This document shows positions 1 to 52,645 of a stretch of 52,645 nucleotides of DNA, piece by piece. Within the stretch, counting starts at the first letter, position 1. Each line of letters starts with the position of its first letter. The DNA is from a virus (lineage: Duplodnaviria > Caudoviricetes): IMG/VR virus record IMGVR_UViG_3300048858_000048, positions 1-52,645 of that record. One strand, 5' to 3'. The translations under genes were made by a program, and so were the position numbers. The notes beneath the pieces were generated by a model, which was given only the letters and a program-made list of their open reading frames with translations, ran no database searches and was not told the DNA's origin.

Positions 1-127
1 AAATAGATCCTAAAACGGCCGGGAAGATTAGAAAGGCGCTGGGGCTCAAGTGAGCCCCAGCCATACCGTTTCCGACAGAATAGACCCTGCATTCATCCAT
101 GATTACATCAAAGGCACAACCATCATG
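1..127. repeat. Terminal direct repeat, left copy (identical to 52519-52645); probable circular-assembly overlap
   Basis: AAATAGATCC...CAACCATCATG is present at both ends; 127 nt matches a common assembler k-mer size; the join cleanly links hicA to hicB. Confidence 0.95.
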
Positions 128-553
128 AAAACCTACAGCTATGCAGCTGTTTTCGAGCCGACCGATCGAGAAGGCGGCTTCACCGTCACATTTCCGGACG
201 TTCCGGAGGCCATCACGGAAGGCGAGGACATGGCCGACGCGCGCGCCATGGCAGAGGATGCCCTCGGCGTCGCTTTGCTGACCTATCTGGAGATGGGCCG
301 CACCCTGCCCGAACCCGTCGCAACCGGCACCATGATCGCGCCGGCCCCCGAGATCGCGATGAAGATCGCGGTCATCGAGACCTTCCGCGCATCGGGCCTG
401 TCCCGCACGGAACTGGCGCGACGGATCGGCAAGGATGAGAAGGAGGCTCGGCGCCTGCTCGATCCGGACACCGCCACGAAACTGCCGCTGATGAACAGCG
501 CACTGGCCGCCATGGGCCAGCGCCTGGTCATTGGTCTGGAAGCCGCCGAATAG
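125..553 (+). CDS. hicB: HicB-family antitoxin with C-terminal HTH
   Basis: MKTYSYAAVFEP..GGFTVTFPDVPEAITEGE..EDAL is the HicB N-terminal motif; follows hicA across the circular join; start moved to ATG at 125. Confidence 0.9.
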   Translation: MKTYSYAAVFEPTDREGGFTVTFPDVPEAITEGEDMADARAMAEDALGVALLTYLEMGRTLPEPVATGTMIAPAPEIAMKIAVIETFRASGLSRTELARRIGKDEKEARRLLDPDTATKLPLMNSALAAMGQRLVIGLEAAE

Positions 554-558
554 CTCGC

Positions 559-2478
559 TCATGCTGCAACCCTTTCCCGCTCGACGGCAAGGTGGTTGCA
601 GTTTGCCGCGACCAGCGCCTTAGCCACCGGCGGGCAGACACTGTTGCCGACGCAGGAGACCTGCACGGATTTCGAGAACGGCACCCAGAGCGGGCCGCCG
701 TTGTGGCCGATCTTCGTCCGGTGATGGAAACCGTCGATCTTGTAGTCAGGCGGGAAGCCCTGCGCGTTGAACAGCTCGCGCGGGGTCAACATGCGCATGC
801 CGATATCGACGATGACGAAGGTCAAGCCATTCACTTCGACGGTGACGAACTCACGCTCGTCCCATAGGCCGTGCGCCCGCATGAAATCCGCGACCTGGCG
901 CGCCCTTGCCGCCTGCGCTTCCGTGAAAGGCGGCACGTCGACGACAGCCTCGATATGAGCATGACGCTGCTTGACGGTCGCCGTGCGCATAGCCTCGTCT
1001 TCTCGCGAGCCTTCCCCGGTCCTGAAGTATGATTGCAGGTATGGCAGGATGAGCTGGCTTTTGCCCTGACCGTCCGCCATCGTGGTCGCCAAAGGCTGAT
1101 CAACAGGATGGCCGGTCGAGGTTCCGAACTGCCGGGCGATATAAGCAGAAGCGACCTGCTGGTGACTGCCCGATTGCGTGATCGTCGAGATCGCATCGTC
1201 CATCGACCGGCCGGGATTCACCCCGCCGAGGCGTCGGCTGTCATTGTTGGCTTGCGCCATCCATGCGCACATGACCGAGTTTTGATCCTTGTCGCTGGCG
1301 GTGATCGTATGCGCCTGTCCGTCGACAGGACGGTTTGCGCCACCCTGTTGCGCATAGGTCAGCACCGGCGCCAGAAGGCCAAGCGGCGCCGCGCCTCCGG
1401 GTCGCTTGATGAAGCTGTTGGCCGTGATCGTCGGCATCTGGCCGCCCATGTCGATCCCGGTCGCACCAGTATTGAAGCGCTGAATAGATGGAGAGATGAG
1501 CGCCTTTTCGCCACGATGGGCGGCCGTGATTACCCTTGCCGGCTCATCGATACTCTCGATGCGTCCGCCATGGGTGAGATTGACCAGGAAAGGACGGTTC
1601 GCGCGGATCACGAACCGGTCGAGGCCCCGAGCAATCCGGGCATGGGAGGCAGAAGCAAGCGGCCGAACAGACCGCAGGCCATGCTTTGCCCAAATCTCCT
1701 CCGCCGTGTCGAAGATCGAAGGGCAAGGAATGCTCCAGTCGATACAGTCCGCGACGATCGGCCAGGGAAGCTTGCGACCGGCAATCACGTCGGCATCGCT
1801 AGGGCTGCCGTGCGTCGGCTGCGGCCAGACGATCTTCTGTCCATCAAATCTCATGATGATGAACAGCCGCTTCCGAATCGTCGGCGCGCCGTAGTCGCGG
1901 CCGCGCAGCTCGCGCATCTCGATCTTGGCGCCGAGGCTGCGGAGCTTCCGGCACCATTTCTGGAACGTCTCCCCCTTGCGGTCAGGGTCGGGCATCTGCC
2001 CCTTTGCCGTTTCCATCAACGGCCCGTAATCCTTGAATTCCTCGACGTTCTCCATGATCACGACGTCGACCTTGCCGCCGCTTTGCTGGATACGCTCGAT
2101 CCAGCCGGGAATGATCCAGCATAGATCGCGGATATTGCGCGCCACCGGCTTGCCGCCCTTGGCCTTCGAGAAGTGCTTGCAGTCAGGAGAGAACCAGGCG
2201 AGGCCGATATGTTTTCCGCGCAGATGGTCGAGCGGGTCGATCCGATAAACGTTTTCCGAAAGATGGATCGTCTCCGGATGGTTGACCTCATGCAGCGCCA
2301 GGGCGTCGGCATCATGGTTGATCGCATAGTCCGGCGACCGGCCAAGCGCCTGCTCGATACCGGTCGAGGCGCCACCACCACCGGCGAAACTGTCGATGAT
2401 GATAGGCCGGCCGGGATCCGGATTGAGAAGTGTCGAGGCCGCCAACGCAGTGAGCAGCGAAGCTTGGTGCATGTTCAT
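559..2478 (-). CDS. DNA cytosine-5 methyltransferase (long phage type)
   Basis: Motif I FAGGGG, catalytic motif IV SPDC, motif VI ENV, motif VIII RKRLF, C-terminal GNSV. Confidence 0.92.
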   Translation of the reverse strand: MNMHQASLLTALAASTLLNPDPGRPIIIDSFAGGGGASTGIEQALGRSPDYAINHDADALALHEVNHPETIHLSENVYRIDPLDHLRGKHIGLAWFSPDCKHFSKAKGGKPVARNIRDLCWIIPGWIERIQQSGGKVDVVIMENVEEFKDYGPLMETAKGQMPDPDRKGETFQKWCRKLRSLGAKIEMRELRGRDYGAPTIRKRLFIIMRFDGQKIVWPQPTHGSPSDADVIAGRKLPWPIVADCIDWSIPCPSIFDTAEEIWAKHGLRSVRPLASASHARIARGLDRFVIRANRPFLVNLTHGGRIESIDEPARVITAAHRGEKALISPSIQRFNTGATGIDMGGQMPTITANSFIKRPGGAAPLGLLAPVLTYAQQGGANRPVDGQAHTITASDKDQNSVMCAWMAQANNDSRRLGGVNPGRSMDDAISTITQSGSHQQVASAYIARQFGTSTGHPVDQPLATTMADGQGKSQLILPYLQSYFRTGEGSREDEAMRTATVKQRHAHIEAVVDVPPFTEAQAARARQVADFMRAHGLWDEREFVTVEVNGLTFVIVDIGMRMLTPRELFNAQGFPPDYKIDGFHHRTKIGHNGGPLWVPFSKSVQVSCVGNSVCPPVAKALVAANCNHLAVERERVAA

Positions 2479-3920
2479 GCCGCGACCACCGCCTCCGGCT
2501 GCCTTGACAGCACCCTATGACGCCCAAGTCGCCCCGGCTCACTGGCCGGCGAGATCAACCCGGCCTCGACGAACTCGGCAATGATCGCTTCGACCGTGCT
2601 GTCGCGACGGCCGATCCCTCGGCAAAGGTCCGCGCGATCGAATTCGTCCCGCTGCAGGACCCATGCCCGCGCGTCCTCCCGGTCACGATCGACCCGCTCG
2701 TGAAGTTCCAGTTTAGGTGTCGTGCGGGGCGCATCGTCGAAGTACATACCAAGCGCATGACCGCCCTCGCCCGGCTCCAGCGCTTCCGTGTCGACATGGT
2801 CTTTCCAGTCGATCCGACGCATGATCGTCGTATCGCCATAGCTGCCGTCCTCTTGCCGTTCCCAAACCACCCAAGCCGTGTTCATGCGGCTGGACGCCTT
2901 CGGCCCCTCGTAGCCTTCGCGATGCATCATCGGCAGACGGCGCTTGAAGACATAGATCCGCGCTGGCGGGCATTCATCCATGACGAAATTGCGATCCTCG
3001 TCGGCAAAGCCGGCCAGGACATTGAGGTTCAGCAGTAGCGCCAGCTTGCGTGGTTTGTAGACGCGCAGCGCATGCGCGATGAAAGCATTGAGAACTTCGC
3101 CATAAGGCGGGTTAGTGACGATATCCGGCCCCTCCCCCACGGCTTCCGGCTTGCTCAGAAGGAAGTCGCCAACCGACTGGACGATCCCGGCCTCGGAGAT
3201 GGCGCCGCGATCCTCGATATCTGACAGGATTACGTCATAGCCATGCGCCTCGAAGACACGGCCGATGGCGTTGTAACCGCAGGCCGGGTCGAAGACCGTT
3301 GACGTGAAACTCTCGTGGGCCAGAAGCGAGATCGTCGCGACATCGGGCGTCTGATAGAAGTTCTGACCCCGATCTTCCTTGGAAGCCGAGGCCGTGCCGA
3401 TCGCGGCGCGCAGGCTGTTCTTCGTCGGCAGCATGCCCTGCGCGGAAATCCCAACGATGGTGCGGCGGATCACGCCTGGCTCTTTCAGCTCCGCATCACG
3501 CAGCTTTCGGGCGTCGAGAACCACCTGTTTGTCGAGGCCGAAATCTTCAAGCCGAAAAAGGTCTAGAGTTTCGACCTTTTTCGGCCGCCCTCGCGAGGCC
3601 ACCACGCCGGCCGCCTGCGCCGCGTCATATTCGTTAGCGAGCGCCACCCGTGCGAGGCTGCCGATTTCGAGCGCTTCGACCACCATTGCATGCGCCCGGC
3701 TGATGACGCCTTCGCTCGCTTTCATGCGGGCCGCGAAGCCGTGTGCGGCCTTGGCCTCATCATAGGCGCCCTCCGACAGCATCATCGCCGCGCGCATGTC
3801 GCCGGCGTCGAGGAGCTGCCGCGCCTGGTTGATGCGTTCGGCAAGGGCGCGGGTATCGAAACGGTCGACGGGAACCGGAACCGGCTGCGGATCGGGGAGA
3901 GCGACGGCCGCCATCATCAC
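2475..3920 (-). CDS. Amino (N6A/N4C) DNA methyltransferase with N-terminal helical extension
   Basis: FYQTP, SAM-binding FDPACG, catalytic TNPPY; overlap-coupled to neighbours. Confidence 0.75.
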   Translation of the reverse strand: MMMAAVALPDPQPVPVPVDRFDTRALAERINQARQLLDAGDMRAAMMLSEGAYDEAKAAHGFAARMKASEGVISRAHAMVVEALEIGSLARVALANEYDAAQAAGVVASRGRPKKVETLDLFRLEDFGLDKQVVLDARKLRDAELKEPGVIRRTIVGISAQGMLPTKNSLRAAIGTASASKEDRGQNFYQTPDVATISLLAHESFTSTVFDPACGYNAIGRVFEAHGYDVILSDIEDRGAISEAGIVQSVGDFLLSKPEAVGEGPDIVTNPPYGEVLNAFIAHALRVYKPRKLALLLNLNVLAGFADEDRNFVMDECPPARIYVFKRRLPMMHREGYEGPKASSRMNTAWVVWERQEDGSYGDTTIMRRIDWKDHVDTEALEPGEGGHALGMYFDDAPRTTPKLELHERVDRDREDARAWVLQRDEFDRADLCRGIGRRDSTVEAIIAEFVEAGLISPASEPGRLGRHRVLSRQPEAVVAA

Positions 3921-4111
3921 ACCGACCTCGCTTCGTCCATAAGCTCCCGCGTTTCCGCCTCGGAAAGGCCGGCCTCGCGGGCAATATCGGACAGTGAAAG
4001 ACCATCCGCCATCAGCTGGCGAACGCGCGCCGCCTTCGATTCGCGCACCAGGTCATCGGCTGTCAGGTCGTCTTGCGGCAAGGCCGCTTTCTGTGCTGCC
4101 CTGCTCATCAT
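3917..4111 (-). CDS. Small HTH-like hypothetical protein
   Basis: GLSLSDIAREAGLSE resembles an HTH; ATGA overlaps on both sides. Confidence 0.6.
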   Translation of the reverse strand: MMSRAAQKAALPQDDLTADDLVRESKAARVRQLMADGLSLSDIAREAGLSEAETRELMDEARSV

Positions 4112-4581
4112 GCACCCCTCGCCGCGACCTTGCGGTCAATCGTGCTGCAGGCGGCAGAAAGCGAAGAAGCGATGTCGGAGATCTTCTCCCGAAGGTCGCG
4201 CAGCTCCGCCAGGGAATATTCGCCATCGGAAAGAGCCTCGGAATGAGCGCCGAGATATTCGGACACCTCGTGCATGATGGTGGCGGTCTCCATCGAGAGC
4301 GATCGCACGCGCGATGCAGGAGAAGCGCTTTCGGTGGCAGCCGGCAGGCGGGCATAAGCAGAGGAGAGGATCGACCGCCCGAGATCCGCTTCAAGCGCGA
4401 TCATTGCCCAGTGCGGCATCTGGTCGGCCATGTCCCAGTTGTTCCAGTTTCCGACCACAGTCTTGCCGCAGCCGAGGAATAGGGAAATACGGTCAATGCC
4501 GCCGGCAGCCGCGATTAGATCGCGAGTGCTGCCCTTGATGGCCGGGAACCACGGCTGCTTGATGATGTCTTCTTTTTTCAC
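4108..4581 (-). CDS. Phage regulatory protein, CII-like
   Basis: Downstream of cro; 'TRDLIAAAGG..ALEADLG..ALSDGEYSLAE' pattern typical of alphaproteobacterial CII-like proteins; GGAGG RBS. Confidence 0.6.
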   Translation of the reverse strand: MKKEDIIKQPWFPAIKGSTRDLIAAAGGIDRISLFLGCGKTVVGNWNNWDMADQMPHWAMIALEADLGRSILSSAYARLPAATESASPASRVRSLSMETATIMHEVSEYLGAHSEALSDGEYSLAELRDLREKISDIASSLSAACSTIDRKVAARGA

Positions 4582-4916
4582 GGTGCCAACCTCCAGGCAA
4601 AGCGAGAGCGCAACCGGAATTTTTGTGAAAAATTCCAGTCGAGCGGTGTGCGGTCGAACGCTAATGATGATCGGGAGTCCGCTGATTTACGGAGACCCTG
4701 ATGCCAACTCTACAAACATGCCCCTGCCGACCGGGGATGAATTCCATGAGGCCGGTCGGCAGGGTCTCTTCAGAGCTGCCGCCGTGCAGCCCTGAAGCCT
4801 CGAAAGGTCAGCGCCGAGCCGAAACTGCTTGCCGCAACGGTGGGCGCGTTTGGCTCGGCGCACAGTCAGTCGCGTGGAGGATGACGCGCCCGACCGGAGG
4901 AGAATGGAGGATAGGT

Positions 4917-5042
4917 TCACTTGGCACCGGCCTTTCCGGCGGCGCGATGGCACCAGGCGATCGCACCCAATCCAATACAGCCGCCAACAAGACTGCCGGC
5001 GAGACCACCAAGCACAACCACGAGAACCGTTTGAACGATCAT
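4917..5042 (-). CDS. Small single-TM membrane protein (41 aa)
   Basis: MIVQTVLVVVLGGLAGSLVGGCIGLGAIAW; ATG overlaps cro stop (ATGA). Confidence 0.5.
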   Translation of the reverse strand: MIVQTVLVVVLGGLAGSLVGGCIGLGAIAWCHRAAGKAGAK

Positions 5043-5296
5043 TGCAGGGCCTCGACAACCGAACGAGGCTCCGGACGCACAATAGCGCAGTCGGGCCACA
5101 CAGCGCCGGCCGGCCAATTGTCTGAGAACCAGTGAATTGCCTCGTTAAAGCGAGCCGTAGTCAAGTCCGCCCCCGTCCTTAAAGCCCCCAATTTCTTGCT
5201 GTCCGCAAACACGCGACCGCTCACAGTTTTTTCCGCCACGCCAGAGGCGCGTTGATACGCGTCAGAAATCAGAAGCAGGTCAGCGATGTCGAACAT
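5039..5296 (-). CDS. Cro-like repressor
   Basis: Divergent from cI; MFDIADLL..YQRASGVAEKTVSGRVFADSKKL..WFSDNWP is a typical alphaproteobacterial phage Cro-like sequence. Confidence 0.7.
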   Translation of the reverse strand: MFDIADLLLISDAYQRASGVAEKTVSGRVFADSKKLGALRTGADLTTARFNEAIHWFSDNWPAGAVWPDCAIVRPEPRSVVEALQ

Positions 5297-5306
5297 GGAA
5301 TCACTA

Positions 5307-5380
5307 TCGGTTAAATTACCGAATAGCGCAACGATTTTATTACCGATATCCAATCTTCTGCATTCTGGTAAAAATACCAG
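5307..5380. promoter_or_regulatory. cI/cro operator region (OR-like): three related 16-bp sites
   Basis: TCGGTTAAATTACCGA (5307-5322), ACGATTTTATTACCGA (5331-5346, half-site), CTGGTAAAAATACCAG (5365-5380). Confidence 0.75.
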
Positions 5381-5381
5381 A

Positions 5382-6116
5382 ATGGAAAGCACCATTTATG
5401 AGCGCATCAAAGAGCGCCTTGACGCCTTGGGTTTGACGGAGACCACCGCCGCCAGAGCTGCTAATTTAAGCGAGGGAGCGATCCGAAATATCCGCCGTAG
5501 ATACGAGCGGGGCGAGCGACAGGTCGGGATCAGCTCGACCACCGCCGATAAATTGGCGCCAATCTTACAGACGTCCGTCGAATGGATCGTCGCGGGAACC
5601 GGCGAGCCGCAGGCTGCGCAACAAGCCCCACCCGCAACACCCCTCGTCCGACCAGGCCGGCCCCGCTCGAACGCTAGTTTTCCCCCGGTCTACCAGCGGT
5701 TTTCCGGAGAAACCACGCTCCCTGTGCTAGGCCAGACCAGTGCAGGCCCCAATGGTCGCTTCATCTTGAATGGGAGTGAAGTCGGCAGGGTATTCACGCC
5801 CCCGATGCTCGAAGGGGTCGAGGGCGCCTATGCTGTGCGGGTATACGGGACTTCTATGGAGCCCCGCTATTTTGCCGGCGAAACAGTCTGGATAAATCCC
5901 AGAGAGCCTGTGAGGGCGGGCGATGACGTAGTCGTTCAGTTGCTCACTGAAGTCGAGCACGAGCGGGAAAGTTATATTAAAAAGTTTGTTTCGAAATCTG
6001 CCAAGGTCACTCGCCTGTATCAATACAACCCTGATGAGGGCGAAGCCAACGAGCTTGAATATCCTTCAGACCGCGTGTTTTCCGTACATAAAATTGTTTT
6101 CCACGCTTCCGTTTGA
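5382..6116 (+). CDS. CI-like repressor, HTH plus S24 autopeptidase domain
   Basis: N-terminal HTH (AARAANLSEGAIRNI), Ala-Gly site (TSAG), catalytic Ser (GTSMEP) and Lys (YIKK). Confidence 0.9.
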   Translation: MESTIYERIKERLDALGLTETTAARAANLSEGAIRNIRRRYERGERQVGISSTTADKLAPILQTSVEWIVAGTGEPQAAQQAPPATPLVRPGRPRSNASFPPVYQRFSGETTLPVLGQTSAGPNGRFILNGSEVGRVFTPPMLEGVEGAYAVRVYGTSMEPRYFAGETVWINPREPVRAGDDVVVQLLTEVEHERESYIKKFVSKSAKVTRLYQYNPDEGEANELEYPSDRVFSVHKIVFHASV

Positions 6117-6371
6117 GGGATTGGCCGCTGGCAGCCACCGAGGCCGAACGGTCAGATTGCGCGCGCTCGGCGGTTGCGGCGGGCAAGCGCGGCAAAGGAA
6201 CTTCCTGCAGAGGTCCGAATAGGTCTGAACACCCTTTTGCGACGCTTGGAACAGGTCTGGCAGACCGAGCACAGTCGAGCGCCCGCAGTCATCACAAGCG
6301 ACGTAAACGCTGGTCAGTTCGACCACCAGTCTGTGTCCATCAGCGGCGCGGTTTGCGGTTCCATGCGACAT
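6066..6371 (-). CDS. Zinc-ribbon protein, candidate SOS-induced antirepressor
   Basis: MSHG...CDDC...CRAC; GGAG RBS; LexA-type box just upstream. Confidence 0.6.
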   Translation of the reverse strand: MSHGTANRAADGHRLVVELTSVYVACDDCGRSTVLGLPDLFQASQKGVQTYSDLCRKFLCRACPPQPPSARNLTVRPRWLPAANPSNGSVENNFMYGKHAV

Positions 6372-6386
6372 GCCTTTCTCCTGTTT

Positions 6387-6401
6387 GTTCCCAGTTCGTT
6401 C
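6387..6401. promoter_or_regulatory. Alphaproteobacterial LexA (SOS) box GTTC-N7-GTTC
   Basis: GTTC CCAGTTC GTTC, about 15 nt upstream of the 6371 start codon. Confidence 0.7.
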
Positions 6402-6489
6402 CGGGTGGTTGTCTTTAAAGCGAATCACTCGCGAAGAGTCCAGAGGATTCATTGGCGCCGCGATCAAAAAGTTAATGACTCCATATAGA

Positions 6490-6563
6490 TCGGTAATATT
6501 ACCGAAACGGGCTTGTATATCGGTAAATTTACGGCTAGCTTTTCGGCATCGGTAATCGACCGA
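6490..6563 (+). promoter_or_regulatory. Early-operon promoter/operator region (OL-like)
   Basis: Perfect palindrome TCGGTAATATTACCGA (6490-6505), TCGGTAAATTTACGGC (6520-6535), TCGGTAATCGACCGA (6549-6563); putative -35 TTGTAT (6513), 17 nt, -10 TAGCTT. Confidence 0.75.
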
Positions 6564-6581
6564 TGCAACAAGGAGCCCCCG

Positions 6582-6887
6582 ATGCACAAGTCCAACAAGA
6601 AAGCCCTTCCCCGCCTGACCCGCGATATTTTTGCCGCGAAGGTCGCCGGTGCAAAATCCAAGCATGACCTATATCGCGCTGGCTTTGACGACGAGGTGAT
6701 TGCCGCAACGGCCGCCGGCGTCGAGGCACTGACCCAGTCGCTCGAAGACGGCATTTTCAACGCCTACCTCTCCGGTTGCCGCCTCGAAAAGGACTATATC
6801 GCCGCCGGTTTTTCGCCGGAAGAACTCGCACTCGTCTCCGATCGCGTTGCCAAGAGGGTGCGTGCCGCCGAGCCGATGGCAGCCTGA
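6582..6887 (+). CDS. Hypothetical protein, first gene of early operon
   Basis: AAGGAG RBS then ATG at 6582; internal repeat LYRAGF / YIAAGF. Confidence 0.7.
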   Translation: MHKSNKKALPRLTRDIFAAKVAGAKSKHDLYRAGFDDEVIAATAAGVEALTQSLEDGIFNAYLSGCRLEKDYIAAGFSPEELALVSDRVAKRVRAAEPMAA

Positions 6888-6970
6888 AAGCGAGCCGCCT
6901 TGGCCCGCTTCGGTGACCGGCTCCCGACGAGGGGGAGCCGGCATCCCAATCAGGCGAAAGGACCAACCCC

Positions 6971-7321
6971 ATGAGAAACAAGGAAGAGGCCGGTCAGATT
7001 GACCGGGCGGCCGGCACGCGCTTGCGCACTATCCGGAAAGTGCGCGGCATATCGCAGGAAGCGCTTGCCGCCGCTATCGGCGTCACGTTTCAGCAGGTGC
7101 AGAAATACGAGAAGGGCACAAACCGAATTGCGATCTCGACGCTCGTTCTCATATGCCGCGCCTTGAATTGCACGCCGATGGAAATCATCGGCGAGGATCT
7201 CGATCGGAGCGCCACCGCGACGATCGACACGCTGGCAAGCCACAACGCGGATCTGGTGCGCCGCCTTGCCGAAGTCGCCAAGATCGCCCGGCTCCCGCAG
7301 CGTGGGGAGATGCGCATATGA
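6971..7321 (+). CDS. XRE-family HTH regulator
   Basis: RKVRGISQEALAAAIGVTFQQVQKYEKGTNRI. Confidence 0.9.
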   Translation: MRNKEEAGQIDRAAGTRLRTIRKVRGISQEALAAAIGVTFQQVQKYEKGTNRIAISTLVLICRALNCTPMEIIGEDLDRSATATIDTLASHNADLVRRLAEVAKIARLPQRGEMRI

Positions 7322-8145
7322 GCGAGAAGCCGTCAGACGAAAAACAGCATTTCGGCTGGTTCCAGGCGCGCTATCTGGCGCCGCTTTTTCCGTTCGTCGA
7401 GTATGCCCGCGAGATGGACCCGCTGCGCTTTCTCGATGGCAGCATCGGGCTGGAGCCCTGCGCCGAGGGCGGCGCCTATCTGGTCGCCGTGACCAGTAAT
7501 GCAACGGTCATCATTCGAGATCCGGAAGCTCATATCGACGAGCCTGTCACGCTCGATATCCCTGACGCTGCATTCATGCGGGCGCAGCCCATCTTTGCGC
7601 CCTGCATGAATTATGAAGGTAGGCACTACGCCGTGCCTGCACCCGAGTGGTCGCAGCCGGGTTTCATCTATGTTTATCGGGCCGGGATGCATATCGCCCC
7701 CAAAATGCGCCACCCGATGTGGGCCGAGGAAGCCTACGATTTCCAGCCGGCCCTGTTCGGTGTCGGCACCAGCGTGGGCAAACATGAAATCGGCCATGAC
7801 TATCGCATGACCGACGGTTCGCCGGCGAACTGGCGCGCCCTTCTGAAAAACGTCAACACGACCCCGCTCGCGGACGATTCCACCCTCTTCTTCAATCCGA
7901 GGGTTCCGGCGCTCTTCTTCGACCTGGTTGATGCGGTTTTCGAATATGAGGCCGATCGCCGCGAAGATCCGTGGTTCGCCGTCGCCCACACGATAGCAGC
8001 GACGAAGAACGCGAACACCGCCATCGTCCGCTTCATCGGCCACCCTGACATTATCGGCCTTTGGGCAGGCCAGAGGGCGACCGAGCCGCTCGCACCCATC
8101 CCGGCGCACTTCTTCGACATTCCAACGGCGGAGGACGGCCAGTGA
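7318..8145 (+). CDS. Hypothetical phage protein, possible divergent beta-clamp-like fold
   Basis: LRFLDGSIGLEP..GGAYLVAV resembles the clamp segment 'R.L.G......LVATD'; ATGA-coupled. Confidence 0.5.
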   Translation: MSEKPSDEKQHFGWFQARYLAPLFPFVEYAREMDPLRFLDGSIGLEPCAEGGAYLVAVTSNATVIIRDPEAHIDEPVTLDIPDAAFMRAQPIFAPCMNYEGRHYAVPAPEWSQPGFIYVYRAGMHIAPKMRHPMWAEEAYDFQPALFGVGTSVGKHEIGHDYRMTDGSPANWRALLKNVNTTPLADDSTLFFNPRVPALFFDLVDAVFEYEADRREDPWFAVAHTIAATKNANTAIVRFIGHPDIIGLWAGQRATEPLAPIPAHFFDIPTAEDGQ

Positions 8146-8690
8146 GCAACGCGCCCCTCAAGTCGACCCATCTCGATTTCATCAACAGCCAGGATGACTT
8201 CGACGGCGCAATTCGCGCGATCGAGACGGCATTGCCGGATGCCTACTGGCACCTTGCCAAGGGCAAGATCTCTGCGAACGAAGCGCTCTATGCCGCCGTC
8301 ATATTCGACGGCGTCACGCCGATCGGCGACGCGGAAAGCGATCTGGGGCCGGGCGATGCCCTGCGCCGTGCGCTCGCAGCCGCACTGTCCGGAACATGGG
8401 TAAACCCGGTCGACGACGATCCGAGCGACCAGGACATCATCCGGCATATCGCCACTGTTGCCACCCGTATCGGCGACCGTGCCGGCGAACCCGCCATGGA
8501 GCTAGCCGGCCAGATCATCTCGGTGCTCGCAGCCAACCCGGAGATGACCGGAGACTTCATGACACACGGGGCGGAACTGTTCATCGACGGGCGCATGAAC
8601 GTCGAGCACGGCTGCCTCCCCTATCGGGCAATCAATGGCACGATCGTGTCGCCGGCCCTCCTCCGCCAGAAGATGGGGATCGCGCAGTGA
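8142..8690 (+). CDS. Hypothetical phage protein
   Basis: GGAGG RBS, GTG start overlapping upstream stop. Confidence 0.65.
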   Translation: MSNAPLKSTHLDFINSQDDFDGAIRAIETALPDAYWHLAKGKISANEALYAAVIFDGVTPIGDAESDLGPGDALRRALAAALSGTWVNPVDDDPSDQDIIRHIATVATRIGDRAGEPAMELAGQIISVLAANPEMTGDFMTHGAELFIDGRMNVEHGCLPYRAINGTIVSPALLRQKMGIAQ

Positions 8691-8941
8691 GAAAGTCGAC
8701 GATCAATTTTCCGAAGCTCGACGACGATATCGATGAGGCGGACTCGCTGGCAGCCTTCGAAGAGCGCAGCCGCCGGCTCGTCGACGACGAACGGCGGATC
8801 GTCATCCGGCGCTCGGCAATGGTGCTGGTCAGCCTTCCGCGGATCTCCATGCACGTCGCAATGCGGGCCAAGCCCGAAGCCAAAGAACCCACCGCATCGC
8901 CGGAGAGGCCTAAAGTCCTCCGCGACGCCAAGTATTCTTGA
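8687..8941 (+). CDS. Hypothetical protein
   Basis: GTG start (VRKSTINF) overlapping upstream stop. Confidence 0.5.
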   Translation: MRKSTINFPKLDDDIDEADSLAAFEERSRRLVDDERRIVIRRSAMVLVSLPRISMHVAMRAKPEAKEPTASPERPKVLRDAKYS

Positions 8942-8955
8942 GGAGGCAAACGCCG

Positions 8956-9861
8956 ATGGGTAGCAAAACCTCAATATCTTGGTGCCGCTATACGTGGAAT
9001 CCTTGGATGGGCTGCACGAAAGTCAGCCCCGCTTGCGACGGATGTTACGCCGAAGCGATGATGGACAAGCATTACCACAAGGTCGAATGGGGACCGCATG
9101 CCACGCGGGTCCGCACCAGGCAGGAAAACTGGAACGAGCCGCTGCGCTGGCAGCGCCGCGCCGAACTCGACGGCGACAGACCTTTTGTCTTCTGCGCCAG
9201 CCTTGGCGATATCTTCGACAACCAGGTGGAGCCAGCATGGCGGCGCGATGCCTTCGATGTCATGCGCCACACGCCGAACCTTGTCTATCTGCTGCTGACC
9301 AAGCGGCCGGGAAACATCGTGCGCATGGCCGATGCAGCCGGCGGTCTACCTGCGAACGCTGCCCTCGGCACGTCGGTCGAGGACCAGCCGCGAGCAGACA
9401 AGAACGTTCCGGCGCTGCTGACGGCAAAGGTCGAGCTGGCCCCGCTCTTTGCCTTTCTCTCCTGCGAGCCGCTGCTCGGGCTGACCAAGATCCCGATGAT
9501 TGAGCTTGTCGATTGGGTTATTGCCGGCGGCGAAACGAGCCAGATCGGTCACCAGGCGCGCCCGACGCACCCGGATTGGTTCCGCGAGCTGCGAGATCAG
9601 TGCGCAGCGGCCGGCAAGCCGTTCCATTTCAAGCAGTGGGGAGAATGGACGCCCGGTGAAAACGTGCCGCACACCGTGCGGGGTCGCCGGGCTTCCGCCC
9701 ACTGGTTCGCTGACGAGTGGTCGATCGGCTCGACCAATATGAATGATCCGGAAGACGGATGGATGGACGAGCCGGATGTGTATCGCATCGGCAAGGCCAA
9801 CACCGGCCGCATGCTGGACGGCGTCGAGCACAACGCTTTCCCGGCGGTGGCACCGCTATGA
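8956..9861 (+). CDS. Phage Gp37/Gp68 family (DUF5131) protein
   Basis: TWNPWMGCTKVSPACDGCYA, FCASLGDIF, LLLTKRP, SCEPLLG, WVIAGGE, FHFKQWG. Confidence 0.9.
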   Translation: MGSKTSISWCRYTWNPWMGCTKVSPACDGCYAEAMMDKHYHKVEWGPHATRVRTRQENWNEPLRWQRRAELDGDRPFVFCASLGDIFDNQVEPAWRRDAFDVMRHTPNLVYLLLTKRPGNIVRMADAAGGLPANAALGTSVEDQPRADKNVPALLTAKVELAPLFAFLSCEPLLGLTKIPMIELVDWVIAGGETSQIGHQARPTHPDWFRELRDQCAAAGKPFHFKQWGEWTPGENVPHTVRGRRASAHWFADEWSIGSTNMNDPEDGWMDEPDVYRIGKANTGRMLDGVEHNAFPAVAPL

Positions 9862-10004
9862 TCCGAGACGCATTTTTCACGGCCGCCGTCGCGATCGCCC
9901 TCGCCCTCGTCAGCGGCTTACTCGGCTGGATCATCGGCAAGGACCAGTCCATGCCCGCCCGATGCCTCCCCCGCACCAACATCCTCGACATTCGGGAGTC
10001 TTGA
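9858..10004 (+). CDS. Small membrane-anchored hypothetical protein
   Basis: MIRDAFFTAAVAIALALVSGLLGWII; ATGA overlap. Confidence 0.5.
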   Translation: MIRDAFFTAAVAIALALVSGLLGWIIGKDQSMPARCLPRTNILDIRES

Positions 10005-10006
10005 GC

Positions 10007-10828
10007 ATGGATCTCCTCACACCCGGCGCCAAGCTCGCAAAACTGACGGCCACCGATATCCGGCTTGGCATGTCCAAGCGATGGGCGGCACCCGAATATG
10101 CCATCATGTGGGAAGTTTCCAACGCCACCGGCGGCGCCGCGAAGCGATATGCCGATGCGATCATCATGTCCCTTTGGCCCTCGCGCGGGCTGGAGCTGCA
10201 CGGCGTCGAGATCAAGATCAGCCGCTCCGACTGGAAACGCGAGGCTGCCGATCCAAGCAAGGCCGAGACGATCGCCCGCTTCTGCGATCGCTGGTACGTC
10301 CACACGGCGCCCGGCGTTGTCGACGATCTGTCCGCCGTGCCGCCGGCATGGGGGTTGCGGGAGTTTGACGGCAAGGTCTGGCGCACCATCCGCGAGGCCG
10401 CCAAGAACGAACCGGAGCCGATGACTCGGTCTTTCCTCGCAGCACTCCTGCGGCGTGCGGACGATACGATGCGCCTCATGATCAACGAGGCCACACGCGA
10501 GGCCCGCGATCGGCAGGCGGATGAGATGGAGAGGTTTCGCGAGAGCCGCAATAAGGAGATCGAGGAAGCCGCCGCCAGGCGCACGGCCCATCTTGAGAAC
10601 GCAGCCAAGAATATTGAACTGTTCGAGGCAGCCTTCGGTCAAAACACCCTGACAAATTGGGCGGTCGATCACGCCGCGCTTGGCCGCGCAGCTCGCGTTT
10701 TGAGCGAATGCGGATCGAAGAATTACGGCAACCTCGCCAAACGCTTTCGCGCCGCCGCAGACGAGATCGACGCACTGGCTGCCCTAGTCGACCCGCCGGC
10801 AAAGAGTGGGGAGCCAGCCGATGCCTGA
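10007..10828 (+). CDS. PD-(D/E)xK nuclease-like protein (MmcB-like)
   Basis: RYADAII..LHGVEIKISRSDW. Confidence 0.7.
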   Translation: MDLLTPGAKLAKLTATDIRLGMSKRWAAPEYAIMWEVSNATGGAAKRYADAIIMSLWPSRGLELHGVEIKISRSDWKREAADPSKAETIARFCDRWYVHTAPGVVDDLSAVPPAWGLREFDGKVWRTIREAAKNEPEPMTRSFLAALLRRADDTMRLMINEATREARDRQADEMERFRESRNKEIEEAAARRTAHLENAAKNIELFEAAFGQNTLTNWAVDHAALGRAARVLSECGSKNYGNLAKRFRAAADEIDALAALVDPPAKSGEPADA

Positions 10829-10994
10829 TGCCACCCTCGACGAGAAACTGTCGGAATTCCTCGACGCCCTCGATGAATGGGGCTGCGACGACAATCTGGC
10901 ACGCGCCAGGCACATCCTCGAATTTCAACGCCACGGCTACGACCTCTCCGAATACGAAGAGCATCCATTCCGTGAAAAGTCGGAGCTGAACTGA
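10821..10994 (+). CDS. Hypothetical protein
   Basis: GGAG RBS, operon coupling. Confidence 0.5.
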   Translation: MPDATLDEKLSEFLDALDEWGCDDNLARARHILEFQRHGYDLSEYEEHPFREKSELN

Positions 10995-11317
10995 TGACCT
11001 CTGATGCGCCCTTCAACCCTGCAGACCCGTTCGACGCGACGATCGAGGATCTGCGGAAATCGCTCACCCTGTCCGTCGCGTTCCACATAGAGAACCATCA
11101 GCCCATGCAGCTGCTCGACCACGGCAGGCGCTACCAAGCGGTTATGATCGCCCTTCTCGTGACGACGACCGGATGCCTGGACACACTGACGTTGCCTGGC
11201 AACGAAAAGCACATGCTCAGGGCGATCAAGTCCTACCTGCCCGAGGCACTTCGGATTGCGCGGGAAATCGCCGCAAACGGTGAGATGGAAGTGGCGAAGG
11301 GGGAGGCAAAACATTGA
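10994..11317 (+). CDS. Hypothetical protein
   Basis: TGATG coupling, GGAG RBS. Confidence 0.6.
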   Translation: MTSDAPFNPADPFDATIEDLRKSLTLSVAFHIENHQPMQLLDHGRRYQAVMIALLVTTTGCLDTLTLPGNEKHMLRAIKSYLPEALRIAREIAANGEMEVAKGEAKH

Positions 11318-11553
11318 CCACCGACAACACGCCGATTTCACCAATAGCAGTCTTGGCTGCTTTCGCGGACCAGAAGGTCAAGCTTCCCCTCCGCATGTCA
11401 GGCGAGGACGCCGGCGTCATACTTGATGACGATGGCGTGGACGTTCTCACAGTGGACAGCAACGGTATGCGCGCTGACGACGAAGCACTCGCGATCGCCA
11501 CATTGATCGTGAGCGCTGTAAATCATCTCGCAGGACTGGAGGGCTCAAAATGA
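11314..11553 (+). CDS. Hypothetical phage protein
   Basis: GGAGG RBS, TTG start overlapping upstream stop. Confidence 0.6.
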   Translation: MTTDNTPISPIAVLAAFADQKVKLPLRMSGEDAGVILDDDGVDVLTVDSNGMRADDEALAIATLIVSAVNHLAGLEGSK

Positions 11554-12074
11554 AGGGCCGTCCCGTATTTCTTCCAAAGCCAGTGCGGAAATCTGGCGGT
11601 GCCCGGCCACCGCATCCCGCCGATCAGAACGCGAAAAAACTCCCCCGTCACCCGCACACGGATGATTTCTTCGTGACCGAGTTCGCCGAAACGATGAAGG
11701 ACAAACTTGCGCTCAAGCGCGGGGAAGGTCGCGGCGGATGGGAGAACAAGGAAGAGTGCTCGGGAGAATTCCTGTCGCAGCTCCTCCGCGAACATGTCGA
11801 GAAGGGCGACCCGGTCGACGTTGCCAACTTCTGCATGATGCTGCACCAGCGCGGCGAGCGGATATCCCCAGCACCCCAGCCACATTTGGCGGGCGTCACC
11901 GATGCAGAACGCCTGGAAGATTTGCGCCTCGCCGCTAAGGCGATCCGCACGTATATGCCGGAGACGCTTCCCGCAGGTGAAGACGGTAAAATCCATTTTG
12001 CTCGCGCTCTAGCCGAAGCTGCGGCCGATGCGATCGAGGCAGTGCTCGCCACCATGGAGGGCTCGGCAGAATGA
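11550..12074 (+). CDS. Modular phage early protein (all-alpha, MazG/Ead-like domain, linker, second module)
   Basis: KLALKR..GRGGW..LREHVEKGDPVDVANFCMMLH is a recurrent phage domain; contains linker copy 11865-11900. Confidence 0.6.
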   Translation: MKGRPVFLPKPVRKSGGARPPHPADQNAKKLPRHPHTDDFFVTEFAETMKDKLALKRGEGRGGWENKEECSGEFLSQLLREHVEKGDPVDVANFCMMLHQRGERISPAPQPHLAGVTDAERLEDLRLAAKAIRTYMPETLPAGEDGKIHFARALAEAAADAIEAVLATMEGSAE

Positions 12075-12823
12075 GCCGCACCCTGTGCTGGATATCCGGC
12101 GGCGCTGCCAGCGTCATTGCCGCCAAGATTGAGTTGACCGATAACCCGGCCGCGATCTGTGTCCGCTGCGACACTAACAACGAGGACGAGGACAACCAGC
12201 GCTTCGAGGCAGAAGCCCTGTATTGGCTCAATGCCGAGTTTCATATCATCAAGTCCCAGGACTATGACGGCGTAGTGGATGTTTGGGAAAAGCGGAAGTT
12301 TATGGCCGGGCCGAAGGGCGCGCCGTGCACTTTGGAAACGAAGATCATTCCGCGCCTCGAATTCCAGCGTCCGGATGATATCCACGTTTTTGGCTACACC
12401 GCCGACAAACCCGATGTAGCTCGCTTTGCGAGGCTGAAGGCCAACTATCCGGAACTGATCGTCAAGGCGCCGCTCATCGCCGCCGGCATCGACAAGTCAG
12501 GCGCACTGGCGATGTTGTTGCGGGCGGGGCTGACTCCGCCGCGCACCTACGCCATGGGCTTCCCGAACGCCAATTGCCTGCAGACGGGATGCGTCAAGGC
12601 GACCTCGCCGGATTACTGGTCCCTCTTTCGCCAGAAGTTTCCGGAGCGGTTTGCCGCGATGGCAGAGCGTTCACGGCGTATCGGAGCGCGCCTTGCTCGC
12701 ATCAATGACGAGCGCATCTTCATCGACGAAATCCCCGCCGACTGGCCGGTCACCAACCCGATCGCGCCCGCCTGCGACTTCATCTGCCAGTTGGCGGAAA
12801 TGGACATGGAGAAGGTAGCATGA
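12071..12823 (+). CDS. PAPS-reductase-like / adenine nucleotide alpha hydrolase family phage protein
   Basis: PP-loop-like WISGGAAS, APCTLETK, YAMGFPNANC..GCVK. Confidence 0.7.
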   Translation: MSRTLCWISGGAASVIAAKIELTDNPAAICVRCDTNNEDEDNQRFEAEALYWLNAEFHIIKSQDYDGVVDVWEKRKFMAGPKGAPCTLETKIIPRLEFQRPDDIHVFGYTADKPDVARFARLKANYPELIVKAPLIAAGIDKSGALAMLLRAGLTPPRTYAMGFPNANCLQTGCVKATSPDYWSLFRQKFPERFAAMAERSRRIGARLARINDERIFIDEIPADWPVTNPIAPACDFICQLAEMDMEKVA

Positions 12824-14985
12824 ACGATCTCATGATCGATATCGAAACGCTCGGTCATCGGCCGGGAAGCGTGATCGCCAGCATCGGCGCAATCGAGTTC
12901 GACGCCGCCACCGGCGAATTCGGCCAGAGCTATTATCTCACCGTCGATCCGGAAAGCTGCCAACGACATGGCCTCAAGATCGACGCATCCACGGTGAAAT
13001 GGTGGATGACACAGAGCGAAGAAGCCCGAGCCAGCACGTTCGCCGAGGGCATTTCTATCAACCATGCTCTTCTCGATCTCACGCGGTTCGTCCAGGATTG
13101 CGAGCCCGCGAGAATATGGGCGCATAGCCCATCCTTCGACGTCGTGCAGCTGGAAGCAGCCTATGAGGCTTGCGTCTCCCCGTGCCCATGGACCTACAAG
13201 CAACCTCGCGACACGCGGACGCTCTTCGACCTCGCAGGCGTCAAGATCGAGAAGAACGGCGTGCACCACAACGCTGCGGACGATGCTCGCGCCCAGGCAG
13301 AAGCCGTGATCCGCGCCTACCAGCAGCTCGGCTTGTCCTCCCCAGCGCCCCAACCGAACGTGGCGGGCCTTACTTCTCCTGCTTCAACCTCTCCCATTCG
13401 TCCGGTTGAAGCGCGGCCTGAAGGACAACATCAACCTGATCAAGGTACGACTGCCACATCGGCCTGCCCTCAAACTTCGCGTTCTCCGGTAGCCCATGAA
13501 ACCGACACAGAGCGCGAGCTGCACGCTCACGAGGACTTTTTTGACGAACAGTCATCGGAACCCTCCGAAGGAAAACGGCGGCATCTTACCACGACCGCCC
13601 CGCCCCAACAGCATTTGCGGGTTCATTCGTCACGTCTGACGCTGTTGTCGATACTGTGCCTCTGCCTAACTAGCGCATCTACTCGCCTGTCCGATTTGAT
13701 CTCCTGCCATGTTACCCATGCGATTAAGGCGATAAACATCAGGCCAACCACCCGAGTAACCCAAAGTGCCCCAGTAGGCCCGAAAACCGCCACCAGTGGC
13801 GCAGCGCGCGAATATGAAGTGACGTCTCTGATTAAGATCAGTTCTGCCAAAAAGAAGGCGATCAGGCCTATTCCGATCACCTTGGTGTTGAACAACTTTC
13901 TCACAGCATTGTCCTTGCCGCTCTCAAGGGCCTCCGAACGATCTTTCCCAGAGGCTATCCCCAATCAAGATAGCGGATACGTCCAAGAACGGAAGAAGGC
14001 CGATGCCTGCTGCAACCTAGCTGGATTGCACCAGCTGGCGCCCCCATCACCCCAACCTAAAGTGGTGCCTCTAACCTGCCAATGTGCCAACACCGTCACC
14101 GATCCCTGCATCGTATGCGGCAGGGGCAAAACACTCGTTACCGTTGAGTGGCTGCAAAAGATGGCGGCGAAGGAAGGTGATCTCGATTGCACGACGGGCC
14201 GCCCATCCCCCGTAACCAATGTGCTGCCGCCTGTTGTCACTGGCCAGAGGGAGATTGAACCGGACGTCACATCCGCAGATTTGGGCGTGAATGCTGAACC
14301 GGCCGATGACGAAATCGGTCCGCATGAGCAGGCGTTGCGGGATGCCGTCGAGCCTTTCTTAGATTGGCTGGAGATGCGTGAAGAAGGAGCCCATATCCAA
14401 GAAGTACGAGACGGCCTGATTGGCGTGGAAGACGTTCTCCCCGACGATCTGGTCGTTTTGGGCGCCCACCTGCGTGCTGACAAGGATCAAGGCGTCCTGA
14501 CGATGGGGCACTTCCGTCGATTGCAGAATGCCTATGACGGCAACGCCACCCCATCGCCCCAACCGAATGTGCTGCCGCCTGTCGTGACCGGACAGCTGGA
14601 AATCGAGCAGGACGTGACAGCAACCGATCTAGGGGCAAACGCCGAACCCGACGCCGACGACTATTGCCCGGCTTGTGGTGGCAGTGGCCGTGTCGGGCCA
14701 TTCTTTCCGGGTGGCCTATCCACAGTCTGCGGCAATTGCTCCGACACCGTGCCCCCATCGAATGTGACGGGCCTCTCCGACGAACAGCGCGGCGTTGGTA
14801 TTGGAATGGCGATCGCGGCCGGCATCGTCATGAAGTCGTGGGGCAACGACACCTACGCCCGCGAGATCCTCGGTGCGGCCGGCCTCCACACCCTCGAAAA
14901 GCTCAAAGCATCAGGTGTCGATCAATACGACATCGATCTAGTGATCCCGGCCCTTGCCGCCACCGCGACGGAGGCAAGCCGATGA
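12820..14985 (+). CDS. 3'-5' exonuclease (DEDDh, exo VIII-like) fused to a linker-separated multi-module tail
   Basis: MIDIETLG, SFDVVQLE, RDTRT, HNAADDA in the first ~170 aa; the rest is a mosaic with Cys-rich modules. Confidence 0.75.
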   Translation: MNDLMIDIETLGHRPGSVIASIGAIEFDAATGEFGQSYYLTVDPESCQRHGLKIDASTVKWWMTQSEEARASTFAEGISINHALLDLTRFVQDCEPARIWAHSPSFDVVQLEAAYEACVSPCPWTYKQPRDTRTLFDLAGVKIEKNGVHHNAADDARAQAEAVIRAYQQLGLSSPAPQPNVAGLTSPASTSPIRPVEARPEGQHQPDQGTTATSACPQTSRSPVAHETDTERELHAHEDFFDEQSSEPSEGKRRHLTTTAPPQQHLRVHSSRLTLLSILCLCLTSASTRLSDLISCHVTHAIKAINIRPTTRVTQSAPVGPKTATSGAAREYEVTSLIKISSAKKKAIRPIPITLVLNNFLTALSLPLSRASERSFPEAIPNQDSGYVQERKKADACCNLAGLHQLAPPSPQPKVVPLTCQCANTVTDPCIVCGRGKTLVTVEWLQKMAAKEGDLDCTTGRPSPVTNVLPPVVTGQREIEPDVTSADLGVNAEPADDEIGPHEQALRDAVEPFLDWLEMREEGAHIQEVRDGLIGVEDVLPDDLVVLGAHLRADKDQGVLTMGHFRRLQNAYDGNATPSPQPNVLPPVVTGQLEIEQDVTATDLGANAEPDADDYCPACGGSGRVGPFFPGGLSTVCGNCSDTVPPSNVTGLSDEQRGVGIGMAIAAGIVMKSWGNDTYAREILGAAGLHTLEKLKASGVDQYDIDLVIPALAATATEASR
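13370..13555 (-). CDS. Small hypothetical protein nested antisense in the exonuclease ORF
   Basis: GGAGG RBS; protein-like sequence KSPRERAARALCRFHGLPENAKFEGRPMWQSYL; stop codon abuts linker copy 2. Confidence 0.7.
   Translation of the reverse strand: MTVRQKSPRERAARALCRFHGLPENAKFEGRPMWQSYLDQVDVVLQAALQPDEWERLKQEK
13623..13964 (-). CDS. Two-TM membrane protein nested antisense in the exonuclease ORF (start may be GTG at 13904)
   Basis: Two hydrophobic helices (VIGIGLIAFFLAELILI; VVGLMFIALIAWVTW); visibly lower GC; stop codon abuts linker copy 3. Confidence 0.6.
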   Translation of the reverse strand: MGIASGKDRSEALESGKDNAVRKLFNTKVIGIGLIAFFLAELILIRDVTSYSRAAPLVAVFGPTGALWVTRVVGLMFIALIAWVTWQEIKSDRRVDALVRQRHSIDNSVRRDE

Positions 14986-15233
14986 TCAGAGACTACATGG
15001 GCAAGGCCGAGTTCGACGACGAGGCACGTGAAGGAACGCGCGTCCTGGCCAAAGAGGAGTTTTGCCGCCGCTTTGTTGAGTACATGACACGGGAGGCTGG
15101 CTTCGAAGTCTTCGATAACGGGCAAACCGTTCGCGCCTATGCGGAAGAAACCGCCCCCGACTATTGGGATAACAGTCCCGACATCCCACCGGAAGAAGCC
15201 GCAGAAGCCGACATGGATTGCTGGGAGGATTGA
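14982..15233 (+). CDS. Hypothetical phage protein
   Basis: GGAGG RBS, ATGA overlap; acidic C-terminus PEEAAEADMDCWED. Confidence 0.65.
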   Translation: MIRDYMGKAEFDDEAREGTRVLAKEEFCRRFVEYMTREAGFEVFDNGQTVRAYAEETAPDYWDNSPDIPPEEAAEADMDCWED

Positions 15234-15282
15234 CCATGACAAAAAATGACACCCCAGCGCCGCAGACGAGGGAGATTGGGAA

Positions 15283-15447
15283 GTGATCTGGACGCTTTTT
15301 ACCATTTGCGCGGTCACCGCCCTCCACGGAATGACGATCATAAGCAGCCAAAAATCGCTTAGCGCGTGGTTTGCAAGCCTGATGCCGCTCTTTCTGGGGC
15401 TCAACGGCATGGTCATCGCAATTGTCCTGAGACACTGGGGATTCTGA
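15283..15447 (+). CDS. 54-aa two-TM membrane protein (not in ORF track)
   Basis: GGAG RBS then GTG; MIWTLFTICAVTALHGMTII...LMPLFLGLNGMVIAIVLRHWGF; TGATG coupling to next gene. Confidence 0.5.
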   Translation: MIWTLFTICAVTALHGMTIISSQKSLSAWFASLMPLFLGLNGMVIAIVLRHWGF

Positions 15448-15668
15448 TGACAATGGCTGACAAGCTCACAAAATGCCCGGCGTGCAGCGGTCGTGGATAC
15501 TTCCGCTGCGACTGCTGGCCGGGTGACTGCTTCTGCAGTGAAGGTGATGAAACCTGCTGGGAGTGCGAAGGCGAAGGGCGGATTGATCCGAGCAACGACG
15601 AGTTCGGAGGAGACGTCGGAACGCCCGGCCCACCTGCACCCGTAGAGAGGGATTGCGACGATGTCTGA
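15447..15668 (+). CDS. Cys-rich zinc-finger protein (DnaJ-type CxxCxGxG repeats)
   Basis: CPACSGRG...CDC..DCFC...CWECEGEG. Confidence 0.6.
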   Translation: MTMADKLTKCPACSGRGYFRCDCWPGDCFCSEGDETCWECEGEGRIDPSNDEFGGDVGTPGPPAPVERDCDDV

Positions 15669-15810
15669 CGCTTGGCGGCAGGGCCGCGCAGCTTACCTTG
15701 CTGCGGTTCCGGAGAGCGACTGCCCATTCGATATGATGCTGCAGTGGGAGCAGTGGGCCGACTGGATCTGCGGATATGGTGAAGCCAGAGAGGAGGGCGA
15801 TCGCCCATGA
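15661..15810 (+). CDS. Rmf/CrpP-fold-like small protein (not in ORF track)
   Basis: MSDAWRQGRAAYLAAVPESDCPF...WADWICGYGEA fits the G..A.......CP(F/Y)......W..G(W/Y) pattern. Confidence 0.55.
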   Translation: MSDAWRQGRAAYLAAVPESDCPFDMMLQWEQWADWICGYGEAREEGDRP

Positions 15811-16010
15811 CCCTTATCAAGCACGAGGGCAAGATGCAGGTGACTTGCAACGCCTGCCCCGCCACCTATCGCCGCACCTATGCGGAAGAGGATTTCCATA
15901 TCCTCCTGACCGACATCAAGGCCGAAGGTTGGCGCATCAAGCGTCAGGCAGACGAGTGGACGCATAGCTGTCCGGACTGCTCAAAATGGACCGAAAGGAG
16001 ATTGCTCTAA
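15807..16010 (+). CDS. Small zinc-binding phage protein
   Basis: CNAC...GW...HSCPDC; GGAGG RBS. Confidence 0.7.
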   Translation: MTLIKHEGKMQVTCNACPATYRRTYAEEDFHILLTDIKAEGWRIKRQADEWTHSCPDCSKWTERRLL

Positions 16011-16444
16011 TGGTGGCCTACGGTTTCAAATCCTTCTTCGCGCCGCAGATCGAGAGCGGTTTCAAGCGGCAGACGGTGCGCGGCGATCGCAACCGCCATG
16101 CACGACCGGGCGAACTGATCCAACTTTACCAGGGCATGCGCACCAGGTCCTGCCGGAAGCTCATTCCCGACCCACCTTGCACCGGCGTCGACCGCATCGT
16201 CATCGAGCGCCAGGCCGTACCCATTACCGCGATCGAGATCAACGGCGTCCGGCTGACTGATGACGAGATCGAGGAGTTTGCCCGCCAGGACGGGTTCGCA
16301 CCCGAGCACCTGAAGGGCGCCGCCGGCCTCGATAGCCACCTAGCCCGCTGGAACATGGCGATGTTCTGGTCGCTCAATCATCCCAACCCCGGAAACTTCG
16401 AAGGCGTGCTGATCCGCTGGGACCCGAGAGGAGCTGCAGCATGA
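16010..16444 (+). CDS. ASCH/PUA-like domain protein
   Basis: F..FAPQIESGFKRQTVR..RHARPGELIQLY..FARQDGF. Confidence 0.75.
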   Translation: MVAYGFKSFFAPQIESGFKRQTVRGDRNRHARPGELIQLYQGMRTRSCRKLIPDPPCTGVDRIVIERQAVPITAIEINGVRLTDDEIEEFARQDGFAPEHLKGAAGLDSHLARWNMAMFWSLNHPNPGNFEGVLIRWDPRGAAA

Positions 16445-16992
16445 CGCTCGATCTCTTCCCCGCCATGAAGATGACTGCCAAGTTCTCCGACTGCCGCACC
16501 TACCGGTATCTGTTCGGTCGCGTCTGGGACGATAGTCTCCGGATCTTGCCGGTCGCGATGCTGAACCCGTCGAGGGCCGACGCCGATCGCAACGACCCCA
16601 CCGTGACCACGCTCATTCATTTCGCGAAGCTCTGGGGTTATGGCGGCCTGTCAGGCGCGAACTTGGCCGCCCTCGTTAGTTCGCAGCCGAGGGTGATGAT
16701 GGCCCATCCGGACCCGATCGGCCCGGAGAACGATCAACATATCGCGCAGTTGCTCAACCTGGCTCGCCATACCGGCACGCCGGTGCTCGCGGCATGGGGC
16801 AACGGCGGCAGCTTTCGCGGCCGCGATGAATGGTTCATCAACAGAGCCCGCGCCGCCTTCGTCGACCTAGTCTGCCTCGGCGTTACCAAGGACGGCTTTC
16901 CCAAACATCCGGCAGCACGTGGCACCCATCGAATCCCGCGCGATCAGCAACCCATCCTCTGGAAACCGTGGCGGGAACCAGCAGACCAATGA
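16441..16992 (+). CDS. DUF1643 family protein
   Basis: FSDCRTYRY.. MLNPSRAD..DPT..AAWG..CLGVTKDGFPKHP. Confidence 0.85.
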   Translation: MTLDLFPAMKMTAKFSDCRTYRYLFGRVWDDSLRILPVAMLNPSRADADRNDPTVTTLIHFAKLWGYGGLSGANLAALVSSQPRVMMAHPDPIGPENDQHIAQLLNLARHTGTPVLAAWGNGGSFRGRDEWFINRARAAFVDLVCLGVTKDGFPKHPAARGTHRIPRDQQPILWKPWREPADQ

Positions 16993-17015
16993 GCCTTCCC
17001 GACACCAGCGCGCCC

Positions 17016-17106
17016 CGTCCGACAAACGGTCATTTCCCGATGCTCCGCATTCCGTTCCGTAAACCTTGCGAATCGATGTCAAATCGGAAACATTTCGGTT
17101 TGAACA
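17016..17106. other. Putative res site for the resolvase
   Basis: CGTCCGACAAACG, CGTTCCGTAAACC and imperfect inverted repeat TGTCAAATCGGAAACATTTCGGTTTGAACA directly upstream of the resolvase. Confidence 0.5.
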
Positions 17107-17129
17107 ACTTGAAGGACGATTCGCGCATC

Positions 17130-17756
17130 ATGGCATTGATCGGATACGCCAGGGTCTCGACCGTAGACCAGGACACCAGTTCGCAACGAGACGCCCTCAC
17201 CCGCGCCGGCTGCGACAAGATATTCGAGGACATTGCTTCTGGCGCAAAGGCTGACCGTCCCGGTCTTGCCGAGGCGATGGCCTATCTGCGCGAAGGTGAC
17301 ACGCTGGTCGTCTGGAAACTTGACCGAGCCGGCCGATCGCTGAAACACCTGGTCGAGATGGTCGCCGAGCTGGAGGCCAAGAAGGTCGGTCTGAAGTCGA
17401 TCACCGAGGAGATCGACACGACAACATCTAATGGCCGGCTTTTCTTCCACCTCTTCGGTGCCTTTGCCCAGTTCGAGCGGGACCTTATTAGGGAACGCAC
17501 GCGCGCAGCATTGTCGGCTGCGAAGGACCAAGGCCGTCGCGGCGGGCGCAAGCCGGTAATGAACCCGGAGAAGCTTGCACGCGCGAGGCAGCTGATCGAG
17601 GAGAACGGTCTGACCGTGAAGGAAGCCGCTGGCCGACTGAAGGTCGGAAAGACCGCGCTATACGCAGCATTCAAGGCCGAACGTCGCGGTGCGCCGCGCC
17701 TTCCGGCCGCGTTGGGAACCACCACGAGGACTAAAAGTGAAACCATAGGGGCATAA
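17130..17756 (+). CDS. Serine recombinase (resolvase/invertase family)
   Basis: MALIGYARVST.DQ, DTLVVWKLDR.GRS, ERDLIRERT, C-terminal HTH. Confidence 0.95.
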   Translation: MALIGYARVSTVDQDTSSQRDALTRAGCDKIFEDIASGAKADRPGLAEAMAYLREGDTLVVWKLDRAGRSLKHLVEMVAELEAKKVGLKSITEEIDTTTSNGRLFFHLFGAFAQFERDLIRERTRAALSAAKDQGRRGGRKPVMNPEKLARARQLIEENGLTVKEAAGRLKVGKTALYAAFKAERRGAPRLPAALGTTTRTKSETIGA

Positions 17757-17759
17757 AGT

Positions 17760-17792
17760 AAAAGCCCTGCCTTTGGCGAGGCAGGGCTTTTT
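17760..17792. terminator. Intrinsic terminator, probably bidirectional
   Basis: AAAAGCCCTGCCT-TTGGCG-AGGCAGGGCTTTTT. Confidence 0.85.
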
Positions 17793-17938
17793 GGAGATAC
17801 AGGCAAGCTACGTTGGGCCAGCCGTAAGACAGCACCCAACATAGTCCACAGATTTAAAACCCGCAAGAGTCACGACTCGCGGGAATGCAGATTCTTTGTC
17901 TGGAGTCCATGCCCTTCCCCAGAGGAAGGATCGGAACC

Positions 17939-18667
17939 ATGTTCAAGCAACTTAGTACCGCGTTGGCGTTCGCGCCGGCGAGGTCGAAACGTTCCCGCAC
18001 GCCGGTGCACCGGAACTCCCGGCTTGCTGGCCATTGTGAGGGTGCCTTCTGGCGCCGGACGACGCGGCGGGACAGCCGTCGCATCGTGCTTGCCGCTCGA
18101 CGGTATGAGATTGCCAACAAAGCGGCAGGCTCTCGGAACGGCCCTCTCGGCTCGGTCGCGATCGAGATCTTGGAGCTGCTGGCTAACCTGGTCGACTACA
18201 AGACGGGCCGGCTTGAGCCATCGATCGATACACTGATGCAGAAGCTTCGCAGGTCCCGCGACGCGGTAGTTCGCGGCCTGAAAGCGCTGCGGCAACACGG
18301 CTTCGTCGACTGGCTGCGGCGGTATATGCCGACCGAGACGGAAGGCGACAAAGGCCCCCAGGTGAAGCAGACCAGCAATGCGTATCGCTTGGCCATGCCC
18401 GCCAAGGCTGAGGCCTGCCTCGACCGTTATCGTACAGCCCCTCCCCTGCCCGAGGACCGTGAGCAAGCTGAAGCCGAGCGGCAGGCCGTGATGGAAGACT
18501 TCGCCAAGGCGGAGATGGTCAGTGTCGAACAGCTGGAAATGACCCTCGATCACGAAAATCCCGTCGTGAGAAAGCTCGCAGAGATGCGAAGGAAAATGCT
18601 TTTACAACGTGAGTCCGCCAGACAGACTGAATCCAGGCTAAGTAATATATATAAGAGGGAAGAATGA
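17939..18667 (+). CDS. repA: Plasmid replication initiator (wHTH, pTAR/pUT1-like RepA)
   Basis: GRLEPSIDTL..LRRSRDAV..LKALRQHGFVDWLRR..QTSNAY; flanked by resolvase and parA. Confidence 0.7.
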   Translation: MFKQLSTALAFAPARSKRSRTPVHRNSRLAGHCEGAFWRRTTRRDSRRIVLAARRYEIANKAAGSRNGPLGSVAIEILELLANLVDYKTGRLEPSIDTLMQKLRRSRDAVVRGLKALRQHGFVDWLRRYMPTETEGDKGPQVKQTSNAYRLAMPAKAEACLDRYRTAPPLPEDREQAEAERQAVMEDFAKAEMVSVEQLEMTLDHENPVVRKLAEMRRKMLLQRESARQTESRLSNIYKREE

Positions 18668-18831
18668 GCGGACGCCGCTTACAGCGATCGCTTTCGCTCC
18701 CGCGCGGCGGATCGTCCGGGCCAACCCATCAAAAAAGGTCCAGCCTTGCGACCTTTTGTTGATGTTGCATGGGCTCTTGAGAGGGAGCCTGCGGGATCGG
18801 TCGGATTTTCAATTCTATGCGTATGCATATT

Positions 18832-18909
18832 GGTTCCTAGTAAGAACCGAGTTCCCACTCAGTTCTAATTCGGTTCGTGTCCGGTGCGTTGTTGGCGTGA
18901 ACCGAGTTC
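18832..18909. repeat. GTTC/GAAC repeat array upstream of parA (candidate centromere/operator)
   Basis: GGTTC-N7-GAACC (18832-18848); GTTC at 18851, 18862 and 18873 (11-bp period); GAACCGAGTTC twice (18844, 18899). Confidence 0.55.
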
Positions 18910-19009
18910 GAGGCGGGTGCGAAGCGGCTGGGAGGTTGTTTCATTGTAAGATTGTGGTAACTTCCGTCTGATATCCAACCCGGACAGAACCGGAAAGGAA
19001 GCCGCCTCC

Positions 19010-19693
19010 ATGCCAGTAGTTGTCATGTGCTCCACGAAAGGTGGAGTGGGAAAATCAACCGCCGCACTCGTCCTGTCGCAGGTGTATTGCGCGGCCGGCA
19101 AAGCAACCGCGTTGATTGATGCAGATCCGAACCAGCCGCTCGCAACCTGGGCAAAACGCTCGGCCGAGGCCATCCCCAAAAATTTAACCGTCATCGGCGG
19201 GATCAACGAACAGACGATCATCGACACGATCGAGGACGCGGCCGCGAAAAACACCTTCGTCATTGTCGACCTCGAAGGCTCGGCGAACATGACCGCCACC
19301 TATGCGGTAAGCCGCGCCGACCTGGTCTTGATACCGATGCGCGGCAAGCAGCTCGACGCCGACCAGGCGGGGAGGGTGGTCGCCTTTATCAAGCAGCAAA
19401 ACAAGGCGTTCGGCCGTGACATCGCCTATCGCGCGATGTTTTCCATGATGGATCAGCTCACGAGCCGAGAGGAGCGACATATTCGGGCGATGCTTGCGGA
19501 AAACGGGATACCGATCCTGCCGGCCGCATTGAAGAATATGGCCGCATTCTCCGCCATTTTCCAGACTGGCGGCACGATATTCGACCTGACCAAGGAGGAT
19601 GTCACCAACACCTCCAAGGCGATCCAGAACGCCGGAGAGCTGGCGCAAGCCGTCGCCGCAGCCATTCCAACGAAAAGGGCTAAGGTAGCATGA
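19010..19693 (+). CDS. parA: ParA-family partition ATPase (short, type Ib)
   Basis: Deviant Walker A KGGVGKST, LIDADPNQ, VIVDLEG. Confidence 0.93.
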   Translation: MPVVVMCSTKGGVGKSTAALVLSQVYCAAGKATALIDADPNQPLATWAKRSAEAIPKNLTVIGGINEQTIIDTIEDAAAKNTFVIVDLEGSANMTATYAVSRADLVLIPMRGKQLDADQAGRVVAFIKQQNKAFGRDIAYRAMFSMMDQLTSREERHIRAMLAENGIPILPAALKNMAAFSAIFQTGGTIFDLTKEDVTNTSKAIQNAGELAQAVAAAIPTKRAKVA

Positions 19694-20049
19694 CCAGACC
19701 ACGAGCAGGATTAGACCTAGATCTTCCAGACTTCGAGCCGCGCGCGGAACGTCCGCCCGAACCCGATATCGGGGCCGTTAAGGAAATGGCCGAGCGCGCC
19801 GGCTTTACAACGCGCCATGCACCGACAGCGCCTGAACCTGTTTCTGCAGCTGCAGCGGCCCCACCGGCGTTTGACGCGCGAAGCCTGCGCCGCTCGAACC
19901 GAACCTCGAAGCTCAATATCTCCGTTACCGAGGAAACGCGCATTCGCTTCTGGACGCTCGCGCAACAGGTTGGCAGCTATAATGGCGAGGACGTGATCAC
20001 GGCCATGATGAACGCTTACGAACGCGAGATGGCGAAGCAAGCCCGGTGA
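19690..20049 (+). CDS. Partition adaptor / stability determinant (ParB-like, RHH-type C-terminus)
   Basis: Coupled to parA; flexible N-terminus then RRSNRTSKLNISVTEETRIRFWTLA. Confidence 0.7.
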   Translation: MTRPRAGLDLDLPDFEPRAERPPEPDIGAVKEMAERAGFTTRHAPTAPEPVSAAAAAPPAFDARSLRRSNRTSKLNISVTEETRIRFWTLAQQVGSYNGEDVITAMMNAYEREMAKQAR

Positions 20050-20058
20050 GGGCAGGGG

Positions 20059-20355
20059 ATGAGCGACGAACCATATCAGCCCCGGTACTCATGGAAGCGA
20101 ACCCAGATCGACGAGAGCGACCCGCCGACCGATCTTGACTGGATAGGTATCGACGGCCCCGCCTATATTGGCAGAATCAGAAAAGAGACGAACGGTCCGA
20201 CAAAGGGGAAGTGGCAATGGGCAGGGTCCTATCCCCGAACTTTCAAGGGAAGCCCTCCCACGCCCAACACCGGCTGGGTTGAGACCGCCCGTCTCGCGAC
20301 ACAGAAGGTCGAGGAATATTGGGATCTAGCCAAGCAGGTGATGACGCCAAAATGA
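20059..20355 (+). CDS. Hypothetical protein
   Basis: Trp-rich protein-like ORF (YIGRIRKE..GKWQW) followed by a terminator. Confidence 0.7.
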   Translation: MSDEPYQPRYSWKRTQIDESDPPTDLDWIGIDGPAYIGRIRKETNGPTKGKWQWAGSYPRTFKGSPPTPNTGWVETARLATQKVEEYWDLAKQVMTPK

Positions 20356-20368
20356 TCGGTTGAAACGC

Positions 20369-20404
20369 AAAAAGCCGCCCCGTTTCCGGAGCGGCTTTTC
20401 TTTT
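20369..20404. terminator. Bidirectional intrinsic terminator between plasmid module and lysis genes
   Basis: AAAAAGCCGCCCCG-TTTC-CGGAGCGGCTTTTCTTTT. Confidence 0.8.
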
Positions 20405-20416
20405 GGGTGCAACAGA

Positions 20417-20770
20417 TTACCCGCGCTTGCTGCGGATGATCTCTTCCTTCAACGAAGAAAGCCCGTGAGTGACTTCCTCCAAAGCGTCGGTCAGATCTTC
20501 GACCGCACGCTCCATCGATTTTCGATAGTTCAAATTCTCGTCCACGCCTTCGTTGATCGCGGTGCAAAGTGCCTTGACCGAACCTTCGAGCGCCTTGACA
20601 GCCGCGCTGTCTACAAGTGCGCCTGCCACCTCGATCGAGCCGGCCATGCTATTCGCCGCGCCCCGTCGACCATCCCGGCCCGCCTTGAACCCCAGCCCGG
20701 CCGCAAGCCCGACGACAAGGATAACAATGGCATTGGCGATCTTCTCATAATCCAGCGCCGCCCAGTCCAT
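20417..20770 (-). CDS. Membrane-anchored coiled-coil protein (lysis cassette)
   Basis: N-terminal TM IANAIVILVVGLAAGLGF. Confidence 0.65.
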   Translation of the reverse strand: MDWAALDYEKIANAIVILVVGLAAGLGFKAGRDGRRGAANSMAGSIEVAGALVDSAAVKALEGSVKALCTAINEGVDENLNYRKSMERAVEDLTDALEEVTHGLSSLKEEIIRSKRG

Positions 20771-21234
20771 TAGCTGAATTCCATTCCCTGCTTGCCGACA
20801 TCAGACCAGGACCGATGCGTATTGACGATTTCGAGCAGGACCATCGTCGACCAAGCGAAAGCGATGACCCCGGACGGTGCGCCGCCGACCGTCAGCCAGG
20901 CTATGAAGAAACCCAGACTGACTTGCGACCAGACGCCCGTCCCGATCAGTGAGGCGGCCGCGCGAATATGCGGGGAGAAGACGAACCCGCGAAACGTGCC
21001 GTTGATCGTAAGCGCGAAAAGGCGGGCCAGCCCGCTGCCAGCGAGGAACCATGACCAGGTCGTTTCGTCTCCCCAGTCCTCCAGCACCGCGAACGACGGT
21101 GACGTGGCGAACATATCGGGATTGAGCTGCAGAACAGCCCACAGACCAAAAGCCGGCCAAAGCATGATCCATTCTGTAGCCCGGACGACGAAATGCCCGG
21201 CAACCCCGTCATAGACGCGGCGAAGGACGATCAT
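20770..21234 (-). CDS. Multi-TM membrane protein, holin candidate
   Basis: About four hydrophobic segments; lies within lysis cassette. Confidence 0.6.
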   Translation of the reverse strand: MIVLRRVYDGVAGHFVVRATEWIMLWPAFGLWAVLQLNPDMFATSPSFAVLEDWGDETTWSWFLAGSGLARLFALTINGTFRGFVFSPHIRAAASLIGTGVWSQVSLGFFIAWLTVGGAPSGVIAFAWSTMVLLEIVNTHRSWSDVGKQGMEFS

Positions 21235-21548
21235 GACGGCGCCCCCGCAAGGTTCCTGCGAAGATCCTCATTGAAGAGGTAGCATCGCCGCTTGCTGCCG
21301 TTCGCTCGATCGAGGGCCGCCCGCGCGCGATCGATGACCGCACGGGCTTCATCGCCCTTGCGGATGGGTGCGTGCGGTTCGTCCTTTCCGCATTCCTCTG
21401 GCTGTGCCGGGAGGTTGACGCCGGCGCGCGCGGCGCCGATCGCCGCGCCGGCGTCATGGAGGCGGCCGGACGTCGTGGCGGAGCAGCCATTCAATATCAG
21501 TATCGTCGAGATCGCAGCGACGACGCGCCTGGTCGAGCCGTATGGCAT
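21231..21548 (-). CDS. o-spanin (Rz1-like lipoprotein)
   Basis: Signal peptide with lipobox LILNGC; overlaps the 3' end of the i-spanin in another frame. Confidence 0.7.
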   Translation of the reverse strand: MPYGSTRRVVAAISTILILNGCSATTSGRLHDAGAAIGAARAGVNLPAQPEECGKDEPHAPIRKGDEARAVIDRARAALDRANGSKRRCYLFNEDLRRNLAGAPS

Positions 21549-21942
21549 AGTCGATTCTTTCCTTTTCCCGCTTGGTTTCGGTTTGGGCCGCAAGCATCTG
21601 TGCCGCGTCGGCCCGCTTCCGGTACTCCTCGAGCGCTTGCGCGCTCGCTTCACGCTGGCGCCGCGCCTCATCGAGGAGGGCGTTCGCTGCATCGAGTTCG
21701 ACCTTCGTGACCAGGTCGGCGGTGGCCTCCGCCACCGCCCGGTCGATGCGAAGTTGAAGATGCCCGACAGCAAGAGGGCCGAGGACAGGCAGACCGCTGA
21801 CATTGACGTCGCCCAGGAAGGGCAGGGGGATCGTCGCACGGTCGTTAAGTAATGGTATTCCAAGCCAGTAGACCGAAACCACGATGAAGCTGAGAGCCGC
21901 GCCGGCGAGCAGTGACAGGAAGTCGCGAAGACTAGAGAACAT
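21454..21942 (-). CDS. i-spanin (Rz-like)
   Basis: N-terminal TM followed by coiled coil; directly after the endolysin. Confidence 0.7.
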   Translation of the reverse strand: MFSSLRDFLSLLAGAALSFIVVSVYWLGIPLLNDRATIPLPFLGDVNVSGLPVLGPLAVGHLQLRIDRAVAEATADLVTKVELDAANALLDEARRQREASAQALEEYRKRADAAQMLAAQTETKREKERIDYAIRLDQARRRCDLDDTDIEWLLRHDVRPPP

Positions 21943-21955
21943 AGGTCCCTCCCAA

Positions 21956-22606
21956 TCACAGACCGGAAACGCAGATTTCGCCCTCGCCAGCGCGGCCGGG
22001 ATCACCCATGCCTCGCCGGTTGGTGAGGCCTTGTATCTCCCTGCCGCCTGCCTTGTTCCACTTCAGCAGATTGTCGCAGGCCAGCGGATAGTTGAACTTT
22101 CCAATGGCGCCGGCAGCCGATGAGCCGATCGCGCCTCGGTTCTTGTCCCCGGTTCCCACGTTATAGGCGAGCGATGTAAGGGCCGCCTGAACGCTGACAG
22201 GCGCCTTGGTAAATTCAGGCACTTTGTCGACAAGAGGCATGAAGTAATCGCGGGTTACGCGAATTCTTGCCATGTCCTCGCACTGCTCCGGCGTGAACGT
22301 CATACCCAGCTGGACGGGATGTCCGTTGATCCGAGTCTCGCCGTAGCAAACGGTTTTCACACCGACGATGTCGAGATATGCAGAGGTGCGGAGGCCCTCC
22401 CATTTCTTTATCAGTTCGAGAGCCAGCAGAACGGCCGGCGGCGTGATCCCCTTGTCGACAGCCTGGCGAACGATCGCAGGTGTGATGTCAGGATGCGCCG
22501 GCGTCAGCTTGGAGGCGGTGAAGGTATTCCAGCCGCCTGCAGCCGCTGCTATGAGCGCAGCGGCGATCCAAGCCTTGCCGCGCTTTGTAGGAAAGAGCTT
22601 AGGCAT
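21956..22606 (-). CDS. Endolysin, GH24 lysozyme with SAR-like N-terminus
   Basis: E-8x-D-5x-T triad (WEGLRTSAYLDIVGVKT), YNVG, GLTNRR; Ala/Gly-rich N-terminal TM. Confidence 0.9.
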   Translation of the reverse strand: MPKLFPTKRGKAWIAAALIAAAAGGWNTFTASKLTPAHPDITPAIVRQAVDKGITPPAVLLALELIKKWEGLRTSAYLDIVGVKTVCYGETRINGHPVQLGMTFTPEQCEDMARIRVTRDYFMPLVDKVPEFTKAPVSVQAALTSLAYNVGTGDKNRGAIGSSAAGAIGKFNYPLACDNLLKWNKAGGREIQGLTNRRGMGDPGRAGEGEICVSGL

Positions 22607-22883
22607 CGGCCTTCTCCTTATGAGGTTGAGGAATAAGGCGCCCGATCCATGCAGCGACGAGCAGCAGCAGCGTTAGCCACCAAGGCAGCCAGTCGGCCAC
22701 GTAGGGGACGAGGTTGAGGAGGATGTCCGCGAGAGCTGCGGCCTCGATGAACCGCAGTGACAGGGCGCGTTTCGCCACAGCGCCGGCGTCGGCGATAAGC
22801 TTTCTTCGAAGCGCCCGGCGCCATTCATGGATGGCGAGCCAGGCGCGGCAAAGCGCTTGGCGCCAATCGGCCAAGAGTTTCAT
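22599..22883 (-). CDS. Putative holin
   Basis: Small hydrophobic protein immediately upstream of the endolysin; MKLLADWR...RLIPQP pattern. Confidence 0.6.
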   Translation of the reverse strand: MKLLADWRQALCRAWLAIHEWRRALRRKLIADAGAVAKRALSLRFIEAAALADILLNLVPYVADWLPWWLTLLLLVAAWIGRLIPQPHKEKADA

Positions 22884-22953
22884 GATCGTCTCCGATGTGT
22901 GAGATTATGAGGTGCCGGCGGCGCCTATAGCGCCCGCCGGCCATGGCATAAGC

Positions 22954-23793
22954 CTAGCCCAGAGGTAGATTGGCCGGCTTCGGATCTTTCCCGTCGAGGA
23001 TAATGACCTCCCCAACGTTTTTTCCCACTCCACCCCGCACCGTGTAGGTCAGCCCGACCGATATCATCGGGAACGCCGAGAAGACCTCACGAACGCCGGC
23101 GCAGTCGTTGAGCGAGATGATGAACCGCCCTTTGATCGTCGCAAGCCGCTCCGCCATGGCGGTGAAGGTCGAGCGCGAAAAGGCGTCTTTCCCATAGTCG
23201 CCTTCGTTTCCGTAATAGGGCGGGTCGAGGTAGAAAAGCGTCTCGGGGCGGTCATAGCGCCCTATGAATTCCAGCCAATCGAGGTTCTCGATCACCACGC
23301 CTGACAGTCGTTCGTGGACTTCTTCGAGAATGATCCCAAGCCGGTTGAGATTGAAACGGGCAGGCCCGGTCGTATCGACACCGAAGCTGCGCCCCATGAT
23401 CTTGCCGCCGAAAGCCAGCCGCTGGAGATAGAGGAACCTTGCCGCCCTCTCCAGGTCGGTGAGGGTGGACGGGTCGGTTGCCGTGAGGCGATCGAACTCT
23501 CGTCTGGAGGTGAGCTGAAATTTCATCACCTCCATGAACTGCGGATAGTGCCGCTGGAGAATTCGGAAGAGCGTGGCGACGTCGCCGGAGCGATCGTTGA
23601 TCACCTCGCTTTTAGGAACGAGGTTGCGGCGGAAAAAGACGCCGCCCATGCCGACGAACGGCTCGGCATACATGCCGTGCGGGATCTGTTCCAATATTGA
23701 CGCGACCCGCTGCGCCAGCTGTTTCTTGCCGCCGAGATAAGCAGACGGCGGGGACACCGGCCGGACGGCCGTGAACTGAAATAATTCACTCAT
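22954..23793 (-). CDS. DNA adenine methylase (Dam/D12 class)
   Basis: YLGGK, YAEPFVGMG, VIND, FYLDPPY. Confidence 0.92.
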   Translation of the reverse strand: MSELFQFTAVRPVSPPSAYLGGKKQLAQRVASILEQIPHGMYAEPFVGMGGVFFRRNLVPKSEVINDRSGDVATLFRILQRHYPQFMEVMKFQLTSRREFDRLTATDPSTLTDLERAARFLYLQRLAFGGKIMGRSFGVDTTGPARFNLNRLGIILEEVHERLSGVVIENLDWLEFIGRYDRPETLFYLDPPYYGNEGDYGKDAFSRSTFTAMAERLATIKGRFIISLNDCAGVREVFSAFPMISVGLTYTVRGGVGKNVGEVIILDGKDPKPANLPLG

Positions 23794-23840
23794 TGTGAAG
23801 GCTCTGGATTTCTGCCACACCCTTGCCGCCCGCAAGGGCC

Positions 23841-23931
23841 TCGGGTGCGGTGATGATCCGATAGGATTACCGGGCGGGAAGCGACCCCAATCAATGCCCG
23901 CCGTTGCAGCCGGAAGGCTGCGACCACTCGA
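23841..23931 (+). ncRNA. Predicted four-way-junction (cloverleaf) RNA antisense to the methylase leader
   Basis: Closing stem TCGGGTG/CACTCGA encloses three contiguous hairpins; G-U pairs and a GNRA loop favour the + strand. Confidence 0.5.
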
Positions 23932-23994
23932 TGCCGAGGGCCTATAGGGCCGGGAGGGAAACCTCCCGGCCGACCTGTTACGCCGAAGCGGACG

Positions 23995-25161
23995 TCAGTT
24001 TTCGTCCGTCCGCCCATAGCGGCGGTTATAGTCAGCGAAGCTGTCCGATCGGCTCCCGGTCGCAGCCGTATTGCCACCGGTCGAGCCGCTTTGGTCGCCG
24101 GCCGGCGAGCCGGTCTTGTCTGTCGAAGGCTTGCGATCGTCCTTGCCGGCGCCACCCGAAGGCTGCTTGACCTCCAATTGAGTTGTCGCTCCGCCGGAAC
24201 GGTCGGCCTGATGGTTGACACCGCTGATGCGATAGACGCCATCGACGCCCGGCCTGGCGCCGGTAAGGATGAAGGTTCCTTCTGCCTGCGCCGTGACATC
24301 GAGGTCCAGTGTTACCGAACCCTCTCCGCCTTCCCGTTCGCTATTGGATTTGCGCCCCTCGGCGACCGCCTTGGCTTGCCCTTCATCCGCGACCGTGGTG
24401 CGAACCTCATCCGTTGCGTCCGCCTCGATGCCTGTTGAGACCTCGATTTCCTTGAAGCTGGCCGACGTGCGATCGAAATACCGGACCTTTGACTTCGCGA
24501 ATTTCTCGCGGCCGGCGGTAGGCGCGATATCCCAGTTGATGACATTGCCGTTCATCTGGCCGGGAGGCGGCGCGATCCCGATGACAGTTGGCAAGGCCAC
24601 GCCCGTGGCACTGAGGCCTTGGCCGCGCTTGGCAAGGACAGCCTGGTCACCGCGGATCTTGAACGTGCCGCCGAGTTCGCGCGCCAGCTTCTGACCAAGA
24701 TGCAGGAAACTTTCCGAACTCGCAGACCAGTAGTCTCGCGCAAGATTGGCGAAGGCAGGATCAATGGTGATCGCCTTCAGGCCAGCGCTCTTGGCCGCTT
24801 TGTCGAGGAACTGCTGAAGGGTGCTGTTGTCCATATGATGGGATTGCGGCTCTTTGGCTTTCCCCTTGGCATCAAAGCCCTTTGCGGTGACAGAAAGGGT
24901 TCGGCCGCTTCCGCGCGCCCCTCGTGATCGGACGGTGTCAACCTTGCCAGTGAACGCGGGAGTGCCCTGCAGATACACCTGCACGGCCGCACCCTCCGCC
25001 GGCAGCTTGACCTGACCTCCGCTGTCATCAAATTCGAGGTTACAGGTATCGCTCGCCGACCCGTCCTTGTCGGAGATCGAGATCTTCATCAGGAAAGGGC
25101 GCATCGCCGACGTCAGATCCGCGCCGTCGACGATCACCTTCCAATCCACTGTCCAAGGCAT
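23995..25161 (-). CDS. Phage late control / baseplate hub protein (P2 gpD-like)
   Basis: ISDKDGSASD.C.L.FDD, ESFLHLGQKLARELG; gene order U-X-D. Confidence 0.88.
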   Translation of the reverse strand: MPWTVDWKVIVDGADLTSAMRPFLMKISISDKDGSASDTCNLEFDDSGGQVKLPAEGAAVQVYLQGTPAFTGKVDTVRSRGARGSGRTLSVTAKGFDAKGKAKEPQSHHMDNSTLQQFLDKAAKSAGLKAITIDPAFANLARDYWSASSESFLHLGQKLARELGGTFKIRGDQAVLAKRGQGLSATGVALPTVIGIAPPPGQMNGNVINWDIAPTAGREKFAKSKVRYFDRTSASFKEIEVSTGIEADATDEVRTTVADEGQAKAVAEGRKSNSEREGGEGSVTLDLDVTAQAEGTFILTGARPGVDGVYRISGVNHQADRSGGATTQLEVKQPSGGAGKDDRKPSTDKTGSPAGDQSGSTGGNTAATGSRSDSFADYNRRYGRTDEN

Positions 25162-25166
25162 GATGA

Positions 25167-25394
25167 TCAGTTTCCGAAGAGTGAGACGACGGGCTTGAAG
25201 ACGGCCGCGTTGGGGGCCGGCTTGTCCGGAATGGTCAGCACCGTGCCGAGGGGCAGGTAAGTGCCGAGGCGGGATAGCTCGGGATTTCTGGCAAGCGTTT
25301 CTTCGAGCAGCGAGCGGCCCTCGACGCCGTAAGCCTGATGGAGAAGCAGTTCCACCGTCATCCCTTCACGGGCGATCTTGAACGTTTGTGGCAT
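25167..25394 (-). CDS. Tail protein X (P2 gpX-like)
   Basis: TVELL..AYG...LEETLARNPEL..LPLGTVLTIP. Confidence 0.85.
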   Translation of the reverse strand: MPQTFKIAREGMTVELLLHQAYGVEGRSLLEETLARNPELSRLGTYLPLGTVLTIPDKPAPNAAVFKPVVSLFGN

Positions 25395-25398
25395 CGAT

Positions 25399-25833
25399 CT
25401 ACTCCAGTAGCCCAAAGAGCGAGAGGATTGTCCCGATCACGGAAGGGGAAGCCCCCGCCGGACTGACCTTTGTCATTTCGATCGAATGACGGATGAAGAA
25501 ACCGACGCCGTCGCGCATCAGGTCCTTGTGCCCTTCCGACATCTTGTCGATCGTGAACCAGCCGAGGCGGACACCATCACCCCGAAGAACAGGCAAGGGC
25601 CGACCGGCAAGCATCAGGCTTTTCGCAAGCTCCAGCTCCGACAGCCCCCCGGTTTTGAAGGGCAGAAGCTGGCCGGACAGGACCAGCTTCTCTTCCCCTT
25701 CACCCATGAATTCCCGCCCGTTCCTGCCGCCCACGATGGGCTTGTCGGCGAAGTCGGCGGACATGGTCCGCTGAACCTCGTCGACGTTGAAAGGACGGGT
25801 GTCGAGCTTGAGAGCACCGATCAGATACAGCAT
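25399..25833 (-). CDS. Tail protein (P2 gpU-like)
   Basis: EFMGEGEEKLVLSG.L.P, RGDG..LGWF. Confidence 0.85.
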   Translation of the reverse strand: MLYLIGALKLDTRPFNVDEVQRTMSADFADKPIVGGRNGREFMGEGEEKLVLSGQLLPFKTGGLSELELAKSLMLAGRPLPVLRGDGVRLGWFTIDKMSEGHKDLMRDGVGFFIRHSIEMTKVSPAGASPSVIGTILSLFGLLE

Positions 25834-28016
25834 CAGGCAACTCCATAACCGGTGTCCGCATAGATGCCGGCGACCTCATCACGAAGCCGCTGGCCAAGAA
25901 TGGGGGCGACCTTGTCTGCTATTGCGTGGGGATCGGTGACGCCATGGATCTGAACGCCACCCAGGTTGATGTTGATGTTCGGAGCCGGCCGAGGATTGAG
26001 GACATTGACGTCCTGTGTTCCGCGCGGCTGGGTGATGGCGTCGATGCTGCCGGCATCCAGCGAAATCGGCCGAACAATCCCGAGATCGTCGGCCGTTTTG
26101 CCAGGCAGGGTGTCGGTCGTGTTGCCACCGATCCCCGCCGCTCTGGCGGCTCGCGCATTTTCGAGGGCCATTAGGGAGGTGACCGACGTCGGAGAAGAAG
26201 CGTCGGCCTCCGAAAAGAACCGGCCCATTCCCTCTTTCAACCAATGCAAGGCATCGGTCGGGCTCGGCAGCCAGGACTTCCCTTCCGCATATGGCGTTTC
26301 GCCGGTTACGACTTCCTTGCCGGCAGTATAGGCACCGCCCGCAGCAGCGCCGAAAGCAGACAACCTGGCCAATCCGAGGAGGCGGGACATCAGGCCCGCA
26401 CCTGCACCCGCAGCAGGAGACGAGCCCACCCCTTTTGGCCCCTTCGAACCTAGATCTTTCGGGATACCACCACCCAGAACGCCTGCAATCGTGCCGACAG
26501 TCTTCAGTGCCGCGATGATCGTCGATGCCCCGGATAGGAGCATCAGCGCGCTGGCCAGCTTTCTCACTGTTCCCGCAAGGAAGGAAATGCCGGCGCCCCA
26601 AACCAAGATCTGCAAGCCATAGGGAGCCATATCAGCGAAGAACTGTGCAATCGGGTTTTCCTTCAGCGCCGCGTTCAACTCACGGATCGAGGCCCCCCAA
26701 TCCTTGGCCTGCATGAAGATGCGGCCGAGCTGGTCTCCGGCGTTCGGATCGATCTTGCCGAAGAACAGGTCGCCGAGGTCCTCGATGACCTCGCGGATGC
26801 CACCATATCCGAGGCCTGCCGCGAAGCCTTTGATCGCGACCTCCATTTCGTCGAACACAGAGACGCGGGAGTCGAGCGTATCGAGCACATACCCCATGCC
26901 AAGGGCGGCTTCCTTGATGGTCGGAAGCATCTGGTCGCCCATCTGCCAGAAACGGTTCGCAATCTTGTTCTGGATTAGATCCAGTGCGTTAGCCGTGGTA
27001 TCGGCACGCTGGACATATTCCTTGAAGGCCGACCCTGAATATTTCGTCCTGTCGCTGACGCTGTCGAGCGCCTGCTCCAGCAGGCCCATATTCCCGATCA
27101 GCGGTGCAAATGCCTTTGCCTCGTCGCCGAAGAAATCGGACAGGAGGGCGAGGTGCCTATCCTTCGGGGTCTTGGCGATCGCCGTCAAGACCTTGCGCAA
27201 GGCCTTCGGCGCGTCCTTCTGCATCTCCTTTGCGATCTGCGGAAGATTGAGCCCCAAGGCTTCTGCCACTTCCTTTTGGCTCTTCTTTGCAGAAGCGCCC
27301 CGCGTCAGGGCCTTGACCACGTTTTGCATGGCCGTGCCGGCGGTCTCGGCTTCGGCGCCGGCCGCGATCATCGCGCTACCGATACCGGCAATCTGCTCTT
27401 TGGTAAAACCGCCCATCTCGGCAAGGGCGCCGACCCGAAGCATGTAAGCGGTTATGTCCTTGGCCTTCGATGCCATATTGTTGGACAGGTGATTGATTGC
27501 GTCTGCCATGTCGCCGGTCTCGGCGACTGTCAAGCCGAGCTGCGTCTTGAGTTTCGCAAGGCTTTCTCCGGCCTCGCCGGCAGACATGTCGAACGCAATG
27601 CCGACACGGGCCGCCATCTCGGAAAACGCCTTGAGATCCGCCGTGGCAATGCCGGATTCGCCGGCCGCTGCGAACAACGCCGCGATGTCGTTGGCGGCGA
27701 TCGGCAGCTCGGTCGACATCTGGCGAATGGTCCTGCGCAGATTTTCGAACTGCTCTTCGTTCGCGTCCACAACCTTGCGGACGTCGGCAAACGCGGTCTC
27801 GAAGTCGATCGCGGCGCCGGCCGTGTTCTTGATGCCCTCCGAGACGCCGAGATAGGCGCCGCCGAAGGCAAGCAACTGGCCGCCGAGGGAACGGAACGGG
27901 GCAGTGAAGGATGATGCCTGGCGTTCGATCCCGCCAAGCGCCGCAGAAATGCCACGGGCGCGGCTGGAGACTTGGTCCAGCAGCGTGATTTTCAGCCGGC
28001 TTTCATGTGTAGTCAT
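25833..28016 (-). CDS. Tail tape measure protein (TP901-family core)
   Basis: AAIDFETAFADVRKVVD, ADAINHLSNN, AGTA; Ala-rich helical. Confidence 0.92.
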   Translation of the reverse strand: MTTHESRLKITLLDQVSSRARGISAALGGIERQASSFTAPFRSLGGQLLAFGGAYLGVSEGIKNTAGAAIDFETAFADVRKVVDANEEQFENLRRTIRQMSTELPIAANDIAALFAAAGESGIATADLKAFSEMAARVGIAFDMSAGEAGESLAKLKTQLGLTVAETGDMADAINHLSNNMASKAKDITAYMLRVGALAEMGGFTKEQIAGIGSAMIAAGAEAETAGTAMQNVVKALTRGASAKKSQKEVAEALGLNLPQIAKEMQKDAPKALRKVLTAIAKTPKDRHLALLSDFFGDEAKAFAPLIGNMGLLEQALDSVSDRTKYSGSAFKEYVQRADTTANALDLIQNKIANRFWQMGDQMLPTIKEAALGMGYVLDTLDSRVSVFDEMEVAIKGFAAGLGYGGIREVIEDLGDLFFGKIDPNAGDQLGRIFMQAKDWGASIRELNAALKENPIAQFFADMAPYGLQILVWGAGISFLAGTVRKLASALMLLSGASTIIAALKTVGTIAGVLGGGIPKDLGSKGPKGVGSSPAAGAGAGLMSRLLGLARLSAFGAAAGGAYTAGKEVVTGETPYAEGKSWLPSPTDALHWLKEGMGRFFSEADASSPTSVTSLMALENARAARAAGIGGNTTDTLPGKTADDLGIVRPISLDAGSIDAITQPRGTQDVNVLNPRPAPNININLGGVQIHGVTDPHAIADKVAPILGQRLRDEVAGIYADTGYGVA

Positions 28017-28177
28017 TGCCGCGTCCCTTTGGGCTTCTCAAACATTTTTTGCGCGCGATTGAAGCACTGGAGAAGGCGATCCGGCCGCCACCGCCAGATC
28101 ATATCCAGCGGCGTGTTCGTCCAGTGTGCGACGTAGATTGCTATTCCGAGCCAGTCGGTGGAGAGATTTCGTTTCCC
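28013..28177 (-). CDS. Predicted -1 frameshift extension of the tail assembly chaperone (gpE+E'/gpGT-like)
   Basis: Slippery G GGA AAC (28171-28177, minus strand); the -1 frame reads RNLSTDWLGIAIYVAHWTNTPLDMIWRW...GTRQ and its stop overlaps the tape-measure ATG. Confidence 0.75.
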   Translation of the reverse strand, partial: GKRNLSTDWLGIAIYVAHWTNTPLDMIWRWRPDRLLQCFNRAQKMFEKPKGTRQ

Positions 28178-28419
28178 ACCAGGCTCCCGACCTTGCTCAT
28201 GATGTTCTTGAGGTCGCGCGCCTTGACCTTGCGGAAGACAGCGAGGGGAGTGCCCGAGGCGGCAGCCATCACGGTTGCGATGCGCTCCATTTCGGTCGAG
28301 CAGGCGGCGGCGTCGATCAGATCGCCCACCTCCGCCTCGCGGAAGGTCAGTTCATTGATCGTCCTGTCTCCATCCTTGATAGGGGAGGCCAGCGGAATGG
28401 TTACTGAATTCTCGGTCAT
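28141..28419 (-). CDS. Tail assembly chaperone (gpE/Mu gp41-like)
   Basis: TIPLASPI..INELTFREAEVGDL; upstream of the tape measure gene. Confidence 0.85.
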   Translation of the reverse strand: MTENSVTIPLASPIKDGDRTINELTFREAEVGDLIDAAACSTEMERIATVMAAASGTPLAVFRKVKARDLKNIMSKVGSLVGNEISPPTGSE

Positions 28420-28481
28420 TGTCTTTTCTCCTATGACGTGTAGGTTGCGGCCGGAAATCGACCGCGTGTTAGGGAGCACCG

Positions 28482-28790
28482 ATGTCTGAAAACGAAATCG
28501 CCATCCTGTTTTTGGTAGTCTCCGCCATCGGCGGGGCTTGGGGGGCGAGGTCTGGTGGGCAACCAGCATGGAAGGGGATGGTCGTAATTCTCGCATCCAC
28601 GATTGCCACTGCTGGAGTGATGGTCGGCGCAGGGTCCGAAAGTCCGGCAGTTGGCATCCCGACCAGCATAGTTTTGGCAGTGATCGCGGGCGGACTACTG
28701 GGGATGTCCGCCATCCAGATCGGGAAGGTGATTATGGCGACCGTGGTTCTGATGATCCCTGTCGGACTCATCGCAGCCGCGATCGCCTAG
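28482..28790 (+). CDS. Small multi-TM membrane protein inserted antisense in the tail operon (moron)
   Basis: GGAG RBS; almost entirely hydrophobic 102 aa; opposite strand to all flanking genes. Confidence 0.7.
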   Translation: MSENEIAILFLVVSAIGGAWGARSGGQPAWKGMVVILASTIATAGVMVGAGSESPAVGIPTSIVLAVIAGGLLGMSAIQIGKVIMATVVLMIPVGLIAAAIA

Positions 28791-28811
28791 CGCGCTAGTC
28801 CACCCTCTTCG

Positions 28812-29336
28812 TCAGCCACCAAGGGCGCGCTTGTGGTCGGCGAAGCGGTCGACGCCGTGGACGCGTATGATGCGCTCCCAGAAGTCGACATAAAACAGCT
28901 CCACGCCGTCCAGATGCAGTTCATAATGGGTGACTTCCGCGAAGGTGTGGGTGCACCCTTGGAATTCCGCAGGATCGCTTTCGTCGGGTTCCCAGGCATT
29001 GATGACGCCTTCGATGATGGCACGCCCGGGGACGGGTCCACCCCCGCCAGGCCCTCGCTTCAGATAGCTGCCGGCGAAGATCCAGCGGTCCGTCGTTCCC
29101 ATGCCGTTGAAGATATCGGTGTCGATACCCTTAGCCGAGAAGGCCGGCTCCGGCGCCTCGACGCGCGGCAGGGAGAAATTCACCGCCATCACCCCGCCGC
29201 CAGGGTTATGTTCGCCGGTGGCGAAGGTAATGCCCGGCAACGTGAGCGACGAGATTGTGATGCCGCGCAACGTGTCCGGCTGCGACACTCGGCGAACGTC
29301 GACCGCCGTGAGCAGGTAAAGAGGGATTTGTGCCAT
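28812..29336 (-). CDS. Major tail tube protein (P2 FII-like)
   Basis: 174 aa after the sheath; LTLP..HNPGGG, VTHYEL..DG.EL. Confidence 0.85.
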   Translation of the reverse strand: MAQIPLYLLTAVDVRRVSQPDTLRGITISSLTLPGITFATGEHNPGGGVMAVNFSLPRVEAPEPAFSAKGIDTDIFNGMGTTDRWIFAGSYLKRGPGGGGPVPGRAIIEGVINAWEPDESDPAEFQGCTHTFAEVTHYELHLDGVELFYVDFWERIIRVHGVDRFADHKRALGG

Positions 29337-29360
29337 GGAAATAATTCCTTCCGATCTGGC

Positions 29361-30590
29361 TTAGTTGACGGTGCTGAGACGGGCGATGATGTCGTTGACC
29401 AGGCCTTGGACAGCATCACGGTAGCGGCGGACCTCGTGCCGTGCGACCTTGAAGGCCGGCGCAGGCTCGATGCCCAGATTGACGGTGAGGTGGCCGAGGC
29501 GGATCTCTTCCGGACTGTTCTTGTCGGCCCGGAACTTCACTTCCGACCCGAGGATATCTTCGTCGGCCTTATGGTCCCGAAGCATGAACTTCAGGCTGTT
29601 GAGCCATGCCTCGGTGCGGCTGGCCGAAACCTTCCTGCCGAGGAACTGGCGAGTGATCTCCATCATCTTGACGGTCAGGTAGTCCGCGCCTCGCACCTGG
29701 TGGATCTGCTTCCAGAGTTCGCCCGTGGTGGTATTGTCGGTACCGATGAAGACGAAACCGCCATCGGCGATGGCGCCGTCGACGCCGCTTTCGCCGCTCG
29801 CGACGATCGAAACCTCGCTTTCGAGCATCTGCTGACCTTCGGTCGAACCATCGAGCAGCGAGAACGGGATCTGCCGAGACAGGCCGGCAATACCGTAGAT
29901 AGCCCGGTTGGCGATCGGCTCGAATGGCTTCCCGTCATTCTCGGAATCGATGCGCTGAAACAGGCCGATGATGCGCGGACCCATTGGCCGGGTGACCAGG
30001 TTCACACCTTCGAACACGCGAGCCGCGACGCCGACCGGCATGATCCGCTCTGAGTTCATCGTTTCGCGAGCGTCGATCGCATTGGCGGCAGAGGTGTCGT
30101 CGACGTCGATGACAGAGACCGCCAGCAAGCGTTCGCAAGCCGCATGCAGTGCAGTGGATACGGGGCCGGCCGTGTCCATATCGACACGATAGGCACCGCG
30201 CCCTGCCCAGATCAAACGCGGGGTTGCGTTGACGGCCGAAGGAATGGCGGCGATGTTTGTCGGCGCCAGCGCGGTGGCGATGTTTGCGGCAGTCTCGGCC
30301 GCATTCGCACCTTCCGCGACGCGATAGATCGTAACGTCGGCGCCGGCGTTGAGACCGTTCAGCTGCGAATTGATACCATTGACGGCGTCGCGCAGATTAC
30401 CGGTCCCGAGTTTCGCGACCATTCCAGCGTCGGCCGTCGAGATACGAACAGGCGTTCCGATCGGGAAAGCGGCGTTGTCAGCACCGGTCGAGGTCTCGAT
30501 AAGCAGGCCCTTGGAAAAATCAGCACCAAGCGCCGGCACGGGCTCATCGCTCGGCCGCGAGAAAGTCATGCCGAACACGGGATCGGACAT
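29361..30590 (-). CDS. Tail sheath protein (P2 FI-like)
   Basis: PFEPIANR, LWKQIHQVR, NSPEEIRLG.L.V..EPAP. Confidence 0.88.
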   Translation of the reverse strand: MSDPVFGMTFSRPSDEPVPALGADFSKGLLIETSTGADNAAFPIGTPVRISTADAGMVAKLGTGNLRDAVNGINSQLNGLNAGADVTIYRVAEGANAAETAANIATALAPTNIAAIPSAVNATPRLIWAGRGAYRVDMDTAGPVSTALHAACERLLAVSVIDVDDTSAANAIDARETMNSERIMPVGVAARVFEGVNLVTRPMGPRIIGLFQRIDSENDGKPFEPIANRAIYGIAGLSRQIPFSLLDGSTEGQQMLESEVSIVASGESGVDGAIADGGFVFIGTDNTTTGELWKQIHQVRGADYLTVKMMEITRQFLGRKVSASRTEAWLNSLKFMLRDHKADEDILGSEVKFRADKNSPEEIRLGHLTVNLGIEPAPAFKVARHEVRRYRDAVQGLVNDIIARLSTVN

Positions 30591-30643
30591 AATAGGCTCC
30601 TATAGATGTGGGGAGGGTAGCCTTGCCCAAGGGCTGAAAGGGC

Positions 30644-30678
30644 AAACAGAGACCCGCTAGAGAGGCGGGTCGTTTCTT
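30644..30678. terminator. Terminator-like hairpin between fibre and sheath genes
   Basis: GACCCGC-TAGAGAG-GCGGGTC with A/T-rich flanks. Confidence 0.45.
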
Positions 30679-30696
30679 GAAGGATCTAACCAGGCG

Positions 30697-31323
30697 TCAG
30701 TCGGCGGATGGCCAGTAAACCGGGTTGGTGGCGAAGTCTGACGGGATCGGGTCCATGCTCTTCAGATCGCTGGCAGCGAAGATATGGCTCGACTTGTGGG
30801 TCAGGGCCGCATAGCCGAAACGAAGCACGGTCGGCGCATCCATAGGAACCCTGGTGTTGTCAGCCGAGATCCATTTGAACTCGGCCGGCCCCGCTGGATT
30901 GAGGAGTTGCTGCCACGCGAGATTTCCGGGCTGCGCACCAAACAGCATCATCGCATCCGAAGCCGCCTTGTGAGCGCCCATGATGTTTTCGCGTGCCTCT
31001 TTGTCGGACTGGTACAAGACGCCCTCGAAGATGAACCCGGCGGTGATGCGTCGGTCGCGTTCGGTGTCCACCTCGCCAGTGGTCGGCAGTGGCTCCGGTA
31101 GAGGTTCCTCGTCCGGATCGTCGATTGGCACATACCCCCAGGCCCCATCCCGAAAGACGCGGTGCTTTGTTTCGGCAGGCGCCGGCGGGACTATGGTGGT
31201 CGCGAAGGCGGGGATCAGCCAAGGCAGATTTGGCACCCCGTGCGGATTGTCCAGCGGGTCGCGGTCGGCAATTCCTTCGCCAAGCAGGACGCCCGTGTCG
31301 GGGTCGTAGTGGAAAATGTTCAT
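30697..31323 (-). CDS. Tail fibre assembly protein (DUF4376-like C-terminus)
   Basis: IFHYDPDTG..LG..AD.DPL..LIPAFAT..PP; ERDRRI..GF.F.G..YQSD; WISADN. Confidence 0.8.
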   Translation of the reverse strand: MNIFHYDPDTGVLLGEGIADRDPLDNPHGVPNLPWLIPAFATTIVPPAPAETKHRVFRDGAWGYVPIDDPDEEPLPEPLPTTGEVDTERDRRITAGFIFEGVLYQSDKEARENIMGAHKAASDAMMLFGAQPGNLAWQQLLNPAGPAEFKWISADNTRVPMDAPTVLRFGYAALTHKSSHIFAASDLKSMDPIPSDFATNPVYWPSAD

Positions 31324-31338
31324 GGATTTGAACCCCGA

Positions 31339-32694
31339 TTAGATCTTGATGAAGAACGGCAGGGCGACGTTCTTCATTCGCGCTTCCGTGCCGCCGCTAT
31401 TCTGGATGGTGATGCCGGTACCTGAAGCTGAAGTACCGGAAACATAGAAAGGACCACCGCCAGAACCAACGGTCGAACCCGAATTGCCGGCAAATTGGAT
31501 GCCTGCGTGAGCGTGCCCTGGATCGCTTATGGGGTGATTGTGCGCCAGGTTTTGGTCGGCTTGGAACGAGCCGAGAGGCCGGCCGGTGTCGATACCACGT
31601 CCGTCATCCAAGCCGCGCACCGGCACGCCGCGAAGGTCGGGAACGTTGAACGTCGTGCCGTCACCCAAACCCCAATTGCTTCTGAGATAGGTATGCGTTC
31701 CGGATTGGGTGCCCGACGTATTGATGGCGACCGGTGAGGTTTGAGATGCCGACAGCCTGTACGTGTTGGCGTCGACATAGATGACGAAGTAGTCGGTCGT
31801 CGTGTTCAATCCCGTTGGCAATGCGCCATTGGTGCTCAAACGCAGTCGTTCCCCGCCTACAAAACCGTGAGCGGCCTTTGAGAAAAGGCCTGGCGAAGCG
31901 ATCGACACGGTAAACGTTTGCTGGGTATAGCCGGCAGCGGTAACCAGTGCGTCGAACAAGGCAGCGTATGTCGTTCGGCTGATTGCCGCTCCGTTGCACT
32001 TCAACCAGCCGGCCGGCGGCGTGGTCATCGCCCCCTGAACAATCGTGCCGGACGGCACGCCTTCGACGGCGCCTACAGCAGCGGCGACAAAGGCTGTCGT
32101 CGCTAGGCGTGTAGAGTTGTTGCCCGCCGCCTGCGTTGGCGCAGTCGGCGTGCCCGTGAAGGCCGGGCTTGCTAGTGGCGCCTTCAGGCCGATCAGGTTG
32201 GTGATTGTGGTGGCGAAGTTCGGATCATCGCCAAGCGCCGCCGCCAGCTCATTGAGGGTGTCGAGGGACGTCGGCGCCGCAGCTACAACGGCGGCGACGG
32301 CCGCGTTGATCGCAGCGGTCAGACCGACGATATCGCCGGTCGAATGCTGATGAGATCCGAGTGCCGCAGCCGCCGATGACGGCACCCACACGCCGCTGGC
32401 GTTCTTGGCCAGGATGTAGTTGGTTGCCGCGCCAGCCGCTCCGTCGACGTCCGTCAGGCTATCCAGCGAAAACGTCTGACTGGCCGACATCTTGCCGGCC
32501 AGCGCCTCTACCAGGCCATTCACAGCCGACATCGCGTGGGTGTGGCTGACGTTCGCCTTATTGGCGACGACGCCCGCCAGCGTCCAGATGACCGTGTCAA
32601 CGATGGCCCACGCCTGCTGCAGGCGGTAGAACTCATCGTCGACCTCGGCAGCAGGGTCTGGAAGCGGGATCTGGTAATGTTCGGTTTCTGCCAT
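31339..32694 (-). CDS. Tail fibre protein with collar domain
   Basis: LDTLNELAAALGDDPNFA, SPAFTGTPTAPT..ATTAFV, PAGWLKCNG...FNVPDLRG, EARMKNVAL. Confidence 0.9.
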   Translation of the reverse strand: MAETEHYQIPLPDPAAEVDDEFYRLQQAWAIVDTVIWTLAGVVANKANVSHTHAMSAVNGLVEALAGKMSASQTFSLDSLTDVDGAAGAATNYILAKNASGVWVPSSAAAALGSHQHSTGDIVGLTAAINAAVAAVVAAAPTSLDTLNELAAALGDDPNFATTITNLIGLKAPLASPAFTGTPTAPTQAAGNNSTRLATTAFVAAAVGAVEGVPSGTIVQGAMTTPPAGWLKCNGAAISRTTYAALFDALVTAAGYTQQTFTVSIASPGLFSKAAHGFVGGERLRLSTNGALPTGLNTTTDYFVIYVDANTYRLSASQTSPVAINTSGTQSGTHTYLRSNWGLGDGTTFNVPDLRGVPVRGLDDGRGIDTGRPLGSFQADQNLAHNHPISDPGHAHAGIQFAGNSGSTVGSGGGPFYVSGTSASGTGITIQNSGGTEARMKNVALPFFIKI

Positions 32695-32702
32695 TTCGAT
32701 CC

Positions 32703-35700
32703 TCAGAAGATGCCGGCGCCAAGATCGCCGATGATGAGCCGCGCCGCTGGCCCTCCGATTCCGGTGATGCGGAGCTGCACGAGCGTTCCGGTCTGGCCGG
32801 TGACCTCATGCTTCCGTTCGGTCCAGAGCGGGAAAGCCAAGGCCTCGGCGCTGACGAACGGCAGAGCCGTCCATGCGCCGCCGTCCTTGCGATAGTGCAT
32901 CGCGATAGAGGCCCCGCCCGGAAGGAACGCCTTGAAGTAGCTGGTGAGCCGGACCGCCGCGCCGAGGGAGAAGGCGCGGGTGATGTAGGTCAGCGTCGTG
33001 CCAATCGAACCGGCGACCAGCTGAACCGGCGCGAACAGGATCGGAGAGAGCTTTTCCGTGCCGGTCAGGATCGCCCGCAGCGCCACGGTCTCGGTGATGA
33101 ACTCGGTGAGCTGCAGCACCTGGTACGGCAAGAGGCGGTAGATCGTGCCGTTGGTCCGTTCGATCTCGAAGACAACCGAGCAGCCAGGCCCCGGCAGTTC
33201 GACTGCCGCGCGGACCTGGAGGTCGGATGCCTGCACGAGCGCAAAGCTGCCTAGCTCCACGATCTTCGTGGTAACCGGGAATTTTGCGGCGACAATCCGG
33301 AAGGCGAGCGCCTCGTCCTGGTGAGCCGTCCATGTCTGTGCATTGACTGACGAGAAGCGCGGCCCCGTCACGTAAGGGTGGGAGGTCACGAACTTCTGCA
33401 GGGTCTCGTCAAACCCGCCAAGCTTGGCGAACGAAACCGAATGGTCCGCGTCATCCGTCTTGATGACGAAGGCGTGCGCCCGGTCCGCCGGCGTCGTCAG
33501 AGGCAAATTGTAACGAGCCGACTTCCACCCAACCACGGCGCCAGCCATCGGCACGACCACCTCCGCAGCGATATTGCTCGTCGGATAGCCGTTGCTGATC
33601 GAGACCTGGTCGACCAGCAGGTGGTTGCCCTGGTCGCCGACATGGCAGATGTGGAAATCGACGCCGACCAGCTGCCGCACCTCCGGTACCGCAAACATCT
33701 GCGCCTGCGGATCTGACGAGCCGCCGGTACCATCCGACGTGCTGTTGTTGTTCTCCCAGCCCGGATTTCCTCGGTCCTGAACCCACTGAACAAGCTGGGG
33801 CGCGGACCAGTTCTGGACGGTTGTCACCCGCCGCATCGTGTCGATCTCGATCGTACCTTGACCGGTGAACATGGCATTGGCTTCGGTTCCGCCGACACCT
33901 TTGGCAGAAACGATCTTGGTGCCGGCCGTGACGTTAACCGGGATATTGAACGTGCTGGTGATTTGCCCTTGGGCATTGGCCGTCTGTGTTCCGGCGGGCT
34001 TCACGTCAATGCCGTCAAAGGTCAGGGTCTGGAGGATCTCGCCGACGCCAAATCCACTGATGGTGAACGCGACGGGGATTTGCCGCAGGAATTCCAGCTG
34101 CTCGACGCGATGGTCGACCAGCTGGTTTTCCGTGTTGACCGTCTGAAGCGGACCGCCATCAGTTCGTGTGCCACGATTGAACTCGATCGTCTGCGCCGAA
34201 AGCCAGTCTGTCCGGTCCTCGGTCCAGAAGTCGGCGGCGGGCGTCAGGCGGAGCGTGCCCGGCAGGGGATTGAAGTTCTGATAAGGGTTGATCTTCTCGC
34301 AACCCGTCTTCAGATCCTGTGTGACCAGGACTTCCTCAATATAATCCAGCATGACGGGCGCAGTCAGGGTCGCCGTGAAGAAGGTCGGCGTTATGGCGAG
34401 CTGCAGCATGCCATTGCCGATCGCCCCTGTCTGAGCCTCACCAGCATCACGATAGCTGTCGTCGACGAACGGGTCGACGAAGATGCCTTTCTTGGAGACC
34501 GGCTCGCGGAAATCGATATTGTTCTTGAGGCGCTCCAGCTGGAAGAGCCGCTCGAAGTCGATGATCCGGTTATTGTAGCGCCACTGCTCCTCATAGGTCA
34601 TCGAGCGGACGCCGTCATTGGTGACGATAGGCGGCGACATCCAATCGTTGAAGATCTGGCAGAGCTTCAGAACATCGCTCGGCACACCTGGCGGCATCGG
34701 GTTGCTGCGGGCCGGCAGCCCCTTGATGTAGATGGGCGAACCATCCTGACCGAGGCAGAGGCGGTCGATGCGCGGCAGCTTCTGCGTATAGGAGATGATG
34801 ATGTCGCCACCAGCCGCACCGCCCGACACAGTTACGGTCGTATCGGTGTTAGCAGTTGCGGCAACCGCAGATCGGTAGCGATAGGTCACGTTATAGGTGG
34901 ACCCTGCCGCCGGTTCGGCGCCTGCAGGAGCCCAATCGATCGCATTGCCAACCAGATTGTAGCTGGTCGCTGCGACATAGGTGGTTCCGCCTTGGACGAC
35001 GGCTGAGACGGAAATCACGCTGCTGTCGGGCAGGCCATCGGCGCCATGGGCGATCGCGCCGCGCGTCAGAGTAACCGTCTTTTCCTTGGTCAGCAGGATG
35101 GAGTTGATGACGCCGATCGGCGCCAGGTCGACCGGAAAGGTGAACGACGCACCGCCGGTATAGGTGTGCGTTTCGCCCGGAATAGCGAGTTCTTCCCAGG
35201 CCACGGCCTGAGAGTGCCTTAGAGCCGCAAGACGGGTGCGCTTGTAGCCGTTGATATTGGCTTCGCCCTGCTCGATCGAGAACAGCTGATTGCCGCCGAC
35301 GACACTGATCGCGGTCACCCGGCAGCCCGAGACGATATAGTTGCCGTTTGGCCGGTCGTAGGCTGCGATCGCCTGAAGGGCCGGCTCCAGAATGGACGGC
35401 CCAGTCTGGTCAAGGATGGTGCCGTCCAACATCGTATAAACGGAGTAGAAGGCTCCCTCGCCATCGTCACCTTCGAGCGCCCATGAGATGCTTGCCACCT
35501 CGCGCGCCGCCCCCGGTTCGCCCTCGGCCAAGGAGCCGGGCACGAGGCCGAGGAGGCTCGGATCGTCCTCGTGCGTCAGATAGGTGCGGACGAGGCGAAC
35601 GCCGATCTCGACGCGGCCGGTCATAGGCACGTCTTCAAGAACAGCCTCACCGACCGGAAAAACATCGCCGGACACATAGATGCTGCCGGCTGCAAGGGTG

Positions 35701-35930
35701 ACGGTCCCGACTTCGAGGTCCACGATGGCGTCGGCGCGCTCGATCCGGTTGCCTTCGCGGGCAACGAGACGGCCGAGGCGATCGTGACGGCCACGGATGA
35801 TTGTCTGTAGTTCGATCAGCTCCGCTGCCTGAATAAAGGGCTGCTCGCCGTAGAACACAACGCTTTGCTGTTCCGGCTTGCCGGCCGCGCGGTCGATGGC
35901 GTTGGGCAAGCCGCTTTCGTGCTCGTACAT
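32703..35930 (-). CDS. Large baseplate/tail structural protein (DUF4815-like)
   Basis: QAAELIELQ, G.ANING, PRIDRL, GIFVDPF.DD..RD.G. Confidence 0.75.
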   Translation of the reverse strand: MYEHESGLPNAIDRAAGKPEQQSVVFYGEQPFIQAAELIELQTIIRGRHDRLGRLVAREGNRIERADAIVDLEVGTVTLAAGSIYVSGDVFPVGEAVLEDVPMTGRVEIGVRLVRTYLTHEDDPSLLGLVPGSLAEGEPGAAREVASISWALEGDDGEGAFYSVYTMLDGTILDQTGPSILEPALQAIAAYDRPNGNYIVSGCRVTAISVVGGNQLFSIEQGEANINGYKRTRLAALRHSQAVAWEELAIPGETHTYTGGASFTFPVDLAPIGVINSILLTKEKTVTLTRGAIAHGADGLPDSSVISVSAVVQGGTTYVAATSYNLVGNAIDWAPAGAEPAAGSTYNVTYRYRSAVAATANTDTTVTVSGGAAGGDIIISYTQKLPRIDRLCLGQDGSPIYIKGLPARSNPMPPGVPSDVLKLCQIFNDWMSPPIVTNDGVRSMTYEEQWRYNNRIIDFERLFQLERLKNNIDFREPVSKKGIFVDPFVDDSYRDAGEAQTGAIGNGMLQLAITPTFFTATLTAPVMLDYIEEVLVTQDLKTGCEKINPYQNFNPLPGTLRLTPAADFWTEDRTDWLSAQTIEFNRGTRTDGGPLQTVNTENQLVDHRVEQLEFLRQIPVAFTISGFGVGEILQTLTFDGIDVKPAGTQTANAQGQITSTFNIPVNVTAGTKIVSAKGVGGTEANAMFTGQGTIEIDTMRRVTTVQNWSAPQLVQWVQDRGNPGWENNNSTSDGTGGSSDPQAQMFAVPEVRQLVGVDFHICHVGDQGNHLLVDQVSISNGYPTSNIAAEVVVPMAGAVVGWKSARYNLPLTTPADRAHAFVIKTDDADHSVSFAKLGGFDETLQKFVTSHPYVTGPRFSSVNAQTWTAHQDEALAFRIVAAKFPVTTKIVELGSFALVQASDLQVRAAVELPGPGCSVVFEIERTNGTIYRLLPYQVLQLTEFITETVALRAILTGTEKLSPILFAPVQLVAGSIGTTLTYITRAFSLGAAVRLTSYFKAFLPGGASIAMHYRKDGGAWTALPFVSAEALAFPLWTERKHEVTGQTGTLVQLRITGIGGPAARLIIGDLGAGIF

Positions 35931-37048
35931 CAGAACCTCATCAGGAATTTGATCTGCTCGCGCACGGTCTTGCGCAAAGGCAGAGAAACAGACGTAACGG
36001 CGATCGGATGACCGCCAATGAGTTCGCCGGGCTGCAGCCAGAGGCGGCCGGGCTTGGTTTCGGGAGTAAGGGTCGCGCCGACCGTCAATTCGACCGATTT
36101 CGCCTCGACATCGAAGGCGTCTTCGAAATCGGTCATCGCTTCGAGATAGACACGGGTCGCACCTGGTTGCGGCTGGTAGCGGATACCGCCGCTCTCGTAG
36201 ACGCCATCAATCTCTTGGCGGACCGCGTGAGTAGCGCGGCAGCGGCGATGGCCAATCACAATACCGTCCTGGTCGCGAAAAGTGACAAAATGGACGCGAG
36301 CAACGAACCAGGTGGCCATGAGGGTCCGACGCTGTGTCGCCGGATTGTCGGCCCACAGGAAGTTCGCGGTCACCCACGGATATTGCATGTCAACCCATTT
36401 GAGCCCGCCGTCGCCCGGTACAGCGATCCAGTTGCCGATCGCGGTGCCTTCCGCCTCGGTCAGCTGATGGTCGATTTCCGTGGTGCGGCCGAAGGACCAG
36501 AGCGTTCCGGCTGCCGTGACGGCAACGCCGCTCTCACGGTCGAGCATGCTGCCATCGAGCCGGCTTCCGTCCGCCTCGAGCGCTCCAACATCATACTGGT
36601 GAACGCCACGGCGAAGACGGGAGCGCAGGGGCATCGAAAGCCGGGTGACACCCTCGATCCGCTCCAGATCCGGATTGTCGTTTGCCGGCAGGACCGGGAA
36701 ACGCAGCTGGGTGCTGTTCCAATAGGCCCGACCGTGCCAGGCATCTTCCATGGTGGCGGAATAGCCGAGCCATCCAAGGCCCTTGCTGACCGCAGCCGGC
36801 GTGCCGCGAATGCGCTGCCAGTTCACGCCCTCCCGGCCGACGACGAGCGTGTAAAGGTTCGGCACGTAGGGCGTCAGTTCGCCAAGCCCGTATTCGTAGA
36901 CCAGGAACGGCAGGAATGATGGCGGAGGATTAAACTTCGCGCCTCTGATGGCGTCAGCCCCTATTTCGAGCGCTGGCCACCTCTGCTCCCATGACCGCTC
37001 GAAAGCTCTTTCGAACAGCCCGGAGCCATCCGGAAGATGAGATTGCAT
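35930..37048 (-). CDS. Baseplate/tail protein (P2 gpI-like)
   Basis: LP..S.LFER, FLPFL.YE.GL, QRIRGTPAA; follows baseplate J. Confidence 0.8.
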   Translation of the reverse strand: MQSHLPDGSGLFERAFERSWEQRWPALEIGADAIRGAKFNPPPSFLPFLVYEYGLGELTPYVPNLYTLVVGREGVNWQRIRGTPAAVSKGLGWLGYSATMEDAWHGRAYWNSTQLRFPVLPANDNPDLERIEGVTRLSMPLRSRLRRGVHQYDVGALEADGSRLDGSMLDRESGVAVTAAGTLWSFGRTTEIDHQLTEAEGTAIGNWIAVPGDGGLKWVDMQYPWVTANFLWADNPATQRRTLMATWFVARVHFVTFRDQDGIVIGHRRCRATHAVRQEIDGVYESGGIRYQPQPGATRVYLEAMTDFEDAFDVEAKSVELTVGATLTPETKPGRLWLQPGELIGGHPIAVTSVSLPLRKTVREQIKFLMRF

Positions 37049-37941
37049 CAGTATGCGCGCCCACGGTTGTTGAGGGTAATGGTCCCGATCGAAATCGCCT
37101 CGGAAGGAATGACGCTCTCGTCGGAAATCGGGTTGGTCGGTACGACCCGGTGCACACCAGGCACCATCAGCTTCGAAGTCCACCAGCTGACTGTCAGGTC
37201 CCGACCAAGCGTGCGGGTCGATGCCCAGGACGCGCGCAGGTTGGCTTCCGCTCGAACAATTGTCGCAACATCAGCATCAGGCAGGAGCCAGACGTCCGCA
37301 GTCAGATTGACGACCCGCTGCACTGCCGACGTCACCTCGATCGTGTCGTTCACCATGCGCACCGCAGGATCTTGAAGAGCAGCATTCACGGCGGAAAGGA
37401 GATCGGCCGGCGCAACGCCATCCGGAGCCGTAGAATAGATTGCAACGCGTATGAGCGGGCTGCGGCCAACCGTGTAGACAATAGCGTTCTGGACGCGAAT
37501 GTCAGTCGACATGGCGATGAACTTGTAACGAGGTTCGGTACCACCGGTGGAACGCCCTTGAATTGCTAGAATGACGCGGGCCACAAGCCGTTCGTCATCT
37601 TCGCCTATCATCTTTGGGACGTCGTAGAAGGCGGCAAGATGCTCCAGATCGCCCTCTGTCGCGAAGGCAAGAAGGTTCGCACGCGCAGCCTGGTTGATGC
37701 GGTTCCGCAGGACGGTCTCGCGATACGTTTCGGCCTCATTGCCAATCATCGCGGGATCTGTTTCCAGAAGCTCCACATCATAAGCTGGCAGGACGGCGTC
37801 AGGGTTAGCGAGCCGAACCTCCTCCCAAATGTCCATGAACTTCTGGCGCTGACGAGCGAGGATGGCCTCGTAGTTCAGCTCCTCGATGACACCAGGTGTC
37901 GGAAGCAGACTGAGATCAAGGGAGTCGGTTGTGAGAGCCAT
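37048..37941 (-). CDS. Baseplate J/gp47 family protein
   Basis: LDLSLLP.P.VIEELNYE, RNRINQAARANLLAFA..DLEHL, EDDERL. Confidence 0.9.
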   Translation of the reverse strand: MALTTDSLDLSLLPTPGVIEELNYEAILARQRQKFMDIWEEVRLANPDAVLPAYDVELLETDPAMIGNEAETYRETVLRNRINQAARANLLAFATEGDLEHLAAFYDVPKMIGEDDERLVARVILAIQGRSTGGTEPRYKFIAMSTDIRVQNAIVYTVGRSPLIRVAIYSTAPDGVAPADLLSAVNAALQDPAVRMVNDTIEVTSAVQRVVNLTADVWLLPDADVATIVRAEANLRASWASTRTLGRDLTVSWWTSKLMVPGVHRVVPTNPISDESVIPSEAISIGTITLNNRGRAY

Positions 37942-37959
37942 TTCCTGAAGCCTTTTTTA

Positions 37960-38355
37960 TCAGGCAGCTTGGACGGTAACGCCGCGCCCGAAACTGACGG
38001 TGAAGCCGACAACTCTTTCCACGGTGAAGTCGCCGAGGTGACCACGCGGACGGTAATCGGCCTCGATCAGCAACCCCGCGTGGCCGGTTCTGATTTCATC
38101 AATGGAGCCGGTAGGAGCGATCCGTCGAACGGAGAAGCGCGGCTCCCAAAGATCGATCGCAGTCGCAACGAGCTGCATCCACGTTGCGAAAAGTGATGGT
38201 GTAATGGCCCGGCCAAGAAGGTCGACGACACCGGCGCCAAACTCGCGGCGCATGACGCGGCTGGCGAGCCTCGTGGTCAAGGTGACCTCTATCCCCTGAT
38301 AAGCAGAGGTCAGATTGTCGATGATGGCACCCGTGCGTCGATCAATTCCCGCCAT
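37960..38355 (-). CDS. Baseplate wedge gpW/gp25 family protein
   Basis: GIDRRTG, LTT..ASRVMRREFG, WEPRF. Confidence 0.9.
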   Translation of the reverse strand: MAGIDRRTGAIIDNLTSAYQGIEVTLTTRLASRVMRREFGAGVVDLLGRAITPSLFATWMQLVATAIDLWEPRFSVRRIAPTGSIDEIRTGHAGLLIEADYRPRGHLGDFTVERVVGFTVSFGRGVTVQAA

Positions 38356-38605
38356 CGCCGTTGCCATCCGCTGCGGGTTCGGAAGGCCAGTCGGCCGGAA
38401 CAGGCTGGCCGACTGGAGCTATTCGAGACAGACCGAGGTCGAAGCTGGATTCTTCTGGCGTAAGCCGTACCGTTGTTTGACCTCGCACCCGCTTTCCGTT
38501 GATCCATTCGACACCGGGCTTGATCCGAAACTCGGTCTTGCCATCAGCCGGGACAACGGCCGTCGTCTCGCCGGCACTTGCCGGCAAGGTGAGAACCTTC
38601 TTCAT
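38342..38605 (-). CDS. Hypothetical baseplate-region protein
   Basis: AGGAG RBS; between gpV and gpW. Confidence 0.6.
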   Translation of the reverse strand: MKKVLTLPASAGETTAVVPADGKTEFRIKPGVEWINGKRVRGQTTVRLTPEESSFDLGLSRIAPVGQPVPADWPSEPAADGNGDGGN

Positions 38606-38620
38606 GGACTTTCTCCTGAG

Positions 38621-39139
38621 TTAGTTTGATGGCACGTCGGTGTTTTGCTCGCCTACGCGGACGCCGCCGTGCAAATGGGTGTCGCCGACATTCTTGTCGT
38701 TGTGTCTCTGCTGGCCGCCGGTCTGATGGAAGCCATCGGCGCTGAAGCGGAAGGTCGTCCCGCCGGCCTCGATCTGAAGCGCGCCCCCCGCGATCGAGAT
38801 CCGGACGCCGGCGTCTTCGAACACGTTGGCGCTCATGTTTTCGTTGGGACTAGGGTTCGCCTCGGAATATCCACCCCGAAACATCAGTCCCTGCCGAGGG
38901 TCGCCACTGGGGTTGACCACGCCGACGATCTGCCCCTTTTTCAGGGGGATAGACGTTTTGCCCGTCTCCGGGTGCGGATACCAGGGCGAAAGGAACGGAG
39001 CTTCATCCGTCCCGCCAAGGCGCAGCCGATATCCCTTTCGCGCGTCGATGATCTCGACCGGGCCGACCTTCAGCGAGTTGCCGAACGCTGTTTTCAGCAT
39101 CTCGATATCGAGACGCATCGCAACAAAATCGGCAATCAT
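38621..39139 (-). CDS. Baseplate assembly/spike protein V
   Basis: SPW.P, GQ.V.V.NPSGD, C-terminal THLHGGV metal-binding tip. Confidence 0.85.
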   Translation of the reverse strand: MIADFVAMRLDIEMLKTAFGNSLKVGPVEIIDARKGYRLRLGGTDEAPFLSPWYPHPETGKTSIPLKKGQIVGVVNPSGDPRQGLMFRGGYSEANPSPNENMSANVFEDAGVRISIAGGALQIEAGGTTFRFSADGFHQTGGQQRHNDKNVGDTHLHGGVRVGEQNTDVPSN

Positions 39140-39951
39140 GGGTTCTGCACCCTTACTGGCGAGAGTCCGTAGACATCGAGATCGACCATCTCCATTTCCG
39201 GAACCGATCCATCATCAGCAAGGGGCGGCTGCGCGTAGCCGAGGGCATCGATTTCGCCGGCCGTCATACCGTGGCGGCGCTGCAGGCGAGCGCGATCGTC
39301 GCTCGACCCGGCGACCAGCCCCCGCATGATCTGCGCCTGCTTCGCATAGGAAGGATCGTCGACCCCTTCCAAAGCACCCAGAAACAGCATTAGAGGGGTA
39401 TCAGGATGAAGCGGTTCGCCGGCAACAGGATCATCTGCAAGATCGACTGTCAGCCGCATCTGATGCCCCGCCAGGCGCTGGCCGTCATCGGCATTGCGAG
39501 CACCCGCAAATTCAATCTTGGCGATGCGATAATGCAGCCCTCGATAGATTTCGCTCCAAGGATTGGCAGGATCGGTAAGCGCGTCGCAGATTTGCCGCTG
39601 GACGATGTCGAGAAAGAACTCACGGTTTCGGTCGGAGGCCGGAACATTGATCCCCACCAGCACCGAGGCGCCCGTTACTTGATCAGTTTCAAGCATTGCC
39701 GAGGAAACCCCGATCTCGAAAATGATATCGCATAGGCCATTTTCGGTGAGTGATCGGCCAGTCACCCCCTCGGCTTTGCCCTGGTCGGTGTAGACCGAGA
39801 TGAACGGCTTATCTTCTTCAGTCCGAAGGCTACCATCGGCCTGAATATCCAGCGCGCCGTTCGGCGTATCGAGGACATTTTCGCCGACGAGGGTTCTTCC
39901 TTTGAGCGCTTCGACCGCAGCAATCCGCAACGCTATCCGTATCAGGCTCAT
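39136..39951 (-). CDS. Tail completion/terminator-like protein
   Basis: ALKGRT.VG.NV.D..PFISVYTD; synteny. Confidence 0.6.
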   Translation of the reverse strand: MSLIRIALRIAAVEALKGRTLVGENVLDTPNGALDIQADGSLRTEEDKPFISVYTDQGKAEGVTGRSLTENGLCDIIFEIGVSSAMLETDQVTGASVLVGINVPASDRNREFFLDIVQRQICDALTDPANPWSEIYRGLHYRIAKIEFAGARNADDGQRLAGHQMRLTVDLADDPVAGEPLHPDTPLMLFLGALEGVDDPSYAKQAQIMRGLVAGSSDDRARLQRRHGMTAGEIDALGYAQPPLADDGSVPEMEMVDLDVYGLSPVRVQNP

Positions 39952-40328
39952 ATCTCGCCAAGCTCCAGAATAAGACGGGTGTCACCGCGATCGTCGACGC
40001 GCAGGACTTCGAACCAGGGCTGCCCCCGTCGTGCCAAGGCGCAGACGCGGTCATCCTTTTTTATTGGCGGGCCGGCATAGCGGGAGCCATCTATATGAAG
40101 CTCCGCTTTGCCGGCCGCCAATCTTGAATGCCAGGCACGTGATGTGCCGGGTGAAAAGCTGCCTTCCTTGCCACTCCCAACCCGTAGAACCGCGTCGATC
40201 TGGACGGCCGGTCGGGCCGAGTCCGGCTCACCCTTCGAAAGGAAGGACAGCTTTATCGGTTCCGCGAATACGGTATCGACCGCCGCGACCGTGCGATCGC
40301 GGATCTGCTGAAAACGGGAGGGCAGCAT
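39948..40328 (-). CDS. Head-tail joining protein
   Basis: Directly after the capsid gene; FEVLRVDDR...L.L. Confidence 0.6.
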   Translation of the reverse strand: MLPSRFQQIRDRTVAAVDTVFAEPIKLSFLSKGEPDSARPAVQIDAVLRVGSGKEGSFSPGTSRAWHSRLAAGKAELHIDGSRYAGPPIKKDDRVCALARRGQPWFEVLRVDDRGDTRLILELGEI

Positions 40329-40339
40329 ATGGCCAGCCT

Positions 40340-41401
40340 TTAGTTGGAGGTTGTGACCTCGACGATGCAATCCGGCTGTTTGCAAACAGCCAGGGCGTTG
40401 GTCTGCGACTTCAGTTCGAAGCCAGCGCCGTGCTTCAGGTCCTCGCGCGAAATGAAGATCGCGCCTTCTTCACCCTCGACCGAAGGCGCCCGGTTCACGG
40501 TCTCGATGTGATAGGCCGGAGCGTCGAAGGTCCGGAACATCGACTGGGTGCCGTTCGGGTAGGCATGCCCGGTATTGTCGGCGACATTCTTGATGGAGGT
40601 GATCGAACCATCATTGTTCTTCACCGGCATGGCGCCCTTGTATTCGCGCCAGAGGATGTTGCCGAACTCGAAGACGCGGCCCCAGTTGCCGCCAAGGCGC
40701 TGGCGCTCGATCGTGGTGTGAACGGCTGCATTCTGCGCCTGAAGCCAGAACTTTTCGACGTTGGCGTGGCCGATCAACTTGGAGAAGAATTTGCTATCGA
40801 CGATAGCCTCGATCGAACCGACGGTCTCGCCCTTGACGTTTCCGAGGATGTGATCGCTGACCTCTTCGCACTTGTCGAGGACGTTGGTGCCAGGGGCGCC
40901 GAGCAGGAAGTCGACGGTCTTCTTCGTGATGTCGAAGACATCATAAAGATTGTAAAGGGTGCGCAGCCGACCATCCTTGATCTCGCCGCGAAGCATGCCG
41001 AGGCGCAGAAATTCCCGCGTGATCGCGTGGTTCTTGCGGATGGTGGTCAGCTTTCGAGCCAGCTCGGCATCCAACGACTTTTCCGTGATCTGGCCATTCA
41101 CCACTTCGAGAAGGCCGTCGACGTCGCCGACAAGGATGTTCTCAAGATGGACGAAGTGGGGGATCGTCAGAAGTACGCCGGTCTGCGGATTATCGGCAGG
41201 CGAAACCTCGCCAGGTGCGCCCGGTTCCTGATGAGACAGAACGTGGATCTGACCATCGCGGAAGTCGATGCGCACGATGCGCGACCGCTTAGGCTCGGAG
41301 GGGGCGAGATTGAGGGCGTTCAGAAGGCCGAACGTGTTCGGGATGCGATTGACCTCGGTCGTGAGATCGACGTTGGTGTAGGGAAAGATGATTTCCGGCA
41401 T
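40340..41401 (-). CDS. Major capsid protein (lambda gpE family)
   Basis: LTTEVNRIP, ITREFLR.G.L.G, FEFG.I.W.EY, QTNAL..C.QP. Confidence 0.9.
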   Translation of the reverse strand: MPEIIFPYTNVDLTTEVNRIPNTFGLLNALNLAPSEPKRSRIVRIDFRDGQIHVLSHQEPGAPGEVSPADNPQTGVLLTIPHFVHLENILVGDVDGLLEVVNGQITEKSLDAELARKLTTIRKNHAITREFLRLGMLRGEIKDGRLRTLYNLYDVFDITKKTVDFLLGAPGTNVLDKCEEVSDHILGNVKGETVGSIEAIVDSKFFSKLIGHANVEKFWLQAQNAAVHTTIERQRLGGNWGRVFEFGNILWREYKGAMPVKNNDGSITSIKNVADNTGHAYPNGTQSMFRTFDAPAYHIETVNRAPSVEGEEGAIFISREDLKHGAGFELKSQTNALAVCKQPDCIVEVTTSN

Positions 41402-41492
41402 GGCCGATTGTCCTTGATTGAGTCAAGCCGAGGCATATCCGCGCCCGTCCGAGGGCGCGGGATCATGCCGGCGATGATGGAGGGATTGGGGT

Positions 41493-42206
41493 TTAGGCGC
41501 GGGCGATCAGCCCGAGACGTTCGTCGATATCAGCGAGCGCGCGAGCCGCGTCGACAGCAGTCAGGCCTTCCGGCCAGACGATGGCACTCGCAGAAAGAAC
41601 CGCAAGGCGGCGGGCGTACAGGACGCCACCAGGCAGATCCTCGCCATCGGCGGCAACGCAGTCCTTCAGGCATACGCCGCAGATAACCTGGCTGCCGTCT
41701 GTCGCAGACGGGTCCCAGGCGACCACCTTGCCGTCGTTTTCGCCGGGCACGATGCCGACGTTGAGGACCCACTGGTCACCGGGAAGAAAGTCGACGGCGC
41801 CATCGGCGATCGTGAAGCGGACCTGTTTGCCGAACAAGGTCCCAACCTTGCCGGCGCCAACGATCGCACCGTCAGGACCTTCGACCTCGAATTCACCGCC
41901 GTTGGCCTTCTCGGTCAGCATGGTAACGGTATAGCGGCCAGGGCGGGCCGCAGTCGTGAATGCCGGATTACCGAGAGTGAGCACGCCATTGCCGGTATTG
42001 GTACCGATGATCACGGCGACGGTTGTGGCGCCGTTATCGGTGATTTTCCCGATGGGCTGGCCCATCTTCAGCACGCGAGGCTCGCCATCGCCGGCGAGCA
42101 AGGTCGCGGTCGCACGCGAGATCTCGGAGTTGACCTCAGTCTTCAGCAGAGCCGACATGACGGCACCCGCTGCAATCTTCATGTATGGAAGCTGGCTCAT
42201 CGCCAT
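41493..42206 (-). CDS. Head decoration protein (gpD-like, with inserted beta domain)
   Basis: ISR...TLL.G, WDPSATDGSQ, IVWP; between protease and capsid. Confidence 0.8.
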   Translation of the reverse strand: MAMSQLPYMKIAAGAVMSALLKTEVNSEISRATATLLAGDGEPRVLKMGQPIGKITDNGATTVAVIIGTNTGNGVLTLGNPAFTTAARPGRYTVTMLTEKANGGEFEVEGPDGAIVGAGKVGTLFGKQVRFTIADGAVDFLPGDQWVLNVGIVPGENDGKVVAWDPSATDGSQVICGVCLKDCVAADGEDLPGGVLYARRLAVLSASAIVWPEGLTAVDAARALADIDERLGLIARA

Positions 42207-42246
42207 GTCCTCTTTGTTGGTGGATTTTAAGGGAGAAGGCGGCGGA

Positions 42247-43587
42247 CTAGCCGCCGCGCTTCATGTTGGCGATCTGCGAATCGATGCGGGCAGACAGACC
42301 GGACTTCTGCGGCTCACCGCCGCTGCCCGGAGCTGCGAGGCCCGCGCCCGCAATGCGCGAGGCCTCGTAGCTGGCCGGAGTAAGCTCGCCCGCCTTGGCC
42401 GACGCGACATTCCCGACCACAAAAGCGGCGACATCTTCGCCGCTCATGGAGCTGGACTTGACGGCGAGGTCGAGGGCAGCGGACATGCGAGCGGCGTCAC
42501 CCTTGACGCCATCTGCGCCAAGCGCGGCGCAAAGCCGATCGGTCGCGGCCTTCGCACCTTCAGCGCGGGCGGTGTCCGCAGCCATCTTCACGGCTGCGTC
42601 ATGTTCTGCCTTCGAGACACCCGCACCTTCGCCGGCGGGCACACCAGAATTTTCCATTGAGGTTTTCCTTGTGGTTAGCGACCGGCCGCCCTTCGGAGCA
42701 GATCTGGTCAGTTCACTGAGGACACTTTCAAAAGTGCCCAGACGATCGGCGACGCCGGCATCTACCGCCGCCTGCCCGATAAAAGTTCTGGCTTCCGTCG
42801 CCCGAGCAGCGTCAGCCGTTAGCCGCTTGCCGCGGCCTTTCTCGACCGTGGTCAAAAAGAGGTCGTAGAAAGAAGAAACCTCACGCTGCAGCTCGTCGCG
42901 AACGTCAGCAGGGAGTGGTTCAAAGGGATTTCCGTCTACCTTGTGGGCACCGGCAAAGATGAGTGTCGGGTCGACGCCTTCCTTGGCCAGCCACTTGGAA
43001 TAGTCCGCATGCAGCATGACGACCCCGATCGAGCCGGAGACGCCGGTTTCGGTCGTCACGATTTCAGTGGCGCCCGACGCGATCGCATACATGGCCGAAC
43101 AGGCTTGGCCGTTGACGACAGCAACAACCCGCTTCTTTGCGGCCACCTCCCTGACCAGGGCCGCTGCCTCGAAGGCACCGGTCGCCTCGCCGCCGGGAGA
43201 ATGGCCGTCGAGGATCACAGAATGAACGCTGTCGTCATCCCTGACAGACTTCAGCTGGTGCCCGATACCCTCATACGAGGTGAGGCCGGAGGAAGCCCCA
43301 ATCCACGCCCCTCGGTTCACCAGGGAGCCGGTAATCGTGATGATGGCCACGCCATCCTTGACGTTGTAGGGCTTCGTTTTGGCGACGCTCTCACCCCAGC
43401 GATCGAAGGTTCGAACGACGTTGCCCGCATCATCACGCTCGACATTGTCGCCCTCGAAACGGCTCACCTCCGGCGCGTTGATGCCGATCCGGCCGGCGAG
43501 CACCGACATGATCACCTGCGCCTTCTCAGGCGTGATCAGCAGCGGCCGGTTCAAAGCCCGGTCGGCTATGTGAAACAGAATGGACAT
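42247..43587 (-). CDS. Prohead protease (S49, lambda gpC-like) with scaffold C-terminus
   Basis: DGHSPGG, ACSAMYAIAS, GSIGV, AGAHKVDGNP. Confidence 0.92.
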   Translation of the reverse strand: MSILFHIADRALNRPLLITPEKAQVIMSVLAGRIGINAPEVSRFEGDNVERDDAGNVVRTFDRWGESVAKTKPYNVKDGVAIITITGSLVNRGAWIGASSGLTSYEGIGHQLKSVRDDDSVHSVILDGHSPGGEATGAFEAAALVREVAAKKRVVAVVNGQACSAMYAIASGATEIVTTETGVSGSIGVVMLHADYSKWLAKEGVDPTLIFAGAHKVDGNPFEPLPADVRDELQREVSSFYDLFLTTVEKGRGKRLTADAARATEARTFIGQAAVDAGVADRLGTFESVLSELTRSAPKGGRSLTTRKTSMENSGVPAGEGAGVSKAEHDAAVKMAADTARAEGAKAATDRLCAALGADGVKGDAARMSAALDLAVKSSSMSGEDVAAFVVGNVASAKAGELTPASYEASRIAGAGLAAPGSGGEPQKSGLSARIDSQIANMKRGG

Positions 43588-43601
43588 GTTGGTTTCCTTG
43601 C

Positions 43602-43859
43602 TTACCGGTCCCAGACCACGCCCATAGCGTGCCGGCGGCGCTTGCCCTTGCTGCGATCGCAAAGGCCCTCATAGGTGGCGATCAGCTTGTCGAGGCGGGC
43701 GGAATTGGCTTCGGAGAACGTGACCTCATCCTCGCCAAATCTGGTGCGCGACACCATTCCACCAGTTGCGAGAGTGAGCCTGACTTTCAGGAGAGCGTCG
43801 AGAATGGCGCAGTTATCGCGGATATCGATCTCTGCGCCATTGATGATGACGGTGCTCAT
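43602..43859 (-). CDS. Head completion protein (gpW-like)
   Basis: Small protein between portal and protease; L.TGG.V....FGE.EVTF. Confidence 0.65.
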   Translation of the reverse strand: MSTVIINGAEIDIRDNCAILDALLKVRLTLATGGMVSRTRFGEDEVTFSEANSARLDKLIATYEGLCDRSKGKRRRHAMGVVWDR

Positions 43860-45475
43860 TCGTCCGCCTCCTTCTCTTCGTCTTTTTCGTCAGGAGGCGG
43901 CACGGCCGGCGCATTTACGCGATCATAAGGAGACCGCATTCCGCGCGAGGTATACCATCTGTGCTCCGTCTCCTGTCGCAGCATCAGTTCGTCAGCGTCA
44001 TAGCCGAGTTCGGCAGCCTCGATCTCGACCGAGGAATTGTAGTTTTCGAGACGCTTGCCCGATGCGTCGGCGCTCTTCTTGTCGTCGGCGGATGGCTTGG
44101 CAGGGCCGCGCCATTGTGCCCATAGGAGACGATCCCGATTGGCCCGAAACGCGGCATAACCGCCCTTGATCGGAATGCGACCGAAGAAGATGGCCTCGTC
44201 GAGCCAAGGTCCGTACATCGCATCGCCGATCGGAGCGACGCCCCGTTCGCGCCGGCGAAGAACAATCGGCCAGATCGATGATATGCCGACACGCGAGCTG
44301 GCATAGGTCGAATTGCGATTATCGAGCGTGAAGCTCTCATAGGTGACGCCGATCGCGCGGGCCATGTCACGCGACAGGCTCATGTTGAACGGGTCGTATT
44401 GCGGACCAGGAGTCACCGCACCCTTGATGTCCAGCTTTTCGCCCGGCGCCAGGTGGTTGATATTCGGGTCGCTCCCGAAATACAGCTTCGACTGACGTGC
44501 CTTGCTGATCTGCGAGGCGTACATGCCGATGAACTGATCTGCCAACTCGGCCGCAACATCGCCGGTTCCGCTGTCTTTGAGGGCGGCCAGGGCCTCGAAC
44601 GCCTCCTGACTTGGCGCCTCGCTCGTGAGGCTGATGCCGATCGCCGTTTGCAGCAGCGCCATCTGCAGCGTCGCGTCTTCCAGCATTTCATGCTGAATGT
44701 TCTTCCGCACCGCAGCCGCCAGAGGAGATATCCCTCGGACATCGCGAGAGCCAGTAGGCTCGAAGACATGGAACGTCTTGACGTTGCCACGCTGATCATA
44801 GGCCGGCCAGTCTTCCGTCGACAGGGAGAAGGTATCTTCCGTGCGGAAGCGATAGCCGACCGGGCGCCAGTTCACGTCATGCAGAACGCCTTGGATCATG
44901 CGCTCGGTTTCGGCGCTGTCTTGCACGAGCCGCATCGGCGACAGGACGCAGGGCTTCGTTCCCGTGGCGACGCCATAGTGAGCCCGATTTCGAGGGTCCA
45001 TCCAGCCAATAATGCCGACCGACTCGCCGAACACGATCTGGTCGCGAAGGCCGATTTCGAACTGTTGCTGGACCGTGAACTTGCCGCGAAGGTGACTTTC
45101 GCGCGCATTCCACGACCAATACTTCCATTCGGCCTTGATCAGGCTGACCAGGGCGCGAATTTCGACGTCGTCATAGCCCATCTTGCGAAGGGTGACCGGA
45201 TCTGGCGTCGGGTTGAGCTGCAGTTCGGTACCGATCGTGTCGGACACGATCTGGTTCAAGGCGCCCGAGAGGCGCCCGGAATTGCGGACCATGTCCTGCG
45301 CGAGACCAGCGACCCTCCGCCAAGAGCGGCGGATCTCGTCCCGGCTATCGGTCAAGGGCGCCTGCCGCGTAGTGATGACGGCCGACCGCGTGTCCCGCAA
45401 ATAACCAGCGGAAGGCGCTGGACGCGGCGGCGTCGCAACGGACGCCGGCACGATAGTCGGCACGGAAGTTTTCAT
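43856..45475 (-). CDS. Portal protein (lambda family)
   Basis: DMVRN, VFGE, VRGISPL, L.PGE, TYASSR. Confidence 0.92.
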   Translation of the reverse strand: MKTSVPTIVPASVATPPRPAPSAGYLRDTRSAVITTRQAPLTDSRDEIRRSWRRVAGLAQDMVRNSGRLSGALNQIVSDTIGTELQLNPTPDPVTLRKMGYDDVEIRALVSLIKAEWKYWSWNARESHLRGKFTVQQQFEIGLRDQIVFGESVGIIGWMDPRNRAHYGVATGTKPCVLSPMRLVQDSAETERMIQGVLHDVNWRPVGYRFRTEDTFSLSTEDWPAYDQRGNVKTFHVFEPTGSRDVRGISPLAAAVRKNIQHEMLEDATLQMALLQTAIGISLTSEAPSQEAFEALAALKDSGTGDVAAELADQFIGMYASQISKARQSKLYFGSDPNINHLAPGEKLDIKGAVTPGPQYDPFNMSLSRDMARAIGVTYESFTLDNRNSTYASSRVGISSIWPIVLRRRERGVAPIGDAMYGPWLDEAIFFGRIPIKGGYAAFRANRDRLLWAQWRGPAKPSADDKKSADASGKRLENYNSSVEIEAAELGYDADELMLRQETEHRWYTSRGMRSPYDRVNAPAVPPPDEKDEEKEADE

Positions 45476-47472
45476 CGCTTGTTCCACTCTTTTGCCAGAT
45501 CGTCGAGGCTCTTTGCCTTCGGGGCAGGGGGAGGCTTGAGGGGCGGAGGGGCGCTCACGGCCCCGAGGGTCGAGAACAAACCATCCTCGAAATCAAGCTG
45601 CGCGTCCTGAGCTGGTGTCTCGCGGTCCGCCTCAAAGCGTTGCCAGATAGCATCTGGCAGGCCGCGCACCCCGAACTTGATTGCGGCGGCCTCCGCCTGG
45701 TTCATCGTGTCCAGACCTTCGTTCGCCTGGTTGGGATCTTTCTCCCACTTGTATTCGACGAAACCATCATTCCGTTTCTTCGGCACCCGCTTTTCCGCCG
45801 TCAGCTGGCGGTAATACTCATCATCCATGCCGCGCGGGAAACCGACATAGCCGCGTTCTAGCGGGTCGGTTTTGCCGACATTGCGATAGAGCGCCATCTT
45901 CAGGACCGAAGCGTTGAAGTTGTAGAATCGCTTCGAATACTTCAGCAGCTGGCCCGTCTTGTGATTTCGCTCTTTCTTTACCCGCTGCAGCAACGGAGCG
46001 TTCTCGCTCGATGCGCCGCGCACCATGATCAGTTTTCCGGCGGGATGCCGCCGAGCCCATTCCCAGACTTCCTCGGTATAGGCATTGCCGTCGATCGCGC
46101 TGAGATCCGGCGCAATGCGATGCCCGCAGGCATTCATCCAAGTCTGGTCGATCAGAGCGTCGAGGCGGGTCTGACAGGTCGCGTCCGATATGTGACCAGG
46201 TATGACACCATAGTCGACGACCCACCGGCGGAATTCGGTTCCCCACGCGACGAGTTGCCATTCTATGCGATCGTCCTGACAGTCGATGCCAAGCGTCAGA
46301 ATGAGGCCGCCTAGCGGGATCTTGCCACGGTCGCGGTCAGAATTTGCTCCGCGATCGCGAAGCGTCTCCCAAGGTGGAGACTCCCCAGCCGTCACATATG
46401 CCCGGCCGACCGTATCATTCAGGAACGTCTGCTCTGATGCCGGATCGCCCTTGGCGGCAAGCCATTCGCGCGCGATGCGCTCCCAGCTCTGCAGGGGAGA
46501 ATACGCGGACCAGATGTAGAAGGACCGATGAAACCGCTTCTGCGAAGGGTTGTGCGCCCGCCACTCCAGCCCGTCCAGCATCTGCTGGCGATGATATTGC
46601 TCGATCTCGCTCCCGCACTCGATGCAGGTGAAATGCGCCCTTTCCGGATGCTCCTCATCCAGGTTGGAGAGCATGTTCTCCCACTCAAGAACCTGGTAGT
46701 GCCCGCAACCCTCGTGAGGGCAGGGGACATAGGGGAACTCTTGGCTGCCGTCCTCAAAGTTCTTCGTGATCCGACAGCCGGGCATGACCAGCGGCGTCGA
46801 TATCTTGAAGATCTTGGCTTCCTCGACGCCACGGCTTCGGCTGTCCGCCTGCGACTCCGGATCGCCACCCTTGTTCGTTTCCCATTTCGACAGGTCGTCT
46901 TGAACCTGCCGCTTCATCGTGACCTGCGACAGAGACGCCGGCGAATTGGCGCCGGAGATCTGGATTGCGCCGCGACCGTCCAGCCGTTCCTTGTACAGGA
47001 GCGAGTCCGAGCCATCTCGGCTCTTATTGGAAACCACGCCACCCCGGTTCTTTCCGAGGAAGATGTTCGCCAGCGCCGTGGTGCTGCGGAGCATGGGAGC
47101 AAGCTTCATCTTGCTCCAGCGTTCGGCATTGTTCTCGGTTGGATGGACGTACAGAAAGAACGACGGGTCCATGTCCAGCGAGCCGCCGGTGAAGATATTG
47201 GCAACCACCGTGCCGCCGATCTGCGCCGACTTCATCAACGACACGATGCGGCAGAGATCTTCCGGCGAGAGCGCCCGCAGCAGCTCGTCGAAATAGCGGA
47301 ACAGGCGGCGATTGTACGGACCAGGATAGTCCGGGCTTTCCAACTCCGAGAAGACGATGTTGTCCTCTGCCCATCGCAGATAGTCGACGGCGGCCGGCGG
47401 CTCGATCACGTTGGCGACGACGTCGTAAGCGACCCGTTCAGCGTTCGCCGTGAAAACCGTCATCGACGTCAT
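45472..47472 (-). CDS. Terminase large subunit (lambda gpA family)
   Basis: MKSAQIGGT, GANSPASL, ISTP, VPCPH..C, LTLGIDCQ, NEGLD. Confidence 0.95.
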   Translation of the reverse strand: MTSMTVFTANAERVAYDVVANVIEPPAAVDYLRWAEDNIVFSELESPDYPGPYNRRLFRYFDELLRALSPEDLCRIVSLMKSAQIGGTVVANIFTGGSLDMDPSFFLYVHPTENNAERWSKMKLAPMLRSTTALANIFLGKNRGGVVSNKSRDGSDSLLYKERLDGRGAIQISGANSPASLSQVTMKRQVQDDLSKWETNKGGDPESQADSRSRGVEEAKIFKISTPLVMPGCRITKNFEDGSQEFPYVPCPHEGCGHYQVLEWENMLSNLDEEHPERAHFTCIECGSEIEQYHRQQMLDGLEWRAHNPSQKRFHRSFYIWSAYSPLQSWERIAREWLAAKGDPASEQTFLNDTVGRAYVTAGESPPWETLRDRGANSDRDRGKIPLGGLILTLGIDCQDDRIEWQLVAWGTEFRRWVVDYGVIPGHISDATCQTRLDALIDQTWMNACGHRIAPDLSAIDGNAYTEEVWEWARRHPAGKLIMVRGASSENAPLLQRVKKERNHKTGQLLKYSKRFYNFNASVLKMALYRNVGKTDPLERGYVGFPRGMDDEYYRQLTAEKRVPKKRNDGFVEYKWEKDPNQANEGLDTMNQAEAAAIKFGVRGLPDAIWQRFEADRETPAQDAQLDFEDGLFSTLGAVSAPPPLKPPPAPKAKSLDDLAKEWNKR

Positions 47473-48137
47473 AGACCGTCAGCCTCCGCATCCTCGGTTA
47501 CCAGCTCGCTTTCGAGAAACTCCGGCAGCTCGATCGCCTTCATCCGCATCTGGCGGGCCGCATTCTCGCGCACCTTCCGGAATTCCTGTCGAATGAGGTG
47601 CTTCACGTCCCGCTCTGGCAGCTTGAACGCCGCAGATATTGCGGTTGCCATGTCGGTGAGGCCGCCCTCGAAGATGTCGAGCATTGAGCTGGCAATCCGG
47701 CCCATGGCCTTCGTCGCCTCGCTGGTCTCCGTAAACCGGCCGCGCTCTTTCTCGTCCTCGATCGCGGCGTTGCGGTTCGCCCGCTCCGCCTGCTCTAGCT
47801 TCGCGAGCTTGAGCTTCATGTCGATGTTCGGCGCGGGCGGCGTGTCTGGCGGGTCCTTCGGGTAGCCGGCCGGCGGTGAACGATCGAAGGGGAACCCATG
47901 ATCGGCGGAGGCGGGCTCCGGATCTAACCTGGTGTCGAGCCCATTGCCGAGGCTCTGCGAAACATCCCGAGTAAGCCGCAGATCAGCTTTGGCTTTCTCG
48001 ACGAATATCCGAGCACTGCGACCATGGCCCTGCATCGCGGCGGCGCTGATCTTGCCTTCGGACAAGTATTGGCTGATGCGGCCGGGCGAGACGCCAATCA
48101 AAGCGGCGAACTCTCCTTTGGAGACGGCGGTGTCCAT
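47469..48137 (-). CDS. Terminase small subunit (Nu1-like)
   Basis: N-terminal wHTH SKGEFAALIGVSPGRISQY then coiled coil; overlaps terL. Confidence 0.85.
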   Translation of the reverse strand: MDTAVSKGEFAALIGVSPGRISQYLSEGKISAAAMQGHGRSARIFVEKAKADLRLTRDVSQSLGNGLDTRLDPEPASADHGFPFDRSPPAGYPKDPPDTPPAPNIDMKLKLAKLEQAERANRNAAIEDEKERGRFTETSEATKAMGRIASSMLDIFEGGLTDMATAISAAFKLPERDVKHLIRQEFRKVRENAARQMRMKAIELPEFLESELVTEDAEADGL

Positions 48138-48139
48138 TG

Positions 48140-48290
48140 TCTTTACCGCTTCTTTAGTTCTTTAGCCTGATCTTTAGTTCTTTAGGCTTTGAGTTTAGGG
48201 TCAGACTAGGCAGATTCAGCAGTCGCGCGGCCCCGTAGGGCTGTTTTTCCCTGATACGGTCCCTAAAGGGGGGGTGGGGGTAGGGGTGTG
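48140..48290. other. Putative cos/packaging region with TCTTTAG repeats
   Basis: TCTTTAGTTCTTTAG at 48151 and 48171, TCTTTAC at 48140, G-run at 48267-48288; non-coding, upstream of terS. Confidence 0.5.
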
Positions 48291-48337
48291 GCAGATGAGA
48301 TACATCGGCCCGCATCAGGTCAGGCAGCCCGGCCGCC

Positions 48338-48910
48338 TCACGGCATGAGCTTCGCAAGCGCCGCGTCAACACGGTCTCGCATCAAAGGTCCGGCGATGCG
48401 ATCGAAGGCAGCCTTCGTGGCGCCGGTCGTCATCTCTGCCGGGATGATCACGCCGGAACGGGCGAACGTGATACGGCTACCGGACCGGTTGAGGCGGTAG
48501 AAGGCGTGTCCGTCAAACTTCTGGACTTCCTTGCGGTTCGGGAAACGCCCGCCGCGCATGAAGGCGCCAGGGTAGAGCGTCGATTTCCCGAAGGGGCGAG
48601 CCACCACACCCGCCTCGGTCTCTTTCGCGTTGAGGTATTTCAGGCGGATGTTTCCGCCCCGCGTTACCATCTCATAGGTCAGCCGGCCCGGTCTTGCCCG
48701 CGACGGATCGCCGACCGCCTTCACTATCGTCTTGCGCGGCAGGCCCGTCTGTGCGGTTAGGTTGCGGATGACCTGAGTTTTCGCCCGGTCGCCGACCTGG
48801 TTGGTGATCCGAGGAAGCACGTTAGGGAAGCGCTCGTCCAAGATCTCGACGCGCTTCCGATACTGCTTCAGGACATCATCAGCCCATTTTACGCCAACGA
48901 TCCCCGCCAC
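48338..48910 (-). CDS. Phage tail/neck protein (lambda gpZ-like)
   Basis: Basic protein; NQVG.RAKT, YPGAF, GP..; first late gene. Confidence 0.6.
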   Translation of the reverse strand: MAGIVGVKWADDVLKQYRKRVEILDERFPNVLPRITNQVGDRAKTQVIRNLTAQTGLPRKTIVKAVGDPSRARPGRLTYEMVTRGGNIRLKYLNAKETEAGVVARPFGKSTLYPGAFMRGGRFPNRKEVQKFDGHAFYRLNRSGSRITFARSGVIIPAEMTTGATKAAFDRIAGPLMRDRVDAALAKLMP

Positions 48911-48933
48911 TGCATTCCCTCATGATGGGCACG

Positions 48934-48961
48934 AAAAAAGGCGACCCGACCGGATCGCCTT
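48934..48961 (-). terminator. Intrinsic terminator in the late leader (tR'-like)
   Basis: Minus strand AAGGCGATCCGGTCGGGTCGCC followed by TTTTTT. Confidence 0.8.
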
Positions 48962-49126
48962 GAAGTCATAGCTCACGCTCAGATCTTGAATCGAAGTCTC
49001 AGGTGAGACCGTCAAGACAGGGTTGCGGAGGCCTGTTCCCTTGACCTTGATGGAGGTCGGTTCTGCCAGCGTCTGGCGCTGACATCGGAGGGTGGCACAT
49101 CCACAGTGGCCGTTGACGAATGACTC

Positions 49127-49792
49127 TCATAGCTTTTCGAGAAAGGCAATGGGCATGTTGTCGACGACGACAAAATTACCCTCGACCGCTACGCGCACCT
49201 TGCCCCTCGGCTCCCGCTTCCATTTCACGCTCATCACGACGCACTCGAACCCGGAGAGCGGCCCGCTTACGACCCGGCATCGCGAGGCCTGCCCGATCGT
49301 CCTATCAACAGGCAAATCCGCGATAACGGGAGCGGAAATAGGCTGGAAAACAACGACATGGGCGTCCGGTATGATGTGGTAGCCATTCGCCCCGCCTACA
49401 AAACCGGCAATGTTCTTCTGTTTTCGGATCCCCGCGAATGCCTCTGCAGACGGTACAAGGCGCACCAGGAGATACCCCGGAAAGAACGCTCGAAAGCCCT
49501 CGACCTTCTTCCCGCGCCTGACTTTTTCGATGGTTTCACGCGGCGCTAGAACCTCAACGCCGCAATCGGTCAGAAGCTTTTCCACAGTGAAATCGTGGCC
49601 GTGAGCGACCTTCAGGCAGAACCATCGCGCATCTTTCGCGCGTGATTCGGCGATCTCGATCGAAGCCGCCCGCAGTTCGGCACGGGCGAGTTTCAAAACC
49701 CGCCCTTCGCGGACCTTCCGGCGCTGCTCGATCTCGGCAAGAGCAACCTCATCATTGTCGATACGAGCAGCTGCTCGCTTACCCCCTGTCAT
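49127..49792 (-). CDS. NusG/RfaH-family transcription antiterminator
   Basis: NGN domain (WFCLKV, FFPGYLLV) and KOW motif (RVVSGPLSGF). Confidence 0.88.
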   Translation of the reverse strand: MTGGKRAAARIDNDEVALAEIEQRRKVREGRVLKLARAELRAASIEIAESRAKDARWFCLKVAHGHDFTVEKLLTDCGVEVLAPRETIEKVRRGKKVEGFRAFFPGYLLVRLVPSAEAFAGIRKQKNIAGFVGGANGYHIIPDAHVVVFQPISAPVIADLPVDRTIGQASRCRVVSGPLSGFECVVMSVKWKREPRGKVRVAVEGNFVVVDNMPIAFLEKL

Positions 49793-51059
49793 GGAAAACC
49801 TCTTTCGCATGCTGTTCAAAAGCTGAAATTCCCCCCGGCCCCCCGGCAGGAAACCAGACAACCGGCATTGCGCCGGTATCGGGAAGCCACGGATACACCC
49901 AGTCGAAGTGCCACTGCCGCCAGTCTTCCCAGACCTCAGAGCCGACCGGAACCGGCTCGCAACAGGGCTTCATTGCGGCAAAGCGGGCATCGACCTGCGC
50001 CGGCCCCTTGCTTGCGTCCTGCAGGCGGTTGACCTCGGGAAAGCCCTCAAGGATATGGCGCCGCCGCAGTTCCTGTTCTTCAAAATCGTCCGGAAAGACC
50101 AGATTGCCGTCACTGGCGATGAGGATGCCCTTTGCGGCGGCATACCGCTGCGCACCGGCAAAGCTCGATTTCGAAAGAACTTCGAAGCTCTTCGTCACCG
50201 TGGCGCGGAGGCCGTCCGGCACGTCGACGCGAACCGGCCCGCCGAGCAATGCCATCATCCTGGCCGAGGCCCAGACAGGCCCGAATATCGGAGCCGTTAT
50301 CGTCCTACCAACCGGAGCGACATTCGCGGCCATCAGTGCCGCAACATCGAGGAATTTCTTCGCCCGCAGATAGATCCCGAGAGAGACCGGCTTTGGGCCG
50401 CACGCGGCAAGATAGTCATCCCGGCGTTGCTCCGCGAGCAACCTTTCGTCAGGCGTCAGGTTCGCGAACTGGGTGACCGCCCATCCTGTATCCTTGCTGA
50501 GTGACCCCGGCCAAGGATTGTTGTGGCGTCCGATTTCTAGAGCCTTGACGCGCTTTTCGAGCGACTTGGAATTTTCTTCCGCATCCTCTTCGTTGCGGTC
50601 CTCATCTTGCCGGGTCCCTCGCAGGGGTTTCCTTACAGGTTCTCTTACAAGATTCCTGTCCAGATTCTGGACTCGGCTTTCCCCGATTTCTGGACTCGGC
50701 TTTTGCCAATTTTTGGACTCGGCTTCCGCCGATCCGTGTCCAGTTTCTGGACTCGGCTTAATAGAAGAGAATTGCGCAAAATGCGGTTCGAAAGGAAAAT
50801 AATACCGGGTTCGCTCCTGCTTTCTGGAGCCGGGCTTTTTCCGCTGTTCTCGCGCGATAAGACCCATTTCTTCCAACTGTTTCAGATAGGTATTCAGCGC
50901 CGACCGGGAGACGTTGCACATGCCGGCAAGCCGCTCTTGGCTCGGAAACGCACCGCCGTAATCCGGGTTGTGGCAGTCAGCCAGGCGCAGGAGAACGATC
51001 ATCAGGTTGGGCGGAATGTCGCGCTGCTCGAAAGCCCAGTTCGTGGCCTTGTGGCTCAT
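49779..51059 (-). CDS. Phage replication initiator (wHTH, lambda O-like)
   Basis: A.NWA..VLLRLAD..FPSQERLA.MC..SRS.L..YLKQLEE.GLI; internal iterons. Confidence 0.8.
   Translation of the reverse strand: MSHKATNWAFEQRDIPPNLMIVLLRLADCHNPDYGGAFPSQERLAGMCNVSRSALNTYLKQLEEMGLIAREQRKKPGSRKQERTRYYFPFEPHFAQFSSIKPSPETGHGSAEAESKNWQKPSPEIGESRVQNLDRNLVREPVRKPLRGTRQDEDRNEEDAEENSKSLEKRVKALEIGRHNNPWPGSLSKDTGWAVTQFANLTPDERLLAEQRRDDYLAACGPKPVSLGIYLRAKKFLDVAALMAANVAPVGRTITAPIFGPVWASARMMALLGGPVRVDVPDGLRATVTKSFEVLSKSSFAGAQRYAAAKGILIASDGNLVFPDDFEEQELRRRHILEGFPEVNRLQDASKGPAQVDARFAAMKPCCEPVPVGSEVWEDWRQWHFDWVYPWLPDTGAMPVVWFPAGGPGGISAFEQHAKEVFHDRG
50658..50759. repeat. Four iterons, putative lytic replication origin
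   Basis: TT(C/T)TGGACTCGGCTT at 50665, 50688, 50711 and 50745, inside the initiator gene. Confidence 0.85.
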
Positions 51060-51361
51060 TGTGCACCGCCTTTCGAGGGCGCCGCGAAGGCAATCGCGCG
51101 CATCGTCGAGCGCGCCTTTTCCAGCATCGTGCGCAGACCCGGCGGAAGATCGCCATCAGCGCCACGCGTCGCATTGAGGATGGAAAACCGGACTTCGAGG
51201 AAGGTATCGCCGAGGTGGAAACCAGCAGCGACCAGGACGTCTTTGATCTTCAGCCGATCACGCATGATAATGCCGTCCGGCACCCGCAGCAGCCATTCCG
51301 CGCGCTCGGCATCCGTCAGGCAATCGGCCAGTATCTCAACAACGGGGAGCATCTGCATCAC
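51056..51361 (-). CDS. Hypothetical phage protein
   Basis: LPVVE.LADC.TDAERAEWLLRVP; overlap-coupled. Confidence 0.65.
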   Translation of the reverse strand: MMQMLPVVEILADCLTDAERAEWLLRVPDGIIMRDRLKIKDVLVAAGFHLGDTFLEVRFSILNATRGADGDLPPGLRTMLEKARSTMRAIAFAAPSKGGAQ

Positions 51362-51732
51362 AGTGCCCGCCTCTTGTGCAGAGCGGAGATCCGCCCGAGC
51401 TTCGCTCTCATTCTGCCCGCATGATCCTCGTCACCCAAGGCGAGGGCCATATCGAGCGCAATCCGCGTGGTGTGGACAACCGGTCCATAGCGATCGGTCT
51501 CGACAGCGCCGAAACGGACCGCCATTGCCCGCTTGTTCATCGCTATGTCGAAATGCACCCAGGAAGCGTTCCGATGCTTTCCGAAGCTCAGTTCAGGGTG
51601 CCCCTGAATCCACTTGCGCTGCACGCCGATACGGTCAGCCATGGCGAGCAGCTCCTCGTCGGAGTCCGCCCACATATGGCACATTCTCATGTTGCCGACC
51701 GGCGCCTTCATGTCGTCGACGTAAACCGTCAC
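51358..51732 (-). CDS. DUF4031 family protein
   Basis: MTVYVDD..MCHMWADS.EEL..A.RIG..WIQ..HFDI..RA.AV..GA. Confidence 0.85.
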   Translation of the reverse strand: MTVYVDDMKAPVGNMRMCHMWADSDEELLAMADRIGVQRKWIQGHPELSFGKHRNASWVHFDIAMNKRAMAVRFGAVETDRYGPVVHTTRIALDMALALGDEDHAGRMRAKLGRISALHKRRAL

Positions 51733-52286
51733 AGGTCACCTTTCTTCCAGAGGTAATATTCGGCGCGCAGGCCATAGAAGGCTTCACGCGCCGCGCCAGG
51801 ATCGTTCAGCTGGCTTTTGGATTGGATGTTGAGCAGGAACTTCAGCCGGGTATCGGCAGCGCGGGCATCGGCAACAGGTCCGCCCGCGCCCTTCCCTTCG
51901 AGGAACCGGCGAAACATCACCTGGTCGCAGAGCGACTTTGCAGAGAAAGCCGCGCTGTTCTGGTTCTTTTGCCGCGCCGGCGGTTCAACCTGCTCGGCTG
52001 GACGCGCCGGACCCTGTATCGCCATGATCCGGGCAGTGGCTCGGTCGATGAGCGTCAACAGGAAGCGGAGGGCATCGGCCGATCCGCAGAGCAAGTCCTT
52101 CTCTTCGGATGTCGCGCCACGATGGATAGTGGCGATGCAGTCGGCCTCGCCGCCCTTCCGGACGATAACGATATGCGTCTGGTCACCCTCCGGCTCCACC
52201 ATCCATGAATAGCCTTCGAGGATGTCTCGAAGAGCCTTCAGGCGAGCGAGGTGACGTTTTTCCGTTGTCCTGTCTTCTGAAATCAC
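51729..52286 (-). CDS. Hypothetical phage protein
   Basis: FRRFLE..L...LNIQSK..LN; overlap-coupled to the DUF4031 gene. Confidence 0.65.
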   Translation of the reverse strand: MISEDRTTEKRHLARLKALRDILEGYSWMVEPEGDQTHIVIVRKGGEADCIATIHRGATSEEKDLLCGSADALRFLLTLIDRATARIMAIQGPARPAEQVEPPARQKNQNSAAFSAKSLCDQVMFRRFLEGKGAGGPVADARAADTRLKFLLNIQSKSQLNDPGAAREAFYGLRAEYYLWKKGDL

Positions 52287-52297
52287 GAGCGGAATTC

Positions 52298-52349
52298 CGG
52301 ATAAAAATATCCGAAACCGGTTGACATTCGGACAAAAATATCCGAAACT
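52298..52349 (+). promoter_or_regulatory. hicAB promoter with two palindromic operators
   Basis: CGGATAAAAATATCCG (52298-52313) and CGGACAAAAATATCCG (52329-52344) flank TTGACA (52321-52326). Confidence 0.75.
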
Positions 52350-52373
52350 CTATACATCGAAACGGAGACGGGA

Positions 52374-52571
52374 ATGGACAAAAGAGACCGCTTCATCGCT
52401 GAAATCAGAGAGGAAGCAAAAGCAGCCGGTCTTTCCTTCCGGCTTAGCAAGTCGAAAGGAAAAGGCGGCCACGCCACGATCTGGGTGGGAGACCACTTCA
52501 CTACCCTCCCCAGCCGGGAAATAGATCCTAAAACGGCCGGGAAGATTAGAAAGGCGCTGGGGCTCAAGTGA
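52374..52571 (+). CDS. hicA: HicA-family toxin
   Basis: 65 aa basic protein with GKGGH catalytic His motif, TTLP..EI, IRKALGL; upstream of hicB. Confidence 0.88.
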   Translation: MDKRDRFIAEIREEAKAAGLSFRLSKSKGKGGHATIWVGDHFTTLPSREIDPKTAGKIRKALGLK

Positions 52572-52645
52572 GCCCCAGCCATACCGTTTCCGACAGAATA
52601 GACCCTGCATTCATCCATGATTACATCAAAGGCACAACCATCATG
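52519..52645. repeat. Terminal direct repeat, right copy (identical to 1-127)
   Basis: Exact match to 1-127. Confidence 0.95.

Follow-up and report, generated by a model that had tools for sequence, protein, structure and literature searches.

The DNA analysed here (the window) is the entire IMG/VR virus record IMGVR_UViG_3300048858_000048, 52,645 nt of metagenome assembly. It carries a leftward lytic array (a cro candidate, methyltransferases, an O-like initiator, a NusG-like gene, terminase, lambda-type head, P2-type tail and lysozyme) and, on the opposite strand, cI and accessory genes followed by a resolvase, a structured leader, Rep, a conserved non-coding block, ParA and a small partner. 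Positions 1–127 and 52519–52645 form an exactly identical 127-nt terminal direct repeat, and removal of this overlap leaves a unique length of 52,518 bp. IMG/VR classes the record as 'direct terminal repeats', with a CheckV completeness of 100. Because assemblers often use a k-mer size of 127, we attribute the repeat to overlap in a circular assembly rather than to a terminal repeat of the physical molecule. The Logan assembly of the probable source run (X1) contains a single 52,548-bp contig at a depth of 72.8, with a breakpoint different from that of the window: the last base of the window is position 9,854 of this contig, which thus continues beyond the window end. Closure into the same 52,518-bp circle was thus obtained twice, by separate assemblies of the probable source run, in agreement with an earlier note on this DNA that had described identical ends and a complete circle. 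Cos-joined, replicating or concatemeric phage DNA also yields a circular graph; thus, circular assembly alone shows no plasmid state.

Virion genes were identified by Pfam or PHROG matches and lie on the minus strand. The lambda-type head and packaging module (40340–48137) includes a major capsid protein (a phrog_29 match), decoration protein D, an S49 protease, the portal (43856–45487), a gpA-type TerL (45472–47472) and a TerS candidate (47469–48137), the last proposed from its position and from homologues (50–68%) adjoining TerL in relatives. Four copies of TTCTTTAG lie at 48138–48340, where the position upstream of terS and the gpA-type terminase suggest a candidate cos or TerS-binding region. 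The P2-type contractile tail and baseplate module (23995–39951) encodes tube, gpU, gpX, tape measure, baseplate J/W/I, a DUF4815 fibre and a sheath protein that shares 60% identity with its Aurantimonas phage AmM-1 counterpart. The late operon ends (20417–23835) with small ORFs, a lysozyme (21956–22606; Pfam), a DUF7940 protein and a Dam-type N6-adenine methyltransferase (22954–23835; Pfam). HMM searches reproduced the full virion set that had been reported from reading the sequence; of the reported lysis set they confirmed the lysozyme, whereas no family named a holin or spanin among the window ORFs.

A CI-like repressor of the LexA-like self-cleaving type (5286–6116, plus strand; HTH_3 and Peptidase_S24) is divergent from a Cro candidate (5039–5395, minus strand). 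The supposed CI/Cro set is thus confirmed for CI; a Pfam search gave no family match for Cro, which stays a candidate although it is conserved beside the cI homologue in relatives (73% identity in RU36D and 37% in the Rhizobium rhizoryzae plasmid discussed below). Candidate operators flank cI (5330–6531), in the form of AT-rich stretches at 5330–5389 and 6472–6531 with TTACCGATA- and CGGTAATATTACCG-type repeats. The leftward early operon also encodes a C5 methyltransferase (559–2478; family match) and a phrog_799 methyltransferase (2475–3920; PHROG), both on the minus strand. The lytic replicon centres on a 426-aa O-like initiator (49779–51059, minus strand) that matches HTH_36 and phrog_270 (E 1.3e-30), along with phrogs 391 and 345. 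Within its ORF lies an iteron array (50659–50838), with four copies of the 15-mer TTCTGGACTCGGCTT at 50665–50759, three of them exact and the other carrying one mismatch, and a weaker fifth copy near 50816–50838; 1 of 100 shuffles attained five matches at ≤3 mismatches. A separate O-like initiator with iterons had been noticed previously and is upheld by these matches. Pfam and PHROG searches found no helicase loader adjoining this gene. Between the replication and late genes is a NusG-like protein (49127–49861, minus strand; PF02357, 60 bits), which we propose as a late-gene antiterminator; its gene order matches that in the Agrobacterium plasmid pAtCFBP5507b.

On the plus strand, Rep (17939–18667, 242 aa) is, by homology and gene context, probably a winged-helix plasmid replication initiator of the pAgK84 RepA family. 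It is 57% identical to the pAgK84 'repA, replication protein A' and belongs to the MOB-suite rep_cluster_1775/1420 type, with five of eight comparison plasmid records typed rep_cluster_1420 or rep_cluster_1775. These eight plasmids are closed, alphaproteobacterial and 9–46 kb in size, and carry a largely similar cassette of recombinase, usually a CopG gene, and Rep. All eight have a Rep homologue and six an annotated ParA gene; a CopG/RHH gene, missing from the window, directly precedes Rep in six. In pAtCFBP4996c (9.3 kb, 13 CDS) the Rep homologue is the only plausible initiator. A tblastn search with Rep matched 232 plasmid records (81 at ≥80% query coverage) and 5 phage records. Five of the homologues listed are on 49–52-kb contigs (54–68% identical), four of these among the eleven nearest. 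The term 'pTAR-like' applies to Rep indirectly, through its homology to pAgK84 RepA and through PMC3673622, in which the replicon of a 55%-identical Rep homologue is described as built like pTAR. Rep has no sequence relative in the PDB. Its family matches HTH_36 weakly (28 of 40 members, best E 6.8e-07), and its AF2 model (pLDDT 87.5) matched only generic winged helices, with initiator domains tied with transcription factors.

The rep leader (17757–17938, plus strand) contains conserved hairpins at 17760–17791, 17808–17844 and 17860–17883. Across 12 replicons (alignment A3), 93.9% of cells were paired, against 35–51% with partners slid, and 11 of 25 pairs had changed on both sides. A fourth hairpin, judged by eye at 17913–17929, putatively sequesters the Shine–Dalgarno sequence. 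The AT-rich end of rep and the GC-rich conserved non-coding block that follows it (18640–18760) form a candidate oriV; 33 non-coding columns 3' of the rep stop are invariant among 11 replicons with Reps 47–79% identical to that of the window (alignment A5). No iterons were found next to rep.

Further downstream is a ParA partition ATPase of the short type lacking the N-terminal HTH (19010–19693, plus strand; VirC1/CbiA, phrog_164). It scores 111 bits against NF041546, under the cut-off of 180, and shares 72% identity with its counterpart on the R. rhizoryzae plasmid. A 119-aa partner (19690–20049, plus strand) begins with a 4-nt overlap of the parA stop and has a C-terminal segment that appears RHH-like by eye; it has 17 homologues (alignment A4), of which that in R. 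rhizoryzae is named 'Stability/partitioning determinant' by UniRef. Complex prediction hints that ParA may pair with this protein: ipSAE was 0.36 against 0.01 for the best control. Of 80 solved complexes, 58 reach the mark used, as do 2 of 110 mismatched pairs; unless a pairing was already likely, most passes at ≤0.60 are wrong. In the model, the partner pLDDT was at least 62 and contacts agreed by at least 79% between runs. Three GAACCGA heptads upstream of parA (18844–18909), two of them within exact GAACCGAGTTC 11-mers, are a candidate centromere or operator; only their clustering stands out, as the 12 heptads found window-wide are no excess over the 10.3 expected by chance. The resolvase–Rep–ParA–ParB-like block recognized earlier was thus recovered by HMM and homology searches as resolvase, Rep, ParA and the 119-aa partner, co-oriented with cI. 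The accompanying HicAB assignment held in part. A HicB-like antitoxin (125–553, plus strand) matched PF15919 at 34.2 bits (cut-off 27), whereas the 65-aa conserved ORF upstream of it (52374–52571, plus strand), a candidate HicA/YcfA-like toxin, matched neither the HicA domain PF07927 at E ≤ 10 nor any PDB sequence. This ORF has 442 homologues with few source names (one YcfA-like, one type II toxin–antitoxin), and the pair straddles the assembly join.

Six-frame HMM searches of the window found no tyrosine integrase (PF00589, E ≤ 1), large serine recombinase (PF07508) or rve transposase; among 14 control genomes, PF00589 was detected in 14, PF07508 in 6 and rve in 11. Searches for RepC (RP-C) and the protelomerases ResT/TelK were likewise empty. 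These results agree with the earlier statements that the element has no tyrosine or large serine integrase and uses neither RepABC nor a protelomerase. The only recombinase in a Pfam scan of 70 ORF translations was a small serine recombinase of the resolvase/invertase type (17130–17756, plus strand; 208 aa; PF00239, 162 bits), with a six-frame match at 17139–17537, a true start at ATG 17130 and the N-terminus MALIGYARVS. Seven of the eight comparison plasmids have a recombinase gene next to Rep that it resembles at 40–56% identity; in six, a recombinase is annotated upstream of Rep. No homologue was found within the pAgK84 stretch examined, and at the pAtCFBP4996c locus an identical recombinase match falls on no listed gene. 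We propose that its role is plasmid multimer resolution.

Two plasmids of cultured strains resemble the window in overall layout. Rhizobium rhizoryzae DSM 29514 plasmid unnamed1 (NZ_CP049247.1), annotated as a plain plasmid, is closed, circular and 54,249 bp long, and is matched by 25 of 77 window ORF candidates. Identities are 56% for Rep, 72% for ParA, 57% for the 119-aa partner, 77% for Dam, 71% for TerL, 50% for TerS and 60% for the sheath, whereas head proteins are only 24–42% identical. It also has an S24 repressor, and PF00589, PF07508 and PF00239 were all unmatched in it. It differs from the window in lacking a resolvase, in using a primase/helicase pair instead of an O-like initiator for lytic replication, and in carrying BrnTA instead of a HicB-linked pair. 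Agrobacterium salinitolerans CFBP5507 pAtCFBP5507b (NZ_CP109971.1; closed, circular, 46,243 bp) has the gene order of the window (an HTH gene at the O position, NusG, terminase, head, tail, lysis, Dam), with XRE, DUF5131, RHH, Rep, recombinase and ParA on the other strand. Its Rep (57%), capsid (72%), tape measure (65%) and Dam (71%) are similar, whereas TerL (26%), sheath (25%) and ParA (32%) are divergent, its recombinase is on the other strand, and only 19 of 77 window ORF candidates match at ≥50% coverage.

The closest relative overall is a 53,537-bp record (G006, IMGVR_UViG_3300025304_000001) with a 127-nt end overlap, matched by 56 of the 77 ORF candidates and lacking PF00589. Rep (79%), resolvase (71%), O-like initiator (92%), NusG-like protein (93%), HicB (90%) and tail (85–93%) are similar, whereas a different block has taken the place of all head and packaging genes (TerL 24%, portal 36%, capsid 23%) and ParA (34%) and CI (33%) diverge. 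As it is likewise an uncultured assembly, it adds no evidence on physical state. TerL and Rep homologues also occur together on an isolate contig of CFBP 8762 (54,776 bp, 62-nt end overlap; TerL 79%, Rep 59%) and on a 50,978-bp contig of R. straminoryzae. As a point against a plasmid prophage, only 3 of 401 sampled Rhizobiaceae genomes had both Rep and sheath homologues, and only the R. rhizoryzae plasmid had them on one contig. The small pAgK84/pTAR-type plasmids (pAgK84, pAtCFBP4996c, pcAMD1, pDC06, pRvVAR0630e), whose Reps are 47–60% identical to that of the window, share its leader hairpins and conserved post-rep block. ParA follows Rep in six of eight records; in four of these the next gene is annotated as a small partner or is an unnamed ORF, and a toxin–antitoxin pair is often present after Rep/ParA. 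Phage genes are absent from these plasmids, which instead bear cargo along with genes for conjugation or mobilisation.

The absence of an integrase in these searches, combined with a replication and partition backbone typical of small Agrobacterium and Rhizobium plasmids, makes a circular plasmid the most likely state in the host. A plasmid prophage is well supported by two cultured strains, each with a closed circular plasmid on which this Rep family accompanies the same phage layout. We therefore consider it likely that the window, known from metagenome assembly alone, is the complete genome of a temperate Rhizobiaceae myophage that lysogenises as a low-copy circular plasmid. Lysogeny as a plasmid through a pTAR-like Rep, as first suggested in the earlier note, is probably correct given the comparative support from NZ_CP049247.1, NZ_CP109971.1 and the 54.8-kb isolate contig with its 62-nt overlap. 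In the lysogen, CI would silence the leftward lytic array and Rep would activate a theta-type origin located in the conserved rep-terminal block, with Rep synthesis limited by the folded mRNA leader, possibly together with an antisense RNA. ParA and its putative DNA-binding partner would segregate the copies, the serine resolvase would resolve dimers, and the HicB-linked pair may add post-segregational killing. Once the SOS response had led the S24 repressor to cleave itself, replication would pass to the O-like initiator at the iterons, and the gpA terminase would process concatemers by cutting at cos, near 48.2 kb.

This lifestyle has precedents. P1 and N15 lysogenise as plasmids with partition genes and dimer resolution, and P1 keeps its plasmid and lytic replicons separate. 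The P1 and N15 Reps are not known to have homology to the Rep described here. P1 uses the Cre tyrosine recombinase and type Ia ParAB, and N15 is linear and protelomerase-dependent, whereas PF00589 and ResT/TelK were unmatched in the window. The phage-plasmid lifestyle is already known, and the present lineage is barely described; its characterization as a poorly described group fits our searches of the literature outside supplementary phage-plasmid catalogues. The cultured Aurantimonas phage AmM-1 (NC_027334.1) shares the head-then-tail gene order, with similar sheath (60%), tube (58%), baseplate (46–66%), portal (44%), ParA-like protein (38%) and repressor region (33–39%), and has no annotated integrase. 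It differs in lacking a Rep homologue, in replicating with primases and a DnaA-C-domain protein, and in its TerL (27%). PMC5081363 cites a title calling AmM-1 temperate and reports a related 37-kb plasmid prophage of Agrobacterium pusense.

An ordinary integrating temperate phage, with Rep–Par as captured cargo and the circle representing replicating or cos-joined DNA, appears unlikely. It would need the small serine recombinase or an unrecognised enzyme, and the latter could lie in the 550-aa C-terminal part of a 721-aa protein or among several other ORFs without family assignment. Tail-module relatives often lie within large chromosomal contigs (among the 401 genomes, at least 3 sheath homologues sit >300 kb into large contigs), and in RU36D, the closest virion relative, Rep and an adjacent tyrosine recombinase occupy a separate contig of 8.3 kb; thus, some relatives might integrate, and the circular assembly itself does not demonstrate a plasmid state. 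However, the recombinase of the window lacks the PF07508 domain of phage serine integrases and instead resembles those located beside Rep on comparison plasmids, and the R. rhizoryzae relative is a closed plasmid despite lacking all three recombinase families. Additionally, the rep leader and post-rep block are conserved as in working plasmids, and the window has no tRNA gene usable as an attP-type target.

The plasmid prophage might alternatively be defective or tailocin-like, maintained as a plasmid and no longer forming infectious virions. The virion is known from genes alone, and the unmatched holin and spanin and the missing helicase loader would fit such decay. We regard this as distinctly improbable, as the modules for head, packaging, tail, lysozyme, repressor and replication are each represented by intact ORFs whose codon scores are good, CheckV completeness is 100, and a cultured phage, AmM-1, shares tail genes (46–66%), portal, ParA and repressor region; the source-run depth is compatible with an active element but is no proof of one. 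Least credible is an assembly chimera of a small plasmid and a phage genome. Metagenome assemblers can join shared repeats, and small plasmids devoid of phage genes have the Rep–Par cassette too; yet two assemblers agree on the circle, with flat depth and no alternative joints across the 12.6 kb examined. The junctions on both sides of the cassette, DUF1643–resolvase–Rep upstream and ParA region–lysis genes downstream, recur in independent records, namely G006 and, in outline, the two closed plasmids.

The window is most probably a phage-plasmid in the operational sense of Pfeifer et al. 2021 (PMC7969092). It carries a complete phage gene set for packaging, head, tail, lysis and lysogeny control (family searches; CheckV completeness 100), together with plasmid replication and partition genes, namely a Rep homologous to plasmid RepA, a ParA and a partner protein. 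Two relatives were deposited as closed circular plasmids, and the window itself is known as a circular assembly. The phage-plasmid lifestyle is long established from P1 and N15; this kind of element is already known, and the lineage is a further member that opens no new category.

ORFs were called by codon-usage score and 70 translations were scanned against Pfam, with selected translations also compared with PHROGs, NCBIfam and PADLOC. The minus strand is one long array that runs from ~5.4 kb across the assembly join to ~20.4 kb. It starts with a Cro candidate and a weak CII-like protein, continues with two DNA methyltransferases, small ORFs, an O-like initiator (49779-51059), a NusG-like protein, a TerS candidate, a gpA-type TerL, a lambda-type portal, an S49 protease, decoration protein D and the major capsid protein, followed by a P2-type baseplate, sheath, tube, tape measure, gpU, gpX and a gpD-like protein, and ends with a Dam-type methyltransferase and a lysozyme. 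The earlier note had listed a full virion, lysis and CI/Cro set; families support the virion genes, the lysozyme and the CI-like repressor, whereas Cro stays a candidate and no family names a holin or spanins among the scanned ORF translations of the window. Directly upstream of the TerS candidate, four copies of TTCTTTAG at 48138-48197 form a candidate terminase-binding or cos region.

The plus strand between 5.3 and 20.4 kb carries the CI-like repressor (HTH_3 and Peptidase_S24), accessory genes and the maintenance block. A 275-aa protein (7318-8145) is a clamp-like candidate, a lead only: its Atlas model is similar to phage sliding-clamp-like proteins with two domains (TM 0.55-0.66). For a DUF5131 protein (8938-9861), PADLOC gives the candidate-defence models PDC-M41B and PDC-M30B (E 7.9e-47), and near it lies a gene for a PAPS-reductase/SspD-like protein (12071-12823); both share a strand block with cI. 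The first 170 residues of a 721-aa protein (12820-14985) hold an Rv2179c-like 3'-5' exonuclease domain; the ~550 residues after them have no match in Pfam, PHROGs or the Atlas, where the search with the C-terminal part gave no usable hit. A DUF1643 protein precedes the maintenance block.

The window is the whole IMG/VR virus record, of class 'direct terminal repeats' and with CheckV completeness 100, and the identical 127-nt ends reported earlier are an exact match of bases 1-127 to 52519-52645, which leaves 52,518 bp of unique sequence at 60.8% G+C. As 127 is a usual assembler word size, we read this repeat as the overlap of a circular path and not as a physical terminal repeat. The public soil metagenome run X1, probably the source, contains all sampled words of the window (runs X2-X5, with shares of 0.05-0.06, were left out of the assembly comparison), and the separate Logan assembly of X1 holds a single contig of 52,548 bp at depth 72.8, the unique length plus 30. 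The window's last base falls at position 9,854 of that contig, and thus a second assembler closes the circle with another breakpoint; alternative joints are absent from the 12.6 kb of the Logan assembly that was examined. The join is spanned by a HicB-like gene (125-553) and the small ORF preceding it (52374-52571). These data show that the template was circular or concatemeric, and closure by itself is no proof of a plasmid. An assembly chimera faces this agreement between two assemblers and is extremely improbable.

In six-frame HMM searches of the whole record at E<=1, alongside 14 control genomes, there was no match to Phage_integrase PF00589 (14 of 14 controls positive), Recombinase PF07508 (6 of 14) or rve PF00665 (11 of 14), so that the reported lack of a tyrosine or large serine integrase is now backed by HMM search. 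The same search confirmed that neither RepABC nor a protelomerase is present, with no match to RP-C, the RepC of repABC replicons (11 of 14 controls positive), or to ResT/TelK protelomerases (3 of 14), which speaks against a repABC replicon and an N15-type linear plasmid prophage. A serine resolvase of 208 aa (Resolvase, 162 bits), starting at the ATG at 17130, is the sole recombinase of the window, and tRNA and Rfam scans of the window returned nothing, including no tRNA gene. An integrating phage whose plasmid cargo goes unused is an unlikely alternative. A defective prophage carried on a plasmid, a reading to which the unnamed holin and spanins could be turned and to which the complete phage gene set is opposed, is slightly less likely again.

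The Rep (242 aa in the stored gene call of the protein collection; 17939-18667) connects the window to a widespread group of small plasmids. Its domain match is a weak one to a winged helix (HTH_36/LexA_DNA_bind), and by tblastn it finds 232 plasmid records, 81 of them at >=80% of its length and mostly from Rhizobiaceae, Paracoccus, sphingomonads and Zymomonas, against only 5 phage records. It is 57% identical over 242 aa to the 'repA, replication protein A' of pAgK84, and 60% identical to the sole plausible initiator of pAtCFBP4996c (9.3 kb, 13 CDS). According to the part of PMC3673622 used here, the 15-kb plasmid of Rhizobium sp. NT-26 has a pTAR-like replicon in which a repA-like gene is joined by parA and a segregation gene; its Rep and the window's share 55% identity. 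The pTAR-like Rep proposed earlier thus stands as far as these two homologues go, and the pTAR link itself is indirect, running through pAgK84 repA and the NT-26 plasmid and not through pTAR RepA. The family is large, with 559 proteins at E<=1e-10 in a 90%-identity collection and 838 clusters at 50% identity and E<=0.001.

Gene order in the cassette is much like that of small plasmids as well. All eight comparison plasmids have a Rep homologue and seven a recombinase homologue, annotated upstream of Rep in six; a CopG/RHH gene lies just before Rep in six, ParA is annotated in six, a small annotated partition protein follows ParA in three, and a toxin-antitoxin pair is nearby in four. MOB-suite places five of the eight in rep_cluster_1420 or rep_cluster_1775. 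The order repA, parA, small segregation gene, found in the window at 17939-20049, recurs in pcAMD1, pRvVAR0630e, pAtCFBP4996c and pDC06. A resolvase-Rep-ParA-ParB-like block, as the earlier note described it, is upheld by the Resolvase match, Rep homology, ParA matches and partner homologues. An AlphaFold model of Rep (40 members, pLDDT 87.5) has a winged helix at its centre; Foldseek found nothing in the PDB for this model at E<=0.001, PDB sequence searches with Rep were empty or generic, and NCBIfam held nothing specific for Rep, the 119-aa partner or the O-like protein. In a wide VIA-align search the model matched winged-helix domains only (best Z 8.5, Zur), with initiator domains (4pta_D, Z 7.0; RctB domain 1, Z 6.9; DnaD N-terminal domain, Z 6.3) tied with transcription factors, and thus the fold is indecisive for function.

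The 227-aa ParA matches VirC1/CbiA and phrog_164 and scores 111 bits with NF041546, below the cut-off of 180. Its identity is 72% with the counterpart on the R. rhizoryzae plasmid and 44% with the ParAs of pcAMD1 and pRvVAR0630e. A 119-aa ORF follows parA with a 4-nt overlap and has 17 homologues, of which the one in R. rhizoryzae is named 'Stability/partitioning determinant' in UniRef. The motif FDARSLR is invariant in these proteins, and by eye their C-terminal segment resembles a ribbon-helix-helix. Complex prediction scored ParA with the 119-aa protein at 0.36 against 0.01 for the best control (partner pLDDT >=62; runs agreeing on >=79% of contacts). Of 80 solved complexes, 58 attain this mark, as do 2 of 110 mismatched pairs, and a pass at or below 0.60 is wrong more often than not unless the two proteins were likely partners to begin with; the score lends weak support to a predicted pairing of the two. 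A type Ib partition system, with a short ParA, a small centromere-binding partner and a repeat centromere, is a tentative candidate here. Three GAACCGA heptads cluster upstream of parA, and their window-wide count is not above chance.

Non-coding sequence around rep is conserved on both sides. We aligned 180-nt leaders from 12 replicons (five phage-plasmid-type elements, a second copy in CFBP 8762 on contig C4, and six plasmids), and RNAalifold returned three hairpins, at window positions 17760-17791, 17808-17844 and 17860-17883 of the leader 17757-17938. In this structure 93.9% of cells are paired, against 35-51% with partners slid by 1-3 columns, and 11 of 25 pairs show double-sided change, against at most 5 in the slid controls. 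The covariation score was reached by none of 500 shuffles; as the tool warns that related sequences can beat shuffles without structure, comparison with slid partners is the fairer one. G-U pairs on the sense strand suggest that the folding molecule is the rep mRNA leader, and the hairpins suggest RNA-level control of Rep. A fourth hairpin at 17913-17929, seen by eye only, would cover the Shine-Dalgarno sequence. On the minus strand a T-run follows hairpin 3, too weak a sign to claim an antisense RNA, and promoter and terminator scans of 17000-20500 were not above shuffles (1 against 0.8 and 4 against 4.4, respectively).

Immediately past the rep stop, conservation extends into a GC-rich non-coding block, with the AT-rich end of rep before it (18640-18760): 33 columns are invariant among 11 replicons that have Reps of 47-79% identity to that of the window, and this block is a candidate origin. 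No iterons beyond chance flank rep. A covarying multi-hairpin rep leader, a short conserved candidate origin after rep and the lack of iterons are together reminiscent of ColE2-type plasmids. As a tentative and on balance doubtful proposal, the pAgK84/pTAR-type replicon could be an RNA-controlled and portable 'lysogeny module' of Rhizobiaceae that has turned integrative into plasmid prophages in a mosaic myophage network. If true, the lineage would be a natural series for phages switching between integration and plasmid maintenance.

A separate O-like initiator with iterons, also claimed from the first reading, was recovered by family searches as a protein with an N-terminal winged helix (phrog_270, E 1.3e-30; phrog_391; phrog_345; HTH_36, E 4.5e-11). 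Within its ORF, past the winged helix, TTCTGGACTCGGCTT occurs four times at 50665-50759, three copies exact and one with a single mismatch; the ori of phage lambda likewise lies within gene O. The initiator with its winged helix and the iterons inside its gene resemble a lambda O-type replicon. No P-like helicase loader was recognized beside it, where the neighbouring ORFs match NusG, DUF4031 or no family. The claimed HicAB pair holds for HicB, whose antitoxin domain is found at 125-553 (PF15919, 34.2 bits), and HicA stays a candidate: the small ORF before it has no PF07927 match at E<=10; homologues of this 65-aa ORF are called YcfA-like or type II TA by a few sources. Just upstream of it, two direct copies of AAAAATATCCGAAAC at 52303-52362 on either side of TTGACA form a candidate autoregulated promoter of the HicB-linked pair.

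Several relatives likewise combine a Rep of this family with phage genes. Plasmid unnamed1 of R. rhizoryzae DSM 29514 is closed and circular (54,249 bp), shares Rep (56%), ParA (72%), the partner (57%), TerL (71%) and Dam (77%) with the window, and has none of the three recombinase families. Plasmid pAtCFBP5507b of A. salinitolerans, also closed and circular (46,243 bp; Rep 57%, capsid 72%), has the window's order of O-position gene, NusG-like gene and terminase. Among draft genomes, that of Rhizobium sp. CFBP 8762 has TerL (79%) and Rep (59%) together on a contig of 54,776 bp whose ends overlap by 62 nt, and R. straminoryzae has both on one of 50,978 bp. Of the Rep homologues listed, five sit on contigs of 49-52 kb, with identities of 54-68%, and four of these are among the eleven nearest. 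Thus, with carriers in culture (R. rhizoryzae DSM 29514, A. salinitolerans CFBP5507), these claims are open to bench testing.

To our knowledge, phage-plasmids are well studied in enterobacteria and hardly at all in plant-associated Alphaproteobacteria. The window and its relatives suggest that a common Agrobacterium/Rhizobium small-plasmid backbone also maintains tailed phages of 46-54 kb, and that some 'plasmids' in rhizobial genome records are phages. Such phages should be incompatible or recombine with resident plasmids of the same replicon, and methyltransferases and candidate defence genes could be moved between strains without integration. Full-text literature searches on Rhizobium, Agrobacterium, Rhizobiaceae, rhizoryzae and pAgK84/pTAR, with supplementary catalogues outside their scope, found no description of this phage-plasmid lineage, and the part of Pfeifer et al. 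2021 (PMC7969092) used here mentions only pLM21S1 and RHEph10 as rhizobial entries. The nearest cultured phage, Aurantimonas phage AmM-1, has a sheath 60% identical and a ParA-like gene, with no annotated integrase and no Rep homologue; a 37-kb plasmid prophage of Agrobacterium pusense is related to AmM-1 according to the part of PMC5081363 used here.

The relatives form a mosaic network. The TerL relatives in R. cremeum, on the chromosome, and in R. alvei, on a contig of 212 kb, have only terminase and portal in common with the window, the sheath relatives G202 and G106 only the tail, and all of them lack Rep. We therefore gave up the notion that otherwise identical phages make a clean one-for-one exchange of integrase for Rep. 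Of 401 Rhizobiaceae species genomes sampled, Rep homologues occur in 32, sheath homologues in 23 and both in 3, with Rep and sheath on one contig in the R. rhizoryzae plasmid only; thus, the plasmid-borne phage form is a minority. The virion genes most like the window's (53-88%) are those of Rhizobium sp. RU36D, on a contig of 40.6 kb, and its Rep (66%) is on a separate 8.3-kb contig. On the latter, a tyrosine recombinase (3948-4481; PF00589, 58.8 bits) lies ~1.8 kb past the rep end, in contrast to the window's serine resolvase upstream of rep, and could be a resolvase analogue or an integrase. In the Rhizobiaceae contig G322:C1, two equally scoring Rep copies (8891-9592 and 47778-48479) are 38,887 bp apart, which could reflect a 39-kb element assembled as a dimer or in tandem.

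The nearest relative, IMG/VR record IMGVR_UViG_3300025304_000001 (G006; 53,537 bp with a 127-nt overlap), has 56 of 77 ORF candidates in common with the window. Rep (79%), resolvase (71%), the O-like initiator (92%), the NusG-like protein (93%) and the tail (85-93%) are similar, whereas ParA (34%) and CI (33%) differ, and PF00589 is absent from it. The head and packaging module, at 40340-48137 in the window and 26.5-34 kb in G006 (L089-L091), has been replaced whole (TerL 24%, portal 36%, capsid 23%) in genomes otherwise 71-95% similar, with tail, early genes and replicons kept. A 720-nt stretch (14550-15269; 51916-52635 in G006) is 99% identical between flanks of 77-86%, and may be a recent exchange; it takes in the last part of the gene for the 721-aa protein and some of an ORF on the opposite strand.

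Follow-up and report, generated by a model that had tools for sequence, protein, structure and literature searches.

The window, that is, the whole 52,645-nucleotide stretch of DNA analysed here, represents a complete soil phage of 52.6 kb in which two plus-strand reading frames are built from small modules separated by a recurring linker. The first, a two-module gene of 174 aa (11550..12074, + strand), comprises an N-terminal module matching phrog_8298 (aa 32-105), linker copy 1 and a 57-aa C-terminal module; the phrog_8298 match ends at aa 105, just before the linker, and the C-terminus (...TMEGSAE*) overlaps the next gene through ATGA. The second, a stop-free ORF of 721 codons (12820..14985, +), lies in an early operon beside a repressor, a nuclease and a ParA region, with packaging and tail genes elsewhere on the opposite strand, and joins an exonuclease, two antisense-gene cassettes and four modules (M4-M7) through linker copies 2-7; an independent assembly from what is probably the source run (X1) gives the identical sequence, with 0 other letters. 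The Rv2179c-like 3'-5' exonuclease domain (12820..13335, +; PF16473, E 7e-50) ends at aa 163-171 of this ORF, just before copy 2.

Antisense gene 1, of 61 aa (13370..13555, - strand), is bracketed by copies 2 and 3 and, judged from its GGAGG-N6-ATG start and from relatives in 7 viral loci at 63-76% identity, is a real gene; it also adjoins the linker in two other contexts (L050/G013 and L051/G012). Antisense gene 2 (13623..13964, -), which lies between copies 3 and 4 and probably starts at a GTG near 13910, looks like a gene for a small membrane protein, and close relatives in viral contigs were found neither for this cassette nor for M4-M5. The remainder of the ORF encodes the Cys-rich module M4 (CQC...CIVCG; 14077..14199, +), the helical module M5 (14311..14547, +), the zinc knuckle M6 (CPACGGSG...CGNC; 14659..14745, +) and a second helical module, M7 (14776..14985, +), which ends in ...ATATEASR* with an ATGA overlap. 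An AlphaFold2 model of aa 408-721 (44 aligned sequences; mean pLDDT 59, pTM 0.32) was too weak for a fold search; M5 (helices at pLDDT 75-88) and M7 contain confident helices, and the linkers and acidic segments, with pLDDT below 50, are predicted to be disordered. Downstream, a 16-codon ORF, MTKNDTPAPQTREIGK* (15237..15287, +), consists of a start cassette and the 5' half of the linker (15252-15269), followed by AGGGAG; the next gene begins at a GTG at 15283.

Sequence and codon phase of the linker word

The linker is a 23-nt early-gene word, CC CCA nCn CCC CAR nCG AAT GTG, read as PxPQxNV and placed at domain boundaries. The preliminary description had listed seven copies on the + strand and in frame, and all lie where it placed them; it had put the motif at 30-36 bp, whereas the conserved core measures 23 nt, with sharp edges and information content at background by -3 and +21, and the ~35 nt of wider similarity are common to copies 1 and 2 only. 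An eighth, 5'-half-only copy, that of the 16-codon ORF, was absent from that list. The total thus comprises four strong copies, three degenerate ones and one that is truncated, all on the early-gene (+) strand, in a single reading phase and in the frame of their ORFs. The strong copies are copy 1 (11866-11888; CC CCA GCA CCC CAG CCA CAT TTG, SPAPQPHL), copy 2 (13340-13362; SPAPQPNV), copy 4 (14042-14064; PSPQPKV) and copy 6 (14549-14571), whose PSPQPNV is the exact consensus; the degenerate ones are copy 3 (13595-13617; APPQQHL), copy 5 (14201-14223; PSPVTNV) and copy 7 (14752-14766; PPS-NV, the word minus 9 nt), all of them on the + strand. Copies 5 and 6 stand at the head of a 111-nt repeat, 72% alike, and lead the acidic segments AC1 (to 14310) and AC2 (to 14658), respectively.

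Allowing up to 3 mismatches, the consensus is matched 3 times in the window, against 0.00 in 100 shuffles, and a shorter 15-nt pattern matches 4 times, against a shuffle mean of 1.13 and with 4 reached by 1 of 100 shuffles; across the whole record, pattern matches number 3 forward and 0 reverse, with controls at 0/0. No dyad symmetry, inverted repeat or hairpin was found at the copies, which fold no better than shuffles; Rfam gave 0 matches over 11000-16000, and no conserved RNA structure was seen; and a promoter and terminator scan found nothing at the copies, the one promoter-like site in 5 kb lying away from them. Frameshifting at CCC-C was considered and dropped, distances to the next stop in the shifted frames being ordinary, as was a likeness to a sigma-32 -10 element or an integron core site, to which the word has no exact fit. 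A literature search on boundary sequences, linkers and domain shuffling, covering the main texts of open-access papers, returned no description of the word, nor of 'PSPQPNV'.

The preliminary description had named, as support for its reading, homologous loci in Rhizobiaceae phages and prophages with the linker beside different modules, and such loci exist: beyond the window, at least 10 phage or provirus records (G001, G005-G011, G013 and L072) carry the word in their early regions, beside different modules, three of them being prophages from Pseudorhizobium, Neorhizobium and Rhizobium. Third codon positions are constrained. A peptide pattern applied to 12 early regions picked out 31 copies: the CCA of the consensus is kept in 26/31 (background 0.21, p 1e-13) and its CCC in 28/31 (p 2e-16); asparagine is AAT in 20/21 cases (p 1e-7), leucine is TTG in 7/8 (p 2e-5), and valine, counted over copies whose selection did not involve GTG, is GTG in 12/12 (p 1e-7). 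The variable positions give conservative residues (S/A/T/P; P/T/S/M; N/H; V/L), and the NTG codon at the 3' end is near-invariant, being GTG, TTG or, once, ATG. Every match to the DNA pattern (26/26) shares both the strand of the early genes and the phase of the long ORF; for the 5' half of the word the counts are 52 on this strand against 4 on the opposite one, and reversed-pattern controls in the records of ten relatives gave 0-1 match. Some copies follow a canonical start by 6-7 residues (MTKNDT-PAPQTNV and similar), and 8 of the 52 5' halves stand just before a Shine-Dalgarno sequence plus stop. A degenerate 21-nt pattern gave 37 matches in the viral collection, many running into stops or of low GC; many of these are probably chance matches, the count being about of chance order by a rough estimate, and only loci with several variant copies were taken further. 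A blastn search of 11500-15300 against phage and plasmid collections gave short matches only, to the conserved domain upstream of copy 1 and to the 61-aa gene in a Rhizobium rhizoryzae plasmid.

Breakpoints and module orders in relatives

Gain, loss and reshuffling of cargo at the linker, with the reading frame kept, had been put forward in the preliminary description, and breakpoints, module orders and codons alike bear this out, none of the three refuting conditions that it had named being found to hold. Ends of internal blastn HSPs lie within 5 nt of the word in 17 of 138 cases, where 1000 null draws averaged 1.8 and never exceeded 7; ends of internal blastp HSPs lie within 10 aa of it in 25 of 61, against 12% expected (maximum 26%), a few of these ends being possibly affected by the joining of record end to start in three early-region strings (G001, which has a terminal repeat, and G010 and G013, classed as linear), where ORFs across the joins are artefacts and were excluded. 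At least 8 separate events underlie these counts.

Recent exchanges can be delimited closely. A 720-bp cassette (14550..15269, +) is 99.0% identical to phage G001, the nearest relative, which is ~80% identical genome-wide and 76-87% identical outside the cassette; both edges lie inside linker copies, the left edge in copy 6, and a G001-like arrangement appears again in contigs of runs X2 and X5. Linker-to-linker deletions were not reported among the assembled contigs of the runs, a result that weighs neither way, since rare variants are lost in contigs. In G005, a 602-nt duplication at 99.5% identity has both its ends at linkers. Crossover points vary within the word: one falls at its left edge at 14550-14553, another follows ...CGA at 15269, and that of G005 comes after AAT, a pattern which fits homologous rather than site-specific exchange.

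Module order is likewise not fixed: none of 48 database homologues of aa 408-721 keeps that of the window, and M4, M5, M6 and M7 are each found with other partners, the recurring modules being combined with Lar, DHH, R67-DHFR-like, MazG-like and other modules. M4 occurs alone with other partners in 6/48 (P0031, P0033, P0035, P0037-P0039), M5 in 26/48 with varied partners, M6 also as an insertion inside C5 DNA methyltransferases (P0043-P0045, P0047), and M7 after DHH or R67-DHFR-like modules in P0027 and P0034. A single Zn-ribbon N-terminal module with its linker is followed by four different C-terminal modules (G005 twice, G008 and G010), and the homologue of the 174-aa gene in a Neorhizobium prophage (G008/L071) is unfused and stops immediately downstream of the linker's 5' half (PSPEPIAEASR*).

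Explanations for the linker word

The word probably, though by no means certainly, acts as a phase-locked homology handle for in-frame module exchange in early accessory genes. It would constitute a portable junction, a short patch of DNA identity common to many otherwise unrelated modules and carried by one group of temperate phages and phage-plasmids of Rhizobiaceae; homologous exchange within this patch, whether between phages or prophages sharing a host cell or between copies in one genome, would swap, duplicate, delete or insert modules, and the products would be translatable as multi-module proteins because every copy stands in the same codon phase and encodes a stop-free Pro/Ser/Gln-rich peptide. 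The 5' half, CCAnCnCCCCARnCG, would act as the 3' tail of the upstream module. Where AAT-GTG and the next module follow it, the result would be an in-frame fusion; where an AGGGAG ribosome-binding site comes next, with a stop and a restart, the result would be separate genes. Crossover would be driven by homology, through host RecA or an unrecognised phage function, and the peptide would be mainly a passive linker. In experiments with E. coli phages, mosaics arose mainly from homology-driven recombination, with traces at fragment borders (PMC3945230).

Several observations count against a homology handle. No recombinase was recognised in the phage by Pfam, where Phage_integrase, RecT, ERF and AAA_24 gave no matches. 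The shared identity, at 23 nt, is close to the minimum length commonly given for homologous recombination. The conservative residues at variable positions also fit selection on the peptide, the start-like, near-invariant 3' NTG codon is not explained by a pure homology handle, and breakpoints at domain boundaries are also what random joining would give if selection then kept the products that fold.

That the peptide itself is functional, as a protease cleavage site in a true polyprotein, the term used in the preliminary description, or as a docking motif, with recombination incidental, is judged unlikely. Conservative changes leave its pattern, P-x-P-Q-x-[NH]-[VL], intact in the 31 copies and in many of the 48 homologues, the predicted disorder of the linkers and acidic segments would suit such a role, and the + frame stays open across the 666 nt of the antisense genes, as it does in only 960 of 20000 synonymous shuffles, which suggests that read-through translation matters. 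Selection on the peptide, however, leaves the fixed synonymous codons unexplained, and a role for it is hard to see in copies 6-7 residues after starts, in those before a Shine-Dalgarno sequence plus stop, or in those bracketing opposite-strand genes; moreover, Pfam detected no protease domain in the 721-codon ORF, and the only peptidase seen is an S24 repressor-type protein (5286-6116).

Quite unlikely, too, is a translational element, in which a C/A-rich, unstructured, stop-less gene boundary would permit starts at GTG or TTG lacking a Shine-Dalgarno sequence and so yield nested single modules. In 31 of the 52 5'-half copies the final codon is one of GTG, TTG and ATG, against a background of 0.26 for GTG and 0.16 for TTG; in G001 the word runs directly into the ATG that starts the DUF1643 gene of the window; and the RNA around 5/6 window copies is less folded than shuffles, although the z-scores (+0.67 to +1.32) are not significant. 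There is, however, no Shine-Dalgarno sequence at the word, and genes of the form Shine-Dalgarno, ATG, leader, word would not need such starts. Equally doubtful is a dual-coded, phase-locked signal resembling a splice site, which would at once drive combinatorial assembly of accessory proteins, probably anti-defence ones, via an unrecognised phage function and serve as a stop-less, Shine-Dalgarno-independent boundary; if true, one frame could yield both fused and single modules, and whole opposite-strand genes could sit inside a translated ORF.

A dedicated site-specific system, whether integron-like, a likeness in logic that the preliminary description had drawn, or based on a nuclease cutting the word, is very improbable as the means by which cassettes are excised and inserted. 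The sharp edges and fixed orientation of the word, the inverted-orientation cassettes that it brackets, and a serine recombinase encoded 2 kb downstream (17130-17756) would be consistent with one, but a tyrosine recombinase search (PF00589) found none in the complete 52.6-kb record, in a search whose control matched 14/14 genomes; the word is neither palindromic nor structured, crossover points vary within it, and the cassettes are not promoterless units of one orientation, so that an integron-like system is not supported. Chance low-complexity Pro-rich sequence in a GC-rich genome has next to no probability: the count of the degenerate 21-nt pattern in the viral collection is about that expected by chance, but the clustering of copies on one strand and in one phase, their codon fixation and the absence of expected matches in window shuffles all speak against it.

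Known modular systems and implications

The array had also been considered a candidate for an undescribed system; its logic is that of known motif-mediated modular shuffling, the same word flanking unrelated modules in several phages and homology beginning and ending at it. The lambdoid boundary or linker sequences of the modular theory, reportedly due to Susskind and Botstein and, for HK620, to Clark et al. in 2001, are likewise short conserved sequences at the borders of exchangeable early-region units, with homology breakpoints at them, in early regions of small, translationally coupled genes; the word differs in lying inside ORFs at a fixed codon phase, giving in-frame domain fusions, and in being common to Rhizobiaceae phages, where it either fuses modules or leads into a stop plus RBS. 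For the tail-fibre adhesins of T-even phages, motif-mediated recombination at His boxes and glycine-rich motifs is said to have been described by Tetart et al. in 1998; those motifs are also conserved in-frame crossover points that swap protein segments, within one homologous family, whereas the word joins unrelated domains (nuclease, Zn fingers, MazG-like).

In the PeSL cassettes of T4-type phages, small accessory ORFs of plastic regions stand between copies of a short repeated element, and recombination between the copies shuffles modules; mini-circles, of the excised kind anticipated for the window in the preliminary description, were shown as well (Arbiol et al. 2010, PMC2839356). PeSLs are intergenic units of an early sigma-70 promoter plus a terminator stem-loop, whereas the word is translated and carries no promoter-like site or stem-loop. 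Polyvalent proteins are often over 2,000 aa and were set apart by gene context, their genes being linked to packaging (late) genes or to conjugative-transfer components (Iyer et al. 2017, PMC5512222); they resemble the window ORFs in combining disparate small domains in variable architectures, probably related to conflict (Lar, methylase-associated, nuclease). Proteins of the window type, by contrast, come from an early operon, measure 170-720 aa and have a single conserved word as their joint, and the 721-codon ORF, lying in an early operon, has neither the late-gene nor the conjugative linkage; 'linker' has 0 occurrences in the text of PMC5512222. Integron cassettes are also small cargo units delimited by a repeated site, but the window array has no IntI and no attC-like imperfect palindrome, and its units are translated through, some of them inverted, rather than being promoterless ORFs behind Pc.

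The word provides a concrete, sequence-defined seam for building phage accessory proteins from small domains; its conservation, in phages that share a host family but are otherwise unrelated, extends to synonymous positions, and recent exchange events are visible base by base. Opposite-strand genes embedded in a reading frame, and the choice between fusion and stop plus RBS after the same 5' half, are both unusual. The old idea of the linker sequence in modular phage evolution thereby becomes directly testable, and the word may serve as a simple marker for dividing unknown early proteins of Rhizobiaceae phages into functional modules.

The linker word in the phage and its relatives

The seven linker copies listed in the preliminary description are all present, each on the + strand and in frame with its ORF, with four strong copies (cores at 11866-11888, 13340-13362, 14042-14064 and 14549-14571) and three degenerate ones (13595-13617, 14201-14223 and 14752-14766), the last being 9 nt shorter than the word. 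Only the 5′ half is present in an eighth copy, which lies at 15252-15269 within a 16-codon ORF (MTKNDTPAPQTREIGK up to the stop). With ≤3 mismatches allowed, the word consensus has 3 matches in the window vs 0.00 across 100 shuffles. The 721-codon ORF (12820-14985) features one recognised domain only, an Rv2179c-like 3′-5′ exonuclease (Pfam limits aa 2-163, PHROG limits aa 1-171) that stops directly before copy 2; in the 174-aa ORF at 11550-12074, the PHROG domain stops at aa 105, directly before copy 1.

Codon use was counted in 31 copies collected by peptide pattern from 12 early regions, the early-gene stretches of the window and its relatives. The preliminary description had set free third codon positions as evidence against an exchange system; these positions proved to be constrained, with CCA at the first Pro in 26/31 copies and CCC at the second in 28/31 (background 0.21 for each), AAT for Asn in 20/21 (background 0.40), CAT for His in 6/6, TTG for Leu in 7/8 (background 0.16), and GTG for Val in 12/12 among copies whose selection did not rest on GTG (background 0.26). 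Codons 2 and 5, in contrast, vary at their first base, giving S/A/T/P and P/T/S/M, respectively. Positions -2 to +20 of the aligned copies carry high information content, with background levels on either side; together with the fixed codons, this sequence comparison indicates that the conserved unit is a sharp-edged 23-nt nucleotide word, more than a Pro-rich peptide.

A loose DNA pattern was used to find clusters of the word in related phage and provirus records, and all such clusters lie on the early-gene strand. The nearest relative, G001, has nine forward matches (48600 to 52901), with further matches in G005-G011 and G013 (reversed-pattern controls 0-1 per record), and no cluster was found by this pattern in the more distant, exonuclease-bearing G002-G004. 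In 11 early regions, all 26 matches to CCCCARNNNMATKTG share the early-gene strand and the codon phase of the long ORF; for the 5′ half alone, CCNNCNCCSCAR, there are 52 matches on the early-gene strand vs 4 on the opposite. Of these 52 copies, 31 run on with MAN-NTG and a module (fusion); 8 lead into a ribosome-binding site of AGGGAG type, with a stop no more than 16 codons on, and so leave the genes separate; and 13 have another or unclear continuation. In three phages the stop form, CCG AGG GAG GTG GGG TC, is conserved as a word in its own right. The phage and its relatives have another conserved junction word at gene ends of the form ...T(A)TEGxxE or ...ATEASR before the stop (12048-12074, 14960-14985, 11302-11329 and many other loci), which arise because an in-frame GGAGG ribosome-binding site directly precedes an ATGA stop/start overlap.

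Homology breakpoints and module order

Across most of the genome, G001 (53.5 kb) is 76-87% identical to the window; only 14550-15269 matches at 99.0%. The left edge of this patch is inside copy 6, and the right edge follows ...CAGACGA of the truncated eighth copy, past which G001 continues with AATGTG and an ‘LEW’ module, and the window with GGGAG and a GTG codon that starts a gene for a small membrane protein. The G001-like arrangement was identified in independent contigs from two other runs, and that of the window in its probable source run. Both edges of the patch thus fall at the word, where the preliminary description had looked for breakpoints, and the wider comparisons bear this out: in all-against-all blastn of 13 early regions, 17/138 internal HSP ends lie ≤5 nt from the word (null mean 1.8, maximum 7, 1000 draws), and in all-against-all blastp 25/61 internal ends lie ≤10 aa from the linker (expected 12%, maximum 26%). 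These counts are conservative, since the patterns overlook some variant copies. Separate events include a 602-nt duplication in G005 (99.5%) with linkers at both ends; paralogue pairs in G007 and G009; comparisons of G009 with a Rhizobium rhizophilum prophage, G010 with G013, and G001 with G010; and the start of the DUF1643 gene in G001.

The early-region strings of G001, G010 and G013 join record end to start, and ORFs across the joins are artefacts; a second PAPETN copy in G001, and an exonuclease tail fused to another module in G010 and G013, were rejected on these grounds. The counted HSP ends lie in real sequence either side of the joins. G010 and G013, both classed linear, end at homologous places, one end falling inside a ‘KGETRTRFHIEW...’ module and the other inside the exonuclease gene. 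The circular R. rhizoryzae plasmid has about 0.9 kb at this place that G013 is without; the record ends may be real or may result from a break in assembly.

The order of modules is not fixed in relatives, where the preliminary description had looked for shuffling. As a query, aa 408-721, which carries the small modules M4-M7 (those after copies 4-7) and the acidic segments (AC) headed by copies 5 and 6, retrieved 48 proteins of 175-532 aa, each spanning just 8-40% of the query; the window order M4-AC-M5-AC-M6-M7 was found in 0/48, and M5 (26), M6 (10), M4 (6) and M7 (5) each occur with other partners, including Lar (PF14354), DHH, R67-DHFR-like and MazG-like domains, and DnaJ-type Zn fingers. 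Among the phages compared, one Zn-ribbon N-module is joined through the linker to four different C-modules; a ‘WVTDEM’ module exists in free (MTQHKN-PSPETNL-...) and fused form; and ‘LEW’ modules follow the linker in three phages. AlphaFold2 gives aa 408-721 a weak model (mean pLDDT 59), with confident helices predicted in M5 and M7 and low confidence at linkers and acidic segments.

M6 is a 29-aa zinc-knuckle module (CPACGGSGRVGPFFPGGLST.CGNC) also present, without the linker word, inside the C5 DNA methyltransferases P0043-P0045 and P0047, one from Nitratireductor and the others from metagenomes. The small DnaJ-type CxxCxGxG zinc-finger protein at 15441-15668 (+) ends in a degenerate Pro-rich tail, and its G009 homologue features the linker word and an additional C-module.

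Opposite-strand genes, lifestyle and host

A 61-aa gene at 13370-13555 (-), preceded by GGAGG-N6-ATG, has relatives in 7 viral loci (63-76% identity) and adjoins the linker in two other phages too, with unrelated modules beyond. For the second opposite-strand ORF, small membrane protein-like (13623-13964, -), no close relative was found among viral contigs. Viewed on their own strand, both genes are flanked by reverse-complemented linkers. Across 13375-14040 the + frame of the long ORF has 0 stops, against 11 and 10 in the other two + frames; synonymous-codon shuffles of both minus-strand genes left the + frame open in 960/20,000 (4.8%), a borderline hint, and not proof, that read-through is selected. 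Where the R. rhizoryzae plasmid is homologous to this stretch, NCBI’s pipeline annotates the + strand ORF. The Neorhizobium galegae prophage (G008/L071) has an 829-codon stop-free frame (string coordinates 9412-11898) of a Zn-ribbon module, linker (PAPQMSL) and ∼590 codons unlike protein, comparable to the window’s antisense stretch and possibly overlying opposite-strand genes.

The record (52,645 bp, direct terminal repeats, completeness rating 100%) encodes tail, terminase and DUF4815 genes on the - strand, an S24 repressor-type protein (5286-6116), a long rightward operon of small genes (about 6500-17000), a serine recombinase (17130-17756) and ParA (19010-19693). No tyrosine integrase was found in the complete 52.6-kb record, and this gene content resembles that of a temperate phage or phage-plasmid; the serine recombinase, ParA and S24 repressor-type protein without a tyrosine integrase, and an R. 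rhizoryzae relative that is a 54-kb circular plasmid, suggest the latter lifestyle. The host is probably a member of the Rhizobiaceae, judging from a 150-nt DNA match to the Rhizobium rhizoryzae 54-kb plasmid; the exact linker word in genomes of Pseudorhizobium pelagicum, Neorhizobium galegae and Rhizobium rhizophilum; and homologues from Rhizobium rhizogenes, Sinorhizobium meliloti, Shinella, Neorhizobium and Agrobacterium vitis.

A C5 cytosine methylase and a second DNA methyltransferase (phrog_799) are adjacent at the left end of the record (559-2478 and 2475-3920, both -). A 330-aa protein (7153-8145, +) of no Pfam or PHROG family is structurally near sliding clamps (TM 0.55-0.66), with protein atlas neighbours in phage clusters bearing DNA_pol3_beta_2 on a minority of members (17-50%); a phage clamp-like protein is a lead.

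Proposed module exchange at the word, and known systems

The word most likely acts as a phase-locked homology handle, in which crossovers within it would swap modules while keeping frame, because identity is at codon level across unrelated modules, crossover points differ within the word, and copies occur directly after starts, before stops and around inverted genes, where a peptide role makes little sense. Pfam searches for Phage_integrase, RecT, ERF and AAA_24 recognised no recombinase in the phage. With its invariant NTG and conservative residue changes, the word may in addition have a translational or peptide function; no Rfam family, RNA structure, promoter or terminator was found at the linker copies, and the linker peptide has no occurrence in the literature searched. 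Polyvalent proteins, set apart in PMC5512222 by linkage to packaging or conjugative-transfer genes, are a poor fit by that criterion. The array is not an integron, having no IntI and no attC-like fold. The observation in the preliminary description is confirmed and its interpretation holds in part: in-frame exchange of modules at the linker is backed by breakpoints and module orders, the integron-like character is not supported.

Lambdoid boundary sequences are a known case of the same modular-exchange logic, shared also by the T-even adhesins, in which exchange is mediated by motifs. The PeSL cassettes of T4-type phages (PMC2839356) follow this logic too, and the behaviour of the word agrees with the homology-driven mosaicism of E. 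coli temperate phages, demonstrated by experiment (PMC3945230). Unlike the boundary, PeSL and T-even cases, the word here is translated in fixed phase, connects unrelated domains, and has paired fusion and stop forms, with inverted cassettes tolerated within the open frame. Exchange based on the word is a variation on known motif-mediated modular shuffling.

Follow-up and report, generated by a model that had tools for sequence, protein, structure and literature searches.

Why does an early phage gene remain readable from end to end across two smaller genes that lie within it on the opposite strand? The question is raised by a window of 52,645 nucleotides (the whole stretch of DNA that was analysed), which belongs to a group of soil alphaproteobacterial phages. 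A preliminary description of this locus had reported two antisense genes, here designated ORF61 and ORF113, nested in different registers within an unbroken frame of 721 codons, and the layout is as described. Between 13369 and 14040 none of the 224 sense-frame codons is a stop, against 11 and 10 stops in the two remaining plus-strand frames, and coordinate arithmetic places the antisense genes at offsets of 1 and 2 bases from it. The answer put forward here, which is regarded as somewhat probable, is that cargo would have been inserted at in-frame joints and the sense frame kept free of stops to let translation go on. The locus consists of the following features:

12820..14985, plus strand: uninterrupted early-operon ORF of 721 codons; ATGA overlaps connect it to both neighbours, upstream through its start codon and downstream (ATGA at 14982) through its stop codon
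12820..13338, plus strand: Rv2179c-like 3'-5' exonuclease domain, residues 1-173 (Pfam PF16473)
13339..13369, plus strand: linker 1 (SSPAPQPNVAG), repeat families D2 and D3; the ORF61 stop adjoins
13370..13555, minus strand: ORF61, 61 aa, ATG start, of an alphaproteobacterial prophage family (..RERAARALC..PE...FEG.PMW.SYL..VD.VL.AA..)
13556..13593, minus strand: ORF61 leader, containing GGAGGG (13566-13561), TGGTAAGAT (13591-13583) and, at 13592-13578, a weak hairpin with a T-run after it
13594..13622, plus strand: degenerate linker between the cassettes (TTAPPQQHLRV), repeat families D3 and D4; the ORF113 stop adjoins
13623..13964, minus strand: ORF113, 113 aa, predicted small membrane protein; two hydrophobic helices, the motif LFGPxGALW and the tail QRxxIDxSxRRD
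13965..14040, plus strand: stretch upstream of ORF113, sense frame open, no family match
14041..14985, plus strand: sense modules A-D, with linkers at 14041, 14200, 14548 and 14749
14982..15233, plus strand: next early gene, GGAGG 7 nt upstream, overlapping the preceding 721-codon ORF by ATGA

Modules and linkers of the early reading frame

The N-terminal domain of the 721-aa ORF is matched by the PF16473 profile over practically its whole length and far above the curated cut-off (E 7e-50, 169.6 bits against a cut-off of 27; residues 2-163 align with profile positions 1-173 of 177). The 721-aa ORF has a match in 531 phage records, all below 60% identity and none covering at least 80% of the query, and among the 30 phage matches listed residues 1-187 are the sole part matched. 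Modules B and C are also encountered in other multi-module proteins, at 65-83% identity. One multi-module protein, P0005, has a length of 532 aa. The close relative G001 has blocks in common with the window at 78-99% identity and lacks 10999-14550; the interval 14550-15269 is 99% identical between the two, the break falls at a linker, and a search of the G001 record with the 721-aa ORF matched residues 577-721 alone. Contigs from four DNA runs, when compared with the window, bore on module boundaries only. Rfam returned nothing relevant (one sub-threshold match, E 0.88, outside the cassettes), and no tRNA genes were found.

The linker is an element of about 21-28 nt, CCA NCN CCC CAA CCG AAT GTG, that is read SPxPQPNV. 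Four matches to its core occur in the window, where 0.35 are expected, and no shuffle out of 100 reached four. The linker codons are fixed and non-preferred: 13 of the 15 copies have CCA (genome-wide share 11%), and all ten linker valines are encoded by GTG (genome-wide share 26%). Homology with relatives stops at the linkers at 14550/14553 and 11881. Judged by its sequence, the linker marks the mosaic joints of this phage group as a fixed motif at the DNA level. Iterons and regulatory RNA were considered for these repeats and rejected, as the copies lie on one strand, in one frame, 150-700 nt apart and at module joints. The conserved SPxPQPNV junctions also raise the notion, only an idea, of a viral polyprotein that might be cut at the linkers.

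Both antisense genes had been said to end at a linker, and their stop codons do follow the linker end directly: CCCCAACCGAACGTGGCGGGCC runs into TTA at 13370 and CCCCAACAGCATTTGCGGGT into TCA at 13623, the repeats concerned being those of families D2, D3 and D4. The accompanying proposal that the two genes behave as cassettes also holds, both being bounded by linker repeats. ORF61 cassettes of different genomes are alike from about the stop codon to the following linker, with a spacer between ORF61 start and linker of 57 or 75 nt (a difference of 18), and the degenerate linker at 13594..13622 can be aligned with the linkers located after ORF61 in G002 and G003. The 721-codon ORF would then be a string of small early-protein modules (the exonuclease, then A-D) joined by linker DNA, into which two independent conserved small genes would have been inserted on the opposite strand at joints, each cassette forming a unit that runs from stop to start and RBS, and then to a linker.

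Two conserved genes on the opposite strand

Free-standing homologues had been called for as a check on both antisense ORFs, and they exist for each. ORF61 has relatives at 7 viral loci and 117 hits in genomes, most of the latter not nested; the best 80 of the 117 were analysed. An alignment of 51 sequences has M1, A12, R14, A15, C17 and W34 invariant, and members (about 54-128 aa) have the core E..AARALC..(P)E...FEG.PMW.SY, which ORF61 also possesses. Against its relatives the ORF61 frame gives pN of 0.03-0.45 and pS of 0.26-0.92, with omega of 0.09-0.24 where calculable, and purifying selection persists in nested copies (pN 0.025 and pS 0.28 between loci L001 and L002). By this pattern of substitutions ORF61 is demonstrably a real gene under purifying selection in its own frame. 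The AlphaFold model of ORF61 has a pLDDT of 82, and Foldseek found no match to it in the PDB at E<=0.001. Models of Pfam, PHROG, NCBIfam and PADLOC matched neither ORF61 nor ORF113, both of which belong to unnamed families; a protein atlas returned unnamed clusters only, and deposited phage genomes searched with the two proteins gave no match.

Upstream of ORF61 an RBS and an extended -10-like motif had been noted. The RBS is present (GGAGGG, 5 nt from the ATG). The motif is likewise there as TGGTAAGAT, but a scan of 12700-15300 for consensus promoters found no promoter-like site for either antisense gene, and the ORF61 promoter is only putative because of this. Terminator-like hairpins number four against 2.3 expected, all of them weak, with no convincing terminator. 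At three loci (L004, L005 and L007) an ORF61 relative is located just downstream of a CI/S24-type repressor gene on the same strand, a placement that fits expression in the lysogen. The antisense genes would be read from their own RBS, probably while the early operon is silent, as it may be in a lysogen.

ORF113, in which the helices were read by eye, has two possible starts: a TTG at 13964 without an RBS, and a GTG at 13904 that has AAGGA 7 nt upstream and agrees with the start of the homologue P0002. The GTG is the more plausible of the two by these signals. The lower GC content attributed to this gene is confirmed, at 0.51-0.55 against 0.57-0.67 in the surroundings. Homologues have 75% and 68% identity, and one free-standing copy (L009) lies beside an integrase in a Rhizobiales island. 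More distantly, 12 cluster representatives were found at E<=1e-3, of which 11 are 58-131 aa long and one is 292 aa, and the same C-terminal motif ends most of the 12. The family alignment (13 sequences) has G62 and W68 invariant and A66, R71 and D106 conserved in at least 90%; ORF113 shows the features of the family, namely two helices, G..(A)..W where helix 2 begins, and the charged tail ..ID.S.RRD. No relative was found in viral contigs, and a profile search of genome contigs returned the L009 locus alone. On its conservation ORF113, too, is a real gene.

Proposed translation across the cassettes

The sense translation over the cassettes had been described as rich in Ser, Thr and Pro; these residues make up 30% of it, against 17% in the exonuclease domain. 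GC content by codon position in the sense frame is atypical for coding sequence (0.68/0.57/0.41 and 0.44/0.53/0.60), and the plus strand across the cassettes is C-rich, with a GC skew of -0.10 to -0.25. A comparison of dN/dS by strand, which had been suggested, separates the two strands at ORF61 and leaves them indistinguishable at ORF113. Over ORF61 the sense register has an omega of 1.3-3.3, and even between L001 and L002, both nested, it gives pN 0.10 and pS 0; at the protein level the sense reading there is free of constraint. Over ORF113 it gives pN 0.14 and pS 0.52, values that might suggest a functional sense peptide, for example a disordered tether, selected as protein, as might a frame that is open in all five of the five nested loci. 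A low pN/pS is expected at ORF113, since third codon positions coincide on both strands and dN/dS is thereby blind to strand. With the omega values over ORF61 and the atypical codon positions standing against it, and with no family match for the sense peptide over the cassettes, such dual coding is highly improbable. Constraint on both frames at the protein level, as in overprinting, is thus not what is seen (ORF61 0.09-0.24 vs 1.3-3.3 in the sense register, ORF113 uninformative), nor did ORF61 or ORF113 arise de novo without free-standing homologues. The sense reading across the cassettes would instead be a meaningless Ser/Thr/Pro-rich spacer.

Openness of such a spacer may have arisen by chance. 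Given the amino-acid sequences, the probability that the sense register is open is 0.34 over ORF61 and 0.28-0.33 over ORF113, and for the two spacers it is 0.60 and 0.33 (0.18 with the GTG as the ORF113 start). Multiplied, these give about 0.02 for the whole stretch with both protein sequences fixed, and chance openness is as high as about 2% because both registers are stop-poor for the ORF61 and ORF113 proteins. In these phages, windows of real genes are open in these registers in 8% (62-codon windows) and 6% (114-codon windows) of cases. One can therefore picture a coincidence, in which two opposite-strand morons came to lie in stop-poor registers of a fused early gene, the openness is not maintained, and modules A-D are perhaps expendable. 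Only 6 and 3 dicodon sites are at risk of a sense stop, and this case was picked out from many windows. The free-standing L009 copy of ORF113 is also open over 103 aligned codons, and the ORF61 sense register lacks stops at 20 of the 80 genome loci and at 5 of the 8 viral ones, including loci that are not nested, so that openness occurs where there is no need for it. The expectation that relatives would avoid sense-frame stops failed for free-standing ORF61 relatives, which carry them at 60 of 80 genome loci; the nested copies in L001, L002, L043 and L046 have none.

Coincidence is nonetheless considered unlikely. The figure of about 2% precedes the further requirement of staying in frame with modules A-D. 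Those modules lack a GGAG-type RBS, yet C-D (14550-15269) has the near-identity with G001 given above, and B and C recur elsewhere. The layout is itself repeated: ORF61 relatives lie antisense in long open frames, in the same register, at the four further loci just named. The frame measures 758 codons stop to stop in the window, 299 in L001, 364 in L043 and 291 in L046, and in L002 it is at least 284 codons and runs off the contig end. Apart from the L001/L002 pair, the nested ORF61 copies diverge at pS 0.51-0.80, and the modules beside them differ (MazG-like, at 24 bits against a Pfam cut-off of 27; a PHROG domain at 6.5e-33; a D-like module). The flanks of L043 gave no significant family match (best phrog_17978, E 0.0086), and the farther one scores weakly for coding. 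Multiplied over the four nested lineages, the probabilities of openness for ORF61 by itself come to only 0.04, and the ORF61 tree is compatible with a single or a repeated origin of nesting.

When 88 loci were classed by flank strand using codon-usage scores, 3 had flanks that were too short and 46 of the other 85 were undecided on both sides, an underpowered classing that gives no count of nested loci carrying stops. Five loci whose long frames, in the same register as in the window, appeared shadow-like by eye (L038, L058, L063, L078 and L080) and two ambiguous ones (L040 and L044) were left out of the nested set. In the other two registers, long open frames across ORF61 were rejected as shadows or, in L032, as the upstream extension of a divergent recombinase gene. 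Because relatives repeat the nested layout at in-frame joints, the phage seems to keep translating through inserted cargo. Maintenance of the open sense frame by selection is likely, and falls short of proof because both registers are intrinsically stop-poor.

What an open frame could serve is suggested by the translation signals. Early genes are chained by ATGA overlaps with GGAGG before them, and of 9 gene starts examined in the operon, 7 are preceded by GGAG(G) at a distance of 7-10 nt. None of the 31 in-frame ATG, GTG or TTG codons between 13339 and 14985 has a GGAG-type core 4-11 nt upstream (there is one weak AAGG), and the MazG module of L001 is likewise without an evident RBS. Modules A-D would depend on read-through, because they have no initiation signals of their own. 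Since every linker has an in-frame GTG or TTG (6 of 6 linkers in this ORF, and 13 of 15 copies at that codon across four genomes), internal initiation without an RBS could also operate; linker codons would then be sites of initiation or re-initiation, and the open frame would be irrelevant to the translation of A-D. RBS-less starts are common among alphaproteobacterial genes. This arrangement of separate units is judged improbable. No GGAG-type core precedes any linker start, in contrast to the GGAGG of the operon's true starts, and the open frame across cassettes in five loci would be left unexplained. Every linker codon is fixed, not the last alone, and the linker GTG may for this reason be mere part of the DNA motif.

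Under continuous translation, the reading preferred here, ribosomes entering at 12820 would cross the 224 junk codons, go on to translate modules A-D and pass to the next gene at the ATGA (14982). The frame would be kept open by selection, both at capture and later, since modules A-D would go untranslated behind a stop. Such a stop would, in addition, lay about 670 nt of C-rich, G-poor untranslated sequence open to Rho-dependent polarity. A more general rule of unbroken translation can be offered tentatively, as a possibility that falls below even confidence: the joint would be a recombination site for module exchange, lysogen-expressed antisense cargo would be admitted only in stop-free registers, junk translation would preserve downstream expression and block Rho, and selection would act purely against stops.

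Relation to known systems and implications

Phage morons are independently expressed cargo located between conserved phage genes, such as lom and bor of lambda and the morons of HK97. Like them, both small accessory genes are missing at this place in the close relative G001, ORF113 has a lower GC content, and the genes have their own RBS and move among different genomic contexts. Unlike classical morons, which occupy intergenic gaps with their own promoter and terminator, the present genes are antisense in an unbroken ORF at conserved in-frame joints.

In lambdoid phages conserved boundary or linker sequences are found at mosaic joints, and Q-linkers connect protein domains. The joints described here resemble the former as short conserved sequences where homology between relatives starts or stops, and the latter as linker peptides rich in Pro, Gln and Ser. 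They differ from both in lying inside ORFs, in one frame and on one strand, with fixed non-preferred codons, and in fusing modules into long proteins while also flanking opposite-strand cassettes. A fixed-codon in-frame linker would be a candidate mechanism for the in-frame shuffling of modules of phage early proteins, an idea that is testable in cultured Rhizobiales isolates with related prophages. The loci L043 and L046, where the nested layout recurs, come from genomes of cultured isolates.

Translational coupling and Rho-dependent polarity are well known in operons. The early genes, ATGA-chained after GGAGG, are of the coupled kind, and the C-rich stretch, if untranslated, is a typical Rho loading site. 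Literature searches, supplementary files aside, found no description of a junk frame kept open across foreign opposite-strand genes.

Among bacterial antisense overlapping genes of the embedded type, nog1, asa, laoB and ano are similar in that an ORF is wholly embedded antisense in a longer one, as far as the account in PMC7457138 goes. There, according to the same account, it is the mother gene that is conserved and the embedded ORF that is of recent origin, whereas here the embedded genes are old, widespread and mobile. The mother frame over ORF61 is moreover an unconstrained spacer, and the origin would be insertion, not overprinting.

If the frame is selected to be open, this locus would be a clean natural case of a frame kept for the act of translation and not for its product, the purpose being coupling and anti-polarity. 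Temperate phages could then carry opposite-strand cargo in an operon at no polarity cost. The layout is also a warning for annotation: gene callers would report one 721-aa protein here and miss two conserved small genes, of which one, ORF61, comes from a family that counts at least 117 members among species-representative genomes.

Two antisense genes in an open frame

Two minus-strand ORFs, ORF61 and ORF113, lie inside a plus-strand ORF of 721 codons in registers shifted 1 and 2 bases relative to its sense frame, and over 13369-14040 this frame has 0 stops in 224 codons, against 11 and 10 in the other two plus-strand frames. The preliminary description had reported this nesting, the Ser/Thr/Pro-rich sense translation (in this analysis 30% Ser+Thr+Pro over 13369-14040 vs 17% in the exonuclease domain) and a linker repeat directly abutting each antisense stop; the observation as a whole is confirmed, and its interpretation as antisense cargo cassettes in a frame kept open is partly supported.

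Features of the window
50-553, HicB-like gene
4108-4581, minus strand, CII-like activator
6971-7321, HTH regulator
12820-14985, plus strand, uninterrupted ORF of 721 codons in the ORF listing
13370-13555, minus strand, ORF61, inside the 721-codon ORF, stop abutting a linker repeat
13623-13964, minus strand, ORF113, inside the 721-codon ORF, stop abutting a linker repeat
19010-19693, ParA-like protein

The early operon of this 52.6-kb virus record occupies the plus strand from ~6.5 to 20.8 kb, with structural genes on the minus strand, and successive early genes are linked at 11550, 12071, 12820 and 14982 by an overlap of 4 nt, ATGA, with GGAGG ahead of it. DNA methyltransferases are also encoded, and an integrase was not identified among the window ORFs scanned. 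This gene context points to a temperate phage, possibly one that persists as a plasmid prophage. Within the 721-codon ORF a known family is matched by the first ~170 residues only (Rv2179c-like 3'-5' exonuclease; Pfam, E 7e-50). The 531 phage records that match the ORF by tblastn are all <60% identical and none covers at least 80% of the query; residues 1-187 are the only part covered among the 30 matches listed. In more distant phages (loci L023-L027, exonuclease 44-48% identical) the exonuclease is fused to varied C-terminal modules in open frames of 307-731 codons, one such module being the domain also found ahead of the ORF61 cassette in the related phage record G003.

GC content by codon position in the sense frame (0.68/0.57/0.41 over ORF61 and 0.44/0.53/0.60 over ORF113) is atypical for coding sequence, and the minus-strand frames (0.68/0.40/0.56 and 0.54/0.44/0.61) show the usual excess of first over second position. 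Of the expression signals described for ORF61, GGAGGG is found 5 nt before the ATG and the TGGTAAGAT motif is present upstream, but a promoter scan of the region returned no promoter-like site. The start of ORF113 is ambiguous: TTG 13964 lacks a ribosome-binding site, and the alternative, GTG 13904, follows AAGGA by 7 nt and coincides with the start of the homologue P0002.

Evidence for the antisense genes

Both antisense ORFs are real genes. Free-standing relatives and dN/dS (omega) on each strand had been proposed as checks, and for ORF61 the two agree: relatives occur in seven viral contigs (63-76% identity) and in 117 tblastn matches among species-representative genomes, most of them from Alphaproteobacteria with a few labelled otherwise, and across eight viral sequences omega is 0.09-0.24 in the ORF61 frame where calculable (pS up to 0.9) vs 1.3-3.3 in the window's sense register. 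An HTH/S24 repressor-like gene lies just upstream of the ORF61 relative, on the same strand, in three loci; its Pfam S24 score is 40.6 bits in L004 and 21.6, below the cut-off, in L005, and the gene in L007 was likened to that of L005 by eye only. Among the best 80 of the 117 genome matches, to which the locus analyses extend, BLAST with four repressor queries places a repressor-like gene within 2.5 kb in 16, upstream and on the same strand in 13 of these. The ORF61 family is named by none of the protein-family libraries searched. Its structure model, based on 51 sequences and confident at pLDDT 82, consists of three helices plus a small hairpin and matches nothing in the PDB at E<=0.001. In L005 the pair formed by the repressor gene and the ORF61 homologue is closely followed downstream by a 553-aa ORF (4656-6317) with dozens of tandem (V/A)(W/R/G)(D/A)QV repeats.

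Two proteins are close homologues of ORF113 (75% and 68% identity), and next to an integrase in a Rhizobiales island the gene occurs as a free-standing copy. More distantly, 12 representatives match (E 3e-18 to 3.5e-4), 11 of them 58-131 aa long and one 292 aa. Eleven aligned representatives share two hydrophobic helices, judged by eye, and a G..A.W motif, and in most of them a charged tail ends the protein. Free-standing homologues are thus found, but dN/dS per strand is uninformative: pN/pS is alike on both strands (0.125/0.59 vs 0.14/0.52) because the gene and the sense frame share their third codon positions, and it is therefore unable to separate the strands. The case for ORF113 as a gene rests on its family, shared C-terminus, hydrophobic pattern and GC by codon position. 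The island of the free-standing homologue (L009, 2157-3317 and 5585-6916) also holds an integrase-like ORF and a 386-aa ORF, the latter a candidate nucleotide pyrophosphokinase with RelA/SpoT-like motifs recognized by eye.

Linkers as module joints

The linker DNA, CCA NCN CCC CAA CCG AAT GTG, reads SPxPQPNV and occurs in the 721-codon ORF at about 13340, 14042, 14201 and 14549, and in degenerate form at 13594-13618 and about 14751 (14749); a further copy lies at 11865 within ORF 11550-12074. Its core has 4 matches in the window vs 0.35 expected. In the window and the related record G001 the pattern [ST]P[AS]PQxN[VL] is confined to the early strand, always inside long ORFs and at module joints; the window has 4 strict copies and G001 (L014-L016) at least 9. 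The first Pro is CCA in 13/15 copies (genome-wide share among Pro codons 11%), the second CCC in 14/15 (20%), Val is GTG in 10/10 (26%) and Gln is CAA in 7/11 (23%); the last codon is a potential start, GTG or TTG, in 13/15. The linker, with its fixed and non-preferred codons, is a DNA-level joint between modules.

Linkers are also the points where homology between relatives breaks. Identity between G001 and the window is 78-84% in flanking blocks and 99% over 14550-15269, a block that begins inside the linker at 14548, and in contigs of three other runs the match to the window begins at 14553 and ends at 11881, both at linkers. Modules C-D are joined in G001 to other upstream modules than in the window, and other multi-module proteins, two cytosine methyltransferases among them, contain versions of modules B and C at 65-83% identity. 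The Cys-rich part of module C (14660-14748; CPACGGSGRVGPFFPGGLSTxCGNC) is found mid-protein in DNA cytosine methyltransferases of other genomes (PF00145; P0007, P0008). A 111-nt direct repeat (14202-14312 and 14550-14660, 72% identical), of which G001 has the second copy only, duplicates the linker and an acidic stretch, NVLPPVVTGQxEIExDVTxxDLGxNAEPxxD, ahead of modules B and C.

The antisense cassettes are placed at such joints. DNA similarity around ORF61 between the window and the related records G002 and G003 runs from about the ORF61 stop through the gene and its ribosome-binding site to a linker (CCCCAACAGCATTTG, CACCCTCATCACATGTG, CACCCCAAACACATGTG), past which the sequences are wholly different. 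Between the ORF61 start and this linker the window has a spacer of 57 nt, 18 shorter than the 75 nt of G002 and G003. A linker directly precedes the ORF61 stop in the window and in L046. If the ends of G003, a record classed as linear, are joined (L002, L013), the cassette is followed by a linker, what look like the ~30 last residues of an exonuclease, a linker and a stop; the exonuclease-like piece is 56% identical to window residues 147-184 and, should the contig ends join, looks like a remnant of module exchange.

The cargo behaves as morons do, except for its position within an unbroken ORF and on the other strand. Among the embedded antisense genes reviewed in PMC7457138 the young partner is the embedded gene, whereas in this phage the embedded genes are the old, mobile ones and it is the frame around them that is unconstrained. 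Such an arrangement was not described in the openly available full-text literature searched. The layout is a variant that combines moron, antisense overlap and mosaic joint.

The open frame in translation and in relatives

Between 13339 and 14985, 0/31 in-frame ATG, GTG or TTG codons have a GGAG-type core 4-11 nt upstream; a weak AAGG stands before one of them. Of the operon starts tested, 7/9 have GGAG(G) at a distance of 7-10 nt, 12820 and 14982 among them. Modules A-D, conserved elsewhere as protein, therefore appear, on these sequence signals, to depend on ribosomes started at 12820. Initiation at the linkers without a ribosome-binding site is a live rival, because every linker in the 721-codon ORF ends in an in-frame GTG or TTG. 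The open frame over the cassettes probably matters. The plus strand there is C-rich and G-poor (skew -0.10 to -0.25); untranslated RNA of this type is what Rho loads on, and plus-strand RNA left untranslated over the cassettes would be expected to recruit it.

The window's register is stop-free over ORF61 relatives in 5/8 viral loci, and the nested layout, with coding-like sense sequence on both sides, is found in five loci.

Loci with ORF61 nested in a long open frame
Window: 758 codons between stops; exonuclease before the cassettes, modules A-D after them
L001 (G002): 299 codons; ATGA overlap with a 481-aa gene at the start, then, past a linker, a domain resembling MazG (24 bits, short of the Pfam cut-off of 27; no evident ribosome-binding site)
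L002 (G003): at least 284 codons, cut short where the contig ends; PHROGs match in the upstream module (6.5e-33); linker and C-terminal exonuclease remnant next if the ends are assumed to join (IMG/VR class linear)
L046: 291 codons, isolate genome; linker, cassette, degenerate linker, D-like module, ATGA-coupled next gene
L043: 364 codons, isolate genome, early operon; flanks without significant family match

The tree of ORF61 relatives groups the window with L046 (99/94) and L001 with L002, L043 being separate; it is poorly resolved and compatible with a single origin of the nested copies. These copies are still under purifying selection, with pS of 0.51-0.80 and pN of 0.22-0.33 between them (0.28 and 0.025 for L001/L002).

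Antisense stop frequencies per codon in the three registers are 0.007, 0.025 and 0.040 (88 confident genes of four related phages), ORF61 occupying the worst and ORF113 the middle one; across all windows of these genes, the share open in those registers is 8% at a length of 62 codons and 6% at 114 codons. For the actual proteins the chance of a stop-free sense register, P(open), was estimated by synonymous resampling: ORF61 has only 6 dicodon sites at risk and a P(open) of 0.34 (within-gene permutation gives 0.14), ORF113 only 3 sites and a P(open) of 0.28-0.33. For the two spacers P(open) is 0.60 and 0.33, the latter 0.18 with the later ORF113 start. The product is ~0.02 for the whole stretch, not counting the further condition that the frame match that of modules A-D, and 0.04 for ORF61 alone over four nested lineages. 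This improbability is suggestive, not overwhelming, and 2% events will turn up when many windows are scanned.

Freely occurring sense-register stops in relatives had been named as evidence against a maintained frame. The five nested loci are open, but 60 of the best 80 genome loci carry at least one stop (0 stops in 20, 1 in 25, 2 in 18 and at least 3 in 17). In Rhizobium and Pseudorhizobium genomes (L040, L044), which may hold further nested cases, the open frames around the ORF61 homologues measure 307 and 454 codons, in the window's register, with flanks that look partly like shadow sequence.
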